NCBI GenBank assembly: GCA_020723935.1
Contig: DYHY01000004.1
Span: 7,634 to 71,633 of the forward strand
DNA from: Candidatus Micrarchaeum sp.
Lineage (GTDB): Archaea > SpSt-1190 > DYHY01
Direction: 5' to 3'
DNA: 64,000 nt
Shown here: positions 1 to 64,000 of the stretch, one piece after another
How the letters are laid out: every line of letters starts with the position of its first letter
How positions within the stretch are numbered: the first letter of the stretch is position 1
Notes under the pieces: model-generated
The model's input: only the letters and a program-made list of their open reading frames with translations
Database searches by the model: none
What the model was told of the DNA's origin: nothing
Made by a program: the position numbers and the translations under genes

Positions 1-11
1 CCAACTTCTCG

Positions 12-461
12 ATGTCGGGCTGCAGCCAGGACCGCGACTGCGTCCTCGTCGACTCCGACCTCTTCCCGACCTGCTGCTGGTCCGGAGCCTGCGAGCCGGT
101 CGATTATTCGCTTGAGAAATGGATCTCCGTGAACCTGAGCTGGTTCTCCTCGATGCGCGACAGGCTCTGCCCATCCGTGGAGAAGTGCGGCGGGGCGCCG
201 AACTGCGACCCTAAGCCGACAAACGACGGCTTCAAGGCCAGGTGCGTCTCGGGCTCGTGCGAGAAAGCGCCGATAATCGGAAGCTACGTCGCCTGCGGCT
301 GCGGATGCTGCCCAGACGTCCTCCCGCTCCAAGAGTGCATCTACCATTCGGAGCTGGACAGCATCGAGAGGATAATCGAGCGCGACAGGCTCGCCGCCGC
401 AAGCGAGCAGTGCCCGACGACGGGCTGCTCGCGCGGGATGAACTACACCTTCTGCGACTGA
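12..461 (+). CDS. Cys-rich small protein, probably extending beyond window start
   Basis: Frame is open to nt 1. More than 20 Cys in CC / CGCGCC / CxxC clusters. No recognisable family. Confidence 0.3.
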   Translation: MSGCSQDRDCVLVDSDLFPTCCWSGACEPVDYSLEKWISVNLSWFSSMRDRLCPSVEKCGGAPNCDPKPTNDGFKARCVSGSCEKAPIIGSYVACGCGCCPDVLPLQECIYHSELDSIERIIERDRLAAASEQCPTTGCSRGMNYTFCD

Positions 462-482
462 CTGACGGGGGAAATCGGATTA

Positions 483-1916
483 CTACTGCGTCCCAAGGGC
501 CCCGCCGCCATTTCCTTCCTGCGCAAGGAACACCCGCGGAAGCAGGGGCGGCATCGCGCCTATCGACCGTTCCAGCGGCGAGCTCGGAAGCTCTCCGGTC
601 GGCACGCGGACGCGCCACCTCACATCCTCCGGGAAGTCGGGCAGCCGGGAAATCGCCCACGAAAGAAGGAGCATCAGCACAAGGGCCGCCGAGAAGACCG
701 CGGCGGATCCTGCGGGCGAGCGCTCCGCAGCCGAGATGCCGAGGAACGCGAGGAGGAAGAGGGCGGGGAGCAGCCCCGCCGCAAGGCCAGTCTTGTCGAA
801 GCCCCAGTTCTCCATCGGCGCGAAGAGCAGGAGGAGGGCCAGCACGCCCGCCGCCAGGGCGGGAGCGAGGGGCCGCGGGCCCAGGAGCGAGCCTGTGACC
901 GCCGCGGCCAAGAGAAGGAGCCCGAGGGCGCTTGCCAGGACTAGCGGGAGCCCGATGAAGGTTGGATAGGGATAGCCTGGGGTGCGCACGATCGTCCCGC
1001 CCTGGAAGTTCAGGAGGCCGTTGAAGGGGAAGCAGGCGGGGCCGAGGCACTGGAAATACATCGGGTCCGTCGGCGTCGGCCTCTGGCTTTCGTGGAAGAC
1101 GATAGACCCGAACGCGAGCTGATGGAAGAGCGCGAGCACAGCGACGAGGGGGGAGAATCCGGAAAGGAACCCCTTCGCCGCCGACGCGCCTCCCTTCTTT
1201 CCGAGGAAAAGGAGCGATGCGAACGCCGGCGCCAGGAACACGGCGTATTCGTGCCTCGTCGCAACGAGCGCCGCCGCGGCGACGCCCGCGAGGACGCCGC
1301 TTCCTCCGGCGGAAAGGCCGAAGAGGAGGAACGCCGAGGTCATCAAAAGGGCGGTCAGGTGGGGCCACAGGCCCGATATCCCGGGAAAGAGGAGGTTGGA
1401 GACCGAGAGGAACCCGAGGGCTCCGGCGAGGAGAAGGCGGGCCGGCCCTCCGCCAAAGAGCCTCATCGCCGCGCAGACGAACAGGCCGAACGCGAGGGCG
1501 GCGGAAATCCCGACGAAGATCCCGCTTCCCGCCCGGGCGGAGAAGAAAGAGAAGAGCGGTGCGAGCAGGAGGCCCGTCCCCTCGGGCTGGTCGTAGCGCC
1601 AGTTCACCGCAAGGCCCGTGCCCAGGAACAATCCCTCCTCGCCCGCAAGGTCGCCGGAGATCACGCGGGCGTTCCTGAAATCCGTGTCAAGGGGGTTGGG
1701 CGCATAGGCGCGAAAGACCAGGGCGAATATCGCGAGGAACGCGGCGATCGCCGCCGCATCACGCAGGGCGGGCCCCCTCAGGCCCCTGAAGATCCGGCGC
1801 CGGCCCCTGAAAAGGAGGATCCCCGCAAGGGGGACGAGGACGCACGCCGCGAAGAGGAGGGCGCTGTCTCGCGCGGACGCAAGATCCGCAAGCGTGAAGA
1901 AAGTGGCGGGCTGCAC
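483..1916 (-). CDS. polytopic integral membrane protein of unknown function
   Basis: 477 aa, Gly/Ala/Leu-rich with more than 10 hydrophobic helices. Overlapping Arg-rich ORFs are GC shadow frames. Confidence 0.5.
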   Translation of the reverse strand: MQPATFFTLADLASARDSALLFAACVLVPLAGILLFRGRRRIFRGLRGPALRDAAAIAAFLAIFALVFRAYAPNPLDTDFRNARVISGDLAGEEGLFLGTGLAVNWRYDQPEGTGLLLAPLFSFFSARAGSGIFVGISAALAFGLFVCAAMRLFGGGPARLLLAGALGFLSVSNLLFPGISGLWPHLTALLMTSAFLLFGLSAGGSGVLAGVAAAALVATRHEYAVFLAPAFASLLFLGKKGGASAAKGFLSGFSPLVAVLALFHQLAFGSIVFHESQRPTPTDPMYFQCLGPACFPFNGLLNFQGGTIVRTPGYPYPTFIGLPLVLASALGLLLLAAAVTGSLLGPRPLAPALAAGVLALLLLFAPMENWGFDKTGLAAGLLPALFLLAFLGISAAERSPAGSAAVFSAALVLMLLLSWAISRLPDFPEDVRWRVRVPTGELPSSPLERSIGAMPPLLPRVFLAQEGNGGGALGTQ

Positions 1917-2089
1917 TGGCCCAGCGCGCCGCCCGTGGCTTTAATTTGTTTGCGTGCACGCGGGGGATTTGGGGCGGGGCCGGCCGCATGCTATTCGTGT
2001 GGGACGGCGCGACTGGCCCCCTGATTTTTCCCGGCGGAGGGCCTGCGCGGCCCTCTCCGCCGGATTCTCCTCCCTAGGAGCCTAACACT

Positions 2090-2344
2090 TCACTCGTAGA
2101 GCTTGTCGAGGCCCTCGACGAAGTTCTTCCAGGATTCGTCGGACTGCGCGTCCGACTTCATCTTCTCGGCGAGGAACTTCACGACGAGATCCGCCTCCTG
2201 GTCGAGCATCTTCCCTGCGAGGGGCTCAAGCTTCTTCTTGATCTTCTCCTTTAGGAGCTCGAACTTGCTGCCTTCGCCGCGGCCAGCACGAAATCCGCGC
2301 GCCAGTCGCCGCCCTCTTCGCCCGAGCAACAGGAGCACCCGCAT
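2090..2344 (-). CDS. small Lys/Glu-rich protein; an upstream Cys/His/acidic repeat (HACGCGDEGECGCGEDDESCCGDEGECGC) lies in a different frame
   Basis: C-terminal 60 aa has protein-like composition. Upstream 24-nt DNA repeats encode CGCGDEGEC units that end at a TAA exactly where this frame begins, suggesting a frameshift. Confidence 0.3.
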   Translation of the reverse strand: MRVLLLLGRRGRRLARGFRAGRGEGSKFELLKEKIKKKLEPLAGKMLDQEADLVVKFLAEKMKSDAQSDESWKNFVEGLDKLYE

Positions 2345-2629
2345 TCGCCCTCGTCGCCGCAGCAGGATTCATCGTCTTCGCCGCAGCCGCATTCGCCCTC
2401 GTCGCCGCAGCCGCACGCATGTCCTTCTTCGTGTCCTTGTTTGTGTATCTCAAAATTACTTCTCCTTTTTTGGTCCGGGGACGGTATCTGGTATATAAAC
2501 TATACTGTGTCTCCCTGGAGGACGCTTTTTCGGCCGTCGGCGGGGGCTCCAGATGGCGCCGTCATCCGGACTTCAGGAGAGGTTCCCTTTGGGTTAGGAT
2601 TAAAACCGGGTTCCGGCGGGCTTCCTCCA

Positions 2630-3361
2630 ATGGAACCGCGGATTGTGGGGGTCGGAAAGGACGCTTCCGCCGAGAGGCTTCTCCTCGCCGGCCTGCGCTC
2701 GATAGGCCATTCCCCGGTGAAGAGGAATCCGGAGATCGTCGTCTCCCTCGGGGGCGACGGATCCCTCCTCAAGGCCGAGCGGCTCTATCCTGGCGTCCCG
2801 AAGCTCCCCGTGCGCGACAGGAGCATCTGCGAGAAGTGTGGGGACGGGAGGCTCGGCGCGCTCCTCAACGCCGCCCTCTCCGGGAAGCTCGCCGTGAAGG
2901 AATATGGGAAGCTGGAGGGGCGGGTGCTTCGGAAGGGAAGGCCGGTCTTTCGCGGGATGGCTGCAAACGACGTCGTCGTGCGAAACGACAAGCCCTACCA
3001 CGCACTCAGGTTCTCCCTGAGGATAAATTCAAGGCCCGTGGACGGGATAATGGTCGGCGACGGGATCGTGGTCTCAACGTCCTTCGGCTCCACGGGGTAC
3101 TTCCACTCCGTAACCGGGAGGCACTTCAAGGAGGGCCTCGTCGGCGTCGCGTTCAACAACCCGATGAGGGGCCGGGCGCCCGTGATCGGGAAGGCCCTTC
3201 GCGTGCGCCTGAAAATCGAGAGGAACCCCGCCGTCGTGTGCCTCGACAACGACAGGCGCATCTTCCTCGCAAGGGAGGGGGACGTCGTCGAGGCGAGGCC
3301 CTCGAAGGGGAAGCTGAGGATCCTGGGCGGCTGGACGTTCGGGAACGGGAAGGAACCCTAG
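2630..3361 (+). CDS. nadK: NAD(+) kinase
   Basis: GGDGSLL, NDVVV and DGIVVSTSFGSTGY motifs. Start taken at the internal Met (MEPRIVGVG) of track ORF 2441..3361. Confidence 0.85.
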   Translation: MEPRIVGVGKDASAERLLLAGLRSIGHSPVKRNPEIVVSLGGDGSLLKAERLYPGVPKLPVRDRSICEKCGDGRLGALLNAALSGKLAVKEYGKLEGRVLRKGRPVFRGMAANDVVVRNDKPYHALRFSLRINSRPVDGIMVGDGIVVSTSFGSTGYFHSVTGRHFKEGLVGVAFNNPMRGRAPVIGKALRVRLKIERNPAVVCLDNDRRIFLAREGDVVEARPSKGKLRILGGWTFGNGKEP

Positions 3362-3363
3362 GC

Positions 3364-3693
3364 TAGTCCGGAAAGGCGTCGCTCGTCCCGAGGCATTCCG
3401 AATACTTCGCGAAATTGTCGGCCATGTATTTGCGCCACTGCGCGTCCGTGTAGCCGGGAAGCTTGGCGCAATAGGCGGCGCCCCCGCCGGTGGCGGATGA
3501 GGGGCGCGCCTGCTGCTTCTGCTGCGGCGCTCCGTAGGCCAGGCTCCTGTAGGAAGCGCGATACCCTCTCCCCCAGGAAAGCGCCTCCGAGGGAACCGAG
3601 CATCAGGAGGAGGAGAACTGCTACTGCGCCCGCCTTCGTGAGCAGGTCCCGTCTCACTTTCTTTCCACCGTGCCTAGCCCAGGCATTCCGCAT
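3364..3693 (-). pseudogene. small secreted protein, frameshifted paralog of 3674..3904
   Basis: Signal-peptide-like N-terminus in one frame; C-terminus (CAKLPGYTDAQWRKYMADNFAKYSECLG) in the +1 frame aligns with the neighbouring gene. The shift falls at a GGGGG run. Confidence 0.4.
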
Positions 3694-3904
3694 ACCGGTC
3701 CGGGTGGTGGCCCATGTGCTGTCTCCACGCAGCGTCGGTGTACCCGGCGGGGGTGGCGCACTTGTCGAGGGGGTTCTGCGCCGCGAAAGTCCGCTGCGCT
3801 TGGGCTGCCGTGTAAAGGGGCTTGGGCGCCAGAATCCCCGAAAGCGTCCAGGCGAGCGTCCCGACCGCGAAAAGGAGCAAGACTACCAGGGCTGTCGCCT
3901 TCAT
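3674..3904 (-). CDS. small secreted protein with signal peptide
   Basis: MKATALVVLLLFAVGTLAW signal peptide, then conserved CATPAGYTDAAWRQHMGHHPDRYAECLG. GGAGG-like motif upstream of the internal Met. Confidence 0.5.
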   Translation of the reverse strand: MKATALVVLLLFAVGTLAWTLSGILAPKPLYTAAQAQRTFAAQNPLDKCATPAGYTDAAWRQHMGHHPDRYAECLG

Positions 3905-3993
3905 CGGGCCGCCGGAACTTCCCCCCCTCCCCTGCCGCCCGCCGTCTCCGTGTTCGCGCTCTTCCTTGCCCCTCCGCTCGTTCTCCATGTTTT

Positions 3994-4602
3994 TCATCCT
4001 CCATACCTCGCCACGTATCCTATAGCGAAAACAACCGAAATGAACGATATCGTCAGGACGACCCGCTTGGCGTACTCCAGGTCGCGCCCGAGAAGGAAGT
4101 CGAGGAAGCCGATGCCAGTCACCCTCACGCCAGCCCTCCGGACGTACGAGAGCATCATGAAGGTCCCTAGAACGTTTGAGAATATCGTAGCGAGGAGAAA
4201 CGCCGGCTGGTAGCGGAAGAAGAAGAAGCTCGTCAGGGTGGAGATTCCAATGAGGGGGACGTCGGTCAGGTGGTGCGCGCAGCGGGCGACCATCGACGCG
4301 CCCGAGACTCCTGCGGAGCCCGCGAGCGGGGACGCACCGACCGCGACGAGGCCTGAAGCGTAGGAATAGATCCAGAACTGGAAGGCGGGGAGGGCCGAGA
4401 TGACGAGGACGAAGGGCAGCATCTGCCTGAACTGGGCGACCGCGAGATCGAACGAGTTGAAGACGAGCATTATCGAGAAGTAGAGCGTGGGCATCGCTAC
4501 CAGGCCTGCCAGGGCCGCCAGGGCCGCCAGGGCCGCGAGGATGCGCCCGGATTTGCCGGCGGCCTCCACCTTTCCCGGGCCCGCTTTCGTCCCCGCTTCC
4601 AT
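3994..4602 (-). CDS. integral membrane protein (about 6 TM) of unknown function
   Basis: 202 aa hydrophobic ORF. Last gene of a three-gene minus-strand set with the TRASH and His-rich proteins. Confidence 0.45.
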   Translation of the reverse strand: MEAGTKAGPGKVEAAGKSGRILAALAALAALAGLVAMPTLYFSIMLVFNSFDLAVAQFRQMLPFVLVISALPAFQFWIYSYASGLVAVGASPLAGSAGVSGASMVARCAHHLTDVPLIGISTLTSFFFFRYQPAFLLATIFSNVLGTFMMLSYVRRAGVRVTGIGFLDFLLGRDLEYAKRVVLTISFISVVFAIGYVARYGG

Positions 4603-4603
4603 C

Positions 4604-4873
4604 TCAGTGCCGATGCCTCCCCGCGCCCTTCTTCTCCTCCTCCTTCTCCTCCTTCAGCCCCCCTTCCTCGCCGCCGTGGTCGTGGCTGTGGCGGCCCTTT
4701 CCCGAGAACATCATCCAGAGGTGGAGCGCGGCCATTCCGCTTATCAGAATCATCGAGGCCGTTCCGCCGGAGATCCTCACGCCCAAGAACGGCAGGGCGA
4801 CAACCGCAAGGAGCGGCGCTACGCAGGCGAAGACCATCCAGAAGCCGCTGTCGCCGTCCTTCAGGAATCCCAT
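4604..4873 (-). CDS. small membrane protein with His-rich C-terminal tail
   Basis: Two TM segments, then HSHDHGGEEGG...HRH. Immediately downstream of the TRASH gene. Confidence 0.45.
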   Translation of the reverse strand: MGFLKDGDSGFWMVFACVAPLLAVVALPFLGVRISGGTASMILISGMAALHLWMMFSGKGRHSHDHGGEEGGLKEEKEEEKKGAGRHRH

Positions 4874-5125
4874 CTAGTGGCAGCAGTCTCCTCCGGAGTG
4901 CCCGCGGGATTCCAGCTCGACCTTGCGCTCGAATTTCTCGAGGCAGTTCTTCGAGCAGAACCATTGGCCGTGGCGCTCCGTGGCGCTCCCTTCCTTCCTC
5001 TTCCTCCCGCATATCGGGTCCTTCTTCGTCTCGAACAGTCCGAACAGTTCCCTTCTACTCAGCTCCTTCTTTCCTTTCTCGCAATCTTGCCGGCCTTGCC
5101 CGCAGCCTCGTCCTCGCCGCAGCAA
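4874..5125 (-). CDS. TRASH/YHS-type metal-binding domain protein
   Basis: DPICGRK...WFCSKNCLEKFE matches the TRASH/YHS Cys pattern, like the CopA N-terminus at 15557. C-terminal GGDCCH. Confidence 0.6.
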   Translation of the reverse strand: MLRRGRGCGQGRQDCEKGKKELSRRELFGLFETKKDPICGRKRKEGSATERHGQWFCSKNCLEKFERKVELESRGHSGGDCCH

Positions 5126-5351
5126 GGTGATTCCGGGAACTTCCTGGCCGCTTCCGCCGCCTCGGGGTTCCTCCTGGCGAGATCCTCGAGCGTCACTTTT
5201 TCCCCGCCTCCCGGAGGAACCAGAAGAGCGCGTAGGCGTCGAGGGCGTCGGAGAAACAGTCCATCGCGGCCTTCCTGTCGCCCGCCCCGCCCCTCTTTAT
5301 CCCGACCTCAAGGAGGCGCATCGTTGTCCTGAGGAGGTGCTTTGAGACGCA

Positions 5352-5620
5352 TCACATCTCGCCGGAGGTGTTGCGCACTACTATCTGCTTCTGGTACTTG
5401 CTGCGAAGCTTCCTCACCGCGGAATAGGTGCCGCGGTAAGTGGGATCCTTGGTCTTGACGGCCGCGAAGGCGGGGTGCTCCTCGATTGACACGAGGTTCA
5501 TCACCGCGACCGATATCTCCTGCAGCGTCCCGAGGTCCGACTTTTGGAAGTCTTCGCGCCTTCTTTCGTTTCCGCAACCGTGTTGCCGTTATTGTTGCCC
5601 TTCTTCGTTCTTTTCGCCAT
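5352..5620 (-). CDS. small basic protein with interrupted reading frame
   Basis: MAKRTKKGNNNGNTVAETKEGAKTSKS in one frame; 60-aa protein-like tail (..MNLVSIEEHPAFAAVKTKDPTYRGTYSAVRKLRSKYQKQIVVRNTSGEM) in another. Weak S25e-like ending. Uncertain. Confidence 0.2.
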
Positions 5621-5626
5621 CTTGGA

Positions 5627-6044
5627 TCACATCAGCGCCATCGGCAGTATGTAGCCGCCGATCGCCAGCATCGCGAGGCCCGCGAGGAGCGAGACCGCCC
5701 GATGGCCCGCCTTCTCCGCGCGCTCGATGTTGTCGACGACTCGCCTGTTCGCGGCGATCGCGAGTATCGCTATGAGCGGCAGGACGAACATCATCGCGTT
5801 GTAGACCATCAGGTACATGAACCCCCGGGCGGGATTGCCTATGAGCAGCGACGTTATGGAGAAGTAGATGCCTGACGTGCAGCTGGAGGAGCAGATCCCC
5901 ACAAGGAGCCAAAGGAGGAAGGCCGCGGGGAGGGATGCCCTGCTCGCGAGCTTGACGAAGCGCCCCTTCTGGTATGAACATGGGCTTGAGCAGGAAGAGG
6001 AACGCGATGTAGGAGATTATCCCGACGGCTATCATGAGCGCCAT
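5627..6044 (-). pseudogene. small membrane protein with apparent +1 frameshift
   Basis: MALMIAVGIISYIAFLFLLKPMFIP (track ORF 5589..6044) continues as KGRFVKLASRAS...GGYILPMALM (track ORF 5627..5902) across a GGGG run. Confidence 0.4.
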
Positions 6045-6153
6045 CTTGGAGGGGGAGGTCTAGCTCCACGGCGGGAAGCCTGGCGGTGCCTGCCTGCCTC
6101 TTTTTTCCGGAATCCCGCTTTGTCACCCTTTTCATCCTCCCTCGCCGCGAGTT

Positions 6154-7332
6154 TTAAGCCTTCTTCAGCGCGGCCCTCAAATCTTCAAGCAGGTCTTCCT
6201 TCGTCTCGATCCCGACGGAGAGCCTGACGAGGCCCGGCTCGACTGCTATCTGCGAGCCCGCGGTCGACGCGTGCGTCATCGCGAGCGGCACCTCGATTAG
6301 GGACTCCACTCCCCCAAGGGACTCTGCGAGCGGGAAGAGCCGTGTGCCCTCCGCGAGCCTCCTGGCGGCCCGTGCCCCGCCCTTCATCACGACGGAGACC
6401 ATCCCGCCGCCGTTCCTCATCTGCCGCTCCGCGAGGGAGTGCTGCGGATGGGACGGGAGCCCGGGGTAGAGGACGCGGGAGACCTTTGGATGGCCTTCGA
6501 GGAGCTCGGCGATTGCGAGCGCGTTCTCGGCATGCCGCTCCATCCTGACCGCGAGCGTCTTCGTCCCGCGCAGGATGAGGAAGCAGTCCATCGGGCCCGG
6601 GACCGCGCCGATGGCGTTCTGCAGGAACTTCAGGCGGGAATACATCTTCTCGTCGTTTAGGAGGAGCGCGCCCCCAACGACGTCCGAGTGGCCACCCAGG
6701 TATTTCGTCGTCGAATGGACGACGATGTCCGCCCCCAAGGAAAGGGGCCGCTGCAGGTAGGGCGTCGCGAAGGTGCTGTCGACTGCGACCTGCGGCCTCG
6801 CCCGGGACTTGCGGGCCAGATCCGATATCTCGCGTACGTCGCAGAGCGCCATGCGGGGGTTGGTCGGCGTCTCGAGCCAGACTAACTTCGTGTTCGGCAG
6901 GATGGCTTGCGCGACCGCTCCGGAATCCGATCCGTCGACATATGTGAAAGAGAGCCCGTACTGGCGCAGGACGCGCTCGAAGAGCCGGTAGGTGCCGCCG
7001 TAGACGTCGTTGCACGCGACCACGTGGCCTTCGGGTCCTACCGTGCGGAGGACCGTGTCTATCGCCGCCATCCCGGAGGAGAACGCGAGGCTGTGGCGCG
7101 CGCCCTCGAGCGCCGCGAGGTTCTTCTGAAGAGCCGTCCGCGTCGGGTTGTCCGTGCGCGAATAGTCGTATCCCTTGTGCTTCCCTATTCTTTCTTGGGC
7201 GTAGGTGGAAGTCAGGTAGACCGGCGTCATCACGGCGCCTGTCGACGGGTCGGGCGGCTGGCCCGCCCTGACTGCGAGAGTCTCGAATCCCTGTTCCTTC
7301 CCTTTCAGAATGCCCTTGTTCACGTAGGTCAT
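6154..7332 (-). CDS. cystathionine gamma-synthase/gamma-lyase family PLP-dependent enzyme
   Basis: 392 aa with the Cys/Met-metabolism PLP fold. PLP-lysine motif VHSTTKYLGGHSDVVGG. Confidence 0.85.
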   Translation of the reverse strand: MTYVNKGILKGKEQGFETLAVRAGQPPDPSTGAVMTPVYLTSTYAQERIGKHKGYDYSRTDNPTRTALQKNLAALEGARHSLAFSSGMAAIDTVLRTVGPEGHVVACNDVYGGTYRLFERVLRQYGLSFTYVDGSDSGAVAQAILPNTKLVWLETPTNPRMALCDVREISDLARKSRARPQVAVDSTFATPYLQRPLSLGADIVVHSTTKYLGGHSDVVGGALLLNDEKMYSRLKFLQNAIGAVPGPMDCFLILRGTKTLAVRMERHAENALAIAELLEGHPKVSRVLYPGLPSHPQHSLAERQMRNGGGMVSVVMKGGARAARRLAEGTRLFPLAESLGGVESLIEVPLAMTHASTAGSQIAVEPGLVRLSVGIETKEDLLEDLRAALKKA

Positions 7333-8402
7333 GTCGTTCCCCTTCCAAGCGTCTTGCTCTTTTTCTTCTTTTTCTTCTTCTTCTTCTTCTTCTCCCGCTC
7401 TTGCTCCGCGCCCCTGTTGCCGCGGAAACGCAGGACATGGGCCGCCAAAACTATCACGAGCAGGAGGAGGGCGCCCCCTAGCACCTTAGGATAGGGCCCG
7501 GAGGAAGAGGAGAGCGCCCTGCCCTGCACCGAATAGAAGTACTGCTTGAGGTGGAGGAAATCCCAGGTGTTGACGACGGAAGTCCCCCTGAATACGACAA
7601 ACGACAGGCCGATGAGCGCGAGGAACGCGCCCGACACCAGGTTCGTCGTGTGCAGCAGCAGGTCCTTCCCGAACAGGCGGACGCGCACCTCTTTTCCCCT
7701 GATAAGCGGGCTCTTCGCGAGGCCTGTGGAATCGTAGAAGACAGACAGGATGAAGAGCGGGGCGAAGATGCCCAGGGAATACGCGCCCATAAGGAGGCTA
7801 GCGTAGAGGACGTTCCCGAGGAGCGCCGCGACGGAGAGAATCCCGCTCAGTATCGGCCCGACGCAGGCGGTCCAGCCCAGGGCGAAAAGGGTGCCGGAGA
7901 CGAAGACCCCCGCGACGCCGTCGCCGCCGGGAGCCGGGGCGGTTCTCGGCCGGATGAAGGAGGAGAATCCCTTGCCGAGGGCGGTCATGATTCCCATCGC
8001 CATCAGGACGAGCCCCGCCACGAGGACGAGCTCCGGCCTCTGGAGCTTCAGGAGCGATTGCTCGCCGACGAATCCGGCGACCGCGCCGAACGCCATGAAA
8101 ACCACCGCGACCCCTAGCGAGAACGCGAGGGTCATCTTCGTCACTTCCGTTTTGCCTCCCGGCCGGAAGGTGTAAGAGAAGTACGCGGGAAGGAGCGGGA
8201 GGACGCAGGGAGAGAGGAGTGTGAGGGCGCCGGCAAAGAACGCGATGAGGAAGGAGATCTTCGCCTGGAAGTCCCTGGCATAGCCCTGGTTATAGTCCTT
8301 TATCTTCTGGAGGGCCGGCGGGAGAGCCGATGCGTCCGCCGCGAGGGCGGGCGCCAGGAGGACGAGCGCCAGCAGCGCCCGGCCCAGATCCATCCTATCC
8401 AT
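7329..8402 (-). CDS. ccdA: cytochrome c-type biogenesis protein CcdA (DsbD-family) with 100-aa C-terminal extension ending in poly-Lys
   Basis: LSPCVLPLLPAYF and a second conserved Cys in the TM core. Extra TM helices. EKKKKKKKKKKK tail encoded by a (TTC)n run. Confidence 0.75.
   Translation of the reverse strand: MDRMDLGRALLALVLLAPALAADASALPPALQKIKDYNQGYARDFQAKISFLIAFFAGALTLLSPCVLPLLPAYFSYTFRPGGKTEVTKMTLAFSLGVAVVFMAFGAVAGFVGEQSLLKLQRPELVLVAGLVLMAMGIMTALGKGFSSFIRPRTAPAPGGDGVAGVFVSGTLFALGWTACVGPILSGILSVAALLGNVLYASLLMGAYSLGIFAPLFILSVFYDSTGLAKSPLIRGKEVRVRLFGKDLLLHTTNLVSGAFLALIGLSFVVFRGTSVVNTWDFLHLKQYFYSVQGRALSSSSGPYPKVLGGALLLLVIVLAAHVLRFRGNRGAEQEREKKKKKKKKKKKSKTLGRGTT
7358..7393. repeat. (TTC)n microsatellite encoding the poly-Lys tail of CcdA
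   Basis: ctttttcttctttttcttcttcttcttcttcttc on the plus strand. Confidence 0.8.
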
Positions 8403-8406
8403 CCTA

Positions 8407-8991
8407 TCAGTTCACCGCCAAGGTTCCCCTCATCAAGCTGTGCCCGGAGCCGCAGGGGCGGTTGCAGAAGAATGCGAAACGCCCCTGCCTGTCCGCGGTG
8501 AACTCGACGACGACCGGCGCGTCCCCGGGGGAGAAGGACTGCGTCGCAACCCCATAGTCGGGAAGGGTGGGGCCGTGCGTCCCCGACGTGCTTGTTAGAA
8601 CGAGCCTAACGCGGTCTCCCTGGCTCACGGTTGTGGTCGACGAGTTCCAGCCGAAGGAGTATGCCTCGACCTTTATCTCCTTCATGGGCGCCTGGCCCGC
8701 CGTCGAGGAGGTGGGCGAGCTGGAGGATGAAGAGGAGGGGGATGAAGAGGAGAGGGATGAAGAGGAAGGGGATGAAGAGGAGGGGGATGAAGAGCCCTGC
8801 GAGCTTGATGTCGAACTGGATGGACTTCCTGAGCCAGCCGAAGGCATCCCCGCGTCCTGCGCTGGCCCCGTCACGCATCCCGCGACCAGGACCGCCGCCG
8901 CCAGCAGAACGGCCGCCACAACCGCAAAGGAGGCGGCCGTCTCGGGCATAGCCTTCCCGATGTTTCCCCTGAATCCCGATGCGTATCCCAT
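8407..8991 (-). CDS. cupredoxin-like (CuA-type Cys/His/Met motif) lipoprotein with Ser-rich linker
   Basis: Lipobox LVAGC after a hydrophobic signal. About 45 aa of SSSP-type linker. C-terminal FFCNRPCGSGHSLMRG resembles the CuA CxxxCGxxHxxM motif. Confidence 0.6.
   Translation of the reverse strand: MGYASGFRGNIGKAMPETAASFAVVAAVLLAAAVLVAGCVTGPAQDAGMPSAGSGSPSSSTSSSQGSSSPSSSSPSSSSLSSSSPSSSSSSSPTSSTAGQAPMKEIKVEAYSFGWNSSTTTVSQGDRVRLVLTSTSGTHGPTLPDYGVATQSFSPGDAPVVVEFTADRQGRFAFFCNRPCGSGHSLMRGTLAVN
8690..8810. repeat. 12-nt tandem coding repeats (ggatgaagagga-like) encoding the Ser-rich linker
   Basis: Five near-identical units. Antisense reading gives the EDEEEGDEEE artefact ORF 8567..9220. Confidence 0.7.
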
Positions 8992-9014
8992 TTCCGTCCT
9001 TTCATCCTCCCGTT

Positions 9015-10000
9015 CTTATCTCTTTCCCGCCGTCCCGTTCGGAACCACGACCGAGCCGTCGGACAGGTTCCTATACGGCAGGCTGAATATCTCGACCGTC
9101 TGGAAGACGTACGTCCCGTCCCGCTCGACCGTCCCAACGTACTTCCAAGAGCCGTTCAGCGCCGGATACGCATCCACGTCGCCGTTCAGGATCGCCGTAG
9201 GGACGAGGAGTATCCCGTAGCGCGAGAGAAGCTCCTTCCCCCTCAGCCGAGAATATGTCGACGGATTTCTCGGCTTGCACGGCCGCCCCGACCTTGGCCA
9301 AGACCTTCTTGTGTATGGGCCCGGGATCGTAGCAGGACGCGCACGAGGCGTCGCGGACTATCGTGAGGTTGACGTACCCGACGGCCCGCCCGAGGGAAGC
9401 GTCGTAGTAAGGCGGAAGGGGTTTCTCGGCCACGTAGGCGGAACCGTCGGCTGAGAGGGGGGCCGTGCTGAAGATTCCGGGAAGGATGCCCTCGTACGCC
9501 GAAAGCTCCCCTGAGAGGACGACAGCGGGGAATTTCGAGAGGGAATACTCGAGCGCGAGCGAGCGTCCTTTGGGGGAAGACAGGTTCACCTGGCTGATGC
9601 TTCCCAAGCCCACCCCAGCTAGGCGCAGCTGGCTTAGGAACGGAAGGGAGCCCGCGCAGGACAGGGCATAGATTACGGAAACGTTCACTATTCCTGCGAC
9701 CGACCCGCTAGAGACGTCGAAGTAGAAGGGGTCTGGAGAGGAAAACACGATTGCGTCGCCAGAAAGCCTTCCGCCGGGAACCGCTTGCAGGGATTTCGCC
9801 TTCCCTATCTCGCCCGTCACGATCACCGCCGGAAGACGCGTTATCCCGTACCTGGAGATTAGGGGAGCAACCAGGGAGGAGCCGAAATCCAGGTCGTCTT
9901 GCGATGCCACCCGCACTCCGGCGGACTTGCGTATGGAATCTGCCAGGGCCGCGGGCGATGAGCACCTGCCGCAGTCGGCCTTGACTACTATGGTAGTCAT
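9015..10000 (-). CDS. protein with three tandem thioredoxin/glutaredoxin-like repeats (CGRC, degenerate SCAGS, CASC); C-terminal repeat in shifted frame
   Basis: MTTIVVKADCGRC...RYGITRLPAVIVTGE; YSLSKFPAVVLSGE; then SRYGILLVPTAILNGD only after a shift at a GGGGG run near 9240. Track ORF 9071..10000 ends in Arg-rich junk. Confidence 0.5.
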
Positions 10001-10269
10001 GGAGACGTCCGCCGGGAGGGGCGCTCCTGCTCGGTTCGGACGGCCGAGCCCAGGATTCTGGAGAGCGAGGAGGACGAGAGGAGGTCAACGGACGCGAACA
10101 TGACGAGGGCCGCCGCGAGGGCGAGTACGAGGCCTTCCCTCCTAAAAACCCCGGGAGGCTCCGGCCCGCGCGATTCCGCTGCCTGCCTACTGCTCCGCCT
10201 CGTCTCCATCGCCATCTCGCAAGTATTGTGCCCCGGGGGGCGCGCTCTCTTGATTCCTGAATAGAACAA
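9997..10269 (-). CDS. small single-TM protein, translationally coupled to the thioredoxin-fold gene
   Basis: Its stop overlaps the downstream ATG (ATGA). One hydrophobic helix LVLALAAALVMFASV. Confidence 0.3.
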   Translation of the reverse strand: MFYSGIKRARPPGHNTCEMAMETRRSSRQAAESRGPEPPGVFRREGLVLALAAALVMFASVDLLSSSSLSRILGSAVRTEQERPSRRTSP

Positions 10270-10319
10270 AGGAAGGGTCTTTTTTTGGGAAACGGAAATA
10301 ATCCCTCTGACGCCCTAAA

Positions 10320-10556
10320 CTAACAGCCACCCACCTGCTGGGGAAGACTCGCAAGGCTCTTGGGAACCGAGCCTCCCGACGCCGCGGCGATGCCTCCGCT
10401 GTTGCTGCCTGCGGCCTCGGACGCTGCGAAGAGCTCCCCGAGGGAAACCTTCCCGTCCGAGACCTTCGTCCTAAGCTCGTTCAGCTGGAACGTCTGCGCC
10501 GCGGAGACTACCACGAACACCGCGAGAATCGCCGCGAGTATCTTCGTCTGGTCCAT
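10320..10556 (-). CDS. small membrane-anchored protein ending in the SLPQQVGGC motif
   Basis: N-terminal TM ILAAILAVFVVVSAAQTF. C-terminus ...SLASLPQQVGGC followed by a stop. Confidence 0.45.
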   Translation of the reverse strand: MDQTKILAAILAVFVVVSAAQTFQLNELRTKVSDGKVSLGELFAASEAAGSNSGGIAAASGGSVPKSLASLPQQVGGC

Positions 10557-10603
10557 CTTTTTTCGACACCTCCTTGTCTTTCTTCTTTCCTGATCTGATT
10601 AGC

Positions 10604-11416
10604 TTAACACCCGCCGACCTGGCTCGGGAGGCTCGCGGCGCCCGGCCCCGCGTCCCCGCCCGCCACATTGAGACCCAAGGTAACCATGTCCTTGGGGAAG
10701 AACAGGGTCTTCCACTTCATCGCCTCGTAGAGTATCTGCCCGTCGGAGTAGTTCGGCCTGTTCGCCGAGAGCCAGAGGGCCACGGAGAGCATCGCCGGGT
10801 TGTGCTGGCAGCCGCAGAGCGAGTTGCCGTTGGAGTCAGCTCCGGTCGGCCCTATCCCGCAACAGTACTCGCAGGAAATGCCGACCGGCTTGGTAGCGAA
10901 GCCTATGAACCTCTGGAACGCCTCAGGGTTGTTCTTCTTTACGTCGTCCTTGAGGCTCGGATAGGATTTCGCGAGGAGGTCGAGCGACTTTATCGGGTCG
11001 TCGAAGCTCACTCCCATCTCGGTGCCGTACTCGGGGGTGCCCGTCGGGAACATCGCCGCCATCGCCCCATCGGCCGTCTTCATCTTGTCGAGGGGGAAGA
11101 CCGCGGCGATCGTGTCGGCCGTGGATTTTATCTTCGAGACGTCAACCTTGGAGAGGTCAGCTCCGTCGGAGCTCCCGGCCTGGAGGACGCTCGAGAGAAA
11201 CCCTATCGAGGGCCCTTTGGCCCCGCCGCTGCCGTAGAGGGCGCCGGATATCGCGAATATCTGGGCCTGGTTGACTGCGAGGAGTATCGCCGCTATGACA
11301 ATGAGCGCTATCACCGGGGCGCCCAGCCTCATCGCGCCGGATTCCCTCTCTGCCGCCCCCTTCTCGGGAGCTGCCTTGGCCGCAGTAGCTTGCGTAGCAT
11401 GATGCCTTTCCGCCAT
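10604..11416 (-). CDS. membrane-anchored Cys-rich protein ending in SLPSQVGGC (paralog of 10320..10556)
   Basis: TM VIALIVIAAILLAVNQAQIF. Middle domain with CEYCCGIGPTG...CGCQHNP. C-terminus AASLPSQVGGC. Start possibly the internal Met at 11332. Confidence 0.5.
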   Translation of the reverse strand: MAERHHATQATAAKAAPEKGAAERESGAMRLGAPVIALIVIAAILLAVNQAQIFAISGALYGSGGAKGPSIGFLSSVLQAGSSDGADLSKVDVSKIKSTADTIAAVFPLDKMKTADGAMAAMFPTGTPEYGTEMGVSFDDPIKSLDLLAKSYPSLKDDVKKNNPEAFQRFIGFATKPVGISCEYCCGIGPTGADSNGNSLCGCQHNPAMLSVALWLSANRPNYSDGQILYEAMKWKTLFFPKDMVTLGLNVAGGDAGPGAASLPSQVGGC

Positions 11417-11466
11417 TTTCGGTCCGGTCGAGAACGCTGCCCCTATATTTAAAAGGGGGGAAATAA

Positions 11467-11486
11467 CCGTGAAAAAACAGTGAAAG
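11467..11486 (+). promoter_or_regulatory. 20-bp motif CCGTGAAAAAACAGTGAAAG (direct GTGAAA half-sites) overlapping the regulator start codon; TATATTTAAAA box upstream
   Basis: Reverse-complement copy at 13252..13272. AT-rich box at about 11441-11452 in a divergent intergenic region. Confidence 0.45.
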
Positions 11487-13228
11487 AAGGGGAAAACCAG
11501 CCTGCCGCGCAGCAGCGGGGCGTTTTCGCGAGCCAGAGGTCGGTCCTGGCGCTCTCCTTGGCGCTCCTCCTGATGGGCGCGGTGGTCCTGGTGAACTTCC
11601 TGTCCTTCTCCAAGGTCGGGGGGGTTATGGAAAGCCAGCTCCTGGACCGCCAGCAGATAGCGGCCGACTACGCGGCGTCAAGGATCGAGGAGCACATCCA
11701 TCAGGTCAGTATGGAGGTGACGACGCTTTCCAGCTTCCCCGCGCTGAAGAACCTCGACCTGAGCCAGTGCAGCGGGGACGTGAAAATAATACACCCCAGC
11801 CTCGAGGGCAAGACGAAGGTACTCCTGCGGGTTGACGCTCTCGGGAACATCGTGGAATGCTCGTCCCCGAATTACAAGGGATACGTTGGCTTGAACGTCA
11901 GGAACAAGGACTATTTCAAAGTCCCGGCCGAGACGGGGGCTTCCTATGTCTCGGGCCTCGCGAGGGACGGGAGCGACTACAATGTCTTCGTCTCCGCCCC
12001 CATCTTCGAGGGGGGGTCTGGAGGAACATACCCCAATAACGGCGAGTTCGGGGGAATACTCCTAAGCATCGTGGGCCTCCAGGACCTCTACGACCTCTAC
12101 ATACACCCAATAGGGCCGATGGGCAGGGACCTCTTCGTCCTCGCGAGCGTGGATGCGGGCGACACCGTGATGAAAAGCCAGGGCGCCCCTGACCTGGGCG
12201 GCCTCGGCAAGGTGCACGAGATAAGGGATTATGCCGGGACGGGCAGGACCATAGCCGTCTCCTCCGACCTCTCCCTCGGGAGCGAGAAGTTTCGCCTCTT
12301 CATCCTCACACCCCTCGCCAACGCAGACAAGGAGATACGGGACGTCAGAGCGGGCTACCTGTTCTCCCTGTTCTTGGCCGTTTCGGCCATCCTGGGCGCC
12401 CTCCTTCTCGCGGCTTCGGCGTACCTGTCGCGCGAGAGGATAAGGACGCAGCTCGCGCGGACCACAGAGACGCTCGAGAGCCTCGGGATCACGGTCGAGA
12501 CGGAACGGAGCGGATATTCTCCTACCGACATCGTCCTCGAGCCCCACAAGGTCTACCTCCTTAAGGAGGACGGGGAGACGAGCCCCCACGACCTCTTCAT
12601 TGGGATGCTCTCACATGGCTTCGCGGGCCTCGGCATAGTGAGGGACGACCCCAGGGAGCTGCGGAAGAAGTACAGCCTCAAGAAGACTTCGTTCATATGG
12701 CTCTCGGAGGCGGGCGGGGGCCGGGGCGTCCCGGCCGAGACCAAGATCGAGACGCTCCTCGGCCTCGCCAGGGAGTTTGTGGAGAGGAGCGAGAAGAGCG
12801 TCATATTGATAGACCGGCTCGACTACCTGATATTCGAGAACGGCTTCGAGCGGGTCCTCAAGGCGGTGTACGCCCTCCGCGACCTCGTCGCGAGGAGGAA
12901 GTGCGTCGTGATAATCTCGGCCAACCCCGCGGTCATACCCAAGGAGCAGATGGAGGCGTTCAGCGCGGAGACGATCGACCTCTTCGGCGGCAGGGCCGGG
13001 GCCGGCCTCTCCAAGGACGAGGCCGAGCTGCTCTCGTTCGTGAACGAGGGGAACGTCGCGAGCAGGCTCGTCTCCTACACGGACGTGACGGAGCAGCTTG
13101 GGATAACGAAGCCCACCGCCCGAGCCAAGATCCGGCGCCTGCAGGACGCGGGCTTCCTCTCCGTCGAGAAGGTCGGGCGGGTGAAGGCCGTGCGGATAAC
13201 GTCCCTGGGCAGGAAAATCATTTCCTGA
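11480..13228 (+). CDS. membrane-bound one-component regulator: N-terminal TM, extracytoplasmic sensor domain, second TM, DUF835-like (P-loop-less RecA/KaiC-like) domain, C-terminal winged HTH
   Basis: TM helices at about 22-42 and 295-318. Cytoplasmic part has IWLSE...VILIDRLDYLIFENGFE...CVVIISANPAVI. C-terminus ...QLGITKPTARAKIRRLQDAGFLSVEKVGR. GTG start. Confidence 0.65.
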   Translation: MKEGENQPAAQQRGVFASQRSVLALSLALLLMGAVVLVNFLSFSKVGGVMESQLLDRQQIAADYAASRIEEHIHQVSMEVTTLSSFPALKNLDLSQCSGDVKIIHPSLEGKTKVLLRVDALGNIVECSSPNYKGYVGLNVRNKDYFKVPAETGASYVSGLARDGSDYNVFVSAPIFEGGSGGTYPNNGEFGGILLSIVGLQDLYDLYIHPIGPMGRDLFVLASVDAGDTVMKSQGAPDLGGLGKVHEIRDYAGTGRTIAVSSDLSLGSEKFRLFILTPLANADKEIRDVRAGYLFSLFLAVSAILGALLLAASAYLSRERIRTQLARTTETLESLGITVETERSGYSPTDIVLEPHKVYLLKEDGETSPHDLFIGMLSHGFAGLGIVRDDPRELRKKYSLKKTSFIWLSEAGGGRGVPAETKIETLLGLAREFVERSEKSVILIDRLDYLIFENGFERVLKAVYALRDLVARRKCVVIISANPAVIPKEQMEAFSAETIDLFGGRAGAGLSKDEAELLSFVNEGNVASRLVSYTDVTEQLGITKPTARAKIRRLQDAGFLSVEKVGRVKAVRITSLGRKIIS

Positions 13229-13251
13229 CATTCTCGGCGGTTTGCCGGCGG

Positions 13252-13272
13252 CTTTTCACTGTTTTTTCACGG
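13252..13272 (-). promoter_or_regulatory. inverted copy of the 20-bp GTGAAA motif, 45 nt upstream of the 13316 operon
   Basis: cttttcactgttttttcacgg is the reverse complement of ccgtgaaaaaacagtgaaaag. TTTAATAT box follows at about 13296. Confidence 0.45.
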
Positions 13273-13315
13273 TTGTTTCGCCTTGCTTTAATATGGTGCT
13301 TTCTCCGTTCCCCGC

Positions 13316-13915
13316 ATGGAAAACGAAAGCAAGGCCGCAATCCCGGTGCTCGCCGTTGCCGCGCTCGCGGTATTATTGGCGCTCTTCGCGCTCCCCCTCG
13401 CGGGGGCGTATGCGTACGAGGGGAACTTCACCAAGGAGGCTCTCGCGATAATAGCGGCGAATGTGTCGTGCGGCTCGATAACCGAAGCACAGCTCGAGAC
13501 CCTGGGCGAATACTACAAGGAGCTCATGCATCCGGGCGCGGCCCACGAGGCTATGGACCAGATGATGGGTGGCGAGGGGTCTGAGTCCCTGCGGCAGGCG
13601 CACGTCGGAATGGGCCGGGCGTTCCACTGCGGCGCTTCGGGAAGCTTCAGGGGGATGATGGGCCTCGGCTACAGGATGGGCATGATGGGCGGTCCTTATT
13701 ACGGGGGATACACCGGCTACGGCGGGGGGATGATGGGCGCGTCCTATGCTACTCCTTGGTATCTGGTGCTCGTCAACGTCCTCTACTTGCTCCTCCTCCT
13801 GGGTGCGGTGATTTTGGTCTTCATCTGGGTCGTGCGGTCCTGGAGGGCGCTCAACAGCGGCGCCCGGCAGGAAGCCGGGAGCGGCCCGGTAAGGAAGCCT
13901 GCGAGGCGGAAATAA
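13316..13915 (+). CDS. secreted, C-terminally anchored Met/Gly-rich protein (Met-motif Cu-binding type)
   Basis: Signal peptide. MMGGEG, GMMGLGYRMGMMGGPYYGGYTGYGGGMMG. C-terminal TM helix. Confidence 0.5.
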   Translation: MENESKAAIPVLAVAALAVLLALFALPLAGAYAYEGNFTKEALAIIAANVSCGSITEAQLETLGEYYKELMHPGAAHEAMDQMMGGEGSESLRQAHVGMGRAFHCGASGSFRGMMGLGYRMGMMGGPYYGGYTGYGGGMMGASYATPWYLVLVNVLYLLLLLGAVILVFIWVVRSWRALNSGARQEAGSGPVRKPARRK

Positions 13916-13916
13916 G

Positions 13917-14582
13917 TTGGGCGGAACGGACGGAAAGGCGGCGGACGCCGTCTTCTACGCAATACTCATCGTTGCGGCTGCCGGGGCGACGGGAATAGCC
14001 ATCCTGTCGGCATTACAGCCTCCCTCCCCGGCAGCCCCAACTTCATTCGGCCCGCGCGCAACGAAGCTCACCTCATTCGACATATCGCTCGCGCAGGGGA
14101 TGATGGACAGAAACGGCGACGGGAAATGCGATTCCATGGGATCGTCGGTCGAGGGCGAGATCCTCGCGAACAGGCTCCAGTGCATGGGCGACCCCAACGC
14201 GACGATAGGGCAGCTCGGCTCCTCGCACCACCACGCGGACTTCAAGGTCTACGTAAACGGGCTGCCGACGGATTTCAACGACCCGAAATACTTCGTCAGG
14301 AGCTCGTTCGCCCATGTGGAGCCCGACGAGGTTTTGGGGGCGACCGGGACCGTCTTGCACCTCCACGCGACGGGAGTCCCGTTATGGGTCTTCTTTAAGA
14401 GTGTGGGGATGGACCTGGACGGGGCGAAGATCCTCGTGAACGGCGCGGAGAGTGGTCTGCTAGGGGACTATGCGCCGTCAAACGGCGACAGGATACTGGT
14501 GTCTTACGGAAACGCTACGCAAGGGGAACTGAAGAGAGAAATGGACAGCGTCACTGACTACGCGGCGATGGGGAGGGTCTGA
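13917..14582 (+). CDS. secreted protein with His motifs (SSHHHADFKVYVNG, HLHATG)
   Basis: N-terminal TM/signal. No recognisable family. Lies inside the copper gene set. Confidence 0.45.
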   Translation: MGGTDGKAADAVFYAILIVAAAGATGIAILSALQPPSPAAPTSFGPRATKLTSFDISLAQGMMDRNGDGKCDSMGSSVEGEILANRLQCMGDPNATIGQLGSSHHHADFKVYVNGLPTDFNDPKYFVRSSFAHVEPDEVLGATGTVLHLHATGVPLWVFFKSVGMDLDGAKILVNGAESGLLGDYAPSNGDRILVSYGNATQGELKREMDSVTDYAAMGRV

Positions 14583-14584
14583 AA

Positions 14585-15526
14585 ATGACTTCCACTGGCG
14601 CCTACATTTTCTCGTACCTGCTCTATATGGCGGTGCTCTCGGGCGCCGCCCTCTACGTCTGGAAGTACAGGAAGGGCCTCGACGAGATGTACGGCATGAT
14701 GATGGGAATGACGTTTGGCACGGTCGCAGGTCTTGCGACCGGCCTCTTCTACGCCCTCCCGAGCGGCGACTTTGTCGGCGGGGCGATTGTCGGGACCGTG
14801 GCCGGGCTCCTCTTCGGGATACTGCTAGGGGTGATCGGCGGGCCCCTCGGGATAATGGAGGGCGTTATGGGCGCCTTCATGGGGGGCTTCATGGGCTCGA
14901 TGACGGGGCAGATGGCGCGCCCGTTCCCGCTGGGCGCGTTCTCTCCGGTCTTCGCGGCGATATTCCTCGCGATGATGGCGGGGATCACCTATGCCGCGGA
15001 AACGGGCAAGACCTGCTGCGCTCCCGCGGGGGGTAAGCCGGAGGCGCCCGAGAGGCCGAAGCTGGTGAACCCGTCGGGCAAGTTCGTCGCCACGTGGACA
15101 GTCGTCGCCGCAATCCTCCTCTTCGCGAGCTTCGCGATAGACCTCTCGCCGTACTCCGCACAGGGCGCCCAGTCGACTGGCACGCAGAGCACGGCTCTTC
15201 CGGCGTCGCTTCGGGCGCTCACGGAGGAGCAGCAGACCCAGGCAGTCCAAAAGGACGGCTACCAGGAAGCGTCATTTAGGGTGACCGCGGGGAGGTACAC
15301 GCCTAACGTCATAGTCGTCAAGGCTGGGACGCCGCTTAGGCTGAACATCGCAGCAGACAGGAACGCCGGATGCGGGACTGACATCGTCTTCCCGGATCTC
15401 AGGGTGCGCTCGCTCATCCCCCCGGGGACGTCCAAGACGGTCGAGGTGGGGACCCCGTCCGCGGGGAACCATTCGTTCTCCTGCTCCATGGGCATGTTCC
15501 GCGGAAAAATCGTCGCGGTCGGTTAG
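14585..15526 (+). CDS. Met-rich polytopic membrane protein with C-terminal cupredoxin-like domain
   Basis: MMMGMTFG...GVMGAFMGGFMGSMTGQM TM region. C-terminal VKAGTPLRLNI...CGTDIVFPDL...HSFSCSMGMFRGKIVAV. Confidence 0.55.
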   Translation: MTSTGAYIFSYLLYMAVLSGAALYVWKYRKGLDEMYGMMMGMTFGTVAGLATGLFYALPSGDFVGGAIVGTVAGLLFGILLGVIGGPLGIMEGVMGAFMGGFMGSMTGQMARPFPLGAFSPVFAAIFLAMMAGITYAAETGKTCCAPAGGKPEAPERPKLVNPSGKFVATWTVVAAILLFASFAIDLSPYSAQGAQSTGTQSTALPASLRALTEEQQTQAVQKDGYQEASFRVTAGRYTPNVIVVKAGTPLRLNIAADRNAGCGTDIVFPDLRVRSLIPPGTSKTVEVGTPSAGNHSFSCSMGMFRGKIVAVG

Positions 15527-15556
15527 TCAGTTAAAAAGAGGTAAAGGGGGAGAAGA

Positions 15557-18196
15557 GTGAAAATGGCGATGGAAAAGGATCCTATATGCGGCATGAATGT
15601 CGACCCGCGGACCGCGAGGTTCAAGGGCGAGAAGAGTGGGAGGACATACTACTTCTGCAGCAAGTCCTGCATGGACGCTTTCCTGGGGGGCGGCGAGGAG
15701 GGCGTGGGGGAAGAGGGGCGCCATCGCGGCGACGGGGAACCGGAATCCGGGAAGGAAGAAGGACTCCCGCAAAAAGGCCCGCCGAAGAGGATGTTCAGGA
15801 TAAAGGGCATGCACTGCGCTAGCTGCGCGATAACGATAGAGAACAACCTCAAGAAGCTCCCAGACACCAGGGCGAGCGTCAACTACGCCTCCGAGAAGGC
15901 CTATGTCGAGGGGCCCGCGACCGACGCGCGGGTCATGGCGCGCGTGAAGGAGGCTGGCTACGAGGCGATCCCGGCTTCCGACAGGCCGGGGGAGATGGTC
16001 CTTGAGATATCCGGGATGGATTCCATGCACTGCGTCGGGATCGTCGAGAGCTCGCTCAAGCGCGTGCACGGGGTCTCCGAAGTCAAGGTCAACCTCGCCA
16101 CGGGCAAGGCGAGGGTCGCGTTCGACCCGGCAAGGGCCCATGCAAGCGACCTCGTCAAGGCTGTGAAAGCCGTCGGCTACGGCGCGATGGCGTCTAGCGA
16201 GAAGCGCGACGAGCACGCCGAGGAGCAGCGGGCGGAGATACGCTCCTACCTCTCCCGGATAGCGGTATCTTTCTTCTTCGCAATCCCTCTCCTCTACCTC
16301 TCGATGGGGATGCTCGTGGGCCTCCCGGTGCCGGAGTTCAAACCGTTCGAGCTGGGGCTCCTGGAGCTGGCGCTCGCTACGCCTGTGATAGTCGCGGGCC
16401 GGGGCTTCTACACGCGCGGCTTCAAGTCGCTCGCGAACCTCACGCCCAACATGGATTCTCTCGTCGCCATAGGGACGGGGGCTGCATACGTCTACAGCGT
16501 CTACGGCGTCGTCTCAGCGTACTACGGCGCGTCGCCGGAATACTATTTCGAGGTATCCGCGCTCCTGATAGCTTTCATACTCCTCGGGAAATACCTGGAA
16601 TCGGCCGCAAAGGGCAGGACGTCGGAAGCGATAAAGAAGCTAATCGGCCGGCAGGCCAAGACGGCGACCGTCGTCCATCACGGAGTCGAGACCGAGATCC
16701 CAATAGAGGAAGTGGCGATCGGCGACATCGTCATCGTCAAGCCCGGCCAGAAGATACCTGTGGACGGGACCGTCACCGAAGGGAGGTCCACCGTCGACGA
16801 GAGCATGATAACGGGCGAGAGCGTCCCCGTCGGGAAGGGCCCGGGGGACGCCGTGATAGGTGCGACGATGAATAAGACCGGCGCCTTCAGGTTCAAGGCA
16901 GAGAAGATAGGCGCCGACACGATGCTCGCGCAGATAGTGCGGATGGTTGAGGAGGCTCAGGGATCCAAGGCGCCGATACAGGCGCTCGCCGACAGGGTCT
17001 CGGCCTATTTCGTCCCGGCGGTCGTCGGAATCGCCCTCGTATCTTTCCTCGCGTGGCTCTTCCTCGCGGGCAAGCCGTTCCCGTTCGCCCTCACGATATT
17101 CATATCCGTCCTGATAATCGCCTGTCCCTGCGCCCTGGGCCTCGCGACGCCCACGGCCGTGATGATGGGGACGGAGAAGGGGGCCGAGAACGGGATACTC
17201 ATCAAGACGGCCGAGGCCCTGCAGATGGCCGGGAGCGTCGGAACGGTCGTCTTCGACAAGACCGGGACTCTCACAAAGGGCGAGCCTTCCGTGCCGGACG
17301 TCGCAACGGTCGCAGGCGGCGAGGAGAACGACGCCCTCGACTACGCGGCGGCCATAGAGAAGAACTCCGAGCATCCCCTGGGCGAAGCGATAGTGAGGTT
17401 CGCCGCCGAGAAGGGCATAAGGCCGGAGGCCGTGAACGAGTTCAGCTCGATCACGGGGAAGGGCATCAAGGCGTTCTACAGGAACAAGCTAGTGCACCTG
17501 GGCAACAGGGCGCTCATGGATTCGGAGGGGATCCCCTACCGCGCGTACGAGGACAAGACGTCCGGGCTCGAGGGCGAGGGGAAGACAGTCATGTTCCTCG
17601 CGGTCGACAGGAAGGTGATCTCGCTCATCGCGGTCGCGGACACCCTCAAGGAGCATTCGAAGGAGGCCGTCGCCGAGCTCGGGAGGCTCGGGATAGAGAC
17701 GGCCATGATAACGGGCGACAACGAGCGGACGGCCAAGGCGATAGCCTCGCAGGTCGGGATAAAGACCGTCCTCGCGCAGGTCCTTCCCGGCGAGAAGGCC
17801 GAGAAGGTGAAGAGCCTCCAGGAGGGGGGGAAGCGCAAGGTCGCGATGGTCGGGGACGGGATAAACGACGCGCCCGCGCTCACCCAGGCAGACGTGGGGA
17901 TAGCGATAGGCTCAGGGACCGACGTCGCGATCGAGTCAGGGGGGATAGTCCTCGTCAAGGACGACCTGCGCGACGTCGTGAAGGCGATACGCCTGAGCAA
18001 GTACACGATGGGGAAGATCAGGCAGAACCTCTTCTGGGCGTTCTTCTACAACCTGATCGGGATTCCGGTGGCCGCGGGCGCGCTCTTCCCGTTCACGGGC
18101 GGGCTGCTCAACCCCGTGGTAGCCGGCGCCGCCATGGCTTTCAGCAGCGTGAGCGTTGTCACGAACACGCTGACTATGAAGGGGTTCAAGTTGTAG
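15557..18196 (+). CDS. copA: copper-translocating P1B-type ATPase with N-terminal TRASH/YHS domain and two HMA domains
   Basis: DPICGMNV...[12 protein letters not shown]; two GMxCxxC HMA motifs; [10 protein letters not shown]; DKTGTLT; [10 protein letters not shown]. Confidence 0.9.
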
Positions 18197-18216
18197 TAAG
18201 GGCCGCCCGCATCGGG

Positions 18217-18849
18217 CTAGCCCCGTTTTTTCTTCTTCTTGGCGGGAGATCTGCTCTGCTTCCCCTTCCGCCCGATGAACCTCGTCGAATACGCGACGGT
18301 CGCCGCGAGGGAGACTGCGATAGGTATCACGACGATCGGCATCGCGAAGGCGGGCGGGATGATCGCCGCTATCGGCGGGAAAAGCGCTGAGAAATAGAGC
18401 CCAAGGGCGCCGGCCTTCTGCGTCCCCGCCCACGCGTCCTCGTTTCCCTTTATCCAGGGGAAGCGGAAGCCGAGGGCCGGGTTTTCCGGCGCGGATTGGA
18501 CGCACCAGCCCAGGTATGCGAGGGCTGCCGAGAAGAGGAGGAGGAAAGCCAGGGGCGTCCTCTCGTTCCCCGCGAGGATCGCAATCACCTGGTCGTTGGC
18601 TATTATCACGAGGAGGAGGAACATCAGCTCCAAGTTCCTTAGCGAGGAGACAACCCCTTCGGGAAGGAGCTCCTTCCTTTTCCTGCCCTTGAGCCGGAAG
18701 AGGAGGAACACCGCGATCGCCGCGGCCGGGGCGGCGAAGAGCAGGGGGCTTGCGAGGCCGGCTGCGAAGCGGAGGCGGAAATAGATGGAGGATGCGAGCG
18801 GGAAGAGCGCGAGGAAGGCGGAGAGGAGAAGGTACGCGAAGGCGGCCAT
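18217..18849 (-). CDS. SdpI/YhfL-family membrane protein
   Basis: GFRFPWIKGNEDAWAGTQK matches the family motif. Multiple TM helices. Lys-rich C-terminus. Confidence 0.45.
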   Translation of the reverse strand: MAAFAYLLLSAFLALFPLASSIYFRLRFAAGLASPLLFAAPAAAIAVFLLFRLKGRKRKELLPEGVVSSLRNLELMFLLLVIIANDQVIAILAGNERTPLAFLLLFSAALAYLGWCVQSAPENPALGFRFPWIKGNEDAWAGTQKAGALGLYFSALFPPIAAIIPPAFAMPIVVIPIAVSLAATVAYSTRFIGRKGKQSRSPAKKKKKRG

Positions 18850-19161
18850 CTATTCCCCCCTTGCGCCCTTCTTCGTCTTCTTCTTCGCCGCCTTGGGGAA
18901 GAACCCCGGAAGCGCCGCGTACGCGAGGACCGAGAAGGCTATCACGGCGAGGGCGGCGAATGCGGGCGTTGAGACGGGCGCCTCGGAGAGGAGGAGCTCA
19001 AGGCCCCCGGTGGGGACCCTTGGCGGGCCGGGCTTCTCGCTTTGCGTCAGGAGGAATATGAAGATGAAGGCGAACGCCGCTATCAGGAGGACGAATATCA
19101 GGAGGAACAGCTGCTTTGTCTTGGACATTCTCCTGTCTCGCCTCCACCCCAAGCGCGTCAC
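18850..19161 (-). CDS. small two-TM membrane protein
   Basis: Hydrophobic segments LFLLIFVLLIAAFAFIFIFLL and FAALAVIAFSVLAYAAL. Abuts the SdpI-like gene. Confidence 0.35.
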   Translation of the reverse strand: MTRLGWRRDRRMSKTKQLFLLIFVLLIAAFAFIFIFLLTQSEKPGPPRVPTGGLELLLSEAPVSTPAFAALAVIAFSVLAYAALPGFFPKAAKKKTKKGARGE

Positions 19162-19436
19162 CCCTGCTTATATCCCTTTTCGGCAGACGGCCTTCTCGCG
19201 GCGACCGCGGCCTTCACCGGGCAGGGGCAGCACCGGTAGCAGGGGTCGCAGTAGGGGCCGGGAGCGCTCTTCCCGGGGTCGAGGATCGCTCCGCCCGCCT
19301 CCCTCGCGTTCAGGTCCGCCTTTATAGAAAGGCAGTACGTTCCCGCGTCCGTCGGGCAGGTGCAAATCCTGGGGACCAAATAGAGTATCGGCGCGCGCGC
19401 CGCCCGCCCGTGCCCTTCCCTCCCGAAGGGACGCAC
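19158..19436 (-). CDS. Cys-rich small protein (CTCPTDAGTYC ... PYCDPCYRCCPCP)
   Basis: Coding-like codon usage. 4-nt overlap with the downstream gene. Family unknown. Confidence 0.3.
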   Translation of the reverse strand: MRPFGREGHGRAARAPILYLVPRICTCPTDAGTYCLSIKADLNAREAGGAILDPGKSAPGPYCDPCYRCCPCPVKAAVAARRPSAEKGYKQG

Positions 19437-19494
19437 AGTTCCCCCTTCCCGGGGCCCTGTGGCCTTAAAACGTTTCCAGCCCTCGCGCGTATCT

Positions 19495-20199
19495 TCAGGC
19501 CGGGCCGCCGTAGGAGGAGACTATCTTTGCAATCCGCCTCGCCGTCTCGGTCTGCGTGATGTCGGTCACGTCCAGGATGTGGACGTCCGGGAGCGCGATT
19601 GTCCTGCCGTCGCCACAATCCAGGCTCCTTGCCTGCGCGGCGAGGCGGAAGTACTTGTCCGTGAGCTCAAGCCTGCGCGTGTCGCTCTCATTCCACCTCT
19701 CGGCCGTCCCGGCGTCGCGCTTCCCGTCCTTCACGCGCTCCACAATGCGCTTGCGGTTCTCCTCGACGGTGGACACGAGTATTATCTCGGCACGCGGGAG
19801 TATTATCCCGCCCGACTCGACGGCCGAATACATGCTGTCCAGCGTCGGGCGCACCTTCTCGTCGGCCCATCCGTACTCCTCCTGCATCACGCGCAGGTAC
19901 ACCCAGACATCAAGGTACCCGCTCCTGTCCGAAAAGACGGTGGAATTCGGTGGGGCGGCGGCTAGCATGGCGGACCTCTCCCTGTGCTGGCGTATCAGCT
20001 CCTCCTCCCCTTTCAGGCTCCCTAGGAAGGGGTTGAGGGGCTCCTCGAGATAGAGCGCCCAGGGGACGAGCCTTACGAGTTCCGCCAGGGTCTCGGTTTT
20101 GCCCACGCCGTGGGAGCCGTTCACCGAAAAATAAAGTCCGTGCGTTTTCTGCGGCGACACCCTCCGGCCGGAACTTGCCCAATAAAAAGGAGATGGCAA
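19495..20199 (-). CDS. P-loop kinase, deoxynucleoside kinase-like
   Basis: Walker A GSHGVGKTE; LEEP and FSDRSGY resemble the dNK EP and ERS motifs. Track ORF extends to 20370 across the tRNA and repeats; true start is likely TTG/GTG near 20160-20199. Confidence 0.5.
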   Translation of the reverse strand: MPSPFYWASSGRRVSPQKTHGLYFSVNGSHGVGKTETLAELVRLVPWALYLEEPLNPFLGSLKGEEELIRQHRERSAMLAAAPPNSTVFSDRSGYLDVWVYLRVMQEEYGWADEKVRPTLDSMYSAVESGGIILPRAEIILVSTVEENRKRIVERVKDGKRDAGTAERWNESDTRRLELTDKYFRLAAQARSLDCGDGRTIALPDVHILDVTDITQTETARRIAKIVSSYGGPA

Positions 20200-20215
20200 C
20201 GGCGGGCGCGCTATC

Positions 20216-20323
20216 GGCCGGGCCGCGGCGGGGTCTGGAGGGCGCCGAACGAAGAGAGGGGCCCGGAACGGCCGGGCCGCGGCGGGGTCTGGAGGGCGCC
20301 GAACGAAGAGAGGGGCCCGGAAC
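20216..20323. repeat. perfect tandem duplication (2 x 54 bp) that includes the 3' terminal 10 nt of tRNA-His
   Basis: ggccgggccgcggcggggtctggagggcgccgaacgaagagaggggcccggaac at 20216-20269 and again at 20270-20323. Confidence 0.9.
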
Positions 20324-20385
20324 GGGAATCGAACCCGTGTTTGGGGATCCACAGTCCCCCAGTCTGCCACTAACTTATCCAGGCC
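20314..20385 (-). tRNA. tRNA-His (anticodon GUG) with extra 5' G-1
   Basis: Hand-folded cloverleaf. Acceptor GCCUGGA/UCCGGGC with one G-U. Anticodon stem GGGGA/UCCCC, loop CUGUGGA. T-arm ACGGG-UUCGAUU-CCCGU. Discriminator C73 pairs with G-1. TTTATAAAAG box about 30 nt upstream. No encoded CCA. Confidence 0.85.
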
Positions 20386-20873
20386 ACGATCGACTGCGAA
20401 GACTCCTGGAAGGCGCTTTATAAAAGTTAGATGCCCCGCGCTTCCTGCCGCGGCGCGCCATTTCGCCGGGCTTGGCTAGCTCCACTGCGCACAGCATCCA
20501 GAAGGCCGCCGCGCAGATGAGGAGGGCCTCCGCGAGCAGTATCAGCCAGTCGGACCCGATCCCGCGCGCGAAGGCGCGCGTCGCGGCCGCCGTCCATAGG
20601 AGGATGACGAAGAAGACGACGCCGGAATAGCCCGGCCGAAGATCCCCCCGCTGCCCCTGAGCGCCCGGACGCCCGCGACGATGGAATATGCCATGAGGCC
20701 GCCGCCGCGAGCCCGAGGAAAAGTATCGAAACAGTCAGGATGCCGCCCGTCCCCCTGCAAGCCGGCAGCGCTCAGTTTAAGGGTTCTGCCGGAAGACCCG
20801 GAACGTTATAAATGCCGGGCGGGGCCCCGCCCCCGTGCTAGGGACCAATATCGCCCTCGCGGCCGAAGCGGTG

Positions 20874-21881
20874 ATGTCCAACTTCAGGAGGCCCGCCTTT
20901 CCATACAAGCTCACATTCGCCGTCACCTACAACTGCAACTCGCGCTGCAAGACGTGCAACATCTGGCAGAACAGGAGCACGGGCGAGCTGACGCTCGGGG
21001 AGATAGACTCGTTCCTCAGGAAGAACGGTGGCTTCCGCTGGGTCGCCATAACGGGCGGGGAGCCGTTCCTGCGCCGCGACCTCCCCGAGATCTGTGAATC
21101 GTTCGCGAAGAACTGCCCGCTCCAGATACTCACAATAACGACCAATTCCCTCCTCCCGACGCTCCAGATAGAGGGGATAAGGAAGATAGCGAAGCTCAAA
21201 ATCCCCAGGCTCATCGTCACGCTGAGCTGCGACGGGGCGGGCAAGCTGCACGACGAGATACGCGGCGTGCCTGGGAACTTCGAGAAGCTCTGCCGGATAT
21301 ACTCGGAGCTGCGCGGCCTGCAGGACAGCCACTTCCGGATTTTCTTCGGGATGACGCTCTCGTCCTTCAACGTCGGGAAATTCGATGAGCTCTACAGGGA
21401 GCTGCATTCGCGCTTCCCGGAGATCGGGTACGACAGGATCCACGTGAACGTCTTCCACACCTCGAGCCACTTCTACAGTAACGCTGAGGGCGGCGCCGAG
21501 GAGAAGAGGGAGAAATGGAAGAGGGCGGCGATAGCGGAGATGAGGAACGTCCTCTTGAAGAGGAGGTTCTCCCCCTTCGATTCCCTCGGGTTCCTCGAGC
21601 GTAGGTACATCAAGGGCTCGATAAGATATATGAAGACGGGCAGGTCGCCGATGTCCTGCCTCTCGCTCTCGAGCTCGATGTTCCTCGACCCGCACGGGAA
21701 CCTCTATCCCTGCACAATATGGAACAGGAAGATGGCGAGCATCCGCGAGAACAAGGATTTGAGGAAGCTGTGGAACTCGCGCGAGTTTCGGGAGACCGCG
21801 CGCCTCGCCCGCGAGCTCAAATGCCCCAACTGCTGGACCCCTTGCGAGGCGTATCAGACGATACTCGGGAATCTTCTCTAA
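20874..21881 (+). CDS. radical SAM enzyme with C-terminal SPASM/Twitch-like Cys cluster
   Basis: CNSRCKTC (CxxxCxxC) near the N-terminus. C-terminal C-x17-C ... CPNCWTPC. Start taken at MSNFRR within track ORF 20835..21881. Confidence 0.8.
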   Translation: MSNFRRPAFPYKLTFAVTYNCNSRCKTCNIWQNRSTGELTLGEIDSFLRKNGGFRWVAITGGEPFLRRDLPEICESFAKNCPLQILTITTNSLLPTLQIEGIRKIAKLKIPRLIVTLSCDGAGKLHDEIRGVPGNFEKLCRIYSELRGLQDSHFRIFFGMTLSSFNVGKFDELYRELHSRFPEIGYDRIHVNVFHTSSHFYSNAEGGAEEKREKWKRAAIAEMRNVLLKRRFSPFDSLGFLERRYIKGSIRYMKTGRSPMSCLSLSSSMFLDPHGNLYPCTIWNRKMASIRENKDLRKLWNSREFRETARLARELKCPNCWTPCEAYQTILGNLL

Positions 21882-21935
21882 AAAGGGCCCAAGGGACGTT
21901 TCTGCGTAATGTCATGAGTAACAGTTAAAAACTCC

Positions 21936-23222
21936 TTGCCAGTTATACCGCACCGGGGGAATACCAGAATGTCAACTAGTGATAGCAGAAAGTCTCTCCC
22001 GTGCATTTTGACCTCTAGTCCGAAGGCGCCTAAGGGGGGAAGCGGTATCAAGCTTCCGGGCGTTCCCAAGGGCCCGGTGCCCTACGTCGTTGGCGTGGGG
22101 GCCTTCCTGACGATGGTGCTCGCCGGATACCAGAGTTTGGCATACAGCCCGCCGGATTCCCCGGACTTCGAAGTCGACAGGCTAGTTGACCCCTACGCCA
22201 GGGACCTCGCTAAGACCAAGACGCAGGGCACGATAGCTGAACTTATCTACTACCGGCTCGCGGCGCTCCCGACCTACCTGACCGTGAAGGGCGCGATAGA
22301 TGAGTGCAAGACCAGTCCCCCCCCAGCCGAGGAGACCGCCTTCCTACACAATGCGGCGTGTGTTGATGCGGCCCTCGCGAGCTACCAAGCAGGCCTTAAT
22401 CAGGTCATCGCCGACATGGGGAACCCGGCATCCGTCGTCTACACACCCGTCGGGAGCGCGATGGGAGGGGTTGAGGGCAGGCTCTCCCTCCTAGACAGGC
22501 AGATCGCCGCGGCGAGGGCAGGGATCGCAGAGACCGGGGAAGCGTACAGGAACGGCGTGGACACCCTCGGCCGCCTCACCGCCGAGCGGGCCGGGATACA
22601 GCGCGAGCAGGACGAGAGGAGCGACGAGCTCACGCAGGCCACCTACGACAGGATGCAGGTGGAACAGCAACTCGCTGCCCTCACGGCCTACAACGTGGGG
22701 GAGGACGTGCCGCTCTCCGGCGTGAGGCGCTGGGCCGAGGACTTGTGGGAGCTGCCAACCGCGATCGGCCTCAAGGGCCAGCTCTCCGAGAAAGCGGCAG
22801 CCGAAGCGCAGGCGCAGGCGACCTTGGATTCCACGAACATCAGGGCGAAGGCGACGGACCTGGAGATCAAGGCGACAGAGAGCGTCCTCTCCAACGGGGA
22901 GAATATTGTCAAGGCCGCGTACGTTGATCCGACGCTGACCCTCCTGGGCGACTTCATGGGATATTCCGGCGCGAACGACGCAAGGGACGCGCAGGTCGTA
23001 AGCGTCCCGGAGGAACTAGATAACATCCGGCAGCTCTCCCGCGACTCGATACTGCAGGATTCGCAGGCGTTCGTGGAGGCTGCCCTCGCCGACGCAAGGG
23101 ACGATGCGGCAAGGAACAAGCCGAACCCCTTGGCCGGCCCCATAGCGACGGCGATCGGAGGCACTATCCTGACCCTGACGATTGCCGGAGCCACGCTCCT
23201 GGGTAGGAAGAGCAGGGGCTGA
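21936..23222 (+). CDS. membrane-anchored coiled-coil protein (N- and C-terminal TM helices)
   Basis: TM near residues 48-65 and 400-420. Long Ala/Glu/Gln-rich helical middle. No family recognised. Confidence 0.45.
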   Translation: MPVIPHRGNTRMSTSDSRKSLPCILTSSPKAPKGGSGIKLPGVPKGPVPYVVGVGAFLTMVLAGYQSLAYSPPDSPDFEVDRLVDPYARDLAKTKTQGTIAELIYYRLAALPTYLTVKGAIDECKTSPPPAEETAFLHNAACVDAALASYQAGLNQVIADMGNPASVVYTPVGSAMGGVEGRLSLLDRQIAAARAGIAETGEAYRNGVDTLGRLTAERAGIQREQDERSDELTQATYDRMQVEQQLAALTAYNVGEDVPLSGVRRWAEDLWELPTAIGLKGQLSEKAAAEAQAQATLDSTNIRAKATDLEIKATESVLSNGENIVKAAYVDPTLTLLGDFMGYSGANDARDAQVVSVPEELDNIRQLSRDSILQDSQAFVEAALADARDDAARNKPNPLAGPIATAIGGTILTLTIAGATLLGRKSRG

Positions 23223-23262
23223 ACAGAGAAGTAGGAAGGCAGCAGCTCCCTAGCAAGAGGGC

Positions 23263-23532
23263 TCAGTCCTCGTACTGGCTCCGGGATATCTCCCAGCCTA
23301 TTGCGGCGCTAGCAAGGAGCGCGGCGACGGTGAGGACGGTGACCGGCACCGCCAGCGCGAGCATCCGGTAGGCGGGAGTCAGGATCCCGAAGAGGAACAG
23401 AGCGAGCAGCGCGACGGAAGCGAAGGTGAGCATTATCCCGCTGAGGTTCCCGGCCTGCGGGCCCTGCGGCCCCTTCTTCCCCCCTTTTTCCGGGGCAGCC
23501 CCTTTGTAATCCTTCCTGCTCGAGCGAGGCAT
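23263..23532 (-). CDS. small two-TM membrane protein
   Basis: 89 aa, Lys/Gly-rich N-terminus then two hydrophobic helices. Confidence 0.35.
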   Translation of the reverse strand: MPRSSRKDYKGAAPEKGGKKGPQGPQAGNLSGIMLTFASVALLALFLFGILTPAYRMLALAVPVTVLTVAALLASAAIGWEISRSQYED

Positions 23533-23915
23533 ATTCGGAAGCCTGGATGGAGAGGCGGTTTAAAATCGTTTTCGGAGAGGGCTGCTGTGCGGGGCTCCGG
23601 AACGGCGGGGGTGGGGGGCAGGAAACCTTCCTTCTGGGATTTTCCCTTCCCGGGCAGCTAGGGCCGGGCGGCCCTGCAATGCCTCGTGGGAAACGGGAGT
23701 GCAGTTCTCTTGTCGCCCTCTCGCATCCCCTTTTCCGGAGCCCTCAATCATTCGGCTTGCGCGCCTGGCGGTTATGCTTCCGATATCCTCACATGCGCGG
23801 GGCTTCCCCGCAATCCTCCTTGCCCGTCCTCCCGCGCGCCCTGCGGATAACGATTGGGGGAGGGCTTTTCCGCTAATGCTTTTATCTCGGGAATGCTCTC
23901 CCGGGAAGGAACATA

Positions 23916-24320
23916 ATGGCGCTCTCCGACACCAAGAAGAAGGCCGCGCGCGAGATGGTCCTCGCGGCCCTGGGGAACAAGGGGAGGGATGGCGCCAGGT
24001 TCTCCGAGCTCTTCTTGATTGCGCGGCGCTCCATCGACCCCTCCGAGCTCAAGCTCCTCCTCTTCGAGATGCAGCTGGCAGGCGAGGTCGAGGAGATTGT
24101 CCCGACGCTCTTTCGCCTTGCCGACAGGAAGCCGCCGCCAAAGGAGAAGGAGCCCGAGAAGCCGACCTTCAAGTGCAGGATCTGCGGCCTCACCTACGCC
24201 GACGAGAAGTGGTGGAAGAAGTGCGAGTTGTGGTGCGCGACGCACCCGGCATGCAACCTGCAGATAGGGCAGCACTCGCTCGAGGGCCGCGGCGAGAAGG
24301 AGTCGGACCTGGAGCATTAG
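23916..24320 (+). CDS. small winged-helix plus C4 zinc-ribbon protein (regulator-like)
   Basis: N-terminal helical part; CRICGLTYADEKWWKKCELWCATHPAC. Followed by a terminator hairpin. Confidence 0.5.
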   Translation: MALSDTKKKAAREMVLAALGNKGRDGARFSELFLIARRSIDPSELKLLLFEMQLAGEVEEIVPTLFRLADRKPPPKEKEPEKPTFKCRICGLTYADEKWWKKCELWCATHPACNLQIGQHSLEGRGEKESDLEH

Positions 24321-24332
24321 CAGGCACCCGAG

Positions 24333-24360
24333 GCCGTCCCGAGGGACGGGCGCTTTTCTT
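24333..24360 (+). terminator. hairpin plus T-tract downstream of 23916..24320
   Basis: gccgtccc-ga-gggacgggc followed by gcttttctt. Confidence 0.4.
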
Positions 24361-24460
24361 CCGAAGAGGATGGAGGGCCCGTTCTTTTCGCAAAAGAAGG
24401 GGGGTTCTGGTGCAGGAGGCCGGGCTCCGAAGAGTCCGGTTTTGTTGCACCATCTGAGGA

Positions 24461-24547
24461 TGGTGCAGGAGGCCGGATTCGAACCGACGAACCCTCTAGG
24501 GGAGCAGATCTTGAGTCTGCCGCGTTTGACCGCTCCGCCACTCCTGC
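24461..24547 (-). tRNA. tRNA-Leu (anticodon CAA), long variable arm, CCA encoded
   Basis: Acceptor GCAGGAG/CUCCUGC. Anticodon stem GCAGA/UCUGC, loop CUCAAGA. Variable arm about 17 nt. T-arm CGGUUCGAAUCCG. Ends ACCA. TTTAAAA box about 25 nt upstream. Confidence 0.85.
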
Positions 24548-24639
24548 GAAGGAGAGGCCGGCGCGACTCATTTAAAACCCTTGCATGGCTTTCCGAAAAG
24601 AGGGGAGAGCGAGACCAGGGCAGACCTGTCCGCGAGAAA

Positions 24640-25524
24640 GACGAAGGCGCTTGTCGCGATTTCCGAAGAGCTCTCGCGCGCGCCGGCGTCGAGAAGTGGT
24701 GCCTCATAGGGAGTTGCGCCCTCTTCGCGCGCGGCGTGACGCAGAAGGAGCCAAACGATATCGACATCCTGACCGACCTCCCGGGGGCAAGGACTGCCGG
24801 GCGCGCCCTCGCCGGGATGGTCGTGTCTTCCAAGGAAACTCCAAAAGAAGGCGCCCAGCCGCTCATGCTTTCCGTCGTCCTGTTGATCGGGGGCTGCGAG
24901 GTCGAGATCATCGGCGAGGAGCCTGCGCCGGACCTGTCGCATCTGGAATGGATCGCTGCGGGAGGGGGCCGGTCGTCCCGCTCCGGCCGGCAGAGGAGGA
25001 GCTGGCCCTCTATGAGCGGCTCGGGAGGGGGGAGCGCGTCGGGGAGATTAGAGTGTGGCTCGCCCGCGCGAGGGTGTGGGCCCTGAAGCTGGTCTGCGCG
25101 AGGCTTGGGGGGTTGGGAATAAGGTGGGCGCTCGTGGGAAGCAGCGGCCTCGCGCTGCGGGGCGTGGACGTTGAGCCGCACGACATCGACATCCTCACGG
25201 ACGAGGGTGGGGCATACGGAATTGACCGGCTGCTCTCCGAATTTTCTCCGTCCGCAAGGTCTCGTTCTCCGAGACCACCCGGTTCAGGTCGCACTTCAGG
25301 GAGCTGAGGATGGACGGCGTCAAGGTCGAGATTATAGGGGATCTCCGGACGCGGGAGCCTGGCGGAAAGTGGTCCGAAATCGGGGACCTCTCCAAGGGCA
25401 TGCAGGAGGGCGCTCCTCGCGGACAAGACGAGGGTTCCCGTGAGGCCCTTTGAGTCCTACCTGCGGATGAGGCGAAAGGAAACGACGGAAGCTATAACGT
25501 GCAGGCTCTCTAGGAGCTCCGGTT
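24640..25524 (+). pseudogene. two tandem minimal nucleotidyltransferase (MNT / Pol-beta superfamily) domains broken by several frameshifts
   Basis: GSCALFARGVTQKEPNDIDILTD and ALVGSSGLALRGVDVEPHDIDILTDEGG (GS...DxD) lie in different frames. Downstream VKVEIIGDL and LLADKTRVPVRPFESYLRMRRKE segments are in two further frames. Confidence 0.45.
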
Positions 25525-26229
25525 GAGCTTGTTTATCTCCTCGCGGATCTTCCTTATCCTGTCTTCTATTCCGTCTATCTCCTCGGGAGCCATCTTCTTG
25601 ACCGACTCGTAGCGCGAGCCGCTCACCCGCTCCTGCACGTCCTCGAGGCGGCCGAGGATCTTGTCCAGCTTTATCTGCGAGCGCTCGAGCTCCTTCATCA
25701 GGCCGTCGAGGATCGAGACCGAGTCAAGCTGCACCTCGCGCACGAGGCTGAAGACCTCCGCGAGGTTCTTGATGTTGTTCATCGTCGCCTTCATGTCGGA
25801 GAGCTCGGTGAGTATCTCCTCGTACTTGTCGATCTTGACGAACACCGGGGCGTCCGGGTTGCTCGCGACGACCGTCGGCTGTAGGTCGCGCTCCGTCGAG
25901 TCGCGCTGGACCTGCACTATGACCGGCTGCCGCTCGGGAGGATACATCTGCTGGGACATCTGCTGCTGGAACTGCGGCTGCTGCGGCTGCGGGGGCTGGG
26001 GCGCGGGCCTGGGGGCCTGCTGCTGGGTGACGACGTGCACCGTGACGGGGACGGGAGGAGTGTAGTTGGACGGAAGAGAGGCCGCCCTCTGAGGGGGCAT
26101 CCAGCCGGGGCTTGCGGGCTGCTGCTGGGGCATCCCCAGGGGCGATTTTAGCGGTACCGTCTGGGGCTGCATGGAATTCGCGGCCGTCGGCTTGGGTTTC
26201 GTGAATATTCCCATTGCGTATAGTTTCAC
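25510..26229 (-). CDS. protein with Gln/Pro-rich low-complexity N-terminus and helical coiled-coil C-terminus
   Basis: PQPPQPQQPQFQQQ region, then about 130 aa of heptad-like helical sequence. Family not recognised. Confidence 0.45.
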   Translation of the reverse strand: MKLYAMGIFTKPKPTAANSMQPQTVPLKSPLGMPQQQPASPGWMPPQRAASLPSNYTPPVPVTVHVVTQQQAPRPAPQPPQPQQPQFQQQMSQQMYPPERQPVIVQVQRDSTERDLQPTVVASNPDAPVFVKIDKYEEILTELSDMKATMNNIKNLAEVFSLVREVQLDSVSILDGLMKELERSQIKLDKILGRLEDVQERVSGSRYESVKKMAPEEIDGIEDRIRKIREEINKLNRSS

Positions 26230-26294
26230 TCCACTTGGTGGTGACAGGATGGAGGGCGACTTTCTTTAAAAAGGTTCTTTATCCGGCGGGCCCC

Positions 26295-28922
26295 CTAGAC
26301 AAGGAAGCTCACGTATCCCTTGCGCCCGGCCCATTTCAGGGCTTCGTAGGCGACGAGCACGCTCGAAGCAGTCAGGAACGCGAAGACCCAGTCGAGGGGG
26401 CCAAGGGCGACCGTCCGGAAGATCCTCTGCAGGAACGGGACGTACACTATCAGGACGTGCGCCGACATCAGGACGGCGATGGATGTCACGCCGACCCTGT
26501 TCGTGAGGATCCCTATCTTGAAGGCGGACTCGTCGAAGGAGCGGCAGTTAAGGACGTTGAAGACCTGGAAGATGGCGAACGTCGTGAAGGCCACGGTGGT
26601 CGCGCGCGTCTGGTCGCCCGCGAGGAAGTAGGCCCAGAATATGGAGAGGGTCCCTAGCGCCATTATCAAGCCCGTTATCGCCATGTTGATCAGCATGTTC
26701 CTGGATATCAGCGGCTCGCGCATCCCCCTGGGCTTCCTGGACATCAGGTTCCGCGCGCGCGTGGGCTCCAGGCCCAAGGAGAGGGCAGGGGGCCCGTCGA
26801 TCGAGAGGTTTATCCACAGGAGCTGGACGGGGAGTATCGGGAGTGGGAGGGAGATGGCGATGCTCAGAAGTATCAGGAGGATCGCGCCGATGTTGGTCGA
26901 GAGCTGGTAGCGGATGAACTTCCTGATGTTCTCGTATATCGCCCGCCCCTCCTCGACGGCCCCCACGATGCTCGCGAAATTGTCCTCTGTGAGGACCATC
27001 GCAGAGGCCTCCTTCGCCACGTCCGTCCCCGTGAGGCCCATGGAGATCCCGATGTCTGCCTTCCTGAGGGCGGGCGCGTCGTTCACGCCGTCCCCCGTCA
27101 TCGCGACGACGTAGTCCTTCTGCTGCAGGGCCTTCACGATCTTGAGCTTGTGCTCGGGCGAGACGCGGGCGTAGATGACCATCTCCTCGACGATGTCCTC
27201 CAGGGACGTGACCTCGTCTATCTCGCGGCCAGTGAGGACCTTGGGCTCCAGGCCCAGGGACTTGGCTATGGCGATCGCCGTGCCGGCGTGGTCGCCCGTT
27301 ATCATGACGACCTTTATCCCCGCGCGCATGCACCTCTCTATCGCGCCCTTCACCTCCTCGCGCAGGGGGTCCATCATCGCCTGCAGGCCCACGAACACGA
27401 GGTTTTCCTCGTGCAGGTGCTCGCCGGGGAAGAGGGGCTTGTATGCGAAACCGAGGATCCTGAGGCCCTCGGAGGAGAAGACGTCGTTCGCCTCCAGGGC
27501 CTCCTTCCTGTGGCGCTCAGTCATCTGGAACTCGCGGCCGCCGTAGAGTATCTTTGTGCACTTGGCTATCACATCGTCGGGCGCGCCCTTGACTAGGAGC
27601 ATGGGGTTTGCCCCGAGGAGGTTCACCGTGCTCATGAGCTTCCTCTCGCTCGTGAACTCGAACTCATCTATCCTCTTGAAGACGCGCTCCAGCTCCTCCT
27701 TGTGTATCTCGCCCTTGGCGGCGCTCACGATGAGCGCAATCTCCGTCGGGTCCCCCGAGACCTTGTCGTGGAAGAAGGAGGCGTTGTTGCAGAGGGCTCC
27801 TATCTGGAGGAGCATCTCGAGGGCGGGCGTGCGGTCGCCAAGGATCTTGCCGTGGACGTTGTAGCCCTGGCCTGATACCTCACACGTGCGCCCGTCGTAG
27901 AAGACCTTGGTCACGGTCATCTGGTTCTTCGTGAGGGTCCCCGTCTTGTCCGTGCAGATGACGTTCACGCACCCGAGGGTCTCAATGGACGCGAGCCTGC
28001 GCACGAGGACGTGGCGGTGGACCATCCTCCTTATCCCGACGGCGAAGGTTATCGTCATCACGATGGGCAGGCCCTCGGGGAGCGCGGCGACTATCATCGC
28101 GACGGATGTGAGGAGGACGTCCAGGAACGGCCACTTCTTGACGAACAGGAGGAAGCCGAAGACGAGGACGGAGAGCGCGAGGATCCCGTAGGAGAGCTGC
28201 TTGCTCATCCTGTCTATGCTCTTCTGGAGGGGCGTGCTCTCGAACTCTATCCCCTCTATGAGCTTGGCGATCTTGCCTATCTCCGTGCGGGGGCCCGTCT
28301 CGACGACGACCGCCGCGGCCCGCCCGGTCGCGACGACCGTGCCCGAATAGGCCATGTTCTTCCTCTCCGCAAGGGGCGTGTCCTTGTGCAGCGTCTCGGC
28401 GTGCTTCCGGGACGGCGACGATTCGCCCGTGAGCGCGGCCTCTAGGACGGAGAAGGAATGATGCTCGGTGATCCTCGCGTCCGCCGGGACGCGGTCGCCC
28501 GTCTCCAGGAATATGATGTCGCCGCGCACGAGCTGGGGTGCCTCTGCTAGCTGCTTGAGGCCGTCGCGCAGGACCTTCACCTTGAGCGCGGACATCCTCT
28601 TGAGGGCCGCTATCGCGTTCTCGGCGTTCCTCTCCTGCGCGAAGCCTATCACGGCGTTTATGAGGAGAATCAGGGCGATCGCGAGGGACTCGGCCCGGTC
28701 GCCGAGGATGAACGAGAGGACGGATGCGGCGAGGAGCAGGAGGACGGGGAGGCTCTTGAACTGCTCGAGGAAGAGCACTGCGTCGTGGCGGCGCTTGGCC
28801 TCCGCGAGGAGGTTCCTCCCCTCCGCGGAAAGGCGCCTGGAAGCCTCGGCCGACGAGAGCCCCTCCTTCCCGGTCCCAAGCTCCGCAAGGAGGACGTCGA
28901 TGTCCTTCGCATGATGCGACAT
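26295..28922 (-). CDS. P2-type cation-transporting ATPase (Ca2+/SERCA-PMCA-like)
   Basis: 875 aa. ICTDKTGTLT, MITGDHAGTAIAIA, MTGDGVNDAPALRKADIGISMG, 10 TM. Confidence 0.9.
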   Translation of the reverse strand: MSHHAKDIDVLLAELGTGKEGLSSAEASRRLSAEGRNLLAEAKRRHDAVLFLEQFKSLPVLLLLAASVLSFILGDRAESLAIALILLINAVIGFAQERNAENAIAALKRMSALKVKVLRDGLKQLAEAPQLVRGDIIFLETGDRVPADARITEHHSFSVLEAALTGESSPSRKHAETLHKDTPLAERKNMAYSGTVVATGRAAAVVVETGPRTEIGKIAKLIEGIEFESTPLQKSIDRMSKQLSYGILALSVLVFGFLLFVKKWPFLDVLLTSVAMIVAALPEGLPIVMTITFAVGIRRMVHRHVLVRRLASIETLGCVNVICTDKTGTLTKNQMTVTKVFYDGRTCEVSGQGYNVHGKILGDRTPALEMLLQIGALCNNASFFHDKVSGDPTEIALIVSAAKGEIHKEELERVFKRIDEFEFTSERKLMSTVNLLGANPMLLVKGAPDDVIAKCTKILYGGREFQMTERHRKEALEANDVFSSEGLRILGFAYKPLFPGEHLHEENLVFVGLQAMMDPLREEVKGAIERCMRAGIKVVMITGDHAGTAIAIAKSLGLEPKVLTGREIDEVTSLEDIVEEMVIYARVSPEHKLKIVKALQQKDYVVAMTGDGVNDAPALRKADIGISMGLTGTDVAKEASAMVLTEDNFASIVGAVEEGRAIYENIRKFIRYQLSTNIGAILLILLSIAISLPLPILPVQLLWINLSIDGPPALSLGLEPTRARNLMSRKPRGMREPLISRNMLINMAITGLIMALGTLSIFWAYFLAGDQTRATTVAFTTFAIFQVFNVLNCRSFDESAFKIGILTNRVGVTSIAVLMSAHVLIVYVPFLQRIFRTVALGPLDWVFAFLTASSVLVAYEALKWAGRKGYVSFLV

Positions 28923-29061
28923 TATTGTCGGGAAGGACCCGCAAATCGGCGTTAATAATGGTTTGTTTTGTGGGGAACGGCCGGTGGGCCGACCGGAAGC
29001 GGCCCTCGGACCGCAGAGAAGTCCGCCGATTTCCGGCCAGACCTGTCACTAGTTGAGAAAT

Positions 29062-29274
29062 TGGTGGGGTCGTAGGGATTTGAACCCTAATAAGCAGGTT
29101 TCTCCGAAACCAGCCGGAATCTCAAACCCGCTGTCCTGGCCTCCCGCTTCGAGGCGGGATTGTGCCATTCCTTCCTTTCTTTTCAGTCATCGTCTCGTGG
29201 TCCGCTGACCACTCGACTCTTAGCTCCAAGATTTCCCTGGAGCCTGCCGTAATGCCTAGTTATACGACGACCCC
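29062..29274 (-). tRNA. tRNA-Trp (anticodon CCA) interrupted by a 137-nt intron at position 37/38; CCA encoded
   Basis: Canonical 3' half GGGUUCAAAUCCCUACGACCCCACCA ends at 29062. The matching 5' acceptor GGGGUCG lies 200 nt away. Anticodon stem GCAGG/CCUGC and loop CUCCAG|A are reconstituted across the intron. Confidence 0.55.
29100..29236 (-). ncRNA. tRNA-Trp intron; possible box C/D-like element (CGAUGA-CUGA)
   Basis: ACGAUGACUGA inside the intron. Archaeal tRNA-Trp introns often carry a C/D guide. Motif complement incomplete. Confidence 0.25.
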
Positions 29275-29297
29275 TTGCTTTGGGTGAGAACCGGGGA

Positions 29298-29310
29298 GAC
29301 TTTATATAAA
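29298..29310. promoter_or_regulatory. palindromic TATA-like box TTTATATAAAA shared by divergent tRNA-Trp and the ACD gene
   Basis: About 26 nt upstream of the tRNA 5' end and 30 nt upstream of the ATG at 29340. Confidence 0.35.
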
Positions 29311-29339
29311 ACTTGGTGCCGGGGGGAGATGAGGGCAAA

Positions 29340-30725
29340 ATGGCAGAGGCACGGGGAGCGATCAACACCTTCTTTGACCCCAAGACAATAGCGGTCGTCG
29401 GGGTCTCCTCCACTGAGGAGGAAGGGCCGGGCCGGATAATATTCAAGAACCTCTCCTCGGGCTTTCCTGGGAAGGTCTATGCTGTCAACCCCCGGGCCGC
29501 GCAGATAGAGGGGGCGCGCTGCTACCCGTCCGTCGGGGAGATACCCGGGCCCGTCGACCTGTGCGTGATAGCGACGCCCGCCGCGGTCGTCCCGCAGATA
29601 CTCGAGGACTGCGGCCGCAAGGGGACGCGCAACGCGATAATAGTGTCCGGCGGCTTCGGCGAGGTCGGGAACACGGACCTGGAGGCGCGCCTCGAGGAGG
29701 CCTCAGTCAAGCACGGGATCAGGATAATAGGCCCAAACTGCCTGGGGATCTACGACTCGCATTCCAAGATAAACGCGTTCTTCCTCCCCAGCTACAGGAT
29801 ACGCGTGCCGAAGCCTGGGAACGTCGCGTTCATCAGCCAGAGCGGCGCGGTCGCCGGCGGGGGCCTGGACTGGGCGGCCGCCGAGAACATCGGGATCTCC
29901 AAGATCGTCTCCTACGGCAACAAGCTGGACGTAGGGGAGTGCGAGATGCTCGAATACCTGGAGCGCGACGACCGCACGAAGGTCATAATGGTGTACCTGG
30001 AGGGCCTCAAGGACGGGAGGCGGTTCGTGAGGATAGCCCGCAGGGTCTCCAGGAAGAAGCCTATAATAGTCCTCAAGGTCGGGAACACCTCCAGGGGCGC
30101 GGCCGCGGTCAAGAGCCACACCGGGTCCCTCGCGGGCGACTCCAAGGTCTACGCCGGCGCCTTCGCCCAGGCGGGCATCGTCCAGGCGAGGACCCTGGAG
30201 GAGCTCTTCGACTTCGCGAAGGCGTTCTCCCTCCAGCAGCCGGGCGCGGGCCCGCGCGTCCAGGTGATAACTAGCGGCGGGGGCTTCGGCGTCATGGGGA
30301 CGGACGCGATAGAGGAGAACGCTCTCGTCATGGCCGAGATGGGGGAGGAGAGGCGGGCTGCCCTGCGCGCCCAGCTCCCGGCGCATTGCGTGATCGTAAA
30401 CCCGCTGGACGTCACGGGGGACTCGGACGCCGAAAGGTACAAGCTCGCGACGGACGCGGCGATAGATGACCCTGCGGTCGACGCGATCCTCCTGATCTTC
30501 CTCTTCCAGCTCCCGAAGCTCTCGACGGAGGTCGTGAAGATAATGGCCCTCGCCGACAGGCGCACCGACAAGCCGATAGTCGCCGTCGCGATAGGGTCGG
30601 AATTCACGCACCTGCACCGGGTCACGATGGAAGCCGAGGGGATCCCGGTCTACGACACGCCCGAGCGGGCGGTGCGCGCGATGAAGGCGCTCGTCGACGC
30701 GGGACGCCTCCGCGCCGCGCCATGA
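29340..30725 (+). CDS. acetyl-CoA synthetase (ADP-forming) / NDP-forming acyl-CoA synthetase alpha subunit
   Basis: CoA-binding N-terminus TIAVVGVS, succinyl-CoA-synthetase-like core, GPNCLG. Start at MAEARG within track ORF 29313..30725. Confidence 0.8.
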   Translation: MAEARGAINTFFDPKTIAVVGVSSTEEEGPGRIIFKNLSSGFPGKVYAVNPRAAQIEGARCYPSVGEIPGPVDLCVIATPAAVVPQILEDCGRKGTRNAIIVSGGFGEVGNTDLEARLEEASVKHGIRIIGPNCLGIYDSHSKINAFFLPSYRIRVPKPGNVAFISQSGAVAGGGLDWAAAENIGISKIVSYGNKLDVGECEMLEYLERDDRTKVIMVYLEGLKDGRRFVRIARRVSRKKPIIVLKVGNTSRGAAAVKSHTGSLAGDSKVYAGAFAQAGIVQARTLEELFDFAKAFSLQQPGAGPRVQVITSGGGFGVMGTDAIEENALVMAEMGEERRAALRAQLPAHCVIVNPLDVTGDSDAERYKLATDAAIDDPAVDAILLIFLFQLPKLSTEVVKIMALADRRTDKPIVAVAIGSEFTHLHRVTMEAEGIPVYDTPERAVRAMKALVDAGRLRAAP

Positions 30726-31663
30726 CCGCGGGCGTGCCCTGGAACGGGAAGGTCAGGTTCATAATATCGGACGTCGACGAGACCGTCGCCGACGTCTACA
30801 GGAAGGCCTCGCCTAATCTCGTCAAGCGGATAGAGGACGTCCTCTCGGGTGGGCGCTCGATCCTCTTCATATCGGGCCAGGGCAAGGAGGGCATACACGA
30901 GAGAATTACGGGAATGCTCGAGCCGGCGCTGCGCCAGAGAACCCTCGTCGGCGGATGCCTGGGCGCGGAGGTCTGGGGCTTCGGGGCGGACGGCAGGTTC
31001 CTCGGGCGCCCCCTCTATAGCCTCTACGACGCCCTGACGGGCCAGCAGAAGAGGAAGTGGCGCGAGATCGTGGGCAGGGTGGCTGGCGAGTTCTCCCTCA
31101 GGATCTTCCCGCCGATGCCCTTTGCCGACTTCAAGAAGAAGGCGGGCGGGAACCCGCGGGCAGTCATGCTCGCCGACAGGGGCGCGCAGATAACCCTCGA
31201 GGTCGTGAACAAGAGCCTTGCGCCTGGGATACCCGACATGCGGGTCCCCATCGCTAGGAGGCTCAAGGCGCTTCTGTCCGCGGCGAGGCTCCCCGTCAGG
31301 CCGACGTTCGGCGGGGCGTTCGCCCTAGACATGCGCCTCGCCGGGGCGTCCAAGGGCCTCGCGGTGAGGCGCGTCGTCTCCGACGAGAGGGTCCTCTCCG
31401 CGGTGGGCCTCTCCAGGAGGGAAATCCTCCCTATGCGCGAGCGCGTGGAGGTGTGGGGCGATAGGTTCGAGGGCGGGGGCGTCGATTCGGAGATAAGCAG
31501 GGCCCTTCCGCCGGCGGTCAGGTCAATCGACTTCCGTGCCGAGGACCCGGCTCGCTTCCCAAAGGGGCGAAACATCGTCCTCTGGGACGGGCGGCGTAGG
31601 CTCCACGACGGCCTCCTGCAATACCTCTCCTCCCGGCAGCCGCGAAAAGGGCATATTAATTAA
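30722..31663 (+). CDS. HAD-superfamily hydrolase (type IIB-like phosphatase)
   Basis: IISDVDETV (DxDxT motif I). 4-nt overlap with the upstream gene. Confidence 0.55.
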   Translation: MTAGVPWNGKVRFIISDVDETVADVYRKASPNLVKRIEDVLSGGRSILFISGQGKEGIHERITGMLEPALRQRTLVGGCLGAEVWGFGADGRFLGRPLYSLYDALTGQQKRKWREIVGRVAGEFSLRIFPPMPFADFKKKAGGNPRAVMLADRGAQITLEVVNKSLAPGIPDMRVPIARRLKALLSAARLPVRPTFGGAFALDMRLAGASKGLAVRRVVSDERVLSAVGLSRREILPMRERVEVWGDRFEGGGVDSEISRALPPAVRSIDFRAEDPARFPKGRNIVLWDGRRRLHDGLLQYLSSRQPRKGHIN

Positions 31664-31701
31664 CCGGCCCCTCGGGCCACCCGGGCAAGGGAAAGAGAAG
31701 T

Positions 31702-33129
31702 ATGGGAATACGCCTCTACAACACGCTCACGAGGAAGGTCGAGGAGTTCTCGCCGATGGGCGAGACGGTCGGCCTCTACACCTGCGGCCCGACGATATAC
31801 AACTTCGCGCACATCGGGAACTTCCGCGCCTACGTCTGCCAGGACGTCCTCAAGCGCCACCTGCGCCACAGGGGCTTTGCCGTGCGCCACGTCATGAACC
31901 TCACGGACGTCGACGACAAGACGATACGCGACTCGCAGAAGGAGGGCGTCGTCTTGAAGGCCTTCACGGACAGGTACAAGAAGGCGTTCTTCGAGGACAT
32001 CGCGGCGCTCAGCATCGTCCCCGCCGAGGCCTATCCCGAGGCGACCGCCTACATCGAGGACATGATCTCCCTCATCGAGTCGCTAATGAGGAAGGGCGTC
32101 GCGTACCGGGGCGAGGACGGCTCGGTCTACTACAACATAAGGAAGTTCCCGGAGTATGGTAAGCTCTCCAAAATAAACCTCGAGGGGCTCCTCGCCGGCG
32201 CGAGGGTCAAGCAGGACGAGTATTCCAAGGAGCAAGCCAACGACTTCGCGCTCTGGAAGGCGTACGACCCCCCGGACGGGATGGTCTACTGGGAGAGCCC
32301 CTGGGGCAGGGGGCGCCCCGGCTGGCACATCGAATGCTCCGTGATGAGCATGAGGAACCTCGGGGAGACCTTCGACATACACTGCGGGGGGATAGACCTC
32401 ATCTTCCCCCACCACGAGGACGAGATAGCGCAGAGCGAGGCCGCCACAGGGAAGAAGTTCGCGAACTACTGGGTACACAACGAGCACCTCCTCGTCAACG
32501 GGAAGAAGATGTCCAAGTCCATGGGGAACTTCTACACCCTGCGCGACGTCCTTTCCAGGGGCTACTCGGGGAAGAGTGTGAGATACCTCCTCATCTCGAC
32601 GCAATACCGTCAGCAGCTGAATTTCACCTTCCAGGCCCTGGACGCCGCGCAGGCGGCCGTCGGCAGCCTCGAGGAGCTCGTGAGGAACCTGAAGGCGCGC
32701 GAGGAGGCGGGAAGGGGTGCGGCTAGGTCGGACATGCTCCCCGCGCTCGTCGAATCCTCTAGGCGCGCGTTCGATTCCGCGATGGACGCCGACCTCAACA
32801 CCCCCGAGGCGCTCTCCGCGGTGTTCGCGTTCGCGCACGAGATGAACAGGCTCATGGGCTCCCTTTCGGCCGAGGACGCGCAGGACGCCCTGAGGCTCCT
32901 CTCGGAGTTCGACTCCGTCCTGGGGGTCCTGGGGGAGGCGTTCTCGGAGAAGGAGGCCCTCCCGCCGGAGGTGGAGGAGCTCGTCGCGAAGCGCGAGGAG
33001 GCGCGGGCCGGCAGGGACTGGAAGATGGCCGACTCCTTCCGCGCCCAGATAGAGGCTTTCGGCTATGCAGTGCAGGACCGCAAGGACGGGGCGCCCGCAG
33101 TCAGGAAAATACGACCCGAACGTCGCTAG
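31702..33129 (+). CDS. cysS: cysteine--tRNA ligase
   Basis: HIGN (HIGH) and KMSKS motifs. Zn-binding Cys pattern. 475 aa. Confidence 0.95.
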
Positions 33130-33541
33130 GCGGCCGGGGCTTCCAGGAGGAGACCTCCTTGTGCAGCCTGTCGAGGAGGTCGCGCGCCTCGGGGCCTATG
33201 TATTGCAGCTCGACTGACAGGCGCGTGGGCTCGAAGGTCGCCGAGACGAGCGGCTGGCTGTTGTAGAAGTTGGACCAGGTCATCCTCGCTATCGCCTTGT
33301 GCGGACGCTCCTCGGAGAGCTGGTCCGAGTACATCGCGACCAGGCCCTCGCGGTCGATAGGCTTGGCCAGGTCCTTGTAGTGGATTATCTTGGAATATTG
33401 CGGGTAGAATGCCATGCCTGCCTGCGGCTCGGTCGTGACGTCGTGGCGGAACTCCAGGACGTGCACCTGCTCGGGCTCGCCGAGTATCGAGAGGAGGCGT
33501 CTGAGGAATTCGGGGTGCCATGCGACGGGGCTCTTCACCAT
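33101..33541 (-). CDS. hypothetical protein downstream of cbf5
   Basis: 146 aa, protein-like composition. No family recognised. Confidence 0.4.
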   Translation of the reverse strand: MVKSPVAWHPEFLRRLLSILGEPEQVHVLEFRHDVTTEPQAGMAFYPQYSKIIHYKDLAKPIDREGLVAMYSDQLSEERPHKAIARMTWSNFYNSQPLVSATFEPTRLSVELQYIGPEARDLLDRLHKEVSSWKPRPPSDVRVVFS

Positions 33542-33553
33542 GCGGGTGCGGAA

Positions 33554-34543
33554 TCAAGCCCCCTTCTTCGGCTCGTCCTTCTTCTTCCACATGCGCGGAT
33601 AGGTGCCGCCGGGCATGACGACCCTCACGGGGCTCGCCGCCCAGCCCCTGCTTGCGGACGCCATCTGCCGGGCGTCGCACATCGACGTCGCGAGGGAGAC
33701 TAACTCCTCCTTGCCGCTTATGACCGCGATGAGCTCGCCCGGGACGATTCCTGCATCGATCTTCGTCAGCCCCACGCTCGCTAGGTTTGCCCCACAGCAG
33801 ACGGCCTCGATCGCGCCGTCCTTCACCCAGACCTTCGGGAGGTGGGAGACTGCGGATTCCACCGGGAGCACGGCCTTCCTGATCCTCGCCTCCTCGCCGG
33901 ACTCCATCGCGTCGGCAAGGTCCTGGAGCGTCACGCTGTCCGCCTCCATGAACGGCCCGGCGCGCGTGCGCCGCAGCTCCGTCATGTTGGCGCCCCCCAG
34001 CTTCCTCCCGAGGTCGTGGCACAGCTTCCTGATGTAGGTTCCGGCCTCCACGCTCGTCCTGAACAGGGCGTCCTGGCCCTCGATCTCCGTTATCTCCAGG
34101 GAATACACGCGCCTGGGCCTGATCTCGCGCTTCACCGCCGAGCGCACAGGGGGCTTCTGCATTATCGTCCCGACGAACCCCGCGGCCGCGGAGCGCAGGG
34201 CGGCCTCGTCGACCGGATGGTGCAGGTGCATAACCCCGACGTACTCCTTCCCCGCCGGAAGGAGGGCGTAGAGGACCTTCGTCGCGTCGTTTATCGCGGT
34301 CGGGAGGACGCCCGTGACGTTAGGGTCCAGGGTCCCTGAATGGCCCGCGCGCGCGGCCGAGAGCATGTCCCTCACCCAGGAGGCAACCTCGTGGCTCGTC
34401 GGGCCCGCGGGCTTGTTCAGGTTTATCACGCCGAAGCGCATGAGCTCCTTCATCGGCCGCGCGTCGGGGAAAATGCCGAACTTCTGGTCGGACTCCTCGG
34501 AAGATGCGCCTTCGCGGGAAAGGAACTCGCCGGTCTTGGGCAT
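33554..34543 (-). CDS. cbf5: H/ACA RNP pseudouridine synthase Cbf5 (TruB family with PUA domain)
   Basis: GHSGTLDPNVTG catalytic motif. C-terminal PUA-like region. Confidence 0.9.
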   Translation of the reverse strand: MPKTGEFLSREGASSEESDQKFGIFPDARPMKELMRFGVINLNKPAGPTSHEVASWVRDMLSAARAGHSGTLDPNVTGVLPTAINDATKVLYALLPAGKEYVGVMHLHHPVDEAALRSAAAGFVGTIMQKPPVRSAVKREIRPRRVYSLEITEIEGQDALFRTSVEAGTYIRKLCHDLGRKLGGANMTELRRTRAGPFMEADSVTLQDLADAMESGEEARIRKAVLPVESAVSHLPKVWVKDGAIEAVCCGANLASVGLTKIDAGIVPGELIAVISGKEELVSLATSMCDARQMASASRGWAASPVRVVMPGGTYPRMWKKKDEPKKGA

Positions 34544-34607
34544 TGTGCTCAGCCGGAGTGCGCGGCCCCCTCTTTTAAAACCGCGCCGCCCGCCGCTCCC
34601 GGGCCGC

Positions 34608-35072
34608 CTAGATCTCTATCTCGAAAAAGTCGCGCACGATGAGGCTCGCGACGACCGCTATGTAGAAGTACCACCAGAACCAGGAGAGGCTGGACACGAA
34701 GGCTATCGGGGGCATCTTCCAGACGAGGATCGGGATGGGCATGGGCGTCGGTATCTGCAGCGTCGCGTACGCCTTCTGGGCCCAGCCGAGGAGGAAGATG
34801 AAGATGAAGGACGAGATGAGGTTGGGCTTCATCGTGAGGGAGAGGCGCCTCATGGAGAGCTCGTTCACCTTCCCCAGGGCCCCCTCGAGCTTCTTGGGCT
34901 CCTTCGTCTTCTGCGCCTCCTTCATCTTGGCCTGGGCGTGCTCCAGCTGCTTCTTGAGCTCGCGCAGCGCCGTCTGGTCGGAGAGCTTCTTGAAGAGGAG
35001 GTTCTGTATTACCACCGCGGCGAACGCTATCGCGATTATCTCAAGGGCCTTGAGGGCGACTTCGGAGACCAT
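34608..35072 (-). CDS. DUF106-type membrane protein (archaeal YidC/Oxa1/EMC3-like insertase)
   Basis: TM1, Lys-rich coiled coil, TM2-TM3. Located next to secY as in many archaea. Confidence 0.55.
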   Translation of the reverse strand: MVSEVALKALEIIAIAFAAVVIQNLLFKKLSDQTALRELKKQLEHAQAKMKEAQKTKEPKKLEGALGKVNELSMRRLSLTMKPNLISSFIFIFLLGWAQKAYATLQIPTPMPIPILVWKMPPIAFVSSLSWFWWYFYIAVVASLIVRDFFEIEI

Positions 35073-35084
35073 CCTAGGGCCCCC

Positions 35085-36542
35085 TCACTTGCTCCCGGCG
35101 ACGAAGCCTTTGAGCATCGGGGCCATGTCGACGAGGTGCTGCTTGACGACGCTCTCGTACATCTTGTAGACTATCATGACCGTAAGGAGTATCCCCGTGC
35201 CCCCGCCTATCGCCTGCGTGAAGTCGGCGAACGCCGCGAGGAGGCCGACGGCCGCCCCGCCTATCACGGTGAGGTAGGGGATGTAGCGGTCCAGGATCAT
35301 CTCTATCACGCGCGGGTCGCTCCTGAAGCCTCTCACCTGCATCCCGGCCTGGTTGATCTGCGCGGCGACCGACTTTGTGTCCTGGCCACTAGTCTTCACC
35401 CAGAAGATGGAGAAGAGGACGGAACCCACGACCATGAAGACTGTGTACGTGAAGGCCTGCAGGAGCATCGTGAGGTATATCAGGTTGTAGAAGTTGGCCG
35501 CCCCGCCGGCGACGAAGAGTGATGACACGTCGCGCGCGACCCCCCCGAAGAAGGCGAAGGGGTTGAGGAGGTATGTTATGAAGTTCGTCGGGGGCGTGAG
35601 GAAGAATATCAGGCCCGTCGCCGGGGCGTTGTTTGTCACGGTCCCCAGGAAGGCGAACCCCGCGTTCTGCGCGAGGCGCGCCCAGAGCTGGAGGTTTGCT
35701 ATCAGCGCCGCGACGAGGATGACGGGGATGTTCCCCGTGTAGAAGAGGTTGAGCGGCCAGCGCGTCGTCATCCCCGCGATCCTGCCGAACGCGAGGGGGA
35801 TCTCGACGTTTATCGACTGGGCGTAGACCGCGATGAAGAAGACGATGATCGTGAACACTATCGGGACGAGGACGTAGAGGGCCTGCGTCGGGTCGCCCTG
35901 GCCGAGGAACTGTAGGGCAGCGGGTATCCGGCCGGCCGCGATCGTCGGGTTCTGCGGGTTGGGGAGCGGGTTGAGGGCAGCGACCATCACTTCCGTCGCG
36001 ACGCCCGCCGCTATGAACAGGCTTATGCCCGAGACGAACCCCCATTTCTGGCAGAGCTCGTCGAGGAGGGCTATCAGCATCGTGCCCATGAAGAGCTGGG
36101 CCACGAGGAGCATCTTGAGGGTCGGGTCGTTGTTGAGCGCCGGAAGGCCGCCCATGTAGACGTAGATCCCCGCCTCGAAGAGGGCGACGACGATCGTGAG
36201 GACCTGCGAGAGGCCCTGGAAGATCTGCTTGTCGCGCGGCTTGCTCATATCCAGCGGCAGGAGCTTGACGCCGACAAGGAGCTGCAGGATTATCCCGGCG
36301 GTGACTATCGGGCCTATTCCCAGGGTTATTATGGACCCGAAGCGCCCGGCTATTATCGCCCTGACCGCCTGGAAGAAATCCACTTCCCACTGGGGGTCCA
36401 GGCCGTAGAGGGGGATCATGCCTAGGACGTAGTAGATGAGGAGGGCTATGGCGGTCCATTTCAGCTTCTCGTTGAATCCGAGGCGGAGGGTCGGCTTCTT
36501 TATCGCTGGGATGTATTTCAGGACTTCCTCTATTCCCGGCAT
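35085..36542 (-). CDS. secY: preprotein translocase subunit SecY
   Basis: 485 aa, 10 TM, canonical SecY N-terminus. Confidence 0.95.
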   Translation of the reverse strand: MPGIEEVLKYIPAIKKPTLRLGFNEKLKWTAIALLIYYVLGMIPLYGLDPQWEVDFFQAVRAIIAGRFGSIITLGIGPIVTAGIILQLLVGVKLLPLDMSKPRDKQIFQGLSQVLTIVVALFEAGIYVYMGGLPALNNDPTLKMLLVAQLFMGTMLIALLDELCQKWGFVSGISLFIAAGVATEVMVAALNPLPNPQNPTIAAGRIPAALQFLGQGDPTQALYVLVPIVFTIIVFFIAVYAQSINVEIPLAFGRIAGMTTRWPLNLFYTGNIPVILVAALIANLQLWARLAQNAGFAFLGTVTNNAPATGLIFFLTPPTNFITYLLNPFAFFGGVARDVSSLFVAGGAANFYNLIYLTMLLQAFTYTVFMVVGSVLFSIFWVKTSGQDTKSVAAQINQAGMQVRGFRSDPRVIEMILDRYIPYLTVIGGAAVGLLAAFADFTQAIGGGTGILLTVMIVYKMYESVVKQHLVDMAPMLKGFVAGSK

Positions 36543-36601
36543 CTGTGTTTCGAATCCTTCCCTTCAGTTCCCCGGCCGACCGCGCGGCCCGCGCCTTCCG
36601 G

Positions 36602-37057
36602 CTATTCCTTCTTCCCGGGGGGAGCCGCTATGCTCCCGCCCGCGGATTCCACCTTCTCCTTCGCGGATTCGGTGAAAGATGTGCAGTTCGTGAGTATCAG
36701 GGGGCGTGTGACCTTGCCGCTCCCCAGGACCTTCCCTATGCCGAGCTTGGCGCAGTCGATCTCGACGGACGCGCCGCGCATCGACGCCAGCTTCTCCGCG
36801 ACGAGCTTCTCTGCCATCGCGTCGAGGAGCCCGACGTTCGCGGTCTCGGGCCTGTTCGCGACCTGGCCGGGCGTGTGGAAGCCGCACTTCCCGAAGTGGC
36901 CGGGGTCGTACTTGAGGCTCCAGACCCACAGGTGCTTGTCCCAGGCGTATCCCTTGCCGCCCTTGTTGCCCTTGCCGCGGTGCTTCTTCCCCGCCCCGTA
37001 GCCATGGGTCCTGTGGCCGCGCTCCTTCCTGGAGCGCTTCGGAAACCTCTTTGCCAT
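36602..37057 (-). CDS. rpl15: 50S ribosomal protein L15 (uL15)
   Basis: MAKRFPKRSRKERGHRTHGYGAGKKHRGKGNKGG. Start at the internal Met of track ORF 36602..37177. Confidence 0.9.
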   Translation of the reverse strand: MAKRFPKRSRKERGHRTHGYGAGKKHRGKGNKGGKGYAWDKHLWVWSLKYDPGHFGKCGFHTPGQVANRPETANVGLLDAMAEKLVAEKLASMRGASVEIDCAKLGIGKVLGSGKVTRPLILTNCTSFTESAKEKVESAGGSIAAPPGKKE

Positions 37058-37109
37058 GATGTGACTAACTATGCCTCGCCTGCAAGCCGTTTTTGGGTGT
37101 TTATAAAAC

Positions 37110-38075
37110 TTGGGTGGAGGCCGCGAGGCGCCTGACGGCGGCCTGCCTGCGGCTTGCCATTGGAAAGGGCTAAACAAGAAATTTATACAAGGTCGGGCCC
37201 TCCTGCGCGTGGCCTACGAGAACGAGGACGACCTTTCCGCCGCCGAGCGGGCCCGCCTCGGGATAAGCTTCTCGCACAAGGTCTACATCATGAGGGACAC
37301 GACGGGCGAAGCCGTGGCGGTGAAGACCGTGGACCCGATGGCCAACAAGGAGAGCGTCATAGACCTCAAGGTCGCGATGCCCAAGGAGGGGCGCGGGACG
37401 CTCCTCGAGATCGTGAAGGGTGTCTATTCGGGGATGCGCAGACTCCCTCAGAACTACGCCACCTACATGGCGCCCGACGGCATGCTCACCCGCGCGCAGA
37501 GGAGCGGGGTCGTCGGATACTCGGCCGAGAGGAGCCTTGAGGAGAACGGCCGGGTCGCGCAGTTCGTCGTGGGGAATTCCTCCGCGATGCAGGCGTTCAT
37601 AGGGCGGAAGCGCGCCGCCGCGTCGGACGCGTACGGCGCCGGATCGTCGGACGGGTACAAGGGGGATTCCAGCGCCGATTCCTACGGGCGCGGCGGCGAG
37701 GCGGAGCTCTGGGCGGGGCACAAGAAGGACGATGATGCATCCTCCCTGGCCGCGGGCGGGAAGAAGGCGGGGAAAGACCGGACCATCCAAGCCGGCCCTG
37801 CCGCCCGGCATCGCCGCGGGCGGGGCGCCGGAGCTGCTGCCCGGCGGGGAAAAGGGCCTCAGGAAGAGGGTGGTAGGAACGTGCGGGCCCCGTCCCCGTT
37901 TGCCACGGCAGACTTCCTGGAGATAGAGCTACTTCTTACCGAAACCGCCGCGGCCACGACATACCTGCAGCGAGAGCCGCCGTCTGCGGGCCCCGTCAGA
38001 TCATCCTTTCGAGGAGCGCGCCCATCCCGGCCTTCCTGTAGCCGGCCTCGCCCTTGGAGGAGACCTGCCGCTTGA
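37110..38075 (+). CDS. hypothetical protein encoded on the opposite strand between rpl30 and rpl15
   Basis: Coding-like codon usage over about 230 aa (VAYENEDDLSAAERARLGISF...MRDTTGEAVAVKTVDPMANKESVIDLKV...). Gly/Ser/Asp/Tyr-rich disordered middle. C-terminal 80 aa overlap rpl30 and look non-coding. Confidence 0.35.
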   Translation: MGGGREAPDGGLPAACHWKGLNKKFIQGRALLRVAYENEDDLSAAERARLGISFSHKVYIMRDTTGEAVAVKTVDPMANKESVIDLKVAMPKEGRGTLLEIVKGVYSGMRRLPQNYATYMAPDGMLTRAQRSGVVGYSAERSLEENGRVAQFVVGNSSAMQAFIGRKRAAASDAYGAGSSDGYKGDSSADSYGRGGEAELWAGHKKDDDASSLAAGGKKAGKDRTIQAGPAARHRRGRGAGAAARRGKGPQEEGGRNVRAPSPFATADFLEIELLLTETAAATTYLQREPPSAGPVRSSFRGARPSRPSCSRPRPWRRPAA

Positions 38076-38472
38076 GGCTCTTCTTGAAGCCCCCCGCGGG
38101 GGGGTGGAGGCGCATGTGCCTCTTGATCCCGTAGTCCTGAAGCTTCTTCCCCGAGAAGAGGCCCGCCGAGGCGTCCTTGGCCTTGGCCTCGTCGACGCGC
38201 GCATCCCCAGGGAGCCTTCCGCGCCTGGCGACGACCTTGGCGACCGTCTCCTGGTCCACTGGCCCCCACGCGACGTAGTCCTTGGCTATCTGGAGCATCG
38301 CGCGCGACGTCGGCGTGTCCGGCAGGAGCATGCAAGTGTTTATCCGATGGAGGTTGAGTATCACAAGGGTCCTCCTCGCGTCGGGCTTGGAGCCTATCGG
38401 CGACTTTATGAGGACCGCCGCGACCACTCCTCCGGCCGCCGGCGACTTTTCGTCTTTCTTGGGTATCTTCAT
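37996..38472 (-). CDS. rpl30: 50S ribosomal protein L30 (uL30)
   Basis: PDARRTLVILNLHRINTCMLLPDTPTSRAMLQIAKDYVAWG. Confidence 0.9.
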   Translation of the reverse strand: MKIPKKDEKSPAAGGVVAAVLIKSPIGSKPDARRTLVILNLHRINTCMLLPDTPTSRAMLQIAKDYVAWGPVDQETVAKVVARRGRLPGDARVDEAKAKDASAGLFSGKKLQDYGIKRHMRLHPPAGGFKKSLKRQVSSKGEAGYRKAGMGALLERMI

Positions 38473-38499
38473 CTCAGATCGTTTCTCCTTCCTTGCCTT

Positions 38500-39294
38500 T
38501 CACTTGAGGCCCCATTTCTCCGCGAATTCCTTGGGGACCGAGAGCGTGCTCGTCTGCTTGAGCGCCTCGAATGTGGCGTAGCCAAGGTTTATCCTGTTCC
38601 TCGTCTCTCCATCTATCCTTGACCAGGCATCCGTTATCCCGGCGAGCGCGAGGATCCTCTTCGCCTCCGGGTGCACGACCAAGCCCGTTCCCCGCGGGGC
38701 GGGGATGAGCTCGACCATGACGCTCGAGGACTTGCCGCGTATCTTGAAGGGGACGCTGTGGGGCTTTCCGCACCCGCATTCCCACGATCCGCACGCGCGA
38801 AGGACCCTCACCATATTGAGCTTGGCCGCCTTCGTCGAGGACTCCTTTGCAGGGAGGGATTCCCTCGACGAGCCCTTGCCCATGCCGATGTACCCGTCGT
38901 TGTTCCCGACGATCGCAAGGTACGAGAACTTGGTCCTCGCGCCCTCGCGCACCTTCTTCTGGGTGTTCTTGTACACCCTGCGCGCGCCGCCGCCGAACTT
39001 GCCCTTGGACTGGCCGATCATGACGAAGTCCACGGCGAGCTGCGGGAAGAAATAGTCGACGATCTCAGGCTCCATGACCTTGATGCCCTTGGAGAGTATC
39101 TCGTCGAAGCTCTTCACCTTGCCCGCAAGGACGTCTCGCCCGAGAGCCGTCTTGGGGATCCAGATCTTGGGCGCCGCGTCCTCGTCGCGCCTGTATCCTC
39201 CGGCCGCGCCCTTGCGCCTTCCCCGGCCCCTGCCTCCGCCGAAACCTCCGCGTCCGCCGGGCCTTCCGCCCGCTGATGGTCCTGCCATTTTCAA
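38500..39294 (-). CDS. rps5: 30S ribosomal protein S5 (uS5)
   Basis: Gly/Arg-rich N-terminus; S5 dsRBD and C-terminal domain. Confidence 0.9.
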   Translation of the reverse strand: MKMAGPSAGGRPGGRGGFGGGRGRGRRKGAAGGYRRDEDAAPKIWIPKTALGRDVLAGKVKSFDEILSKGIKVMEPEIVDYFFPQLAVDFVMIGQSKGKFGGGARRVYKNTQKKVREGARTKFSYLAIVGNNDGYIGMGKGSSRESLPAKESSTKAAKLNMVRVLRACGSWECGCGKPHSVPFKIRGKSSSVMVELIPAPRGTGLVVHPEAKRILALAGITDAWSRIDGETRNRINLGYATFEALKQTSTLSVPKEFAEKWGLK

Positions 39295-39860
39295 TCGCTA
39301 CCTCCGTCGTCGTTCCTGCTCTTCTCTATCCTGCCCTTCACTTCCGCGAAGTTGGCCGGTATCTGCGACGGCTCCAGGCCGTGCTTCTTGTAGTCGGAGA
39401 ACGTCGACGGCGCGCCCTTGATGTGCGCGCCCTCTAGGCGCTCCTTGGACGGGAAGACCCCTTCGTCGCATTCGACAAGGAGGCCTGCGTCTATCGCGCC
39501 CTTGAGCGCCGCGAAGATCCTGCCGCCCTTGGCCGGGCGCTGCAGGCCCACGTCCAGGATCGCCTTCTGCGCCTTGCCGGCGGAGCGCTTCCCGACGAGG
39601 TAGCCCACGAGGTACGCCGTGGGGATGTTCCCGAGGTTCCCCTTCCATCCCAGCTTCCTGATGTCCGCCCCGGACGCCGCCGCGACCGTCGTGTCGCCTT
39701 CCGGCCTGAACTCGACGAGCTGCGCGTAGACGTTGGAGAGGCTCTTCCTCACGACGAGCCGTGTCATCCCCGACCTCACTGCCGCAAGCCTGCGGCGGTA
39801 GTCGGTCTTCCCTTCCCGCCTCCTCCTGAAGCGGACCCGGTATATCGGTGAATCTGCCAT
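39291..39860 (-). CDS. rpl18: 50S ribosomal protein L18 (uL18)
   Basis: RRRREGKTDYRRRL...RLVVRKSLSNVYAQL. Confidence 0.9.
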   Translation of the reverse strand: MADSPIYRVRFRRRREGKTDYRRRLAAVRSGMTRLVVRKSLSNVYAQLVEFRPEGDTTVAAASGADIRKLGWKGNLGNIPTAYLVGYLVGKRSAGKAQKAILDVGLQRPAKGGRIFAALKGAIDAGLLVECDEGVFPSKERLEGAHIKGAPSTFSDYKKHGLEPSQIPANFAEVKGRIEKSRNDDGGSD

Positions 39861-39861
39861 C

Positions 39862-40326
39862 TTACTGCTTCGCGCTCCCTTCCTTGTTCCTCGCTTCCGC
39901 GCCCTTGCCCAGGTGCAGCTTCAAGTGCGTCTTACTCCTGAAGTACCCCCCGCGCGCCTTGGCATAGAGGTCGGTGTACTCCTTCTTGGAGACCTCGCCC
40001 TTGGAAAGCATCGCCTTGAGCAGGCGCCTTATCGGGCGGATCGTGTTTATCCAATCGCGCTTGTCGGACACTGAGGAGCCCCTCCTCGTCGCCGCGCCGC
40101 GGGGGCGGCCCTTGCGCCGCTTCTCGCCGCGCGCCCGGGCCCTCGCCCTAGAGGTCCCCAGCTCGTCGCGCTTCCCTATGATCCCTTTCTCTATCAGGCG
40201 CCTCACGTCGTCGCGGGTTATCGCCGCGGAGACCTTCTTCCCCGCATCCGGGTCTATCCAGACGCGGTTGATCCCTACCTTGAGTATCTCCGACGCCATC
40301 CTTCTCTGAGAGTATACGTCCGTCAT
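39862..40326 (-). CDS. rpl19e: 50S ribosomal protein L19e (eL19)
   Basis: QRRMASEILKVGINRVWIDPD. Confidence 0.9.
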   Translation of the reverse strand: MTDVYSQRRMASEILKVGINRVWIDPDAGKKVSAAITRDDVRRLIEKGIIGKRDELGTSRARARARGEKRRKGRPRGAATRRGSSVSDKRDWINTIRPIRRLLKAMLSKGEVSKKEYTDLYAKARGGYFRSKTHLKLHLGKGAEARNKEGSAKQ

Positions 40327-40754
40327 TGCTGCTTCTTCTCCTCCTCCGCCTTGCCCCCGGCGGGCGCGGCCTCGGCCTTCTGCGCCGTCTTGGCCTGCGC
40401 CTTCTTCCTCGCCTTCGCCGGGTTGAAGACCTTTATCCCTGCCTTCTTCGCAGCCTCGGTGATCGCCACCTTGTTCCTCCGGGAGAGGTTCCCCGAGATT
40501 CTCGCGCCCTCGCCCTTCTTGTCAAGGAGCGACAGGTCCGCTATCCTGAAGACCATGATTTCCGCAAGGCCCGTAGGATGCAGCCCGCGCAGGGCCGCGG
40601 CCTTCCCGAACCCCGCGTCCACGACGCGCGGGTTGCCCTTCCTGTGCTCGCGCATCTTGCTGTGGTGGCCGCGCGGCTTCCTCCAGGAGGGATCGTGCGC
40701 GACCCTCTTGTACCTGTGGTGCTCCTGCTTGAGAAACTTTACTCTTCCTGCCAT
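40323..40754 (-). CDS. rpl32e: 50S ribosomal protein L32e (eL32)
   Basis: KFLKQEHHRYKRV...WRKPRGHHSKMR. Confidence 0.85.
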   Translation of the reverse strand: MAGRVKFLKQEHHRYKRVAHDPSWRKPRGHHSKMREHRKGNPRVVDAGFGKAAALRGLHPTGLAEIMVFRIADLSLLDKKGEGARISGNLSRRNKVAITEAAKKAGIKVFNPAKARKKAQAKTAQKAEAAPAGGKAEEEKKQQ

Positions 40755-40761
40755 TTCCTTT

Positions 40762-41340
40762 TCAGGCTCCTTCCACCCCTTTCGGGCGGACCTTCTTGTC
40801 GATTATGTAGACCCCGTCCTGGAACGTGCGGTGGTCCTTCCTCTTTATCTTCGTGGCGTCCTCTATCTTCTGGGCGCTCTTCCCCAGGGCCTCAACGTCG
40901 GATCCGGAGAGCGTCAGGGACTTGCCGCCGACCTTGGCCTTCACCCCGGGCTCGATTTTGACGACCCGCGGGGATTTCTCCCCGATGAAGTTCTCGATCC
41001 TGACCTCCGAGCCCGCCGCCGTGACCTTTATCGGGAAGTGGCTCTGGACTACCTCCAGCCTGTACTCGAAGCCGTTCAGGACGCCCTCGGCCATGTTGGC
41101 TATGTGCGCCTGGATCGTCTCCAGGGTGGCCTTGGCCTTCCTGTTCTGGGACCTTGCGACGAGGATTATCTTCCCTCTGTCCACCGACACGGCGACGAAC
41201 GGGCTCACCATCGCGCGGGAGACGGATCCCTTGGGCCCCCTCATCGTGAGGCGCCCCTCCTTCATTTCCGCGGACAGACCGCTTCCGAGGGACTCGATCC
41301 CTATTTCCCTCGTGACCTTGTGCGTAGCTTCTGTTGCCAT
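40762..41340 (-). CDS. rpl6: 50S ribosomal protein L6 (uL6)
   Basis: Two L6 repeats. Start at the internal Met (MATEATHKV) of track ORF 40762..41493. Confidence 0.9.
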   Translation of the reverse strand: MATEATHKVTREIGIESLGSGLSAEMKEGRLTMRGPKGSVSRAMVSPFVAVSVDRGKIILVARSQNRKAKATLETIQAHIANMAEGVLNGFEYRLEVVQSHFPIKVTAAGSEVRIENFIGEKSPRVVKIEPGVKAKVGGKSLTLSGSDVEALGKSAQKIEDATKIKRKDHRTFQDGVYIIDKKVRPKGVEGA

Positions 41341-41363
41341 GTTGTTCTCTTTCCTGCGTCCGT

Positions 41364-41747
41364 CTAGTAGACGAACGCTATGAGCTTCCCTCCCACCTTC
41401 TTCTTCTTGGCTTCCTCGTGGGTTATGACGCCCGCCGAGGTTGTCAGGATGAGTATGCCGAAGCCCTGGGCCGGGAGGTAGCGCTTCTCCCATTTCTCTA
41501 TCTCAAAGACTCTCACCGGGGTCCTCGGGCTTATCGCCCCGCAGTTGTTCACGGTGTGTGGGAGCTTCAGGCGGTAGACCTTGCCCCTGCCGTCGTCTAT
41601 CGTCTCGAACTCCCCGACGTAGCCGTTCTTCTGCATGAGCTGCAGCACCGCGGTACAGACCGCCGACGTGGGCCGGACGAGCGCCTCGCTCTTCCCGCTA
41701 TTTGCGGCGTTCTTCACCGTCGCCATCATGTTCGAAAGCGTTGTCAT
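41364..41747 (-). CDS. rps8: 30S ribosomal protein S8 (uS8)
   Basis: 127 aa, conserved S8 C-terminus ...GGKLIAFVY. Confidence 0.9.
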   Translation of the reverse strand: MTTLSNMMATVKNAANSGKSEALVRPTSAVCTAVLQLMQKNGYVGEFETIDDGRGKVYRLKLPHTVNNCGAISPRTPVRVFEIEKWEKRYLPAQGFGILILTTSAGVITHEEAKKKKVGGKLIAFVY

Positions 41748-41775
41748 TTTCTCTTCGTTCTCCTTCCTTGGTTCG

Positions 41776-41935
41776 TCATTCGTACTGCTTGAAGCCGAGG
41801 TCCTTGGAGACCTCCCTGAAGCACTGCCTGCAGACGTTGAGGCCGTACTTGCGTATGAGGGCGTTGTGGTTCCCGCATATCCTGCACTGCCTCGACCCCT
41901 TGCCGAAAGCGCGCTGCACCTTCTGGTTCTTGACC
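41776..41935 (-). CDS. rps14: 30S ribosomal protein S14 type Z (zinc-binding uS14)
   Basis: Below the track size cutoff. [53 protein letters not shown]. Confidence 0.8.
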
Positions 41936-41946
41936 ATGTCGGACTA

Positions 41947-42486
41947 CTATTCCTCCTCCTTGCCCTCTTCGCGGCTCGATATCTTGGCCCCGAAGCGCTT
42001 CGCGAACTCCATCGCGTCCTCCCTGGACACCCTGTGATGTAGCCCCACCTTCGCCGGCCTCATCCGCCTCCACTTGACGCGGTAGCCCGGACGCTTGAGC
42101 GTGACGCACACGTCCATCCCTATTATCCCGAGGCTCGGGTCGTACTTGACGTCGGGGAGGTCGATGTACTCCTTTATCCCGAACGCGAAGTTCCCCTCGT
42201 TGTCGAAGCTCGTCTCGCGGACGGTGTTCTCGGCCGCCGCAAGCGCCCGCTTGAGGAACTTCTCCGCGGCCTCGCCGCGCAGCGTCAGCTTGCAGCCTAT
42301 GACGGTGTTGGGGCGCACGCCGAAGTCCGGGATCCTCTTCGTCGTCATGGTCTTGACGGGGGTCCTGCCCACGACCTTCTTGAGGACGTTTATCGCGTTC
42401 TCCAGCTTCGCGCCGCCTTCGCCGACGCCGACGTTTATCGTCACCTTCTCTATCGCGACCTGCTGCATCGGGTTGGTCTTGGCCAT
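41947..42486 (-). CDS. rpl5: 50S ribosomal protein L5 (uL5)
   Basis: 179 aa, canonical L5. Confidence 0.9.
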   Translation of the reverse strand: MAKTNPMQQVAIEKVTINVGVGEGGAKLENAINVLKKVVGRTPVKTMTTKRIPDFGVRPNTVIGCKLTLRGEAAEKFLKRALAAAENTVRETSFDNEGNFAFGIKEYIDLPDVKYDPSLGIIGMDVCVTLKRPGYRVKWRRMRPAKVGLHHRVSREDAMEFAKRFGAKISSREEGKEEE

Positions 42487-42488
42487 CT

Positions 42489-43217
42489 CTAGGCTGCCTC
42501 CTTCTTGCCCTCGGAAACCGTGAGCTCGGGCTTGCCCACGCCGACAGCTATCACATACTCCTTGAGCGTCTCGAGGGACTTCCTGCCGGCTTCGAGGAGC
42601 ACCGTCGGGGGGGAGTTCGCCGTCCCGCTCCTGAACTCCGATATCTCGAAGACCTTGCCCGTGTGCGCGCCGTCGTAGACGACGACGATGGTCCTCTTGT
42701 CGAGGGGTATGTACTTGGCGACCTTGCCGCTCTTCAGGTCGAAGAGCACCGAGAAGCCGGTCTTGACGGACCCGGCCGCCGCGGCGTCAAGGAGGAGGGT
42801 CCTCCCGTCGTGGAAGGCGACCTGCGTCTTCCCGCCGCCGATCGTGCGCTTCCCCGTGACCTTGAGGATCTTGAGGAGCGCCTCCTTCTCCGGTATTTCG
42901 ACCAGGCCCAGGCCCTTCCCCAAGGGGACCACCCGGTAGTGCTTGCCGACGGTCTTGAATGTGATCGTGTCCATGAGCCCCACCGCGAGCGAGCCCTTCA
43001 TGCACGCCTTGCCGTCGACGAGGACCTCCTTGGCCCCCAGGATCGCGTTGACCTCCCTTGCGGTCCGTCCCAGCTTCAGGACGTCGCGCATCACGACGAG
43101 GAGCGGCAGCGACCTGTCCTTCGGGTGCCTGCCCGGCTTGGGCGTGACGACCCAGTACGCGGTCTTCTTGCCCGTCTTCCAGTAGGACGGGGATATTATG
43201 CGTTTCAGATGCGCCAT
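42489..43217 (-). CDS. rps4e: 30S ribosomal protein S4e (eS4)
   Basis: MAHLKRIISPSYWKTGKK... with S4 and KOW domains. Confidence 0.9.
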   Translation of the reverse strand: MAHLKRIISPSYWKTGKKTAYWVVTPKPGRHPKDRSLPLLVVMRDVLKLGRTAREVNAILGAKEVLVDGKACMKGSLAVGLMDTITFKTVGKHYRVVPLGKGLGLVEIPEKEALLKILKVTGKRTIGGGKTQVAFHDGRTLLLDAAAAGSVKTGFSVLFDLKSGKVAKYIPLDKRTIVVVYDGAHTGKVFEISEFRSGTANSPPTVLLEAGRKSLETLKEYVIAVGVGKPELTVSEGKKEAA

Positions 43218-43219
43218 GA

Positions 43220-43603
43220 CTATTTCTTCCTCCCTGCTGCCGTCGCCCTTTCGAGTGCCTTCTTCCTCATCTTGTCGTCCCCGGATATCTCCAGGATGAT
43301 GAGGTTGGACGGGTGGAGCGGGACGCGGACCTTGGACCCGTTGACCTTCTGCACCGTGACGCCCTCCAAGTAGGCCCTGGACCTGACGAGGTCCACTTCC
43401 TCAACCTTGGCGACGGTCCCGTTGAACTCGCCGCGCACGACCTTGACCTTGTCGCCCTTCCTCAGCTGGATCGCGCGCTTCCCTATCTTCGCCTTCAGGT
43501 CCTTGGAGACGTGCGCGTGCACGAGCGACTGCCGCTTGTGCATCGGCGCGTTGTAGAGGGCTTTGTGCTGGTTTCGCCTAAGGGCGGATCTCGTGAGCAC
43601 CAT
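43220..43603 (-). CDS. rpl24: 50S ribosomal protein L24 (uL24)
   Basis: KOW motif KGDKVKVVRGEFNGTVAKV. Confidence 0.9.
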   Translation of the reverse strand: MVLTRSALRRNQHKALYNAPMHKRQSLVHAHVSKDLKAKIGKRAIQLRKGDKVKVVRGEFNGTVAKVEEVDLVRSRAYLEGVTVQKVNGSKVRVPLHPSNLIILEISGDDKMRKKALERATAAGRKK

Positions 43604-44032
43604 CTAGACAACAATCCTCGCGACCTTGCCTATCTTGTTCCAGCGCTCGATCGCCTCCTTGGCAATCGCCGCCTTGACCTCGGAGCCCTTGGGGCCCCCC
43701 TCGTCGTCGACGATGACGCAGGTGTTCTCCTCGAATTTGATCCTCGTCCCGTCGGCGCGCCTGAACTCCTTCCTCATGGAAGTGATGACCGCCTTGGCCA
43801 GCTTCTTCCTGTATTCAGGCGTGCCGCTCTTGACCGCGACGAAGACCATGTCCCCGATCGTCGCGCGCGGAGCGCGGCCCCTGACCCCGTGGTAGCCCTT
43901 GATCGCGGCTATCTCGCAGATCTTGGCTCCGGAGTTGTCTATGCACTTGATCCTGCTCCCCGTGTTGAGGCCCCGCGTCGTCTTGATCGTCAGGGGCCTC
44001 TTGCCCGAAACCTTTACACGTCGTTGTCCCAT
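43604..44032 (-). CDS. rpl14: 50S ribosomal protein L14 (uL14)
   Basis: CIDNSGAKICEIAAIKG. Confidence 0.9.
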   Translation of the reverse strand: MGQRRVKVSGKRPLTIKTTRGLNTGSRIKCIDNSGAKICEIAAIKGYHGVRGRAPRATIGDMVFVAVKSGTPEYRKKLAKAVITSMRKEFRRADGTRIKFEENTCVIVDDEGGPKGSEVKAAIAKEAIERWNKIGKVARIVV

Positions 44033-44040
44033 CTAGAAAA

Positions 44041-44430
44041 TCATGCCCCTTCCTTCTTCTTCGCTGCCGCCGGTGTCGCCGCGGCGGCGGCTCGGACGTG
44101 CTCCGCCCGCTTGATCACCGCTGTGACTATGAAGTTCATCGTCTTGGAGAGCTTCCTCGTCTCCTCGATCCTGACCGTGTCGCCGGACCGCGCGCCGAGG
44201 CCCTCGGGGTTCCTCGCCTTAACCCTGCTGGAGAGCCTCTTGAACCTGTTGTACTTGGGGACCCAGACGACGCGCGGCCACTCCACAATGACCGAGCCGT
44301 GCATCTTGTCGGACACGACCGTCCCCTCGAAAAACTTGCCCCTGGTCCTTACTGCCAGGGCTCCCGCCACGCCGAAAGCACCCTTTGGAGCCGCTTTGTG
44401 CGCTCCTCCGGTCTTGCCATGATCGCCCAT
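44041..44430 (-). CDS. rps17: 30S ribosomal protein S17 (uS17)
   Basis: GKFFEGTVVSDKMHGSVIVEWPRVVWVPKYNRFKR. 5' end overlaps the rnp1 3' end; start may be further downstream. Confidence 0.85.
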   Translation of the reverse strand: MGDHGKTGGAHKAAPKGAFGVAGALAVRTRGKFFEGTVVSDKMHGSVIVEWPRVVWVPKYNRFKRLSSRVKARNPEGLGARSGDTVRIEETRKLSKTMNFIVTAVIKRAEHVRAAAAATPAAAKKKEGA

Positions 44431-44699
44431 CCTTCGATATCCACCTTCGTTGTTCTTTTGCTGCTTCCCTTCTTTCCCTCGCCGGCGGGAATCGAGAAGC
44501 GGAACACGGCCCCTTTCTTCGGGACCTTCGTCTCCCGCTGCTTCCTCTTCCCGCTAGCGCTCTCAATCACCAAAAGGCGCTCCGTTTCCCACGCGACCGT
44601 CCCCGACAGGCCGACGAGGCCAGGGTCCGTCGCGCGCACGACTTTTACAGGAATCCCTGCGAACTCGTGACCCGCAAGGTTCCGAGGTGTGACAGGCAT
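44349..44699 (-). CDS. rnp1: RNase P protein component 1 (Rpp29/Pop4)
   Basis: GLVGLSGTVAWETERLLVI core. Conserved position between L29 and S17. Confidence 0.7.
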   Translation of the reverse strand: MPVTPRNLAGHEFAGIPVKVVRATDPGLVGLSGTVAWETERLLVIESASGKRKQRETKVPKKGAVFRFSIPAGEGKKGSSKRTTKVDIEGWAIMARPEERTKRLQRVLSAWREPWQ

Positions 44700-44738
44700 A
44701 ACGTCTGCTGGAAGTAGGGGGCCAGGTTCCCCGGCCGT

Positions 44739-44993
44739 TTATAAGAGTTCCGGATGACCCTTCCTGAGGGAAAAGGGCCCCCTGTGGGAGCAAATCAGAA
44801 ATAGGGGTATTGCGGCCCGCCCGAGGTAGAGGGCGGTGAGGACGAGGACTGCGCACGTGAGCAGGCCCATCTTCCACCTGCGCGGGACGTCCTCGAGGGC
44901 CGTGTCCAGGAAGTCTAGGAACAGGAGGAGGGCGAGGGCGCAGCCCACGAGGAGGATGAGGAAGTTCGCCCCTTGAGAAAAGTCCGCGCGCAT
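44739..44993 (-). CDS. small two-TM membrane protein
   Basis: 84 aa hydrophobic ORF. An in-frame TAG 12 codons upstream of its Met separates a further 24-aa hydrophobic segment. Confidence 0.3.
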   Translation of the reverse strand: MRADFSQGANFLILLVGCALALLLFLDFLDTALEDVPRRWKMGLLTCAVLVLTALYLGRAAIPLFLICSHRGPFSLRKGHPELL

Positions 44994-45151
44994 CTTGAAG
45001 GAGAAGGCGTTGTAGCCGGAGTCCCCCTAGTTGGCGACCGCGTAGGAGAGGAGCACGAGGGCTAGGAGGAGGCTGGCAAAATAGAGCTTTATGTCTGCCA
45101 CGGTATTCCTACTAGGCGGGCAAAATAAAGCTTTCCCTGCGCGGGCTGCCC

Positions 45152-45466
45152 TCAGTCGTTGTCCTTGACCTCGACCGATTCGGGGGGGAACCCGGCCGCG
45201 GCCAGGGCGGGGAGTATCCTCTTCCTGTGGTCGCCCTGCAGCTCTATTATCGCGTCCTTCCCGGTGCCGCCGCAGGCGAGGCGCTCCTTGAGTTTCTTTG
45301 TCACGTCCTCAATGTTGACGTCCTTGGGGTTTATCCCCTCGACGAGCGTCACCATCTTCTTGAACCTGCGCTTCTCGACCCGCACGACGATCTTCTGGAC
45401 CTCGCGGGAAATGCTCTCGCAGACGCAGAAATCCTTAGGTAGTCCGCACTTCTTGCATACTTCCAT
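45152..45466 (-). CDS. translation initiation factor SUI1 (aSUI1/eIF1)
   Basis: VVRVEKRRFKKMVTLVEG...LKERLACGGTGKD. Confidence 0.85.
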   Translation of the reverse strand: MEVCKKCGLPKDFCVCESISREVQKIVVRVEKRRFKKMVTLVEGINPKDVNIEDVTKKLKERLACGGTGKDAIIELQGDHRKRILPALAAAGFPPESVEVKDND

Positions 45467-45472
45467 TTGCGA

Positions 45473-45682
45473 CTATTTGCCCATGACCTTCTTGGATGAG
45501 GAGACGGTGAGAAGCTTGGCGATGGCGCGGCGGATGTTCTTGATGCTCGACGGCTTCGTCGGCGCTCTCCCGGTCGCCCTCTTGGACATCTCCTTCACTA
45601 GTTCCGCCCTGAGCTCTTTTAACCTTTTGCCGGCTTCCGCCGCTCCGAGGCCCGCGAGCTCCTTCTTCTTGATGATCGCCAT
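45473..45682 (-). CDS. rpl29: 50S ribosomal protein L29 (uL29)
   Basis: 69 aa, KELRAELVKEMSKRATG. Confidence 0.85.
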   Translation of the reverse strand: MAIIKKKELAGLGAAEAGKRLKELRAELVKEMSKRATGRAPTKPSSIKNIRRAIAKLLTVSSSKKVMGK

Positions 45683-45684
45683 CC

Positions 45685-46386
45685 CTACTGTACCTCCCCG
45701 GCCGATGCCGCCGCCGGCGCGGCCTGCGGCTGCTGCGGCTGCTGCGGCTGCTGCGGCTGAGCCGGTTTCTGGGCCGCCGCGCTCGCCGCGATGTTCTCGG
45801 CGATCAGGACCTCGTCCGGGAAGCCGACGTTCTGGGGCATTATCCTCACGCGCACGCCGACGACTCCCGGCTTGAGCTGGGCGTCGTAGTATCCGACGAG
45901 GACGCTGTCCTTGACCACCTGCCCGCAGTGCCTGATGTAGCCCTTCTTGAATATCCAGTCCTTGGCCCTGGCGCTAGGGACCTTGCCCGAGATTCGGATC
46001 TCGGCGCCCCTCGCCCCGGCGAGCATTATGCTGTCAAGGACCCTGTGGGCGACCTTCTTGAAATAGTAGCCGCGCTCCAGGAACCCGCCGACCTTCGCCG
46101 CCTGAAGCTGCGCGTCAACGTCGGGGTTGTCTATCGTCTTCACCTCAACCTGCGGGTTGTCTATCTTGAAGTCGGTCTTGAGCTTCTCCGTGAGCTCCTT
46201 GATGCTCTCGCCGCTCCTGCCGATGACGAGGCCCGGGCGCATCGCGTAGATTATGACGCGCGTGCCCATGGGCGTGCGCTTTATCTCGGTGTGCGAGTAG
46301 CCGGCGCGCCTAAGGTTGCGCGCTAGCATCCTCATCACTTCCAGCTCCTTCATCTTCTCCGACACGAAGAACTTTTCGACTGTCAT
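45685..46386 (-). CDS. rps3: 30S ribosomal protein S3 (uS3) with Gln/Pro-rich C-terminal tail
   Basis: KH and S3-C domains. PQQPQQPQQPQ tail from a (CTGCGG)n repeat. Confidence 0.9.
   Translation of the reverse strand: MTVEKFFVSEKMKELEVMRMLARNLRRAGYSHTEIKRTPMGTRVIIYAMRPGLVIGRSGESIKELTEKLKTDFKIDNPQVEVKTIDNPDVDAQLQAAKVGGFLERGYYFKKVAHRVLDSIMLAGARGAEIRISGKVPSARAKDWIFKKGYIRHCGQVVKDSVLVGYYDAQLKPGVVGVRVRIMPQNVGFPDEVLIAENIAASAAAQKPAQPQQPQQPQQPQAAPAAASAGEVQ
45724..45759. repeat. (CTGCGG)n hexanucleotide repeat in the rps3 3' end
   Basis: ctgcggctgctgcggctgctgcggctgctgcggctg. Confidence 0.8.
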
Positions 46387-46387
46387 C

Positions 46388-46843
46388 TTAGCGCACCCTC
46401 TCCTCCAGAACTATCTCCACGCTCGCCCTTCTGCTTCTGTTGGACGGGCCCTTGGCGAAGGCGCGGGCGGTGCCGGGCCTCTTGTGGACCGACCTGTTTG
46501 CGACCGCGCTCACGACGTAGAGCCTCTTCTCGTCCAGGCCCTTGGCCTTGGCGTTGCCCTTGGCGTTGAGGAGGATCGTGAGGACTTCCTGCGCGGCGTT
46601 CACCGGGAAGCGCGCGGGCCCGATGCCCGGCTTGTGCCCGACCTCGGTGTTGTACCTGCGGAACCTTATCGGGGTCTTCACGTAGATCACCTTGCTGAGG
46701 ACGTCCTCTGCCTGGGCGACCGGGAGGCCCCGGATGTTCCAGACAACCTCGACTGCGTCCTTTGCGGATATGTGCAGCGCCATCGCGTGGGCCTTGGCAA
46801 CCTTCGCCCCGTTGGGCGCTTCGTAGGAATATTTCCTTGGCAC
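46388..46843 (-). CDS. rpl22: 50S ribosomal protein L22 (uL22)
   Basis: 151 aa, canonical. Confidence 0.9.
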   Translation of the reverse strand: MPRKYSYEAPNGAKVAKAHAMALHISAKDAVEVVWNIRGLPVAQAEDVLSKVIYVKTPIRFRRYNTEVGHKPGIGPARFPVNAAQEVLTILLNAKGNAKAKGLDEKRLYVVSAVANRSVHKRPGTARAFAKGPSNRSRRASVEIVLEERVR

Positions 46844-46864
46844 GTGTGTTGTCCTTCCTCCTTC

Positions 46865-47260
46865 TTACTTGAGCGGGATGAACATGCTGCTCTTCGTCGC
46901 GCCGATTCCCGGAGCCCCGTGCTGGACGCGGTGCCTCGTGAGCGCGAACTCACCCATCCTGTGGCCCACCTGCTCGGCGGTTATCTCGAACGTCACGAAC
47001 TCCTTGCCCGCGTGGACGGCGACCAGGGCGCCCACCATCTGCGGGGTGATTATCACATCTCTGTAGTGCGTGCGCACCGGGTTTTTGTCCTTGTTCTTGG
47101 CCGCGTTCAGGACGTCGAAGACGAACTTCTTCTCCGCGGGCGAAAATCCGCGAAGAAGGCGCCTCCGGGCCCTGGCCGGGACCAGCTTCGAGAACTCCTG
47201 CAGCGTCAGCTTCTGGAGCTCCTCTATCGTCTTTCCTCGGTATTTGAAGATCCTTGCCAT
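46865..47260 (-). CDS. rps19: 30S ribosomal protein S19 (uS19)
   Basis: 131 aa, canonical. Confidence 0.9.
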   Translation of the reverse strand: MARIFKYRGKTIEELQKLTLQEFSKLVPARARRRLLRGFSPAEKKFVFDVLNAAKNKDKNPVRTHYRDVIITPQMVGALVAVHAGKEFVTFEITAEQVGHRMGEFALTRHRVQHGAPGIGATKSSMFIPLK

Positions 47261-47284
47261 CTGGTGAGCGTGTTCCTCCTGTGC

Positions 47285-48088
47285 CTATTCCTTCTTCTTC
47301 TTCTCCTGCTGCTGCCCGGAGTCCTGCTGGCCTCCGGAGCCTCCGCTTACTATCTGGGACTCCTTCTTCTTGGAGGAGCCGCGGCCCATCGAGCGCGCGG
47401 CGATGCTCCCGACCTTCCTTCCGGGCGGCGCGTTGTGGCTCACCGTCTGGGACTTACCCAGGTGCTGGTGGCCTCCGCCCCCGAACGGGTGGTCGACGGG
47501 GTTCCTCGCGGACGCCGAGCTCCTCGGCCAGCGCAGGTTCCTCGCGTGCTTCTTGTGATGCATCTTCCCAGCCTTTGCGAACGGCTTGAGTATGCGCCCG
47601 GATCCGGCGGCGATCCCTATTGTCGCGCGGCACTGGGGAAGGAGCGTCCTCATCTCCCCGGACGCGAGGCGGATGTTTATGATCCCCCTGTCCTTGGCGA
47701 CGATGAACGCGTAGCTTCCGGAGGAGCGGCCGATCTTGCCGCCGTCGCCGGGCCTAAACTCGATGTTGAAGACGGGGATCGTCTCGGGGATCATCCCGAG
47801 CGGGAGGACGTTGCCCTCCTTCGCCTCGGCCTGCGAGCCTATGAAGACCTTCTGCCCGACGAGCAGGCCTTCCTTGGCCGGCACGAGGGCTTCGGCCGGG
47901 CCCCGCCTGATCACCGCGACCGGGACGTTGTGCCCGACGGAGTGGATGATGTCTGAGACCGTCCATTCCTCGGCCGCGCCGTCGGCGGAGGGCTCCGGAT
48001 AGGCGAGCGTCCCCGCGTACCTGTGCGAGGGCGCCCTGAAAGTCGGCAGGTTCTTACCGCGTCTCTGTTGGATGAGTCGTTTTCCCAT
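47285..48088 (-). CDS. rpl2: 50S ribosomal protein L2 (uL2)
   Basis: 267 aa, canonical L2 with Gly/Gln-rich C-terminal extension. Confidence 0.9.
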   Translation of the reverse strand: MGKRLIQQRRGKNLPTFRAPSHRYAGTLAYPEPSADGAAEEWTVSDIIHSVGHNVPVAVIRRGPAEALVPAKEGLLVGQKVFIGSQAEAKEGNVLPLGMIPETIPVFNIEFRPGDGGKIGRSSGSYAFIVAKDRGIINIRLASGEMRTLLPQCRATIGIAAGSGRILKPFAKAGKMHHKKHARNLRWPRSSASARNPVDHPFGGGGHQHLGKSQTVSHNAPPGRKVGSIAARSMGRGSSKKKESQIVSGGSGGQQDSGQQQEKKKKE

Positions 48089-48095
48089 TTTTCCT

Positions 48096-48479
48096 TCACA
48101 GCATCCCGAGTTTCGATGCGAGGTCGGAGGCGGAGGATTCGGGCGACAGGTCTATGTACGCCTTCTTCTTGCCGTTCGCGGCGTTCTGCGTCCTCACGGC
48201 CGCCACCTTCACGCCGTAGAGCGATTCCATCGCCATGCGCACCGTCCCCTTCGTGGCCGTGCGGGCCACAATGAAAGTTATCGTGTTGAGCGCAGTCATC
48301 CTGACCGCCTTTTCGGTCGTGTAGGGATAAAGGAGGACCTCCTCGGGCCTGAAGGTTCCCGGGAATGCCTTCGCCTTCCCCTTGCCTTTCCCCTCGGCGC
48401 CCGCCGGCGACGCGCCGGGCTTCTTCCTGGGGGATTTCATGGGTTTCTTGACCTGCTGGGGTTCAGCCGTTTCAGCCAT
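48096..48479 (-). CDS. rpl23: 50S ribosomal protein L23 (uL23) with Lys-rich N-terminal extension
   Basis: Start at MAETAEPQQVKKP within track ORF 48096..48605. Core LLYPYTTEKAVRM. Confidence 0.85.
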   Translation of the reverse strand: MAETAEPQQVKKPMKSPRKKPGASPAGAEGKGKGKAKAFPGTFRPEEVLLYPYTTEKAVRMTALNTITFIVARTATKGTVRMAMESLYGVKVAAVRTQNAANGKKKAYIDLSPESSASDLASKLGML

Positions 48480-49296
48480 GGTAGTAGAGTTTCTCCTCCT
48501 TGAGTTTCGCGATCGCGCCCTCGCTCCAGACTGTGAGCCTTCCCGGCACCGTCCCGGGCGCGAGAAGCTCGGCGTTGAGCTGGTTGACCGTGACTGCGTC
48601 AACACCGGGGATGTTCCTCGCGGCCCTGAGCGCGGCCGCGCCGGGCTTGGATAGGATGAGGAGGACCGACTTCTTGGCCTTGTAGGGCCGCCCCCTCATC
48701 TTCCCGACGCCCGCACGGGTCTTCCTCTTGGAAACGCGCTCTAGGTCCGAGCCCAGGCCCAGCTTCTGGAGAAGCGTCTCCATCTCCTTTGCCTTGGAGA
48801 TCTCCTCCGCGCCGTCCTCGACGATTATCGGGAGCTCCAGCTCCTTCGCTATCCTGTGGCCGCGCGCCTGGACGAGCATTATCTGCGCCGTCGCGGCGAT
48901 CGCGCTCCTGATCGCAAGGAGCCTCTCCTTGCGGTTGATCCGCTCCGTGAAGTTCTTCTCGGGGGTGGGGGCGTGCACCGACCTTCCGCCCACCGCCTGC
49001 GGGACGATCTTGGCCTGGCCGACGCGCCTTCCGCCCTTCTTTATCAGGAGGCGTGGGATCCTGGCCTGCCCGTATCCGTAGGAATGGCCCCAGCCCTTCC
49101 TCGTGCCCTTGTAGCGGGCGGACGAGCGCTTGCCGCTCTTGGGGTCCGGGCCGTAGGGCTGCCGCCTCGCGTTCTGCGAGGAGATGACGGCGCGCGCTAT
49201 GACGTCGGGCCTCACGCTTTCGGAGAACTGCGACGGGAGATCGGACCTTGCGGAGGTCTTCTCGCCCGACTTCGAATATACTGGAACCTTGCTCAT
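48472..49296 (-). CDS. rpl4: 50S ribosomal protein L4 (uL4)
   Basis: 274 aa, canonical. Confidence 0.9.
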   Translation of the reverse strand: MSKVPVYSKSGEKTSARSDLPSQFSESVRPDVIARAVISSQNARRQPYGPDPKSGKRSSARYKGTRKGWGHSYGYGQARIPRLLIKKGGRRVGQAKIVPQAVGGRSVHAPTPEKNFTERINRKERLLAIRSAIAATAQIMLVQARGHRIAKELELPIIVEDGAEEISKAKEMETLLQKLGLGSDLERVSKRKTRAGVGKMRGRPYKAKKSVLLILSKPGAAALRAARNIPGVDAVTVNQLNAELLAPGTVPGRLTVWSEGAIAKLKEEKLYYHG

Positions 49297-50255
49297 TGCC
49301 TGATCACTCCTTCCATCGCGACATTGTCTACCTTCCTCGCGGGGTAGACCTTTTCAGGTATGCGCATGGCGAACCTCAGGCGCACGAGCCTCTTGGATGG
49401 CCCGGGGACCGAGCCCGCGATGAGGAGATAGTCGCCCTCGACCTTGCCTCCGTAGCCCGTGATTCCGCCGGGGACGTCCAGGCCCTTGTCGGACATGAAG
49501 ACGACCTGCTTGTTGAACTCGCAGCGCTGGTTGTATCCGGCCTTGCCGGGCATCGGCGTCTGCCAGAGGACCCTCTTGGGGCGCCAGCTGCCGATGTTGC
49601 CCGGCCGCCTCCTTGAGCGCTTGGTCTTAGGGGGCTGGAGCGGGACGTTGTGCCTAGCGACGGGGCCCAGGAACCCGTGGCCCTTGGTGACCGCGAAGAC
49701 GTCGATGTAATCGCCGACAGTGAGGACGTCGGATGCCCTGATGTCCTTCCCCAGGAGCTCTTCGGCCTTCTTCTTCTGCTCCTCAGGGGTGCCGGCGACC
49801 GCCACTTCCATCACTTCCGGCTTCTTCTTCCCGAAGCCTGCGATGCGTGGCTGCGTCGCGACGAGGATCACCACCTTGTCGAACTTCTCCGGGGCCTTGC
49901 CCTCGGCGGCCTTCTTGGGAAGGGGCCTCATCGTCCTCGCGAGGTCCTTGGGGAGGCTTGATGCCATCACCTGGCCCGTCTTCTTCTTCCCCTTGTAGAA
50001 CACGGCGCCTATCGCCTTCAGGGGCGGCGTGTGGAGGACGGTGAGTGCCTCCTGGCGCGGCTGGTTCACGAGGATGCTCTTGGGATTGTTCTCTATGAGC
50101 TGGCCGTGGGTTATCGCAACCTTGTATCCCGAAAAGCCGAGGATCGACTTGCCCTCGGGAGCGACCCATGTCCGGATGCGAGGTATCTCGCTGTCCGCGC
50201 GTGCACGGGGATTGAACTGCCTGCTTCCCCTTCTAGGATGGCTGAATTTGCCCAT
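49293..50255 (-). CDS. rpl3: 50S ribosomal protein L3 (uL3)
   Basis: 320 aa, canonical. First gene of the cluster. Confidence 0.9.
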   Translation of the reverse strand: MGKFSHPRRGSRQFNPRARADSEIPRIRTWVAPEGKSILGFSGYKVAITHGQLIENNPKSILVNQPRQEALTVLHTPPLKAIGAVFYKGKKKTGQVMASSLPKDLARTMRPLPKKAAEGKAPEKFDKVVILVATQPRIAGFGKKKPEVMEVAVAGTPEEQKKKAEELLGKDIRASDVLTVGDYIDVFAVTKGHGFLGPVARHNVPLQPPKTKRSRRRPGNIGSWRPKRVLWQTPMPGKAGYNQRCEFNKQVVFMSDKGLDVPGGITGYGGKVEGDYLLIAGSVPGPSKRLVRLRFAMRIPEKVYPARKVDNVAMEGVIRQ

Positions 50256-50338
50256 GTTGGTATCGGGAAGGGGCCTTCTTGAGCCGTTTATAATGTTTTA
50301 GGGGTTTAAAAGGGGGCCTGGAACGCCCCGGGGCGCCC

Positions 50339-51880
50339 TTGCGTCAGTGTTTAATATGTGGGACAGGGCTCCTGCCGGGGAGGTCCGCAAAGGCGGTCCT
50401 TGCCAACAGGGGGTTCTTCCTGCAAATAGCCGGCGCCCTCACAATCCCCTCTGTCGTCCTCTCGTTCTACTATTCCGAGACGCATGCGACAATAGCGCTC
50501 CTCGTCACCGCTCTCCTCTTCCTCCTCGCCGGCTTCGGCCTGAACAGCCTCGCCGAGAAGAGGGATCTCAACGTGCGGGAGGCCTCCGCCCTCCTCGTGA
50601 CCGCTTTCGCAGCCATGGCCCTCATCAGCTCCTTCCCGTTCCTCTATCTCAACTCCACCGGCGGGGCGGGCATGGCCGAAAGGGTGACGAACGCCTATTT
50701 CGAGGGCGTCTCCGGCTACACGACGACGGGCTTCTCGTTCATAGCCGACGAGAGCATCCTGCCGCGCTCCGTGCAGACCCACCGGGCGATGATAGAGTTC
50801 GTCATGGGGATCGGCCTCGTCTTCATGCTCCTCTCGTTCCTCTACCCGGAGAAGTCGATCAAGGGGTTCTTCGAGACCGTCGGCAGGGAGCGCCTCGGGA
50901 ACTCGAGCATGCCGAGGACGTATTTCGAGATCGCGTCCGTCTACGCCCTCTACATTGCGGCGGCCGTGATAACGTTCTACGTGCTCGGCTTCCGGGGGCG
51001 GCTCATGATGTTCGCGTTCGCGACCCACATACTGACCGGGGGTTTCACCCCCGCGCCGGAGACGCTTGCCAGGTACCTGGCCTGCCCCGGCGCCGCGATA
51101 ATCGTGGTGACGATGCTCGCGGGCTCCGTGAGCTTCGTCTTCCACAACTCGCTCCTCGGCAGGAGGATAAGGAAGGCTCTGACCGCGGAGGTCTTCGCCT
51201 ATTTCCTCGTCATCCTCGCGGGCGCCCTCGCCTTCCTCGGGACTTCCCCGGTGTGGGCGCTCTTCAACACCCTGAGCTTCTCGTCGGGGACGGGGGTGAC
51301 TAGCGCCCTCCAGATGACCGAGCAGGTGAAGGTCGTCCTAATAGCCTTGCTGTTTGTCGGCGGCTGCGGCTTCTCGCTCGCCGGCGGGATCAAGATATTC
51401 AGGCTGGTGCTGATGGTGAAGTCCGTCCTCGCGAGGTATTCGGGGGGTGACCTGGACTTCGCCGAGACGCCCAAGAGCCACAGGAAGACCACCGACCTCC
51501 TGGTCGCGATGCTCTCGGTGCTCGCCGGGATGGCGATCGTCTTTTCCGCGGCGGCGGTCTTCGCAGTCGCGCTGGGAATACCGTTCGTCGACGCGCTCTT
51601 CGAGTCCGTGTCCGCCTATTCCACGACCGGCGCGACCCTGGGCAGCATATCGGCGGCGGTGCCCATCGGCCTCGAATGGCTCGTCATGGCGCTCATGGCA
51701 GTCGGGCGGCTCAAGATAATCTTCTTCATGGTCGCCCTCTTCGCGCTGGGCATGAGGATCGGCCGCAGCCTGATGGGCGGGGCGGCGGACGGGCTCCTCG
51801 CGGTTGAGATAATGCCCTCTGGAAAAGGGGACAAGACTGAGAAGGCCGGGCCGCAAAAGGGGACCCTTGACGATCCCTGA
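50339..51880 (+). CDS. trkH: TrkH/KtrB-family cation (K+) transporter membrane subunit
   Basis: Repeated GYTTTGFS-type selectivity motifs. About 10 TM helices. Confidence 0.8.
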   Translation: MRQCLICGTGLLPGRSAKAVLANRGFFLQIAGALTIPSVVLSFYYSETHATIALLVTALLFLLAGFGLNSLAEKRDLNVREASALLVTAFAAMALISSFPFLYLNSTGGAGMAERVTNAYFEGVSGYTTTGFSFIADESILPRSVQTHRAMIEFVMGIGLVFMLLSFLYPEKSIKGFFETVGRERLGNSSMPRTYFEIASVYALYIAAAVITFYVLGFRGRLMMFAFATHILTGGFTPAPETLARYLACPGAAIIVVTMLAGSVSFVFHNSLLGRRIRKALTAEVFAYFLVILAGALAFLGTSPVWALFNTLSFSSGTGVTSALQMTEQVKVVLIALLFVGGCGFSLAGGIKIFRLVLMVKSVLARYSGGDLDFAETPKSHRKTTDLLVAMLSVLAGMAIVFSAAAVFAVALGIPFVDALFESVSAYSTTGATLGSISAAVPIGLEWLVMALMAVGRLKIIFFMVALFALGMRIGRSLMGGAADGLLAVEIMPSGKGDKTEKAGPQKGTLDDP

Positions 51881-51885
51881 GCGCT

Positions 51886-53355
51886 TCAGCCCTTCACTAC
51901 ACCTATCGGCCGCATCCGCGCGACGAGGCGCCCTATCCCCGCCTCGTGGGACACGCGCGCGACCTCGTCAATGTCCTTGTAGCAGTCCGGCGCCTCCTCC
52001 GCGATCGATCTCCAGGAATCGCAGCGAACGAGTATCCCGCGGGCGCCTAGCTCCTTCACTATCTCCTCGCCGCGGTGCCTCCTGAGCGCCTCGCCGCGGC
52101 TCATCATCCTCCCGGCGCCGTGGGCGGTCGAGCCGAAGGTGCGCTCCATCGCGGTCTCGCTCCCGACGAGGACGTAGCTAGCAGTCCCCATGCTTCCGGG
52201 CAGGAGCACCGGCTGGCCGACGCGCCTATATGCCTGCGGGACCTCCTTCCGTCCCGGGCCGAAGGCGCGGGTCGCGCCCTTCCTGTGCACGAAGCACTTC
52301 CTGGCGTGGTGCTCCTCTATCTTGGCGATGTTGTGGGCGACGTCGTAGAGGAGGCTCATCCCGAGGTCCTCGGGCGTCCTCCCGAACACGCGCGAGAAGG
52401 CGCCGCGCACCGAATGCATTATCGCTTGCCTGTTCGTGAAGGCGAAATTGACGGCGCAAGCCATCGCGGAGAAGTAATCGTCGGCTTCCCTGGTCCCTGC
52501 CGGCGCGTAGGCGAGCTCGCGGTCGGGCAGGCCCGAGATCTCCTCCTTGAACTTGTCCTCCATCACGCGCAGGTAGTCGGAGCATACCTGGTGGCCGAAG
52601 CCGCGCGAGCCGCAGTGGATCATCACTACTGCCTTCCCCTTCTCAAGGCCGAAGGCCTCCGCTTCCGGGCCGAACGTCTCGCCGATCTCCTGCACCTCGA
52701 GGAAATGGTTCCCTGCTCCAAGAGTCCCTACCTGGCTCTTCCCCCTGTCGCGCGCCTCCGCCGACACCTTCTCGGGCCTAGCGCCGGGAAGGCTCCCTCC
52801 CTCCTCGCAGTGCTCGAGGTCCTCCTTCCAGCCCTGGCCGATTCTCACGGCGGCTTTCGCGCCGTCTACCAGGACCGCGTCAAGTTCGGAGGGCGAGAGC
52901 TTCCTCTTGGTCGCCCTTCCGACACCGCTGGGCACCGAATCGTGTATCTTGTCAAGCAATTGCTTGATTTTCGGGCGCACCTCGGCCGCGGAAAGGTTCG
53001 TCCTTATCAGGCGCACGCCGCAGTTGATGTCGTAGCCTATGCCGCCCGGGGAGATCCCTCCCGTCTCGCAGTCGAGGGCGACGACGCCGCCTATGGGAAA
53101 GCCGTATCCCTCATGGCTGTCTGGCATCGAGATCGGGAATTTGACTATCCCGGGGAGGCAGGCGACGTTCGCGAGCTGGCGCAGGGTCCTGTCCGTCCGG
53201 ATCTTCTCCAGGAGCGCCTTGCTTGCGATTATGCGCGCCGGCGTCTTCATCTGGGCGACCGTTCCCATCGGTATCTCCCATTCCACCGGCCCTATGCGGT
53301 CCAGTTTCAGGGCCCGGGTGTCGAGGTCCGCGTGGGCGTGAGGGGAATCTTCCAT
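51886..53355 (-). CDS. rtcB: tRNA-splicing ligase RtcB
   Basis: 489 aa. GYDINCGVRL and HCGSRGFGHQV metal-binding motifs. No intein. Confidence 0.9.
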   Translation of the reverse strand: MEDSPHAHADLDTRALKLDRIGPVEWEIPMGTVAQMKTPARIIASKALLEKIRTDRTLRQLANVACLPGIVKFPISMPDSHEGYGFPIGGVVALDCETGGISPGGIGYDINCGVRLIRTNLSAAEVRPKIKQLLDKIHDSVPSGVGRATKRKLSPSELDAVLVDGAKAAVRIGQGWKEDLEHCEEGGSLPGARPEKVSAEARDRGKSQVGTLGAGNHFLEVQEIGETFGPEAEAFGLEKGKAVVMIHCGSRGFGHQVCSDYLRVMEDKFKEEISGLPDRELAYAPAGTREADDYFSAMACAVNFAFTNRQAIMHSVRGAFSRVFGRTPEDLGMSLLYDVAHNIAKIEEHHARKCFVHRKGATRAFGPGRKEVPQAYRRVGQPVLLPGSMGTASYVLVGSETAMERTFGSTAHGAGRMMSRGEALRRHRGEEIVKELGARGILVRCDSWRSIAEEAPDCYKDIDEVARVSHEAGIGRLVARMRPIGVVKG

Positions 53356-53404
53356 CTTCGGCCGGTTTCCAGGGCTTGCGGGGCAGTATAAAAAATAGCG
53401 CTTA

Positions 53405-53827
53405 TTAGACGTCCAGGACGACCCGGCAGACGAACCGGCCGGCGCGCTTCGTTATCGCCATCTCGTGATAGGTGACCGACTTCACCAGGGAGAACGTCGG
53501 GTGTTTCCGGGATATGGGCTCGCCCCGCGCGACGGCGGAAAGGCCCGCCTTGGTGATCCTCACCGAGAACGAGGAGAAGAACATCCCCTTCGCGTCGTAG
53601 AGGTAGACGAGCCTGTCGAGGAAATCGTAGAGGAGGGCGACATCGTCGGAGCGGCGGGGGACGGAAACCCGGACCGCCTTCTTCCTGGCGACCTCGGACA
53701 GATCGGTCATCGAGGCGAAGGTGGCTTTCCCGGCGTTCGCGAAAGCCCGGGAAAGCGTGCGTCCGTAGGATTCGAACTCGACGTCCGTCGTGTGGGGGAG
53801 GAATCTGAAGCCGGAATCCTCAGTCAT
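53405..53827 (-). CDS. archease (RtcB activator)
   Basis: FRFLPHTTDVEFESYG. Adjacent to rtcB. Start at the internal Met of track ORF 53405..53884. Confidence 0.75.
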   Translation of the reverse strand: MTEDSGFRFLPHTTDVEFESYGRTLSRAFANAGKATFASMTDLSEVARKKAVRVSVPRRSDDVALLYDFLDRLVYLYDAKGMFFSSFSVRITKAGLSAVARGEPISRKHPTFSLVKSVTYHEMAITKRAGRFVCRVVLDV

Positions 53828-53910
53828 ATGGCTGGGTGGAAAAAGACGGAAAATAAAAGAAGATTGGTGGCCCGCCGGGGCCACCGTTCTTGCCTGCTTG
53901 CTCCGCTTGC

Positions 53911-54513
53911 CTAGCGCTTCTTGCGCCTGGGCGCGGGCCTCTTGGGCGCGGGCCTCTTGGACTCGAACTTCTCCTCCTGGCCTGCGACGACGTCCGCGAT
54001 GTGGGACGTGTACTTGGAAAGATCCTTGTAGAGGATCTTCCCGGCGGCCCAGAAGAGGGCGAGGGACACCGCGACGATGAACCAGATTGATATCGTTGCT
54101 AGCATCTGCCCGACGACCGGTATCAGCGCCAGCATCCCAGGCAGGAACGGCGTCAGGAGGATGAGGACCAAGGCGAGGACTATCTCCTTTATCGCCTTCT
54201 TGAGGTCCGCAGCCTCGCTCCCCCTAACGAGGGGCGCGTAGCCGACAATTGTCTCCGCTGCCGTGTCCGCGAGAGCGAGTACATCCTGGATGACTGCTAT
54301 CGCGAAGTACAGCATGACCACGATCAGCGACGCGATCACGAGGAATCCCGTCGAGATCTGGGCGCCTGGAATCACCGAGCCGAGCGATTGCACGGCCGGG
54401 GACACGAGGGTCGCTATGAACCACACGGAGAACAGAACCGCGAGGTTCAGTATAATCCTTGGTAGTTTCTGTCTTATCCTATTGCCTAGTTCGGTCATTC
54501 TTTCGAATGTCAC
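53911..54513 (-). CDS. membrane protein of unknown function
   Basis: 200 aa, 4-5 TM helices, Lys/Arg/Pro-rich C-terminus. Confidence 0.45.
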   Translation of the reverse strand: MTFERMTELGNRIRQKLPRIILNLAVLFSVWFIATLVSPAVQSLGSVIPGAQISTGFLVIASLIVVMLYFAIAVIQDVLALADTAAETIVGYAPLVRGSEAADLKKAIKEIVLALVLILLTPFLPGMLALIPVVGQMLATISIWFIVAVSLALFWAAGKILYKDLSKYTSHIADVVAGQEEKFESKRPAPKRPAPRRKKR

Positions 54514-54955
54514 CAGAGCTAGTGGTAACTAACTACGTATTTATGGGTTGGTAGGGGTTTAGCCTATTTTCGGACCAAAAGGGAGATACCGAGGTGGAAT
54601 CTGCGAATTTCAATCGTTTTTTCGGCTTGAAGGAGTTGAGCTGGAAGTGGGGGCCGGAGGTCTGAGCCATCCGGTCCGTGAAAGTTAGGCGAGGGCTGAA
54701 AGTCCGACTCGCCCTGCGAGGGATAGATAAGGGAGGGGCCTCCCCCGTGGCGGTCAGGAAAGCCCCAAGGCTCAGTTGCGCCACGTCCCCGGGGGCGAGA
54801 ACCGATATCGCCCCGCAGGAAGCGCAGTGGTGAACCCACGTCCTATCCATGGTAGAGCCGCCCGAGAGGAACCAGTACCTGCCGCACCTGTTGCAAGTCT
54901 GCATCCTCGGGCTTCTTTCCATGGGGAAGCTTCCCCCGCGGAAAGGTAAAGGTGT

Positions 54956-55600
54956 TTGCAGGCACCTCCCTTCCGGTATTTTTTTATCCGGCGCGGGCGG
55001 CGGAGCGCGGGAAGCGAAGCGGACCAAAAGCCTGAAGACTGGAAGAAGCGCCTGACGCCGCAGGAGGTCTACGAGCCGCAGGAGGATTCCGAGCTCCTGC
55101 TCTCCGTCATCAGGAAGCTGGGCCTCTCGGGGAAGCTCGCCTGCGACATGGGGACGGGCTCCGGGATCCTCGCAAACGAGCTTGCGAAGGGGTTCGGGGC
55201 CGTCGTCGCGGCGGACGTGAACCCCGCGGCGCTCGATCCTAAGAACTTCGCAGCGAAAAACATCCGTCCGGTCGAAAGCGACCTGTTCTCCGGCATTCCG
55301 GAGCGCAGGTTTGACTTGGTAGTCTTCAACTCCCCCTACCTTCCAGGCGACGAGGATGCGAGGTGGTCGTGCGGGCCGGACGCAAAGGTGGTCGCCGATT
55401 TCCTCGCGCGGGCGGCGGGGAGGCTTTCCGAAAAAGGGGAGATACTCCTCCTCATCTCGAGCCTCACGCCGCCGCAGGCGTCCGCTGCGGCGCGCAGGCT
55501 CTTTCGCAGGGTCGAGATCGCCGGCGAGCGCAGGCTCCCGGGCTTCGAAACCCTCTTCGTGCTAAGGCTTTCTGGACCCAAGGGCCCTCATGCCGATTGA
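54956..55600 (+). CDS. HemK/Mtq2-like SAM-dependent methyltransferase (N5-glutamine methyltransferase family)
   Basis: VYEPQEDSELLL, DMGTGSGILA, VVFNSPYLP (NPPY-type). True start upstream is uncertain. Confidence 0.6.
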   Translation: MQAPPFRYFFIRRGRRSAGSEADQKPEDWKKRLTPQEVYEPQEDSELLLSVIRKLGLSGKLACDMGTGSGILANELAKGFGAVVAADVNPAALDPKNFAAKNIRPVESDLFSGIPERRFDLVVFNSPYLPGDEDARWSCGPDAKVVADFLARAAGRLSEKGEILLLISSLTPPQASAAARRLFRRVEIAGERRLPGFETLFVLRLSGPKGPHAD

Positions 55601-56173
55601 GCCCTTGATCTTCGCGAGGATCCTGCCCTTGAACGAGTTCCTCCTCCTGCCGCGGGAAGCCCCGATGGCGCGGGCGGCGGCGACTATCAGGGCGGCCACC
55701 TGGTCGGCGTTGAGGTTGTCCGTGTTTATCTCGATGTCGACTTGCGGCCGCGCCCCGACGTCCACGCCGTAGAGCCTCTTGTAGCGGGCGATGTTCTTCT
55801 CGTCGCGCATCTTCGTGAAGTAGAGAGCGCGCTCCATGGGGACCCCGTCCTCCTTCGCCCTGCGGGCCGCGCGCACTTCCACGGAAGCAGAGAGCCAGAC
55901 ATAGAGGTCGGCGTCGACGAGCCAGCACGCGAGGCGCGAGCCGGTTATCGAGTTCCTGCTCCTGTCGGAGCGCGTTATCAGGCGGCCGTCGACGAGGTAG
56001 TCTATCCGGTCGTCCTTCTCGGCCTCCGCCTGGATCGTCTCGAACGGGACGCCCCGCTCCTCGGCTATCTGCCTCAACGTGTAGTTGACGACCTGCAGGC
56101 CTATGGCCTTCGCGACCTTGTTGCACGCGGTCGTCGTGCCCGCCCCGGAAAGGCTCGATATCGCTATTTTCAT
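55562..56173 (-). CDS. cmk: cytidylate kinase, archaeal type
   Basis: MKIAISSLSGAGTTTACNKVA P-loop, 203 aa. It is the C-terminal part of composite track ORF 55562..57745. Confidence 0.7.
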   Translation of the reverse strand: MKIAISSLSGAGTTTACNKVAKAIGLQVVNYTLRQIAEERGVPFETIQAEAEKDDRIDYLVDGRLITRSDRSRNSITGSRLACWLVDADLYVWLSASVEVRAARRAKEDGVPMERALYFTKMRDEKNIARYKRLYGVDVGARPQVDIEINTDNLNADQVAALIVAAARAIGASRGRRRNSFKGRILAKIKGSIGMRALGSRKP

Positions 56174-56217
56174 GTGGGGGGTCCGGAAAGGAAGGTAAAA
56201 AAACTTTTTGGTTCCCC

Positions 56218-57816
56218 TCAGGCCGGGAGCAGGTAATAGGAGAACTGGCCCGTCGGGTCTGTGGCCATGAGCTTTGCCGCGGGGTTCTTGTCCATTATCT
56301 GCCTGCACTGGCCGCCCTTGAACGGCGGGACGGTGCACCAGAAGCCGTAGTCGAAGATCGCGCACGGCGCCTTCTCCAGGGCCTTGGCGCGCAGCGCCGG
56401 GTCCTGCAGGTACCAGGGCTGGGCGGAAGTCCTCCCCAGGTCTATGTGCAGGGAAGTCACGTGCGAGAAGATCGTGCAGTTCTCCGGGAGCCGGACGTCG
56501 CGCGCGAACTCCGCGTAGGACCTCGCCTGGTTGGCCTCCGCTATCCTCGGGGCGGGCGTGGAGACCGAGGGGTAGAACGCGACGAGGAAATATGCGCAGA
56601 GCAGGACCGAGAACGCCGCAAGGTGCCTTCCCGAGGGGAGGAGTAGGGCGAAGGCGGACGCCGCGATCGCGAACGGGGCGTAGTAGGAGACCACGTAGCG
56701 CACGTCCGTGCCGTACCTCACGCTTCCGGCGTAGAAGGCGGCGTAGAGGAGGAAGAGGGAGAGGAACCAGAGCAGGAGGACGAGTGCGGCCCTCCTGCGG
56801 CCGCCAGCCAGGAGGACGAGCGTCCCTGCGACCGCGAGGGCGGAGAGGAGGAGCGGGTGCTCTATCGCCGGATAGCCGAAGAGGAAGAACCCCGCGTTCA
56901 CCGGGAGGTTCTGGCCGAAGTACTCCCGGGAGAACTTGGCGCCCGTCGCGCCCCAGGAGCTCTTCGTCGCGCCCAGGTAGACGTGGAGGAGGTGGGGCGC
57001 GGAGAGGAGGAGAACGAGGGCTGCCGACGCGTAGAAGGCCGGCTTCAGGAGGGTCGCGCGCGGGCCGGCGAGGATCGCGGCGGCCAGGTAGAAGAGAGGC
57101 AGGAGGACGCCCGTCTCGGCCTTGGACTGGATCGCCATCGCGAGGGTCGTTCCCAGGAGGAGGAGGAAAACCTGCTCCTTCCCCTCGGAAAAGAGGAGGA
57201 GGGAAAGGAAGGAGAGGAGGGAGAGGAAAAGGAACGTCGTCTCGGCGGCGATCGTGTTGGACCATACGATCGCGACCGGGAGGAGGTTGATGAGGAGGGC
57301 GGAGAGGAGGGCGGGGCGCTCCCTCTTCCCGAAGAGGAGGTAGGTGCAGAGGAACATCAGGAAGCCGGAGGCGAGGAATGCCGCCTGGGAATATGCGAAG
57401 CCCGCGGCCCTCGACGGGCCGAAGGCGTGGAAGACGAGGGCCATCAGGAAGGGATGGGCGGCCGGAGCCTTGTTGATGATGCAGTCGTAGCAGGCCGAAG
57501 CGTCTCCCCAGTTGCACATGCACGACCGCCCCTCGAGGAGGACGTTCCTCGCCATGTTCTCGTAGAGATCCTCGTCGAAATAGACGCGGTTCGTCAGCGG
57601 CACGAAGGCGAGGCGGAACGCGAGGGACGCGAAGAGGATGAGCACCAGGGCGAGCCAGGCTTTCCTCGAGACGCGGGAGAAGGCGGCGCGGATCTTCCTC
57701 CAGGACAGGGCGGCGAGGAGGATCGTGAGCCCGAGGGCAGCCCACATGGAAATCACGGTGCCGTATTCGATTATGTTAAGCTGCAGGGGTGTCGTCGCCA
57801 TGAGCTCGCCCGACAT
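56218..57816 (-). CDS. GT-C glycosyltransferase, ArnT/PMT-like (GT39 family)
   Basis: 532 aa, more than 10 TM. FDEDLYENMARN (DE...Y loop motif). Confidence 0.7.
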   Translation of the reverse strand: MSGELMATTPLQLNIIEYGTVISMWAALGLTILLAALSWRKIRAAFSRVSRKAWLALVLILFASLAFRLAFVPLTNRVYFDEDLYENMARNVLLEGRSCMCNWGDASACYDCIINKAPAAHPFLMALVFHAFGPSRAAGFAYSQAAFLASGFLMFLCTYLLFGKRERPALLSALLINLLPVAIVWSNTIAAETTFLFLSLLSFLSLLLFSEGKEQVFLLLLGTTLAMAIQSKAETGVLLPLFYLAAAILAGPRATLLKPAFYASAALVLLLSAPHLLHVYLGATKSSWGATGAKFSREYFGQNLPVNAGFFLFGYPAIEHPLLLSALAVAGTLVLLAGGRRRAALVLLLWFLSLFLLYAAFYAGSVRYGTDVRYVVSYYAPFAIAASAFALLLPSGRHLAAFSVLLCAYFLVAFYPSVSTPAPRIAEANQARSYAEFARDVRLPENCTIFSHVTSLHIDLGRTSAQPWYLQDPALRAKALEKAPCAIFDYGFWCTVPPFKGGQCRQIMDKNPAAKLMATDPTGQFSYYLLPA

Positions 57817-57865
57817 TCCAGTCCCTCCTACCTCCCGGCGCCTGGCGCGCGGGCCCCTTGTTTCC

Positions 57866-59608
57866 TCACTTCGTGCGCCCCTTGCTCTTGCCCTTCTTCG
57901 CGCCCGCGGCCTCCTTCCTGCAGGTTATGTGGACGCCTTCCGCGAACAGGTGCTCGGCGCGCGTCTTCTCCATCATGTCGAGTGCGTCGTCTATCGAGGA
58001 GACTATCGGGTCCCCGTGGAGGTTGAAGGATGTGTTGAGCACTATCCCGTATCCCGTGCGCTTCCTGACGCGCGATATCAGGGCGCGGTATTCCCTGTTC
58101 TCGCCCCCGACCATCTGCGGGCGCGCGGAGCCGTCGACATGCGTGACGGCAGCAAGGTCGGCCTTCTTCTCGGGCCGGCACATGTAGCCCATCGTCATGA
58201 ACCTGTCGGGGATCCTGTCGTAATCCGAGAAGAGCCTGGCGGCGTCCTCCTCAAGGAGCGAGGGGCAGAAGGGCTGGAACCAGTTCCTGGACTTTATGCG
58301 CAGGTTCAGCTCGTCCTTCACCGCCAGGGACGACGCCGGGGCGACTATGCTCCTGTTCCCGAGGGCCCGGGGGCCGTATTCCATCCCGCCCTGGAACCAG
58401 AAGACGTACTTCTCCTCGTCCTCGACGATGTCAGCGGCCTCGGAGGCGAAGCCCCTCTCCTCGCTTGCGCGAAGGCCTGGCCTCTTCTTCACCGCCGCGA
58501 GCACCGATCCCTTGGTCTCGCCGGGGCCGAAGTAGGCAAGGGGCATTTTCTTCCCGTGTGGGACGCCCGCTATCTGCAGGGCCGCCCCGAGGGCGAGGCC
58601 CCCGTCCCCCATGTGCGGGAAGACGAACCAGTCTTCGGGCGACAGCTCCGCGCGTATGCGCATGTTGAGCTTGATGTTGGACGCCACCCCACCGCTCCAG
58701 CAGATGCGCCTCATCCCGGTCTCGGCGACGGCGTTCCTGAAGAGCTGCAGGAGGTGCTTTTCCAGCGTCCGCTGCGCCATCGAGGCGAAATCCTCCGGCG
58801 GCGTGCGCCAGGCCAGGCGCTCGAGGAGCGCGTACTGGGTTATCGGGTCGTGCTTCGCGCGCACCGCAAGGCCGCGCACGGAGAAGAAGTCCTCTAGCTT
58901 GTTCTCCTTCTTGTGGCTGTAGTCAGCGAGGCTCATAACCTTGCCCTCGTCCTCCAGCTCGCGCATCCCGAGGATCGTCGTCACCTGCTCGAAGAATATC
59001 CCGATCGAATCGCGGGCGGGGATCGCGGAGATCCTCCTTATCCTCCCGTCCTCGCACACGTTCACGGAGCCCGAGAGGCCGTCGCCCACGCCGTCGACCG
59101 TTATGCACAGGGCGTCCCCCATGCCGCTGGGGTAGTAGGCGCTCGCCGCGTGCGCCGCGTGGTGGTCGACGTAGGAGAGCCTCGCTTGCGCGAAGCCCTC
59201 GCGCCGCACGAGGGAGGCGAAATATCCCTCGTTCACCCTCCTCAGGATCCAGCGGGGGCGATCGACCGTCGTCAGGACGAACTTTGCCGCCCGCCTCAGG
59301 CCCACGAGGGGCGGCCGGTCGATCTTCCTCCTGCGGAACTTGTAGTAGTTCCTCCCGATGCCGGGAAAGAAGCGCGACGACGTCTTGGCGACGTCGACTG
59401 TTGTGAACGCGACGTCCGTGATCTCCGGGCGTGAGAGCCCGGCTATCCGCAGGCACGCCTCGACCGAGTGGGCCGGGTATCCGATGTCCAGCTTCTTCCT
59501 TGAGAGCCTCTCCTCGTTCACGGCCGAAAGGACCCTCCCTTCCCCGTCGACGATCGCCGCCCCGGCATCGTGCCCGTCCCAGATCCCCAGTATCGCGTGT
59601 CCCGCCAT
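57866..59608 (-). CDS. carbamoyltransferase (NodU/CmcH family)
   Basis: MAGHAILGIWDGHDAGAAIVDGEGRVLSAVNEERLSRKK N-terminus, 580 aa. Confidence 0.8.
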   Translation of the reverse strand: MAGHAILGIWDGHDAGAAIVDGEGRVLSAVNEERLSRKKLDIGYPAHSVEACLRIAGLSRPEITDVAFTTVDVAKTSSRFFPGIGRNYYKFRRRKIDRPPLVGLRRAAKFVLTTVDRPRWILRRVNEGYFASLVRREGFAQARLSYVDHHAAHAASAYYPSGMGDALCITVDGVGDGLSGSVNVCEDGRIRRISAIPARDSIGIFFEQVTTILGMRELEDEGKVMSLADYSHKKENKLEDFFSVRGLAVRAKHDPITQYALLERLAWRTPPEDFASMAQRTLEKHLLQLFRNAVAETGMRRICWSGGVASNIKLNMRIRAELSPEDWFVFPHMGDGGLALGAALQIAGVPHGKKMPLAYFGPGETKGSVLAAVKKRPGLRASEERGFASEAADIVEDEEKYVFWFQGGMEYGPRALGNRSIVAPASSLAVKDELNLRIKSRNWFQPFCPSLLEEDAARLFSDYDRIPDRFMTMGYMCRPEKKADLAAVTHVDGSARPQMVGGENREYRALISRVRKRTGYGIVLNTSFNLHGDPIVSSIDDALDMMEKTRAEHLFAEGVHITCRKEAAGAKKGKSKGRTK

Positions 59609-59609
59609 C

Positions 59610-60359
59610 CTATCCCGAAATCCTCCTTTCCTCTTGCTTTCCGCCAGCCATTCTTTTGAAGATCAGCTCCCTGACTATCGTCTTGAGTATGAGGAATCCG
59701 TCCTTGAAGGTGCCCAGCCTGCTCTCGCCGTGGAGGCGGGGCTTCTCGGTGCTCGGGACCTCGATCGTGCGCAGGCCCGCCTTGGCGCAGCGGATGGATA
59801 TCTCCGTCTCTATGCCGAAGCCCTTGCTGGAGAGGGCGAGCCTCCCGACCGCGCTCCGCCTCATCGAGCGATAGCCGTAGCACAGGTCAGTGTACCTCGT
59901 CCCCCAGAAGAGATTGACGAGGGCGACGAAGAGCTTGTTCCCGACGTAGCGCAGGGGCGTTATGTCCTCGCTCCCGCCGCCACGCATGAAGCGCGAGCCC
60001 ATGCAGACGTCGTATCCGCCGCTCTCGACCTTCGATATCAGGACGGGGAGCTCGTCTGCCGTGTGCGAGCAGTCGGCATCCATTATCACGATGACCGGCG
60101 CCTGGCACGCCCCCAGGCCCGCTATTATCGCCGAGCCCTTGCCCACGGAGTCGAAGATCACTCGCGCCCCCGCGCGCCTGGCGATCGCGACCGTCCCGTC
60201 CTTCGAGTGGCCGTCGACGATTATGATCTCGGTCCTGCGGCCGCTCCGCTTGGAGAAGGACCTGACGTCCGAGAGCACGCGGGGGAGATTGCGCTCCTCG
60301 TTTATCGTCGGGATCACGATGGAGACCGAGGGCCTAGGTGACGTAGAAGCTCTTGGCAA
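59610..60359 (-). CDS. GT2 glycosyltransferase, dolichyl-phosphate sugar synthase (Dpm1-like)
   Basis: VSIVIPTINEE, IIVDGHSKDGT, DADCSH (DxD). Confidence 0.8.
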   Translation of the reverse strand: MPRASTSPRPSVSIVIPTINEERNLPRVLSDVRSFSKRSGRRTEIIIVDGHSKDGTVAIARRAGARVIFDSVGKGSAIIAGLGACQAPVIVIMDADCSHTADELPVLISKVESGGYDVCMGSRFMRGGGSEDITPLRYVGNKLFVALVNLFWGTRYTDLCYGYRSMRRSAVGRLALSSKGFGIETEISIRCAKAGLRTIEVPSTEKPRLHGESRLGTFKDGFLILKTIVRELIFKRMAGGKQEERRISG

Positions 60360-62871
60360 AGCCGTTGTTGAAAACCTCCCGGAACCTCCTGGACGGGCCC
60401 CCGTCCAGTATGAAGGTCTCCGTGAAAACGCTCCCCGCGGCGTCGTCGGGCATCAGGAACGCGGTCGGGCCGGCGGCGTAGACGGCTCCGGGCGTCTTGG
60501 TCTGGTTCCCGAAATCCACGTCGAGGACGCCCTCGCGGGTCACGATCTTGCTCAGAACCCCGTACCCCGGCTGGCCCGAGCTCCCTATGAGGGGGATTGT
60601 CGTCCCGTTGGCGTCGACCATCGCTATGAAATAATGCTGCGCGGCATAGACCTTGGCCGGCCCCAAGGGCGTGTCGCGGTCGCCGACGAGCTGGAAGGAG
60701 AGGTACTGTGTGGGCCGCCCGCCTATCCTGGACGCCCAGTACATCTTCCCTATCATCGTCGCGTCGTGGGTCATGAGGTGGGGTATTGCTATCCTGAATC
60801 CCGTAGAGTTGTACCCGAAGGAAAGGAGGCCGCCGGGAGAGAGCTCCAGGAACGGGGCTATCACGGTCCCGTCCTTCTGCGCAAGGTAGTCCTGGAAGAC
60901 TGCGTAGCCTTCCTCGAGCGTGCTTTCCGAGAGTACGCCCCCCGCGGTGTCCAGGCTCGCGGCGAGGTGGTGGGTCATCCCGCGGTACGTGACGTAGAAG
61001 TCAAGGCGGTACTTTCCGGGAAGGAGGGTCGCCGAGACGTTCTGGACGAAGCCGGGGCAGACCTTGGGTATCGGCGTGGACGGATCCCTGCAGGTTGCGA
61101 CGGCCAGGTGGCTGTCCGGTATGAAATTGGCGTAGTATTCGGGCGCGAAGACGCCGTTGTCGAAGGTCGTAACCTCTTCTCCCGAGGGCTTGGAGACGAC
61201 GAGCTTCACCTCGGGGTAGGGGAGGGAGAGCATCCAGGCCGCAGCCTTGTCCTCGTTCGTCTCGGTGAACATGAGCCCGAGCTCCTCGTCCATCTTGAGG
61301 ATCCGGTTGCCCCCGTCGGCGACGGAGGGGCGCCTGGCGAAATACTGTATCCAGTAGCCGTAGTCCCACCACGCGACCACGGGGCTCTCCGCCCTCATGT
61401 TGAGGTCGGTCCACTTGAAGTTCTCGAACCATTCCTCGTTCACGGACGTGTGTATGCCCCTCGCCTGCGCGAGGATCCCGGGCGCGCCCATCCCGACGTA
61501 TATCTGGGCGAAGGCGGCCATGACGAGGATCACCGAGGCCGCCTTGATGTATCCCCTGATTCCCTGCGGCCCGAAGCCTGCGCGGAACAGGAACGCTATC
61601 GCCTGCCCGGCGGCGAACGCGGCGATGGGCATGAGGTTCATGAACAGGCGCATCCCGCGCGAGGCCGCGTAGATGTTGAAGCCGAGGAAGAACGCAGTCA
61701 GGATGTCCTCGTCGCGCTTCGTGAAGAGGGGTATCGTGAGGGTGAGGAGCGCGATCGGGAAGACGAGCTTCATCTGCTCCCAGTAGGCGTTCCCGCCCTG
61801 CCAGAAGAAGGGCTCCCAGGGCCATGCCCAGCTCGTCGGCTGGTTCTCGCCGACCGAGGAGCCGTGGACGCTGGAGCGCAGGGGGTCGGCAACCTCCGAG
61901 AAGACCCGCCCGACGATCGAGGCGGGCGCCTGCCCCTTCGCCGCGGCCGCGAGGAAGGCGATCGCGACGGTCACGACGACCGCCGCCGCGAGCCTGTAGG
62001 CCCGCTCGTTCCCCTTCCCCGACAGGAACGGCATCCTGAGCCTCAGGACGAAATAGGAGATGATGAGGAAGGCCGCCGAGCCCATGAGTATGAGGTTCCT
62101 GGAGTCGGAGAACTGCCACAGGCCGCCCGCGGAGCCGTACCCCGCCTTCATCAGCATCGGCAGGAGGACGAGCACAGCCGTCCCGAACACGTCCTTCCCT
62201 GCGCGGTAGCGGAAGATCACCTGGAAGATGTGGAAGAGGACGACGGGGACGACGAAGAGGATGTAGCTGGAAAGGCTCATCGCCCCCAGGCCCATCGCGA
62301 CCCCGGCGAGGATGCTGTAGAGGAGGACCGGCGCGAGGCGCTCCCTCTCCTGGACGTACCTGTAGACGAAATAGGTGGCGAGGACCATGAAGAAGAACGC
62401 GGCTGTGTCCTTGTCAGAGAAGCCAGCGACCGACCTGAAGAGGGCGCCAGGGACTATCGCGAAGAGGAGGCCCCCGACGAACCAGTCGCGGCCCGCCCGG
62501 TGCCCGAGGTAGAAGAGGGTGATGATCGTGAGGAACGTGAAGATCGGCGCGTACCATTTCGCGGCGGACTTCACCCCCTCGAACGTCTCTAGGCAGAACG
62601 GGTTGATCTTGCAGAGGAGCGCGATGGAATACGTCGGGACGTGCAGGTCCCCCCCGTCGTAGAGGAGCGGATAGTACCTGTCCTCCTCGACGCGCGGGAG
62701 CTCCCCGCCCGTGACGATCCTTTCCGCCGCGTTGTGGAAGTAGACGGTGTCAAACTCGAGCATGTGCGGGTCGCCGAGGCTCTGGAGGCGCGTCCCGAAC
62801 GCTATCCAGAGGACGAGGAAGATGGCTGCTAGCGCCAGTATCCCTGCCGCCAGCTTCTTCGCGTCCTGCAC
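60334..62871 (-). CDS. aglB: oligosaccharyltransferase AglB (STT3 homolog)
   Basis: WWDYGYWI motif, 13 TM N-terminal domain, 845 aa. Confidence 0.9.
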   Translation of the reverse strand: MQDAKKLAAGILALAAIFLVLWIAFGTRLQSLGDPHMLEFDTVYFHNAAERIVTGGELPRVEEDRYYPLLYDGGDLHVPTYSIALLCKINPFCLETFEGVKSAAKWYAPIFTFLTIITLFYLGHRAGRDWFVGGLLFAIVPGALFRSVAGFSDKDTAAFFFMVLATYFVYRYVQERERLAPVLLYSILAGVAMGLGAMSLSSYILFVVPVVLFHIFQVIFRYRAGKDVFGTAVLVLLPMLMKAGYGSAGGLWQFSDSRNLILMGSAAFLIISYFVLRLRMPFLSGKGNERAYRLAAAVVVTVAIAFLAAAAKGQAPASIVGRVFSEVADPLRSSVHGSSVGENQPTSWAWPWEPFFWQGGNAYWEQMKLVFPIALLTLTIPLFTKRDEDILTAFFLGFNIYAASRGMRLFMNLMPIAAFAAGQAIAFLFRAGFGPQGIRGYIKAASVILVMAAFAQIYVGMGAPGILAQARGIHTSVNEEWFENFKWTDLNMRAESPVVAWWDYGYWIQYFARRPSVADGGNRILKMDEELGLMFTETNEDKAAAWMLSLPYPEVKLVVSKPSGEEVTTFDNGVFAPEYYANFIPDSHLAVATCRDPSTPIPKVCPGFVQNVSATLLPGKYRLDFYVTYRGMTHHLAASLDTAGGVLSESTLEEGYAVFQDYLAQKDGTVIAPFLELSPGGLLSFGYNSTGFRIAIPHLMTHDATMIGKMYWASRIGGRPTQYLSFQLVGDRDTPLGPAKVYAAQHYFIAMVDANGTTIPLIGSSGQPGYGVLSKIVTREGVLDVDFGNQTKTPGAVYAAGPTAFLMPDDAAGSVFTETFILDGGPSRRFREVFNNGFAKSFYVT

Positions 62872-62938
62872 GGCAGGGAGGACCGGCGGAGCGTTTTAAA
62901 CCTTTTCCGGCGCCGCGCGCGGCGAGAGAGTTTTAAAC

Positions 62939-63904
62939 ATGCGGGGCGGCCGCATCCCGAAGGACATGCCCCAAAAGCGCCGCGGAAGGCCTGGGATAAC
63001 GATCATCTGCACTGTCAGGAACGAGGCGGGCTCCGTCGGGGAGCTCGTCTCATCCGTCCTCTCGGGCGAGAGGAAGCCGGACGCGTTCATAATAGTGGAC
63101 GGCGGATCGACCGACGGCACCCCCGCCATCCTGCGCAGGAGGTTCGGGAGGAGGGTGCGGGTCATAGTGGCGCCCGGCGCAAACATAGCGGCGGGGAGGA
63201 ACGCGGCGGTGCGCGCCGCGGGGACGGAGTGGATAGCCTCCATCGACGGAGGGTGCGTGGCGAGGCCGGGATGGCTTTCCGCCCTCGAGAGGGGGTTTGC
63301 GGGCGCTGACGTAGTCTCGGGCGCCTACGTGCCCCTCGCGAGGAGCGCCTTCGAGCGCGCGCAGGGAAGGATCGTGTGCAAGGACCCGGAAAGCCTCGGG
63401 GAAGGTTTCCTTCCCTCTTCGCGCTCCGTCGCCTTCAGGAAGTCCGCCTGGGAGAAGGCTGGCGGATATCCGGAAGGGACATACACCGCCGAGGACACGC
63501 TCTTTGACATCAATCTGCGCAAGACTGGGGCGCGGTTTTCCTTCGCGAGGGACGCGATAGTCGAATGGAGGATGCGCCCCGACATCAGGTCCTTCGAAAG
63601 GCAGTTCTACAACTACGGCCTGGGGGACGGAAGGACGGGCCTCGTCCTCGGCATGCCGGGCAACCTCCTCCTCGTCCTCGCTTTCAAGGCGGCCGTCTGG
63701 GGCCTGCTCCTCAGCATGTCGGCAAACCCCCTCCTCCTGTTCCTCGCCGCCCCGTTCGCGCTCCTCGTCCTCGCCGAGAGCGCATATCACGCCCTCCGGG
63801 ACCCCGCGCACTTCCACGACTATTTCGTCCTGGTCCTCGCCAAGCGCGCGGGATATTCCCTCGGCGCGTCCATCGGGCTCTTCAGGGGGCTCTCGCCTTG
63901 GTGA
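62939..63904 (+). CDS. GT2 family glycosyltransferase with C-terminal TM helices
   Basis: ITIICTVRNE, FIIVDGGSTDGT, AEDT. Hydrophobic C-terminus. Confidence 0.7.
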   Translation: MRGGRIPKDMPQKRRGRPGITIICTVRNEAGSVGELVSSVLSGERKPDAFIIVDGGSTDGTPAILRRRFGRRVRVIVAPGANIAAGRNAAVRAAGTEWIASIDGGCVARPGWLSALERGFAGADVVSGAYVPLARSAFERAQGRIVCKDPESLGEGFLPSSRSVAFRKSAWEKAGGYPEGTYTAEDTLFDINLRKTGARFSFARDAIVEWRMRPDIRSFERQFYNYGLGDGRTGLVLGMPGNLLLVLAFKAAVWGLLLSMSANPLLLFLAAPFALLVLAESAYHALRDPAHFHDYFVLVLAKRAGYSLGASIGLFRGLSPW

Positions 63905-64000
63905 CCCTTCCCGCGCCCCTAGAGAGGCTGCTGCCGCGCGGCGGCAGGAAGAGGGCGACGGCCTTCCTTTCAGCTGCAAGCCTCTATTCCTACGCGATGA

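Follow-up and report, generated by a model that had tools for sequence, protein, structure and literature searches.

Single-base frame breaks in six small genes of a Candidatus Micrarchaeum contig are probably those of genuine pseudogenes

The window analyzed here, a 64,000-nucleotide stretch of Candidatus Micrarchaeum sp. DNA, contained 9 to 10 frame breaks in six genes that span 3.4 to 25.5 kb. We consider it probable (about 0.8) that the broken genes are genuine pseudogenes that arose by replication slippage under relaxed selection. A preliminary description had posed sequencing error and pseudogenization as the two explanations of such breaks. The homopolymer runs that were identical in a second assembly (Logan), the clustering of the breaks by region and by gene, and the decay of a DsbD-like gene favored pseudogenization and argued against error.

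The reading frames of the whole window were mapped with a codon-usage Viterbi model, and each site was then tested against homologs, paralogs, or relatives in the PDB. Seven breaks (3570, 5963, 9238, 10018, 24964, 25242, and ~25405) were backed by homologs, a relative of solved structure, or a paralog, and for two others (20644 and ~24682) the evidence was coding statistics. The six genes are as follows.

3363..3693, minus strand: small membrane-anchored two-cysteine protein, tandem paralog of the intact gene at 3674-3997 (assigned from the paralog)
5627..6044, minus strand: remnant of a DsbD_TM/SfLAP-like membrane protein (assigned from homology of the C-terminal 110 to 140 aa)
9016..10132, minus strand: thioredoxin-like (protein-disulfide-isomerase-like, CxxC), membrane-anchored protein in three frames (assigned from homologs)
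20377..20760, minus strand: predicted small membrane protein, break probable (assigned from coding statistics)
24581..25073, plus strand: TM1012-like nucleotidyltransferase, copy 1, the more degenerate (assigned from alignment to PDB 4hx0)
25074..25526, plus strand: TM1012-like nucleotidyltransferase, copy 2 (assigned from alignment to 4hx0, 2ewr, and 2fcl and from PF10706)

Relatives of the organism were distant, the top match of ribosomal protein L2 being 77% identical and that of RtcB among GTDB representatives 58%.

In copy 2 of the tandem nucleotidyltransferases, one base was missing or two were extra at 25242-25249 (T4/TCTC), and a second break, with one base extra, was at ~25403-25412, in a mere G3 run. 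After repair, residues 4-145 of copy 2 aligned over 142 residues with TM1012 of Thermotoga maritima (4hx0, 2ewr, and 2fcl; E = 1e-28) in one stretch across both breaks, and the match to Pfam family PF10706 (E = 3e-13) spanned the break at 25242. Copy 1 had one break at ~24682, within a GC repeat stretch (one base missing), with frame scores that pointed to a shift near 24680, and a second at 24964-24968 (G5, one base missing). Repaired copy 1 aligned with TM1012 (4hx0) through residues 34-161 in a single alignment across the break at 24964, and its E value of 4e-5 and a 10-residue gap showed it to be far more diverged than copy 2. The central frame of copy 1 had no start codon downstream of the tRNA-Leu gene, and copy 1 read into copy 2 with no intervening stop codon. 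Compared with TM1012, each window copy required two frame corrections. As judged from these sequence alignments, TM1012 identifies what both broken genes formerly were.

The DsbD-like remnant had a break at 5963-5966 (C4 on the plus strand, one base extra). About 290 DsbD_TM/SfLAP-like homologs were found, and most of the full-length ones, of 380 to 420 aa, were matched through their C-terminal part alone. The fragment lacked about 265 N-terminal residues, which are the N-terminal two-thirds of typical ~400-aa proteins. Homology was already evident from residue 12-17 of the open frame, in which residue 39 is the first codon that could serve as a start. The frame upstream contained an ATG and scored +17.4 (log-odds) as coding; adding this 5' frame contributed no homology score. 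Compared with the DsbD/CcdA-type family (PF02683; related PF11139), the fragment at 5627-6016 matched the domain's C-terminal half, of which the 'RASLPAAF...C..PCTGG.Y' region is part, but had no in-frame start codon and read 'CSSSCTSG' where the family has 'C.FPCTGG'. The copy carried the changes G45W, P54S, and G57S at positions that were 95%, 89%, and 95% conserved among 146 homologs, and it thus deviated at 3 of the 20 positions with at least 80% conservation. Truncation combined with the loss of motif residues is not explicable by indel miscalls. An intact DsbD_TM gene was found close by at 7329-8402.

In the thioredoxin-like gene, one base was extra in a C5 run at 9238-9242 and one was missing from a G4 run (on the plus strand) at 10018-10021, and the N-terminal membrane anchor was encoded in a different frame beyond the latter break. 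The repaired protein was covered to 92 to 98% by 18 homologs of 370 to 408 aa. All 8 aligned homologs were continuous through the 9238 junction, between 'SAEG' and 'KELLSRYGI', and all 8 had the N-terminal transmembrane helix. In a distant relative, the thioredoxin-like gene was a single uninterrupted ORF of 391 aa, with cupredoxin genes after it. Loss of conserved residues as a sign of relaxed selection was not seen in this gene. Since it retained all of its invariant residues, its breaks would have to be very recent, unless, with lower probability, they are not real.

The break in the two-cysteine protein gene was at or near 3570-3574 (C5, one base extra). The conserved module 'C..PGYTDA.WR..M......Y.ECLG', which was 54% identical to that of the neighboring paralog (BLASTP, 15 of 28 residues, E = 8e-10), preceded the first start codon available in its frame (3425), and the transmembrane anchor was encoded in the other frame. 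The small membrane protein gene had a probable break at 20644-20649 (C6 on the plus strand, one base missing). No in-frame start codon preceded 20497 in its coding-like transmembrane segment at 20441-20632, and searches for homologs of this protein found none.

The preliminary description had counted at least eight broken accessory genes, of which six were supportable. Six of its ten sites were confirmed, namely those placed near 9240, 24960, 25225 (actual position 25242-25249), 25410, 5960, and 3560, and the site near 20640 was probable; the breaks at 10018-10021 and ~24682 were absent from its list. For the sites at 2275, 5200, and 5540, which lie in the following two regions, breaks were not established.

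2090..2460, minus strand: 84-aa ORF, preceded in a different frame by a Cys/His/Gly/acid-rich repeat (site 2275)
4874..5588, minus strand: small ORFs upstream of the YHS/TRASH-domain ORF at 4874-5125 (sites 5200 and 5540)

Ordinary starts or ends of genes could account for the sites at 2275, 5200, and 5540, and we lean slightly toward the explanation that they are unbroken, being the boundaries of short adjacent or overlapping ORFs or noncoding sequence that translates protein-like by chance. At 2275, no run of at least 4 bases was found within 45 nt, the Cys-rich frame contained no ATG, GTG, or TTG, and the coding score was positive in none of the frames. At 5200, the ORF at 5193-5351 terminated in a normal stop codon next to T5/C4, and the downstream ORFs started at GTG (5196) and TTG (5125). 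At 5540, there was a T4 run alone, and the ORF at 5352-5504 had its own GTG/ATG start at 5504/5501. YHS was the sole recognizable domain within 4874..5588, where the frame scores were weak. No homologs were found for the ORFs of that region, and none bridged 2275, 5200, or 5540. On the other side, one frame of 5046-5195 scored ~25 log-odds units above the other two and would join the ORF at 5193-5351 sensibly if A5 were A6, and the Cys/His-rich repeat at 2251-2460 resembles a metal-binding domain ahead of a helical C-terminal domain. The surroundings of the three sites are, moreover, demonstrably decaying.

Sequencing or consensus error, by which the organism itself would have intact genes and the bases of short runs would have been miscounted in the assembly, is an unlikely explanation of the established breaks. 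Indel noise in metagenome assemblies is known to truncate gene calls (PMC13087279), and most of the breaks were at or beside runs of 4 to 6 identical bases. The invariant residues kept in the thioredoxin-like gene are also what error would leave. No clear in-frame stop codon was found inside the homology-defined pseudogenes, and every clear lesion was a 1-nt indel. Older pseudogenes typically carry some in-frame stop codons.

The association with homopolymers was stronger than expected by chance, a run of at least 4 bases being no more than 6 nt away from six of the seven well-placed breaks, compared with 21% expected (P ~4e-4), although the assignment of freely placeable breaks to the nearest run somewhat inflates this figure. 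The GGGG or GGGGG run at which the preliminary description had placed the breaks was too narrow, because most were at short runs of 3 to 6 bases that included T runs and G3, and others were in a GC repeat or at no run. The positions of ~24682 in a GC repeat and ~25405 at G3 fit homopolymer error poorly.

The breaks did not scale with run length and homopolymer density as expected of an artifact. The genome is 63% G+C and has a G/C run of at least 4 bases roughly every 88 bases, the density of such runs being 11.7 per kb for 1-26 kb and 11.2 for 26-64 kb. However, all 9 breaks were within 1-26 kb and no broken gene was found in the other 38 kb (P ~4e-4 to 3e-3). Miscalls increase with run length, yet runs of 7 to 8 bases were never broken: all 13 runs of at least 7 bases, including a G7 in the copper ATPase gene, two G7 in the DUF835 gene, a C8 in 21936-23222, and a C7 in the SecY gene, were in uninterrupted ORFs or intergenic. 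The breaks were also paired within small genes, with two apiece in three genes, of which two are ~480 nt long (chance ~2e-4).

The housekeeping genes had been described as intact, which held for 26-64 kb; the 879-aa ORF counted among them is the copper ATPase gene and hence not a housekeeping gene. The division into accessory and housekeeping genes is itself loose, since many nonessential genes were intact on either side of the 26-kb boundary. Within 26-64 kb, the tail of one ORF, at 37197-38073 and of unknown function, is doubtful.

The window was compared with five Logan contigs of run SRR13164374, which cover 11,160 window bases and may not be independent data, since the reads behind the NCBI contig may simply have been put through a second assembler. 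Over these bases, there were 0 indels and 3 substitutions, and 42 of 42 runs of at least 5 bases were identical. The run lengths matched at six breaks (10018, 20644, ~24682, 24964, 25242, and ~25405) and at site 2275; no contig covering the breaks at 3570, 5963, and 9238 was found. Logan contigs were 100% identical to the window over 765-2575 (L008, with site 2275 inside), 9494-10627 (L007, with the break at 10018 inside), and 20296-21956 (L009), and contig L006 matched both nucleotidyltransferase copies with 0 indels and yielded identical gene calls of 240 aa and 47 aa. We infer that a k-mer assembler could not have yielded contigs of 1 to 3.4 kb at 99.94 to 100% identity from noisy reads. 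If the reads are common to both assemblies, the agreement would leave some room for error.

Least probable is that the breaks are functional, with the short G/C and T tracts acting as low-frequency on/off switches (phase variation), with translational or transcriptional frameshifting in expression restoring the full length, or with the genes being split. A case of programmed -1 frameshifting (Sulfolobus fucA1) is known from the Archaea, as are split genes from Nanoarchaeum, the products of several broken genes are membrane or secreted proteins, the usual seat of phase variation, and codon usage continues to give a strong signal on either side of most breaks. If this explanation were true, the archaeon would vary or recode envelope thiol-redox, metal-handling, and nucleotidyltransferase genes rather than lose them. 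However, the tracts of 3 to 6 bases are far below the ~8 or more that render tracts hypervariable and were equal in length in both assemblies, the nine breaks were of both directions (+1 in four and -1 in five), the homologs (thioredoxin-like, TM1012, and DsbD_TM/SfLAP-like families, and the paralog for 3570) were unsplit at the break points, the downstream pieces had no start codons, inspection by eye of the -1 sites 20644, 24964, and 25242 revealed no in-register slippery heptamer (X XXY YYZ), and a 150-aa gene with two breaks would need a bypass at each.

We therefore return to pseudogenization. Six small dispensable genes, encoding the thioredoxin-like oxidoreductase, the DsbD-like remnant, the duplicated small cysteine protein, the small membrane protein, and the two tandem TM1012-type nucleotidyltransferases, would each have acquired one or two single-base indels. 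The indels at short homopolymers would be the product of polymerase slippage in replication. Once a gene was no longer needed, its indels would not be purged and more could pile up in the same gene, while the essential and still-useful genes of the contig, with an equal homopolymer load, would be preserved by selection. Signs of relaxed selection were found in the double breaks of three genes and in the truncation and residue loss of the DsbD-like copy.

If the broken genes are pseudogenes, the loci should be annotated as such, neither 'corrected' nor counted as assembly errors, and quality metrics that equate truncated proteins with indel errors would wrongly penalize the contig. The copper-handling and envelope thiol-disulfide neighborhood, which contains a copper ATPase gene, cupredoxin-like genes, the DsbD gene, the thioredoxin-like gene, and a YHS/TRASH gene, would then be shedding redundant paralogs and keeping one working copy of each. 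This would be a small, ordinary case of gene loss, in an archaeal lineage whose sequenced relatives are all distant.

The homopolymer errors of 454, Ion Torrent, and Nanopore sequencing, as addressed by IDEEL-type checks (PMC13087279), likewise give proteins that are short compared with their homologs and breaks at runs. The window differs from them in its identical second assembly, its clean 38 kb, its unaffected longest runs, its clustering of breaks in a few genes, and its breaks away from runs. The phase-variable contingency loci of bacterial pathogens have poly-G/C tracts in surface genes. The window shares with these loci G/C tracts inside genes, several for membrane or secreted proteins, in which a 1-nt change flips the frame. 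However, its tracts are of 3 to 6 bases rather than ~8 or more and constant in length between assemblies, and cytoplasmic nucleotidyltransferase genes were also hit, twice each.

Mycobacterium leprae and Rickettsia have decaying genomes with frameshift pseudogenes that arose from slippage at short homopolymers. Compared with these genomes, the window shows decay that is local, in a cluster of about six genes within 64 kb, rather than demonstrably genome-wide. Its indels are unaccompanied by clear nonsense mutations, and the loss of function is inferred. The likeness is nevertheless extensive: in both cases the lesions are one-base indels mostly at short runs, several lesions occur per gene, dispensable genes or redundant paralogs alone are hit while their essential neighbors are intact, and, in the window, one gene is truncated as well.

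A codon-usage model was trained on 31 long ORFs from the window, and a seven-state Viterbi path (non-coding plus six frames) was run over all 64 kb. Each frame change on the same strand was checked for a stop and a start codon that would explain it. We found that the switches lacking such an explanation were confined to 3.4-25.5 kb, where they lay at ~3570, ~5972, ~9246, ~10022, ~20632, ~24955 and ~25239, with additional candidate switches near 24680 and 25410. The preliminary description had reported recurrent frame breaks at G/C homopolymers in at least eight accessory genes. The analysis upheld six genes, which together carry nine to ten breaks, while three of the ten sites listed (2275, 5200 and 5540) were unsupported, and two of the accepted or probable breaks were absent from that list. 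That the six broken genes are pseudogenes is well supported. The genes and their breaks are as follows:

3363-3602, ORF with a two-cysteine module; break at 3570
5627-6016, DsbD-like fragment; break at 5963
9016-10132 (-), thioredoxin-like gene; breaks at 9238 and 10018
20644-20649, site in a transmembrane coding-like segment; probable break
24581..25073 (+), copy 1 of the tandem TM1012-like nucleotidyltransferase genes; breaks at ~24682 (probable) and 24964
25074..25526 (+), copy 2 of the same pair; breaks at 25242 and ~25405

From 26 to 64 kb, a single doubtful case was found, the ORF at 37197-38073 (+), whose function is unknown. Its final ~290 bases scored as non-coding in all three frames, and these bases share 75 nt with the convergent gene 37999-38473. 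For this tail, either a C-terminal frame break or loss of the stop codon may be the cause, in a half of the window that is otherwise intact. At 44808-45102 (-), where a small membrane ORF is predicted between the SUI1 gene and the RNase P Rpp29-like gene, one in-frame stop codon (45027-45029) divides two coding-like segments that share a frame; it could be a nonsense mutation, or the segments could be two very short genes.

The G+C content is 63% across the whole window, whose annotated proteins all belong to a single NCBI contig of 74,428 bp. Archaeal housekeeping genes (ribosomal proteins L2, L3 and L4, SecY, Cbf5, CysRS and RtcB) occupy 29-53 kb, and membrane, metal and thiol-redox genes predominate in the first 26 kb, including a copper P-type ATPase (YHS and HMA domains), two cupredoxin-like genes, DsbD_TM, DUF835, a radical-SAM/SPASM protein and a Cys/Met PLP enzyme. 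The neighborhood at 2-19 kb is consistent in theme, devoted to the handling of copper and to thiol-disulfide chemistry of the envelope, with the CopA-type ATPase (YHS and HMA domains), the two cupredoxin-like genes, DsbD_TM, the thioredoxin-like CxxC protein and a YHS/TRASH ORF.

Sequencing error enriched by chance in the accessory region, one of the two explanations offered initially, was weighed against a second assembly. Five Logan contigs of run SRR13164374 match the window at 765-2575, 9494-10627, 16625-20056, 20296-21956 and 22814-25935. Across 11,160 bases, this comparison with another assembly, as the preliminary description had suggested, gave 3 substitutions and 0 indels, with 42 of 42 runs of at least 5 bases identical in length, the contigs possibly deriving from the same reads as the NCBI contig. 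The breaks at 10018, 20644, ~24682, 24964, 25242 and ~25405 lie inside these contigs, as does site 2275; those at 3570, 5963 and 9238 lie outside. In the contig covering 24581-25526, the same broken ORFs (240-aa and 47-aa) were called.

G/C runs of at least 4 bases number 731 in the 64 kb, ~1 per 88 bases, so common that finding GGGG close to any one position is weak evidence alone. Their density was 11.7 per kb in 1-26 kb versus 11.2 per kb in 26-64 kb; if the breaks tracked runs, the chance that all nine would fall in the first part is ~4e-4. None of the runs of 7-8 bases, among them the G7/C8 runs at 11618, 12010, 17824 and 22317, was broken, which argues against miscalls, since these are expected to be commoner with longer runs. 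Three genes carry two breaks each (chance for the two 480-nt genes, ~2e-4). The truncation, the lost motif residues and the breaks at a GC repeat and at G3 are not products of homopolymer miscalling. As a caveat, the clear lesions are all indels. A homopolymer was found at or near 6 of 7 well-placed breaks (P ~4e-4), the nearest run having been chosen for some breaks where the alignment left a freedom of a few codons. This link is real and fits replication slippage equally well.

With no indels against Logan, equal run density and the longest runs intact, chance-enriched sequencing error is unlikely. Pseudogenization, the other explanation offered, is favored by the six breaks shared with the Logan assembly, by the clustering of breaks by region and gene, and by other decay. 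For readings in which the breaks are functional (phase variation, recoding or split genes), the kinds of genes affected are the only point in favor. Pseudogenization is an ordinary finding, and its chief use is the annotation of these loci as pseudogenes.

None of the collections searched contained a close sequenced relative of the organism. Ribosomal protein L2 has metagenome relatives at 68-77% identity, 77% being the best. All matches of RtcB to GTDB species genomes were at or below 58% identity and spread over many phyla, so there was no close genome for orthologue comparison. The DUF835 protein found no relative among GTDB species genomes, and an exact 42-mer of 4708-4749 had no match in JGI metagenome contigs. 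In Logan, the organism was seen in one run only (SRR13164374), where its contigs are short (1-3.4 kb); the literature yielded nothing of relevance on this run or on adjacent run numbers.

In the thioredoxin-like gene, the removal of one C from 9238-9242 gave a protein that matched 18 proteins (370-408 aa) over 92-98% of its own length. All 8 aligned homologues are continuous across the junction between SAEG and KELLSRYGILLVPT, with G, Y, I and P invariant. These homologues all have an N-terminal transmembrane helix; that of the window sits in a third frame and is joined when one base is added to the four-base run 10018-10021. In a distant relative, the gene is a single intact ORF of 391 aa with cupredoxin genes after it, which is the local gene order of the window. 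A tblastx comparison of the window with that locus gave only noise. The nearest relatives of the protein come from DPANN-type archaea.

The fragment 5627-6016 had ~290 DsbD_TM/SfLAP-like matches, only through their C-terminal ~110 residues, and its homology starts before the frame offers any start codon. At three positions where G, P and G stand in 89-95% of 146 homologues, the fragment carries W, S and S. The hydrophobic frame upstream is ATG-led with a strong coding score. Since adding that frame gained no homology score, the break is argued from the missing start codon and codon statistics. In ORF 3363-3602, the conserved two-cysteine module, 54% identical to the intact neighbor 3674-3997, also lies upstream of its frame's first start codon, and the membrane anchor is in another frame. 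The intact DsbD_TM gene (7329-8991 region, -) has 11 consecutive lysines at its end (EKKKKKKKKKKKSK), and the long Ser/Pro-rich linker of gene 8407-8991 (-) was briefly misread by the frame model as a frame change.

A break at 20644-20649 is probable: the transmembrane coding-like segment there has no start codon, and neither Pfam/NCBIfam nor sequence searches found homologues. At 2275, there is no run of at least 4 bases nearby, the Cys-rich frame lacks a start codon, and none of the frames has a coding score. The reading at 2251-2460 (-), rich in Cys, His, Gly, Asp and Glu (HKQGHEEGHACGCGDEGECGCGEDDESCCGDEGECGCSCC), is built from a 24-nt repeat (2335-2427). It resembles a metal-binding domain but has no start codon in its own frame, and it precedes an 84-aa helical ORF in another. 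Sites 5200 and 5540 are compatible with ordinary short-ORF starts and stops; a shift may exist at the A5 run 5197-5201, though this is unproven. NCBIfam and Pfam searches of the orphan fragments returned a YHS domain and nothing else. The four repaired orphan genes as a concatenated query gave 0 matches, even to their own window fragments, probably because low-complexity or X words had saturated the search.

A 54-nt sequence is perfectly duplicated in tandem (20215-20268 and 20269-20322). The second copy overlaps the final 11 nt of tRNA-His (20312-20384, -), which places a repeat of the tRNA 3' end immediately downstream. Logan contigs stop on either side, one ending at 20056 and the next beginning at 20296. 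The duplication could be a mobile-element scar or a simple duplication. An integrated mobile element between tRNA-His and tRNA-Leu, at 20.3-25.5 kb, was considered and dropped because neither an integrase nor matching attachment repeats were seen.

In the tandem nucleotidyltransferase genes, the C-terminal frame of copy 1 continues, uninterrupted by a stop codon, into the N terminus of copy 2 at 25056-25094 (GTG at 25074), and the repaired pair would be an in-frame fusion. The central frame of copy 1 has no start codon after tRNA-Leu, and its break at ~24682 is probable from the frame scores. Repaired copy 1 aligned with Thermotoga TM1012 (E=4e-5) across the break at 24964-24968. Repaired copy 2, consistent with its Pfam PF10706 match, aligned with TM1012 (PDB 4hx0) over 142 residues (E=1e-28) in one stretch spanning both breaks.

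Follow-up and report, generated by a model that had tools for sequence, protein, structure and literature searches.

A run of minus-strand genes in the archaeal DNA analysed here (the window, 64,000 nucleotides from Candidatus Micrarchaeum sp.) encodes a membrane protein of an uncurated family, which is characterised by a near-invariant ACCxHHxxD signature in its third membrane helix and is referred to here as the CCxHH family. In relatives the family belongs to a conserved, unnamed gene cluster. The observed motifs, gene order, domain fusions and neighbourhood suggest a role for this cluster at the cytoplasmic membrane in the handling of a thiophilic metal, probably copper, and we put the probability of this reading at about 0.55. 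The window operon appears, on balance, to be a diverged and partly decayed copy of the cluster. Archaea must move copper and other thiophilic metals across their membrane by routes of uptake and hand-over that are poorly known, notably in DPANN archaea and in methane oxidisers such as Methanoperedens.

Organisation of the gene cluster

The original prediction described three adjoining genes, encoding a TRASH-domain protein, a His-tailed small membrane protein and a membrane protein of unknown family. All three are present, back-to-back on the minus strand at 4874-5125, 4604-4873 and 3994-4602, with gaps of 0 nt and 1 nt. The last of them, which encodes 202 amino acids, shares 4 nt with the next gene (3674-3997). 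The third-position GC (GC3) of the ORFs is 0.77-0.87, the level of real genes in the window, and wrong frames give about 0.5. Somewhat more probably than not, the three ORFs form the 3' part of a longer operon on the minus strand that would span about 3363-6044. The genes of this operon and related genes of the window are as follows.

3363-3693, minus: second HHPD-type paralogue, frameshifted, with its signal anchor and Cys-flanked domain in different frames
3674-3997, minus: HHPD-anchored extracytoplasmic protein, membrane-anchored, motif C.TPaGYTD..W..HMGHHPDRYAEC
3994-4602, minus: CCxHH-family gene, 202 aa
4604-4873, minus: DUF2933-like gene, 89 aa
4874-5125, minus: YHS/TRASH gene, 83 aa if started at TTG
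5059-5196, minus: CC peptide, intact, 45 aa, M.LEDL...PEA....KF.eSPCCGED followed by a Lys-rich tail
5193-5620, minus: geneU, a conserved soluble protein family of 115-180 aa, damaged here
5352-5354, minus: in-frame TGA in geneU at an invariant Trp position (GEM*CVSKH, compared with GEMWCASKH)
5645-5977, minus: DsbD/CcdA-like remnant, with only the C-terminal end (~110 aa) left of a thioredoxin-fused membrane protein of 386 aa (ORF listed as 5627-5902)
7329-8402, minus: DsbD_TM/CcdA-like membrane thiol reductase of the wider neighbourhood (PF02683, E 8e-18), with a poly-Lys tail
14585-15526, plus: Cupredoxin_1 protein
15557-18196, plus: CopA-like P1B ATPase with YHS, HMA, CPC and DKTGT motifs

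Besides the CopA-like ATPase and the DsbD_TM gene, the window holds two cupredoxin-type genes, and its copper genes are about 10 kb from the module. The cupredoxin and CopA-like genes mark the region as a copper-homeostasis neighbourhood. The window also encodes S4e, SecY plug, AglB/STT3 and DUF835, which point to an archaeal source.

The cluster in relatives (whose loci are given L numbers) opens with the 386-aa thioredoxin-fused DsbD/CcdA-like membrane protein, which is followed by geneU, a CC peptide of about 40 aa, the CCxHH protein, the HHPD-anchored protein and DUF2933. This order recurs in L039, L017, L030, L088 and L091. The order in the window is DsbD-like remnant, geneU, CC peptide, TRASH, DUF2933-like, CCxHH and HHPD-anchored protein; stand-alone YHS/TRASH and DUF2933-like genes are here placed between the CC-peptide and CCxHH genes. 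The remnant aligns to residues 269-383 of the L017 and L039 proteins (47-49% identity, E about 1e-27); the initial 12 kb of the window contains nothing that corresponds to residues 1-268 of these proteins. Scanning the locus for sigma-70 promoters and terminators gave no excess over chance and a TTTAWATA box was not found within it; both scans are uninformative for an archaeon.

Homologues of the HHPD-anchored protein are found in 18 of 84 loci, mostly 2-18 nt downstream of the CCxHH gene or fused to the C-terminus of the CCxHH protein (e.g. L019, L020 and L063). The window protein is 53% identical to the L039 homologue (E 2e-19). Its second paralogue was detected by tblastn at 3393-3470 (E 3e-5); the motif is lost (YMADNFAKY), and three-frame translation places a GC3 frame switch at about 3560-3600.

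The geneU family has at least 7973 database matches, all named 'hypothetical', and those with an organism name all come from DPANN-type archaeal MAGs. It has no match in Pfam or the PDB, and a profile search of PDB sequences was also empty. Its invariants are MNL, EEH and GE.WC..KH. The L017 protein matches the window at 5537-5196 by tblastn (52.6% identity, E 8e-38), in one frame and through the stop. The N-terminus, MAKRTKKG... (ATG 5620), is out of frame with DLGTLQE... onwards, the shift lying at about 5545-5560, and the conserved DL....E...AV is upstream of the first start codon in its frame. The suspicion that something upstream of the TRASH ORF is broken was correct: the broken gene is geneU, in which a TGA stands in place of an invariant Trp and the N-terminal part is out of frame.

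The membrane proteins and the YHS/TRASH protein

An exhaustive phmmer search with the 202-aa protein retrieved 332 representatives at E<=1e-3. The best non-self match is 35% identical (E 4.8e-19), and among the ~15 billion proteins searched there is no relative above this identity. A word-indexed search returned the protein itself alone; finding its relatives needed the exhaustive HMMER search. Against a family HMM built without it, the window protein scores 115.8 bits (E 1e-37, residues 26-195), roughly half of the 198-252 bits typical of members. The family is spread over archaea and bacteria and occurs in 467 or more species genomes, counted from 600 pattern matches.

Searches of Pfam, NCBIfam and the PDB gave no match for the 202-aa protein, and a profile search of PDB sequences with the family found nothing. 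The family has no sequence or fold similarity to MerT/MerC, CopD, CDF, NicO, HupE/UreJ or DsbB/VKOR/CcdA, and a literature search on the CCxHH motif returned unrelated text only. The description of this protein as belonging to an unknown family therefore stands, as no known non-metal family was found for it in Pfam, NCBIfam, the PDB or by sequence and fold comparison.

The invariant or near-invariant residues of the family are Q, S, M, CC.HH, D, P, YQ and SN. The window protein retains C108, H110, H111, D114, P116, Q75, YQ and SN, and its motif reads ARCAHHLTD, the first Cys being replaced by Arg (CGC codon). CC.HH occurs in 247 sequences and RC.HH in one, the window protein; RCAHH is unique among the 260 motif-bearing sequences. 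An AF2 model made with 86 homologues (pLDDT 83.3) has 6-7 helices, with confidence lowest around the motif (pLDDT 60-76); a single-sequence model was useless (pLDDT 51.6). Hydropathy and the positive-inside rule suggest five membrane spans and one short outer helix, with the N-terminus inside, the C-terminus outside and the motif on the outer side. The original prediction had six transmembrane helices.

Some homologues are fused to HMA, HMBD, YHS or TRASH domains. Forms of about 300 aa carry a His-rich C-terminal domain (GGHH), and there is one ICMT/PEMT fusion within the family.

The 89-aa protein has two spans and a His/Glu/Lys-rich tail with six His among its last 33 residues, as expected of the His-tailed small membrane protein described at the outset. 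Sequence comparison indicates that it is a diverged DUF2933-like protein. It clusters with small proteins that adjoin CCxHH genes in 18 of 83 loci, always on the same strand and at a median distance of 132 nt; six of eight sampled cluster members match DUF2933 (PF11666, best E 1.9e-20). An HMM made from 17 homologues encoded by such neighbours gives it 39.3 bits (E 3e-14), and BLAST matches to three of these have E-values of 1e-6 to 5e-5. The Pfam DUF2933 model itself gave no match at E<=1. The cysteines of the DUF2933 motifs CC..P (span 1) and LCPxMH (span 2) are missing, the corresponding segments being MVFACVAP and SGMAALHLWMM; of the four conserved cysteines in the two motifs three are lost, and one Cys and the His are kept.

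DUF2933 is known from bacterial copA-cupredoxin-DUF2933-ICMT operons (PMC8478169). The 89-aa protein shares with the DUF2933 of these operons its two spans, His-rich tail and copper-gene neighbourhood, and ICMT/PEMT-type genes also accompany the CCxHH family in the loci surveyed here. It differs in missing the Pfam model and in being without the CC..P and CPxMH cysteines. The partner of the window protein, the CCxHH protein, is absent from the bacterial operon described (PMC8478169).

The YHS/TRASH protein contains the Cys motif DP-x-CG ... aromatic-FCS-x2-C-x3-F as DPICG...WFCSKNC..F (KKDPICGRKRKEGSATERHGQWFCSKNCLEKF). Pfam YHS (PF04945) matches residues 35-67 over profile positions 2-38 of 47 (E 1.2e-4), at 22.5 bits, under the 30.3 set as gathering score; the CopA-like ATPase of the window has a YHS domain that is above threshold (43.4 bits) and 41% identical to that of the TRASH protein over 37 aa. 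The Cys motif and the resemblance to the ATPase domain support the TRASH-domain assignment of the original prediction. The domain lies at about 4925-5025 and the protein ends in GGDCCH. The only canonical start is TTG 5125, 67 nt inside the CC-peptide gene; the alternative CTG 5062 overlaps the CC-peptide stop (CTGA) and gives 62 aa. GC3 of the frame climbs only from about 5050. The start assignment is putative. The 83-aa product was not found in the protein collection.

Archaeal cop clusters contain CopM-type stand-alone TRASH metallochaperones and CopR/CopT HTH-TRASH regulators (PMC7830388, citing Ettema 2003). The window protein resembles CopM in being small (62-83 aa, where about 60 aa is the CopM format) and stand-alone, in a region with a CopA-like P1B ATPase. 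Unlike CopR/CopT it has no HTH. Its setting differs from that of CopM, which is encoded beside copA and the cop regulator: here about 10 kb separate it from the CopA-like gene, which is on the opposite strand, and the neighbours form a membrane-protein operon. The usual CGM of TRASH reads CGR (Met to Arg).

Probable metal handling and its alternatives

Neighbours of CCxHH genes were surveyed within 3.5 kb on either side at 83 loci, using naive ORFs, single-linkage clusters and simple motif patterns; all counts are without a matched genomic background. Genes for HMA, YHS or P1B-ATPase proteins adjoin in 27 loci by motif and in 43 by cluster; the latter is an upper bound that includes shadow ORFs and fragments, and the strict motif count is 27-30. 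Other neighbours are DsbD-like (25 loci), DUF2933 (18), Redoxin (11), DsbA (8), ICMT/PEMT (6) and PadR-TRASH (5). At least one of six metal or redox clusters (HMA/YHS/P1B-ATPase, DUF2933 and PadR-TRASH; DsbD-like, Redoxin and DsbA) is present in 65 loci. The other 18 have none of the six within 3.5 kb, and over half of the loci have no strict HMA/YHS/ATPase motif. YHS and ATPase motifs occur 18 and 22 times among 3727 near ORFs, compared with once each among 1261 far ORFs. YHS genes and a Cu ATPase lie beside the homologues in Methanoperedens L001 and in L006.

The original prediction proposed an uncharacterised metal-uptake or efflux unit. The part of this that is supported is the association with metal, by the fusions to metal domains, the neighbouring genes and the copper genes of the window, and the membrane protein is indeed uncharacterised.

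Based on topology, metal would be caught outside the cell by the His/Cys sites of the HHPD protein or, in other genomes, by the fused GGHH domain. Metal may also be taken by the CCxHH..D..P site, where the third membrane helix reaches the outer side, and would be handed on through or along the small membrane proteins, CCxHH and the two-span DUF2933. At the cytoplasmic face it could be exchanged with the Cys tails or domains of the CC peptide, the TRASH protein (ending DCCH) and geneU. Such a relay could serve uptake or aid efflux. The cysteines outside would be held reduced by the DsbD-like and thioredoxin-like neighbours.

In the mer system the small, few-span proteins MerT, MerC and MerF have two adjacent cysteines in a membrane helix close to the outer face, and they are accompanied by an outside metal-binding protein and cytoplasmic Cys acceptors. 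Of known systems, this one comes closest to the way in which the module might operate. Sequence and fold show no similarity, however, the CCxHH motif has essential His and Asp residues, and MerA, MerP and MerR are not found nearby.

We tentatively suggest that geneU, the CC peptide, the CCxHH protein, the HHPD-anchored protein and DUF2933 form an undescribed multi-component membrane relay for copper or another thiophilic metal, spread in DPANN, other archaea and several bacterial phyla; its core would be a membrane fold of a new kind that bears a Cys-Cys-x-His-His site in the outer leaflet. If so, the cluster could be the main route of copper uptake or handling in small-genome archaea without known importers. 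Four uncurated families travel together beside copper genes: CCxHH, geneU, the CC peptide, which is easily missed by gene callers, and the HHPD-anchored protein. They provide a concrete, testable candidate system and deserve curated models.

The window copies lack ligands that are conserved elsewhere (RCAHH and the DUF2933 cysteines), which weakens the metal reading. The module in this genome may be a non-working relic, with the locus decaying and the three intact-looking ORFs as drifting survivors, a possibility that we consider real but unlikely. geneU has a nonsense codon and a frame break, the gene that opens the cluster retains only its final 110 aa, the second HHPD paralogue is frameshifted and the TRASH gene has no clean start. 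The unique RCAHH, the loss of three of four DUF2933 cysteines and the absence of any relative of the 202-aa protein above 35% identity fit the same pattern. The remaining window has clean, long, tightly packed ORFs, so generally poor sequence quality is unlikely. However, the reading frames of the 202-aa protein, the 89-aa protein, the CC peptide and the HHPD protein are unbroken, with genome-typical GC3 of 0.82-0.87, and most invariant residues are kept, including the full HHPD motif. The lesions may be sequence errors, and the cysteine loss could mirror a change of metal. Because it is surrounded by damaged genes the window copy may not work; it is an outlier, chiefly of interest as an example of decay or ligand remodelling. 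If the relay exists, this lineage would show it remodelled to fewer thiolate ligands, or being lost.

The link with DsbD, DsbA and thioredoxin fits a redox role equally well. The cluster might then be an extracytoplasmic thiol-disulfide system, in which the membrane CC pair and the Cys-flanked HHPD protein exchange disulfides with DsbD-like or thioredoxin-like partners, in the manner of DsbB/VKOR or CcdA. This would explain the redox neighbours (DsbD-like, Redoxin/AhpC and DsbA/Thioredoxin_4 in 25, 11 and 8 loci), the thioredoxin-fused DsbD-like protein that opens the cluster in close relatives, and the paired cysteines of many cluster partners. We consider it improbable: the His-His pair and the Asp of the motif are conserved as well as the cysteines, fusions are made to metal domains (HMA, HMBD, YHS, TRASH and GGHH) and none to thioredoxin folds, and YHS, ATPase and DUF2933 neighbours occur in 51 loci against 34 with redox neighbours. 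DsbD/CcdA proteins (PF02683) are common neighbours, with one in the window and the remnant of a second, and like the CCxHH protein they rely on membrane-embedded cysteines. They differ from it in helix count and motif and, like DsbB and VKOR, show no similarity to it; the DsbD-like proteins are partners of the CCxHH protein and not its homologues.

The junctions between geneU, the CC peptide and TRASH

The two frames upstream of the TRASH ORF (5193-5321 and 5059-5196) were originally suspected to be pieces of a regulator fused to TRASH. Both are real and coding, with high GC3 and conserved homologues in other loci. The first, MRLLEVGIKRGG...FWFLREAGKK, makes up the C-terminal half of geneU. 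The L017 homologue ends at the same place (...FWLIQEMGGKK*), so this stop is native. The second, VTLEDLARRNPEAAEAARKF...PCCGED..., is the CC peptide, a small conserved gene (about 40 aa) that is intact and likewise ends at a native stop; its GTG start and the stop of geneU share 4 nt (GTGA, ATGA in L017). Homologous small ORFs are found in the same position in L017, L039, L030, L088 and L091 (tblastn E 1e-8 and 2e-6), and in five or more loci besides that of the window the peptide stands as an ORF by itself, 38-45 aa long, with a start and a stop of its own. A match in L049 from an iterated HMM was left out as apparently spurious.

A single CopR/CopT-type regulator-TRASH fusion, split by indels in A/G runs, would account for three closely spaced coding frames, each -1 from the previous, around purine-rich sequence, and PadR-TRASH fusion regulators do adjoin CCxHH genes in five other loci, yet such a fusion is hardly credible here, since both junction stops are native within ordinary 4-nt start/stop overlaps, the CC peptide is free-standing elsewhere, the geneU, CC-peptide and TRASH frames contain no HTH and the upstream frames match no Pfam domain at E<=1.

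Two other explanations of the frames were dropped. Reading of UGA as Trp or Sec in geneU is at odds with TGA as the normal stop of the operon, where it ends four genes (those of the 202-aa protein, the 89-aa protein, geneU and the CC peptide), and an invariant Trp is an implausible position for Sec. A programmed -1 frameshift linking geneU to the CC peptide at GGGAAAAAG was rejected as the site is an ordinary 4-nt NTGA overlap, ATGA in L017, with both ends native. In L021, L028 and L061 (Nanoarchaeia, Woesearchaeota and Micrarchaeota MAGs) an equivalent tail, ...KKIVDCCKE, is fused to geneU; none of these fusions extends into TRASH.

The module and its membrane-protein family

The original prediction described three adjacent ORFs as a metal module made up of a TRASH protein, a His-tailed small membrane protein and a larger membrane protein. 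This is borne out by the layout, third-position GC (GC3), a YHS match, the His tail and the helices. The ORFs are spaced by 0 nt (83-aa/89-aa) and 1 nt (89-aa/202-aa), and a fourth overlaps the stop of the 202-aa gene by 4 nt.

Module ORFs.
4874-5125 (-), YHS/TRASH ORF, 83 aa counted from TTG
4604-4873 (-), two-span His-tailed protein, 89 aa
3994-4602 (-), CCxHH-family membrane protein, 202 aa
3674-3997 (-), HHPD protein (membrane-anchored, extracytoplasmic)

The genome has a GC content of ~63%, and GC3 is 0.77-0.87 in the module ORFs compared with 0.8-0.9 in real genes.

The first ORF matches Pfam YHS with an E-value of 1.2e-4 (22.5 bits, curated cut-off 30.3), carries a DPICG...WFCSKNC..F motif and ends in DCCH. 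Over 37 aa it shares 41% identity with the YHS domain found in the window's CopA-like ATPase. Its sole canonical start, TTG 5125, lies within the gene for the CC peptide, a ~40-aa product discussed below, where GC3 gives the TRASH frame no support. The alternative CTG 5062 overlaps the CC-peptide stop (CTGA) and would give a 62-aa product, a typical size for a stand-alone YHS protein; it may be the start. In being small and stand-alone the TRASH protein resembles CopM-type chaperones, but the CopA-like gene is about 10 kb away on the other strand; the absence of an HTH sets it apart from CopR/CopT regulators (PMC7830388).

In the 89-aa protein, two hydrophobic spans are followed by a 33-residue tail that contains 6 His. 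It groups with a small two-span cluster in which six of eight sampled members match DUF2933 (PF11666, best E-value 1.9e-20). It scores 39 bits against the HMM of this cluster and does not match Pfam's own DUF2933 model. It has lost three of the four conserved cysteines of the CC..P and LCPxMH motifs. The protein is DUF2933-like; DUF2933 occurs in bacterial copA-cupredoxin-DUF2933-ICMT operons (PMC8478169).

Pfam and NCBIfam give no family for the 202-aa membrane protein, which is all-helical, and a word-indexed search returned the protein itself alone. Among 1.84 billion representatives, an exhaustive HMMER search detected 332 relatives with E<=1e-3, of which 69 had E<=1e-10; the closest is 35% identical. 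The relatives come in two size forms, of about 180 aa and about 300 aa. The motif SM-x-ACC-x-HH-x-x-D-x-x-P is near-invariant in this CCxHH family, and Q, YQ and SN positions are also conserved. A profile search retrieved 276 proteins from Methanoperedens, Hydrothermarchaeota, DPANN lineages and Chloroflexi, every one of them named 'hypothetical', and a pattern scan in which each species was represented by a single genome turned up at least 467 loci across many archaeal and bacterial phyla. No Pfam family covers the membrane domain in any of 65 members.

Single members are fused to HMA, HMBD, YHS, TRASH or ICMT/PEMT domains. The about 300-aa forms carry a His-rich C-terminal domain (NTHxGxLDF...GGHHRSG). 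C-terminal extensions are present in 26 of 65 aligned homologues (~40%; for example the proteins P0012, P0013 and P0019), and nearly all are a ~110-aa domain outside the membrane in which NTHxGxLDF and GGHHRSG are conserved. Pfam gives no match to this domain except a weak one to DUF5643 in three members. Hydropathy and Lys/Arg counts over the alignment place the N-terminus inside, the C-terminus outside and the CCxHH..D..P segment at the outer end of the third helix, a topology which agrees with the fusion of outside-type domains at the C-terminus.

Two conserved genes upstream of the TRASH ORF

The frames upstream of the TRASH ORF had been suggested to belong, together with it, to one regulator fusion. 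Related loci confirm that they are conserved, but not that they are parts of such a protein. Tracking of GC3 from 5620 to 5060 shows the coding signal passing through three frames. The frame segments 5352-5504 and 5193-5321 (-) make up a single gene, here called geneU, whose homologues are soluble proteins of 115-180 aa encoded immediately upstream of CCxHH genes. The homologue at L017, a related locus in another genome, aligns in one frame with 5537-5196 (52.6% identity, E-value 8e-38). The two proteins end alike (...FWFLREAGKK* in the window, ...FWLIQEMGGKK* in L017), therefore the stop at 5193-5195 is native.

The alignment crosses an in-frame TGA at which all homologues have Trp (GEM*CVSKH versus GEMWCASKH), and the conserved DL....E...AV residues sit 5' of the first start codon of that frame. 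The Lys-rich N-terminus MAKRTKKG... (ATG 5620), comparable to MAKKKE... in homologues, is in a different frame from the rest. In the window, geneU is therefore interrupted both by a nonsense codon and by a break in frame. The family is very large and has no curated model: it has at least 7973 database matches, all organism-named ones being DPANN-type archaea, invariant EEH and WC..KH residues, and no Pfam or PDB relative.

The CC-peptide frame at 5059-5196 (-) encodes MTLEDLARRNPEAAEAARKFPESPCCGEDEAAGKAGKIARKERRS; its GTG start codon and the stop of geneU overlap (GTGA). At five loci (L017, L039, L030, L088, L091) geneU is likewise followed, with such an overlap or near-abutment, by a small ORF (38-41 aa) of this pattern, with ends such as ...KKFLQSPCCEEDKRQAKSEKK* and ...DFLENPCCGEDEGKGK*. 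In three DPANN loci (L021, L028, L061) an equivalent tail, ...KKIVDCCKE, is fused to geneU. Because of this recurrence the CC peptide is an intact conserved micro-gene and not a fragment.

Gene neighbourhoods in relatives and in the window

All ORFs within 3.5 kb of a family gene were clustered for 83 loci.

Neighbours of CCxHH-family genes (of 83 loci).
HMA/YHS/P1B-ATPase, 43 by cluster, 27 by strict motif
DsbD_TM-like, 25
Small two-span His-tailed protein, 18
Cys-rich anchored protein (CxxCC...CGC), 14
Redoxin, 11
DsbA, 8
ICMT/PEMT, 6
PadR-TRASH regulator, 5

At least one of six metal (HMA/YHS/P1B-ATPase, DUF2933, PadR-TRASH) or redox (DsbD-like, Redoxin, DsbA) clusters is present at 65 of these loci. 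The small two-span His-tailed gene is on the strand of the family gene in every case, and YHS and ATPase motifs are several-fold denser close to the family gene than farther along the same contigs. Tables of called genes show two YHS genes and a DsbD gene flanking the Methanoperedens homologue; a YHS gene, a Cu ATPase and DUF411 at L006; DsbD, PCYCGC, CcoG-like, CcmH and thioredoxin at L002; and cupredoxin, HMA and a BlaR1/BlaI-type pair on a Micrarchaeota contig. PadR-family regulators with a C-terminal TRASH-like C.HCGC...FCCK.CAK.F adjoin CCxHH genes at L011 (4621-5049), L012 (4203-4637) and three more loci; these are regulator-TRASH fusions of the kind originally predicted, but in other genomes.

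In close relatives (L039, L017, L088, L091) the gene order is a thioredoxin-fused DsbD-like protein (386 aa), geneU, CC peptide, CCxHH, the HHPD-anchored protein and sometimes DUF2933. The HHPD protein (C..PxGYtD..W..HMsHHPDrY.EC) is found at 18 of 84 loci, in most cases following the CCxHH gene at a distance of 2-18 nt or fused with it.

Further features of the window.
3363-3693 (-), second HHPD-type paralogue, probably a pseudogene: frameshifted, HHPD motif lost, signal anchor and Cys-flanked domain in different frames
5645-5977 (-), remnant of the 386-aa thioredoxin-fused DsbD-like protein; the last ~110 residues alone survive
7329-8402 (-), DsbD_TM gene
8407-8991 (-), cupredoxin-like lipoprotein ORF with a long Ser-rich linker
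10604-11416 (-), CxxCC...CGC anchored protein
11480-13228 (+), DUF835 and winged-helix protein
14585-15526 (+), Cupredoxin_1 protein, 313 aa
15557-18196 (+), CopA-like P1B ATPase, 879 aa, with N-terminal YHS, HMA, CPC and DKTGT motifs
20314-20384 and 24464-24547, tRNA genes
26295-28922 (-), type II P-type cation ATPase
33000-48100 (-), ribosomal-protein/SecY block

At a distance of 10 kb from the module, the Cupredoxin_1 protein and the directly following ATPase (14585-18196) form a canonical copper-export pair. The ribosomal protein genes, SecY, AglB, the DUF835 and winged-helix protein and the cation ATPase identify the window as core chromosome of a high-GC archaeon. Positions 5935-6044 (-) encode, in another frame than the DsbD-like remnant, a short N-terminus of membrane-like character (MALMIAVGIISYIAFLF...). 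An (AAG)n run at 7340-7400 (-) encodes ~12 consecutive Lys at the C-terminus of the DsbD_TM protein; just past it the gene overlaps a cystathionine gamma-synthase gene (6154-7332) by 4 nt. The lipoprotein ORF matches Pfam COX2 weakly (E-value 6e-4), with a less clean GC2/GC3 profile than its neighbours; the cupredoxin-type domain at its C-terminus finishes with FCNRPCGSGHSLM, which follows a CuA-like CxxxCxxxHxxM pattern.

A candidate metal relay

The module genes are real, and their families travel together, are rich in conserved Cys and His, are in some cases fused to known metal-binding domains and lie beside copper genes. We propose, with a probability of about 0.55, that the cluster is a relay for a thiophilic metal, most likely copper, at the membrane. 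Outside the cell the metal would be bound by the HHPD protein (in other genomes by the GGHH domain) and the outer-leaflet CCxHH site. The CCxHH and DUF2933 proteins would handle it within the membrane, and inside it would be exchanged with the Cys-bearing tails of the CC peptide, the TRASH protein and geneU. Keeping the cysteines outside the cell reduced would be the task of DsbD-like and thioredoxin-like proteins. The closest functional parallel is the MerT/MerP-type relay, which has no homology to the cluster. Metal-homeostasis gene clusters are a known kind of system; the present set of components is undescribed. The 202-aa, geneU, CC-peptide and HHPD families have no curated model, and no literature on them was found.

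The copy in the window is an outlier. Against a family HMM from which it was left out it reaches 115.8 bits; members reach 198-252 bits, a comparison generous to them because they were included in the model. It alone among 260 motif-bearing sequences has Arg in place of the first Cys of the motif. Either its site has changed to rely less on thiolate ligands, or decay is under way at the locus. The lesions in geneU, the truncation of the first gene and the frameshift in the paralogue speak for decay. ORFs outside the locus are long and closely packed, therefore the lesions are local. The locus may be a non-functional relic in this genome, a possibility which we hold tentatively and which is compatible with the metal reading at family level. 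The lead is good and testable for the family, of which this locus is a degraded example.

A thiol-disulfide redox system instead of a metal relay could accommodate the redox neighbours; given the fused metal-binding domains we regard it as unlikely. A broken regulator-TRASH fusion is highly improbable, as the geneU stop is native, the CC peptide is a separate conserved gene and the TRASH protein has no HTH.

Several secreted or anchored proteins of these clusters end in a conserved Gly-Gly-Cys, including those at 10320-10556 (-) and 10604-11416 (-) in the window and 2898-3185 in L017. These ends read ...PQQVGGC* and ...PSQVGGC*; other loci have ...MVGGC* and ...GGCGA*. This C-terminus could serve as a signal for sorting, lipidation or metal binding.

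Follow-up and report, generated by a model that had tools for sequence, protein, structure and literature searches.

A conserved DPANN operon for a CcdA transporter, a membrane-anchored triple-thioredoxin protein and two proteins with a C-terminal cysteine tail, adjacent to copper genes

The window, i.e. the whole stretch of 64,000 nucleotides from Candidatus Micrarchaeum sp. analysed here (contig DYHY01000004.1, positions 7,634 to 71,633), carries a minus-strand operon of five genes, which runs from 11416 down to 7329 and encodes in this order bigGGC, smallGGC, a triple-thioredoxin protein (Trx3), a CuA cupredoxin and CcdA (Table 1). The first-pass annotation had treated the region 7329-10269, which is the downstream half of this operon, as a thiol-redox/copper module. 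The CcdA, the cupredoxin and the three thioredoxin-like repeats had been recognised correctly, but the separate gene for a small membrane protein does not exist and the gene model was partly wrong.

Table 1. Features of the operon and of its divergent neighbours (positions within the window).
Feature	Position	Strand	Description
CcdA-type (DsbD superfamily) thiol-disulfide electron transporter	7329..8402	-	357 aa; Pfam DsbD_TM, NCBIfam DsbD
CuA-type cupredoxin, probable lipoprotein	8407..8991	-	194 aa; lipobox, ligand motif, NCBIfam
Trx3, membrane-anchored triple-thioredoxin	9016..10269	-	single gene; 399 aa after repair, if the ATG at 10215 is the start
Frameshift site 2, GGGGG run	9238..9242	-	one G removed joins ORF 9071-10000 and ORF 9016-9177
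Frameshift site 1, CCCC run (coding strand)	10018..10021	-	one C added fuses ORF 9997-10269 to the Trx ORF
smallGGC	10320..10556	-	78 aa; N-terminal TM helix, Gly/Ala/Ser linker, C-terminal LPQQVGGC-COOH
bigGGC, first operon gene	10604..11416	-	270 aa; N-terminal TM helix and helical domain; ends LPSQVGGC-COOH
Divergent membrane sensor/regulator	11480..13228	+	582 aa; Cache-like, DUF835, winged-HTH; 63 bp from bigGGC start
Adjacent divergent copper-type operon	13316..18196	+	four genes
Met/Gly/His-rich membrane protein	13316-13915	+	
His-rich 'HIH' protein	13917-14582	+	
Met-rich TM protein	14585-15526	+	Cupredoxin_1 domain
P1B-type ATPase	15557-18196	+	YHS and two HMA domains

The CcdA protein matches Pfam DsbD_TM (8e-18, 64.9 bits against a cut-off of 27.1) and NCBIfam DsbD (3.5e-11), and its only two cysteines, C66 (SPCVLP) and C180 (TACVGP), both lie within hydrophobic segments, which confirms the identity first given to it. 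It has a signal-like segment at the N-terminus, two extra hydrophobic segments at the C-terminus and a Lys-rich (AAG)n tail. The cupredoxin is composed of a signal with a lipobox-like VAGC (residues 36-39), a Ser/Pro-rich linker of roughly 50 aa and a domain of roughly 95 aa with the complete CuA ligand set H139...C176-x3-C180-x3-H184-x2-M187. NCBIfam matches are to the L-NosZ CuA region (6e-17) and to CoxB (2e-8), and the Pfam COX2 score of 20.1 bits is just under the cut-off of 22; the CuA-like site described earlier is confirmed, and the protein is probably a lipoprotein.

Trx3 is a single gene in which two one-base repairs are needed. At site 1 the Trx frame has no stop codon upstream as far as 10084, and the TM frame none down to 9997; the in-frame fusion product reads ...ERPLPADVSMTTIVVKADCGRC. 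This product and its homologues, which bear an N-terminal TM anchor, can be aligned over their whole length, so the 'tiny coupled TM protein' (90-aa ORF 9997-10269), previously taken as a gene of its own, is the anchor of Trx3. The one-base fusion, together with the TM helix and the Lys/Arg-rich N-terminus of the homologues listed (370-408 aa), argues for a single gene whose product faces outward. The frame correction foreseen for the 9015..10000 product is real, and the repair at site 2 restores the third repeat (…SAEGKELLSRYGILLVPTAILNGD…).

Both frameshifts lie in homopolymer runs and most probably stem from faulty assembly, since similar frame switches in such runs affect no fewer than four further genes in the window (about 5974, 20633, 24940, 25230 and 37780), as is typical of assembly indels and not of decay. 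It is unlikely, though it deserves some weight, that the shifts are real and that the window copy is a pseudogene in an inactive or decaying module. Two frameshifts fall within 1.2 kb, repeat 2 carries the only CxxS of the family with a 3-residue deletion beside it, and the GC3 of this copy (0.69-0.79) is below that of most neighbouring genes (about 0.77-0.90), so that the copy may be decaying. However, no part of the repaired protein is garbled in the alignment, which spans its full length; the protein keeps five of six catalytic cysteines and all three conserved prolines, and the flanking operon genes are intact.

Repaired Trx3 has a TM helix at about residues 27-62, followed by three Trx-like repeats of roughly 100 aa with the motifs CGRC (82-85), CAGS (187-190) and CASC (292-295). 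In profile-profile comparison the repeats are mutually homologous (E 2.6e-24, 3.7e-24 and 2.1e-43). The AF2 model (pLDDT 86.5) consists of the TM helix and three thioredoxin folds, in each of which the CxxC lies at the junction of beta1 and alpha1 and beta3 is preceded by a conserved Pro, and the best Foldseek matches are multi-Trx proteins, i.e. ERdj5, PDI, PfPDO (probability 0.99), ERp44 and calsequestrin. The three thioredoxin-like repeats, for which a structure prediction had been suggested, are thus thioredoxin folds. The motif [RK]YGI..P..I..G[ED], said to follow every repeat, fits repeats 1 and 3, but repeat 2 reads EYSLSKFPAVVLSGE.

The Trx3 family is unannotated and counts 793 representatives with end-to-end alignment at E<=1e-30. 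The N-terminal TM anchor is found in 59/61 members and each of the three CxxC motifs in 60-61/61, so that all three sites are under selection. The middle motif, first described as degenerate and inactivated, is a CxxS and so keeps the first Cys; it is peculiar to the window copy, as 60/61 members have CxxC at this place. Most CxxC motifs of the family are C-x-[DE]-C followed by F or Y; these dipeptides match none of the characterised reductase, oxidase and isomerase classes, and the redox direction has therefore to be taken from the linkage to CcdA only.

The two upstream genes encode proteins which are unrelated except for a near-invariant C-terminal LPxMVGGC-COOH, found across about 80 genomes. 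The single Cys of smallGGC is located in this tail, and no Pfam or NCBIfam family matched the protein. The helical domain of bigGGC has the invariant sequences PTGTPEYG…GVSFDDP and CEYCCG…CGCxH, and the HMMER searches gave no PDB or Pfam link. The core function could lie in these tails, as swinging-arm cysteines which carry sulfane sulfur or Cu(I) at the surface and whose thiol is regenerated by Trx3 and CcdA, with the cupredoxin as electron partner or extra client. This is in line with the sharing of the octapeptide, with the composition of smallGGC (an anchor, a flexible linker and a single-Cys tail, nothing else), with genes for a rhodanese and for a Cys/Met PLP enzyme at a few loci, the window among them, and with SoxV, a CcdA orthologue which reduces the periplasmic thioredoxin SoxW (Appia-Ayme and Berks 2002, as cited in PMC10451225). 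We nevertheless consider such a carrier quite improbable: homology to SoxY/SoxZ and the other Sox genes are absent, the rhodanese was seen at just three loci, the PLP enzyme at just two (the window and L027), and the tail may rather serve as a signal for processing, docking or lipidation.

In the classic layout of System II, CcdA precedes a membrane-anchored Trx, and the operon could in principle be the thiol-reduction branch of cytochrome c maturation (CcdA-ResA/CcmG-CcmH-like), with bigGGC as a CcmH-like apocytochrome reductase. This is highly improbable and largely refuted by the absence of WWD-motif heme handlers (CcsA, CcmC, CcmF) from 90 sequences (89 loci and the window), the absence of CxxCH from all window ORFs of at least 80 aa, and a profile-profile probability of 0.4% for bigGGC against CcmH; the HMMER result for bigGGC also speaks against it.

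Many tiny DPANN archaea share the operon, with its genes in the order bigGGC, smallGGC, triple-Trx, (CuA cupredoxin), CcdA. The sample comprised 82 non-redundant loci anchored on bigGGC, and as most loci were retrieved in this way it favours operons containing bigGGC. Within this set smallGGC follows bigGGC within 1.2 kb in 68/79 loci, and Trx3 lies at most 3 kb downstream in 53/66. The conserved synteny with ccdA, proposed earlier as a check, was found in 32 of 34 well-flanked related loci, 29 of which have Trx3 and CcdA together. With Trx3 as a second, independent anchor (six loci), bigGGC and smallGGC are directly upstream in 6/6 and CcdA is present in 4/6. The constant partners of Trx3 are the two tail proteins (10320-10556 and 10604-11416), which lie outside the coordinates annotated at first, and the cupredoxin is an accessory and not a core member (10/34 loci, about 30%); the exact order Trx3-cupredoxin-CcdA occurs in seven loci besides the window. 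Single-domain thioredoxins (Trx144, Trx1) are frequent in the cluster.

The divergent sensor/regulator matches DUF835 (1e-25) and HTH families in Pfam and has homologues in 12 other related loci, never alongside BlaI/M56. Regulators beside the operon are BlaI/BlaR1-like in 41 loci and of the DUF835-wHTH type in 13. Homologues of each gene of the copper-type operon recur near the Trx3 operon in other genomes, and CopA, CopZ, CopG/DUF411 and Met/His-rich proteins are also recurrent; in locus L087 CopZ and CopA directly follow Trx3. Any copper-associated gene is found in 18/23 fully flanked loci, and CopA, CopZ or DUF411 in 9/23. The copper link first proposed thereby gains independent support from the adjoining P1B ATPase operon and from these nine loci. 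Genes for rhodanese, peroxiredoxin and ArsR-type proteins are recurrent near the operon as well, so that thiol, sulfur or oxidative stress, and not copper, could be the signal, and the DsbB and DSBA-like genes of some loci make an oxidative role possible.

Such an oxidative role would fit an oxidative-folding or general disulfide-isomerase machine, similar to PDI or ERp46, for the Cys-rich surface proteins of DPANN archaea, with no specific tie to copper. In this scheme many exported proteins would have their disulfides formed or rearranged by Trx3, and the role of CcdA would only be to keep Trx3 reduced and isomerase-competent. Besides the DsbB and DSBA-like genes, three tandem catalytic domains as in the PDI family (Foldseek ERdj5, PDI, ERp44, PfPDO), the frequent Trx144 and Trx1, and the 14/23 fully flanked loci without canonical copper genes are compatible with it. 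We judge it unlikely, as the adjoining inducible-type regulators suggest a stress response and not housekeeping, copper genes are nearby far above chance frequency, and two specific tail-Cys proteins are tightly linked to it in a fixed order, which suggests that they are dedicated clients.

The reading we prefer, with a probability of about 0.6, is an extracytoplasmic thiol-reducing or isomerase relay for copper handling, from CcdA via Trx3 to surface cysteines. CcdA would take up reducing equivalents on the cytoplasmic side, pass them through the membrane via C66 and C180 and hand them to Trx3, which is held outside the cell on one N-terminal helix and offers three CxxC per chain. Reduced Trx3 would act as reductase or disulfide isomerase of surface cysteines, candidate clients being the cysteine cluster and LPxMVGGC tail Cys of bigGGC, the tail Cys of smallGGC and, in loci with a cupredoxin, its two bridging CuA cysteines, which have to be in the thiol state before copper is inserted. 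The GGC-tail proteins are at least as likely clients as the cupredoxin. Delivery of reducing equivalents to extracytoplasmic Cu or Cu-cysteine centres had been put forward initially as a possibility; the protein identities and the copper link agree with it, but the cupredoxin is only an accessory member of the operon. The module would be part of a copper-handling or copper-stress island and we infer that it works like ScsB/ScsC, DsbD/DsbC or TlpA on CoxB.

As judged by its sequence, the cupredoxin is one of the DPANN 'nosZ-like' CuA proteins described by Zhang et al. (2024, mBio, PMC10936187), which are likewise short, extracellular, C-x3-C-x3-H proteins without a CuZ domain and with NosZ-HMM E-values around 1e-17. 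In the MAGs of that study the surrounding genes are mostly acyl-carrier-protein genes, and linkage to CcdA or a triple thioredoxin is not mentioned, unlike in the operon described here; the gene is reported only from oxygen-deficient zones, whereas we find such cupredoxins also in groundwater and sediment MAGs.

The SoxY protein ends in GGCGG-COOH. With SoxV (CcdA) and SoxW/SoxS it resembles the operon in having a Cys in a Gly-rich tail (here VGGC-COOH) beside a servicing CcdA and thioredoxin. The resemblance is one of logic only, as the SoxY/Z fold, SoxAX, SoxB and SoxCD are missing here and the GGC proteins are membrane-tethered. Tandem folds with more than one CxxC per chain are shared with the PDI family (ERp46/TXNDC5, ERdj5) and archaeal PDO (PfPDO, 1a8l). 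PDIs, however, reside in the eukaryotic ER, use CGHC motifs and include b domains without catalytic function, and PfPDO is cytoplasmic with two units, whereas the Trx3 family is extracytoplasmic and TM-anchored, with three catalytic units and C-x-[DE]-C.

ScsB/ScsC of Salmonella, Proteus and Caulobacter are likewise a DsbD-superfamily transporter and a Trx-fold reductase or isomerase outside the cytoplasm, and trimeric ScsC together with ScsB confers copper resistance (PMC5524982, PMC8900818, PMC3322552). The three catalytic domains, brought together by trimerisation in Proteus and Caulobacter ScsC, are on one chain in Trx3. ScsC is built from a DsbA-like domain, into which a helical segment is inserted, and a trimerisation stalk at the N-terminus, whereas Trx3 has minimal Thioredoxin_3-like repeats, covalently joined and TM-anchored; ScsB has periplasmic domains which the small CcdA-type transporter lacks. 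Sequence homology between the proteobacterial and the archaeal systems is limited to the fold.

TlpA and ResA/CcmG are, like Trx3, membrane-anchored outward thioredoxins fed by CcdA/DsbD, with one Trx domain in place of three. Unlike the TlpA setting, the operon vicinity has no Sco or PCuAC chaperone, cytochrome oxidase or heme-handling proteins, and the CuA protein is a stand-alone domain. TlpA keeps both CuA cysteines of CoxB, and also ScoI, reduced before metallation (PMC6669012), which is exactly the relation that we propose between Trx3 and the neighbouring CuA cupredoxin.

The operon is a run of five genes on the minus strand with short or overlapping junctions: those of bigGGC and smallGGC, two membrane-anchored proteins ending in a cysteine tail, of Trx3, a membrane-anchored triple-thioredoxin protein, of a CuA cupredoxin and of CcdA. 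This exact gene order recurs in the related loci L011, L015, L066, L068, L069, L072 and L079 of other genomes, and three further loci found through Trx3 agree with the conserved synteny. The relatives of the window proteins are DPANN archaea, and the assignment of the window to DPANN (G+C about 63%) rests on these homologues.

Features of the window (strand and remarks where available)
Feature	Coordinates	Strand	Remark
bigGGC, 270 aa	10604-11416	-	operon
smallGGC, 78 aa	10320-10556	-	operon
Trx3, thioredoxin-repeat gene	9016-10269	-	operon; repaired product 399 aa
Cupredoxin, 194 aa	8407-8991	-	operon
CcdA, 357 aa	7329-8402	-	operon
CcdA C-terminal lysine stretch	7338-7400	-	
Cys/Met PLP-enzyme gene	6154-7332		start overlapped by final codons and stop of ccdA
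YHS-like protein, 83 aa	4874-5125	-	
Divergent operon	11480-18196	+	membrane regulator first
Cache-DUF835-wHTH regulator	11480-13228	+	
His-rich protein, HIH family	13917-14582		
Suspected frame switch	about 5974	-	GGGG
Suspected frame switch	about 20633	-	GGGGGG
Suspected frame switch	about 24940	+	GGGGG
Suspected frame switch	about 25230	+	TTTT
Suspected frame switch	about 37780	+	
Codon-usage frame-switch segment	2433-2645	+	

The first three neighbourhoods reached via Trx3 all showed the same two small genes directly upstream and CcdA or cupredoxins nearby. With bigGGC as anchor, 80 loci were obtained from species-representative genomes, mostly labelled Woese-, Nano-, Micr- or Aenigmatarchaeota and in some cases "uncultured Methanosarcinales", "bacterium" or "Binatia" (labels as deposited). 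Gene occurrence was counted with custom HMMs on six-frame ORFs of 82 non-redundant loci, a sample biased by the bigGGC anchor and partly balanced by six loci anchored on Trx3. smallGGC follows bigGGC within 1.2 kb in 68/79 loci and Trx3 lies within 3 kb downstream of bigGGC in 53/66. Where the flanks measure at least 5 kb, CcdA is found in 32 of 34 loci, Trx3 together with CcdA in 29 and the CuA cupredoxin in 10, so that the conserved synteny with ccdA on which the first-pass annotation had staked its proposal holds. The cupredoxin is an accessory member of the operon, and the constant partners of Trx3 are the two tail-cysteine proteins. Since the gene order is kept across Woese-, Nano-, Micr- and Aenigmatarchaeota in spite of the tiny genomes of DPANN, the operon is likely to matter for the biology of their envelope; three of its five proteins have neither a family assignment nor a name.

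The two GGC proteins are otherwise unrelated, yet in about 80 DPANN genomes both end in the same near-invariant octapeptide, [LV]Px[MQ]VGGC-COOH; the operon thereby reveals a new conserved C-terminal cysteine tail. bigGGC carries in addition the invariant motifs PTGTPEYG...GVSFDDP and CEYCCG...CGCxH, and smallGGC is composed of a transmembrane helix, a flexible linker and the tail, with a single cysteine and nothing else. Neither protein has a family in Pfam or NCBIfam. A search of the literature returned nothing relevant on the MVGGC tail, on DPANN with DsbD/CcdA or on a triple thioredoxin, and no paper was found on the operon itself.

In the record the Trx3 gene is broken in two places. The first-pass annotation had foreseen a frame correction, and deletion of one G from GGGGG (9238-9242) joins the ORFs 9071-10000 and 9016-9177 and restores repeat 3. 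It had also described a separate, translationally coupled tiny transmembrane protein of 90 aa, which turns out to be the signal-anchor of the outward-facing Trx3 itself: inserting one C in CCCC (10018-10021) converts the end of this ORF from ...TEQERPSRRTSP* to ...TEQERPLPADVSMTTIVVKADCGRC and fuses the two ORFs, and the 399 aa product can be aligned with the family over its whole length, reading being open across the junction in both frames. Homologues of the corrected protein have 370-408 aa with an extended N-terminus, and each one examined starts in the same way, with a Lys/Arg-rich stretch, a single transmembrane helix and an (A/E)xExxRP motif ahead of the first strand. The 90 aa "TM protein" and the 309 aa "hypothetical protein" of this record are thus pieces of a single gene.

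In a codon-usage scan of the window, at least four other genes likewise change frame on one strand where a homopolymer run lies, so that further indel errors or frameshifted genes, several in number, are suspected in the assembly. Checked against Pfam, one of four suspected frameshifts was backed: its Aminoglyc_resit domain breaks off at position 58 of the 149 in the profile, precisely where the frame changes; the backing of the other three comes from the codon-usage scan alone. As the assembly looks indel-prone, errors are the likelier cause of the shifts in Trx3. It is possible that the copy is a true pseudogene, as would fit two shifts within 1.2 kb, a CxxS in repeat 2 that the window copy alone has in the family, and a GC3 of 0.69-0.79 against about 0.77-0.90 in most neighbouring genes; the comparable homopolymer switches in the other genes, however, speak against it.

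The repaired and, on our preferred reading, intact Trx3 was modelled with AF2 (pLDDT 86.5, pTM 0.70, a confident model). The predicted structure has a helix at residues 27-62 followed by three beta-alpha-beta-alpha-beta-beta units, so that the repeats, once the frame is corrected, do fold as thioredoxin domains. Each unit places its CxxC between beta1 and alpha1 (C82-C85 and C292-C295, with CxxS, C187 and S190, in repeat 2), and P129, P230 and P339, invariant or nearly so, stand immediately before beta3, at the place of the (cis-)Pro loop of the thioredoxin fold. The tandem triplicate with one inactivated CxxC postulated in the first-pass annotation is therefore correct as to the three folds and the CxxS of this copy, but the inactivation does not extend to the family, where CxxC is present in 60/61, 60/61 and 61/61 full-length members for repeats 1, 2 and 3. 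The best Foldseek matches in the PDB are all multi-thioredoxin proteins (ERdj5, PDI, PfPDO with probability 0.99, ERp44, calsequestrin, QSOX and the AhpF N-terminal domain), with low TM-scores, as expected given the different domain arrangement. Compared among themselves, the repeats prove homologous (E 2.6e-24 to 2.1e-43). Pfam Thioredoxin_3 (PF13192) is matched by 18 of 19 family members and by repaired Trx3 with 26.8 bits against a cut-off of 24.8; the unrepaired ORF alone reaches 16.9 bits.

An exhaustive profile search gave 793 Trx3 representatives at E<=1e-30, nearly all of 355-500 aa with a single full-length match, and the N-terminal hydrophobic helix is present in 59 of 61 full-length members. 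The commonest active-site motif, C-x-[DE]-C followed by F or Y, is unlike that of any characterised class. All names given in the databases are either "hypothetical protein" or generic, for example "protein-disulfide isomerase-like protein with CxxC motif" (JGI). Four members of 480-500 aa (P0142, P0143, P0144, P0220) match the profile in two stretches and may be four-repeat versions.

The last gene of the operon is securely predicted to encode a transporter of the CcdA/DsbD_TM type, with 64.9 bits on Pfam DsbD_TM (PF02683; gathering cut-off 27.1). Its only two cysteines, C66 (SPCVLP) and C180 (TACVGP), both lie inside hydrophobic segments, and hydropathy indicates about six core segments, an N-terminal signal-like segment and two additional C-terminal ones. 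The C-terminus is made of 11 consecutive lysines encoded by (AAG/AAA)n. A Cys_Met_Meta_PP gene, like the one that ccdA overlaps here, is also near the operon in L027.

Sequence features of the cupredoxin are a lipobox-like VAGC, a long linker of Ser and Pro, and every ligand of a CuA site (H139...C176-x3-C180-x3-H184-x2-M187). In NCBIfam it matches the CuA ends alone of L-NosZ (6e-17) and CoxB (2e-8), and since its matches are limited to these ends it belongs with the short extracellular "nosZ-like" CuA proteins known from DPANN MAGs, whose test in a Pseudomonas nosZ mutant gave no complementation (PMC10936187). It is not a NosZ: at 194 aa it has no N-terminal beta-propeller/CuZ domain, and only positions 377-478 of 480 of the NosZ profile align, scoring 61 against a cut-off of 700. 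Nor is it a COX2, the CuA domain being all that is present (Pfam COX2 20.1 bits, slightly below the cut-off of 22). Such "nosZ-like" cupredoxins were described as restricted to DPANN of oxygen-deficient zones (PMC10936187); in DPANN MAGs from groundwater and sediment, too, stand-alone CuA cupredoxins are encoded, and there within this thiol-redox operon (L008, L012, L013, L014, L064, L066, L068, L069, L072 and others). Homologues of the bacterial prolipoprotein diacylglyceryl transferase (Pfam LGT) are found in or beside the operon in L001 (9312-10085), L010, L026, L027 and L044, adjoining lipobox-bearing cupredoxins, a hint that these archaea may mature lipoproteins in the bacterial way.

Two types of regulator lie upstream and divergent: in 41 loci a BlaI-like repressor together with a BlaR1-like protease (M56/M48), and in 13 loci, the window among them, a Cache-DUF835-wHTH membrane protein. 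The two types never co-occur in a locus. In the divergent operon of the window the regulator is followed by a membrane protein rich in Met, Gly and His, a His-rich protein (HHHADF...LHLHATG), a Met-rich transmembrane protein that includes a Cupredoxin_1 domain, and a P1B ATPase that combines YHS with two HMA domains. This operon looks like a copper-export island, and homologues of each of its proteins are found again close to the Trx3 operon in other loci. CopA-like ATPases are present in 14 loci, CopZ-like HMA proteins in nine and DUF411/CopG in eight; in L087 Trx3 is directly followed by CopZ and CopA. Of the 23 loci flanked by about 10 kb on either side, nine hold CopA, CopZ or DUF411/CopG and 18 some copper-associated gene. 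As these genomes measure about 1 Mb and carry roughly one CopA each, we infer such frequencies to be far above chance. Copper has the best support as a theme, though it is not the sole one, because genes for rhodanese, peroxiredoxin, ArsR and DsbA/DsbB-like proteins are found near the operon as well.

Further small families were noted in these neighbourhoods. The YHS-like protein of the window (DPICG...HGQWFCSKNCLEKF, ending GGDCCH; Pfam YHS 1e-4, below the cut-off) has homologues near the operon in five other loci. Two His-rich families accompany the CcdA and GGC genes, HWH (HWHA...ICGE...HTHD...H; 34 loci in all, e.g. L003 4253-4852 and L005 4272-4928) and HIH (H.HADFK.Y.NG...H.HATG; L003 2010-2708 and the window). 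Neither has a credible Pfam match; both may be metal-binding.

Given its linkage to CcdA, Trx3 would be kept reduced by this transporter and act outside the cell as a reductase or isomerase. Its likely clients would be the Cys cluster and tail cysteine in bigGGC, the tail cysteine in smallGGC and, in loci that have a cupredoxin, the cysteines of its CuA site. We tentatively propose, at roughly one chance in four, an unrecognised thiol system of the DPANN surface, in which a membrane-tethered mini-protein and a Cys-cluster protein capture or hand over Cu(I) or sulfane sulfur with the swinging-arm cysteine of LPxMVGGC-COOH, and the thiol and CuA cysteines are continuously regenerated by CcdA-fed Trx3. 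If true, host-attached organisms with almost no redox metabolism would have in this system a main means of defending the envelope or of acquiring metal. The operon also gives the puzzling stand-alone CuA proteins of DPANN a testable context, a thiol-reducing relay beside copper-export genes.

Among known systems, cytochrome c maturation (System II, CcdA-ResA-CcsBA) does not apply: across 90 sequences, those of the window and of 89 loci, no ORF shows a WWD motif, mark of the heme-handling protein, and no window ORF of at least 80 aa contains CxxCH. The VGGC-COOH tails recall the arm of SoxY, which ends in GGCGG-COOH, a resemblance of logic only. According to a reference in PMC10451225, SoxV, a CcdA orthologue, and thioredoxins service the SoxY arm. 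The role proposed for Trx3 has two fitting precedents. TlpA, a membrane-anchored thioredoxin, holds the cysteines of the CuA site in CoxB in the reduced state until the metal is inserted (PMC6669012). The copper-resistance pair ScsB/ScsC combines a DsbD-family transporter with a thioredoxin-fold isomerase, ScsC, which in Proteus and Caulobacter is trimeric and binds Cu(I) (PMC5524982, PMC8900818, PMC3322552). A single Trx3 chain with three catalytic domains would be the covalent counterpart of this trimer, and by analogy the operon may work like Scs, a likeness claimed for function only. It is not a member of the Scs system: ScsC is a DsbA-like thioredoxin with a helical insert and a trimerisation stalk, whereas the Trx3 repeats of about 100 aa have no such insert and the Pfam families listed for Trx3 include no DSBA match; ScsB is DsbD-like with N-terminal periplasmic domains, whereas CcdA here has no large ones. 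The relay logic is already known, and what is new is the architecture, the partners and the lineage-wide conservation; among reductive pathways that depend on DsbD/CcdA, a single membrane-anchored chain with three catalytic thioredoxin domains is a new architecture.
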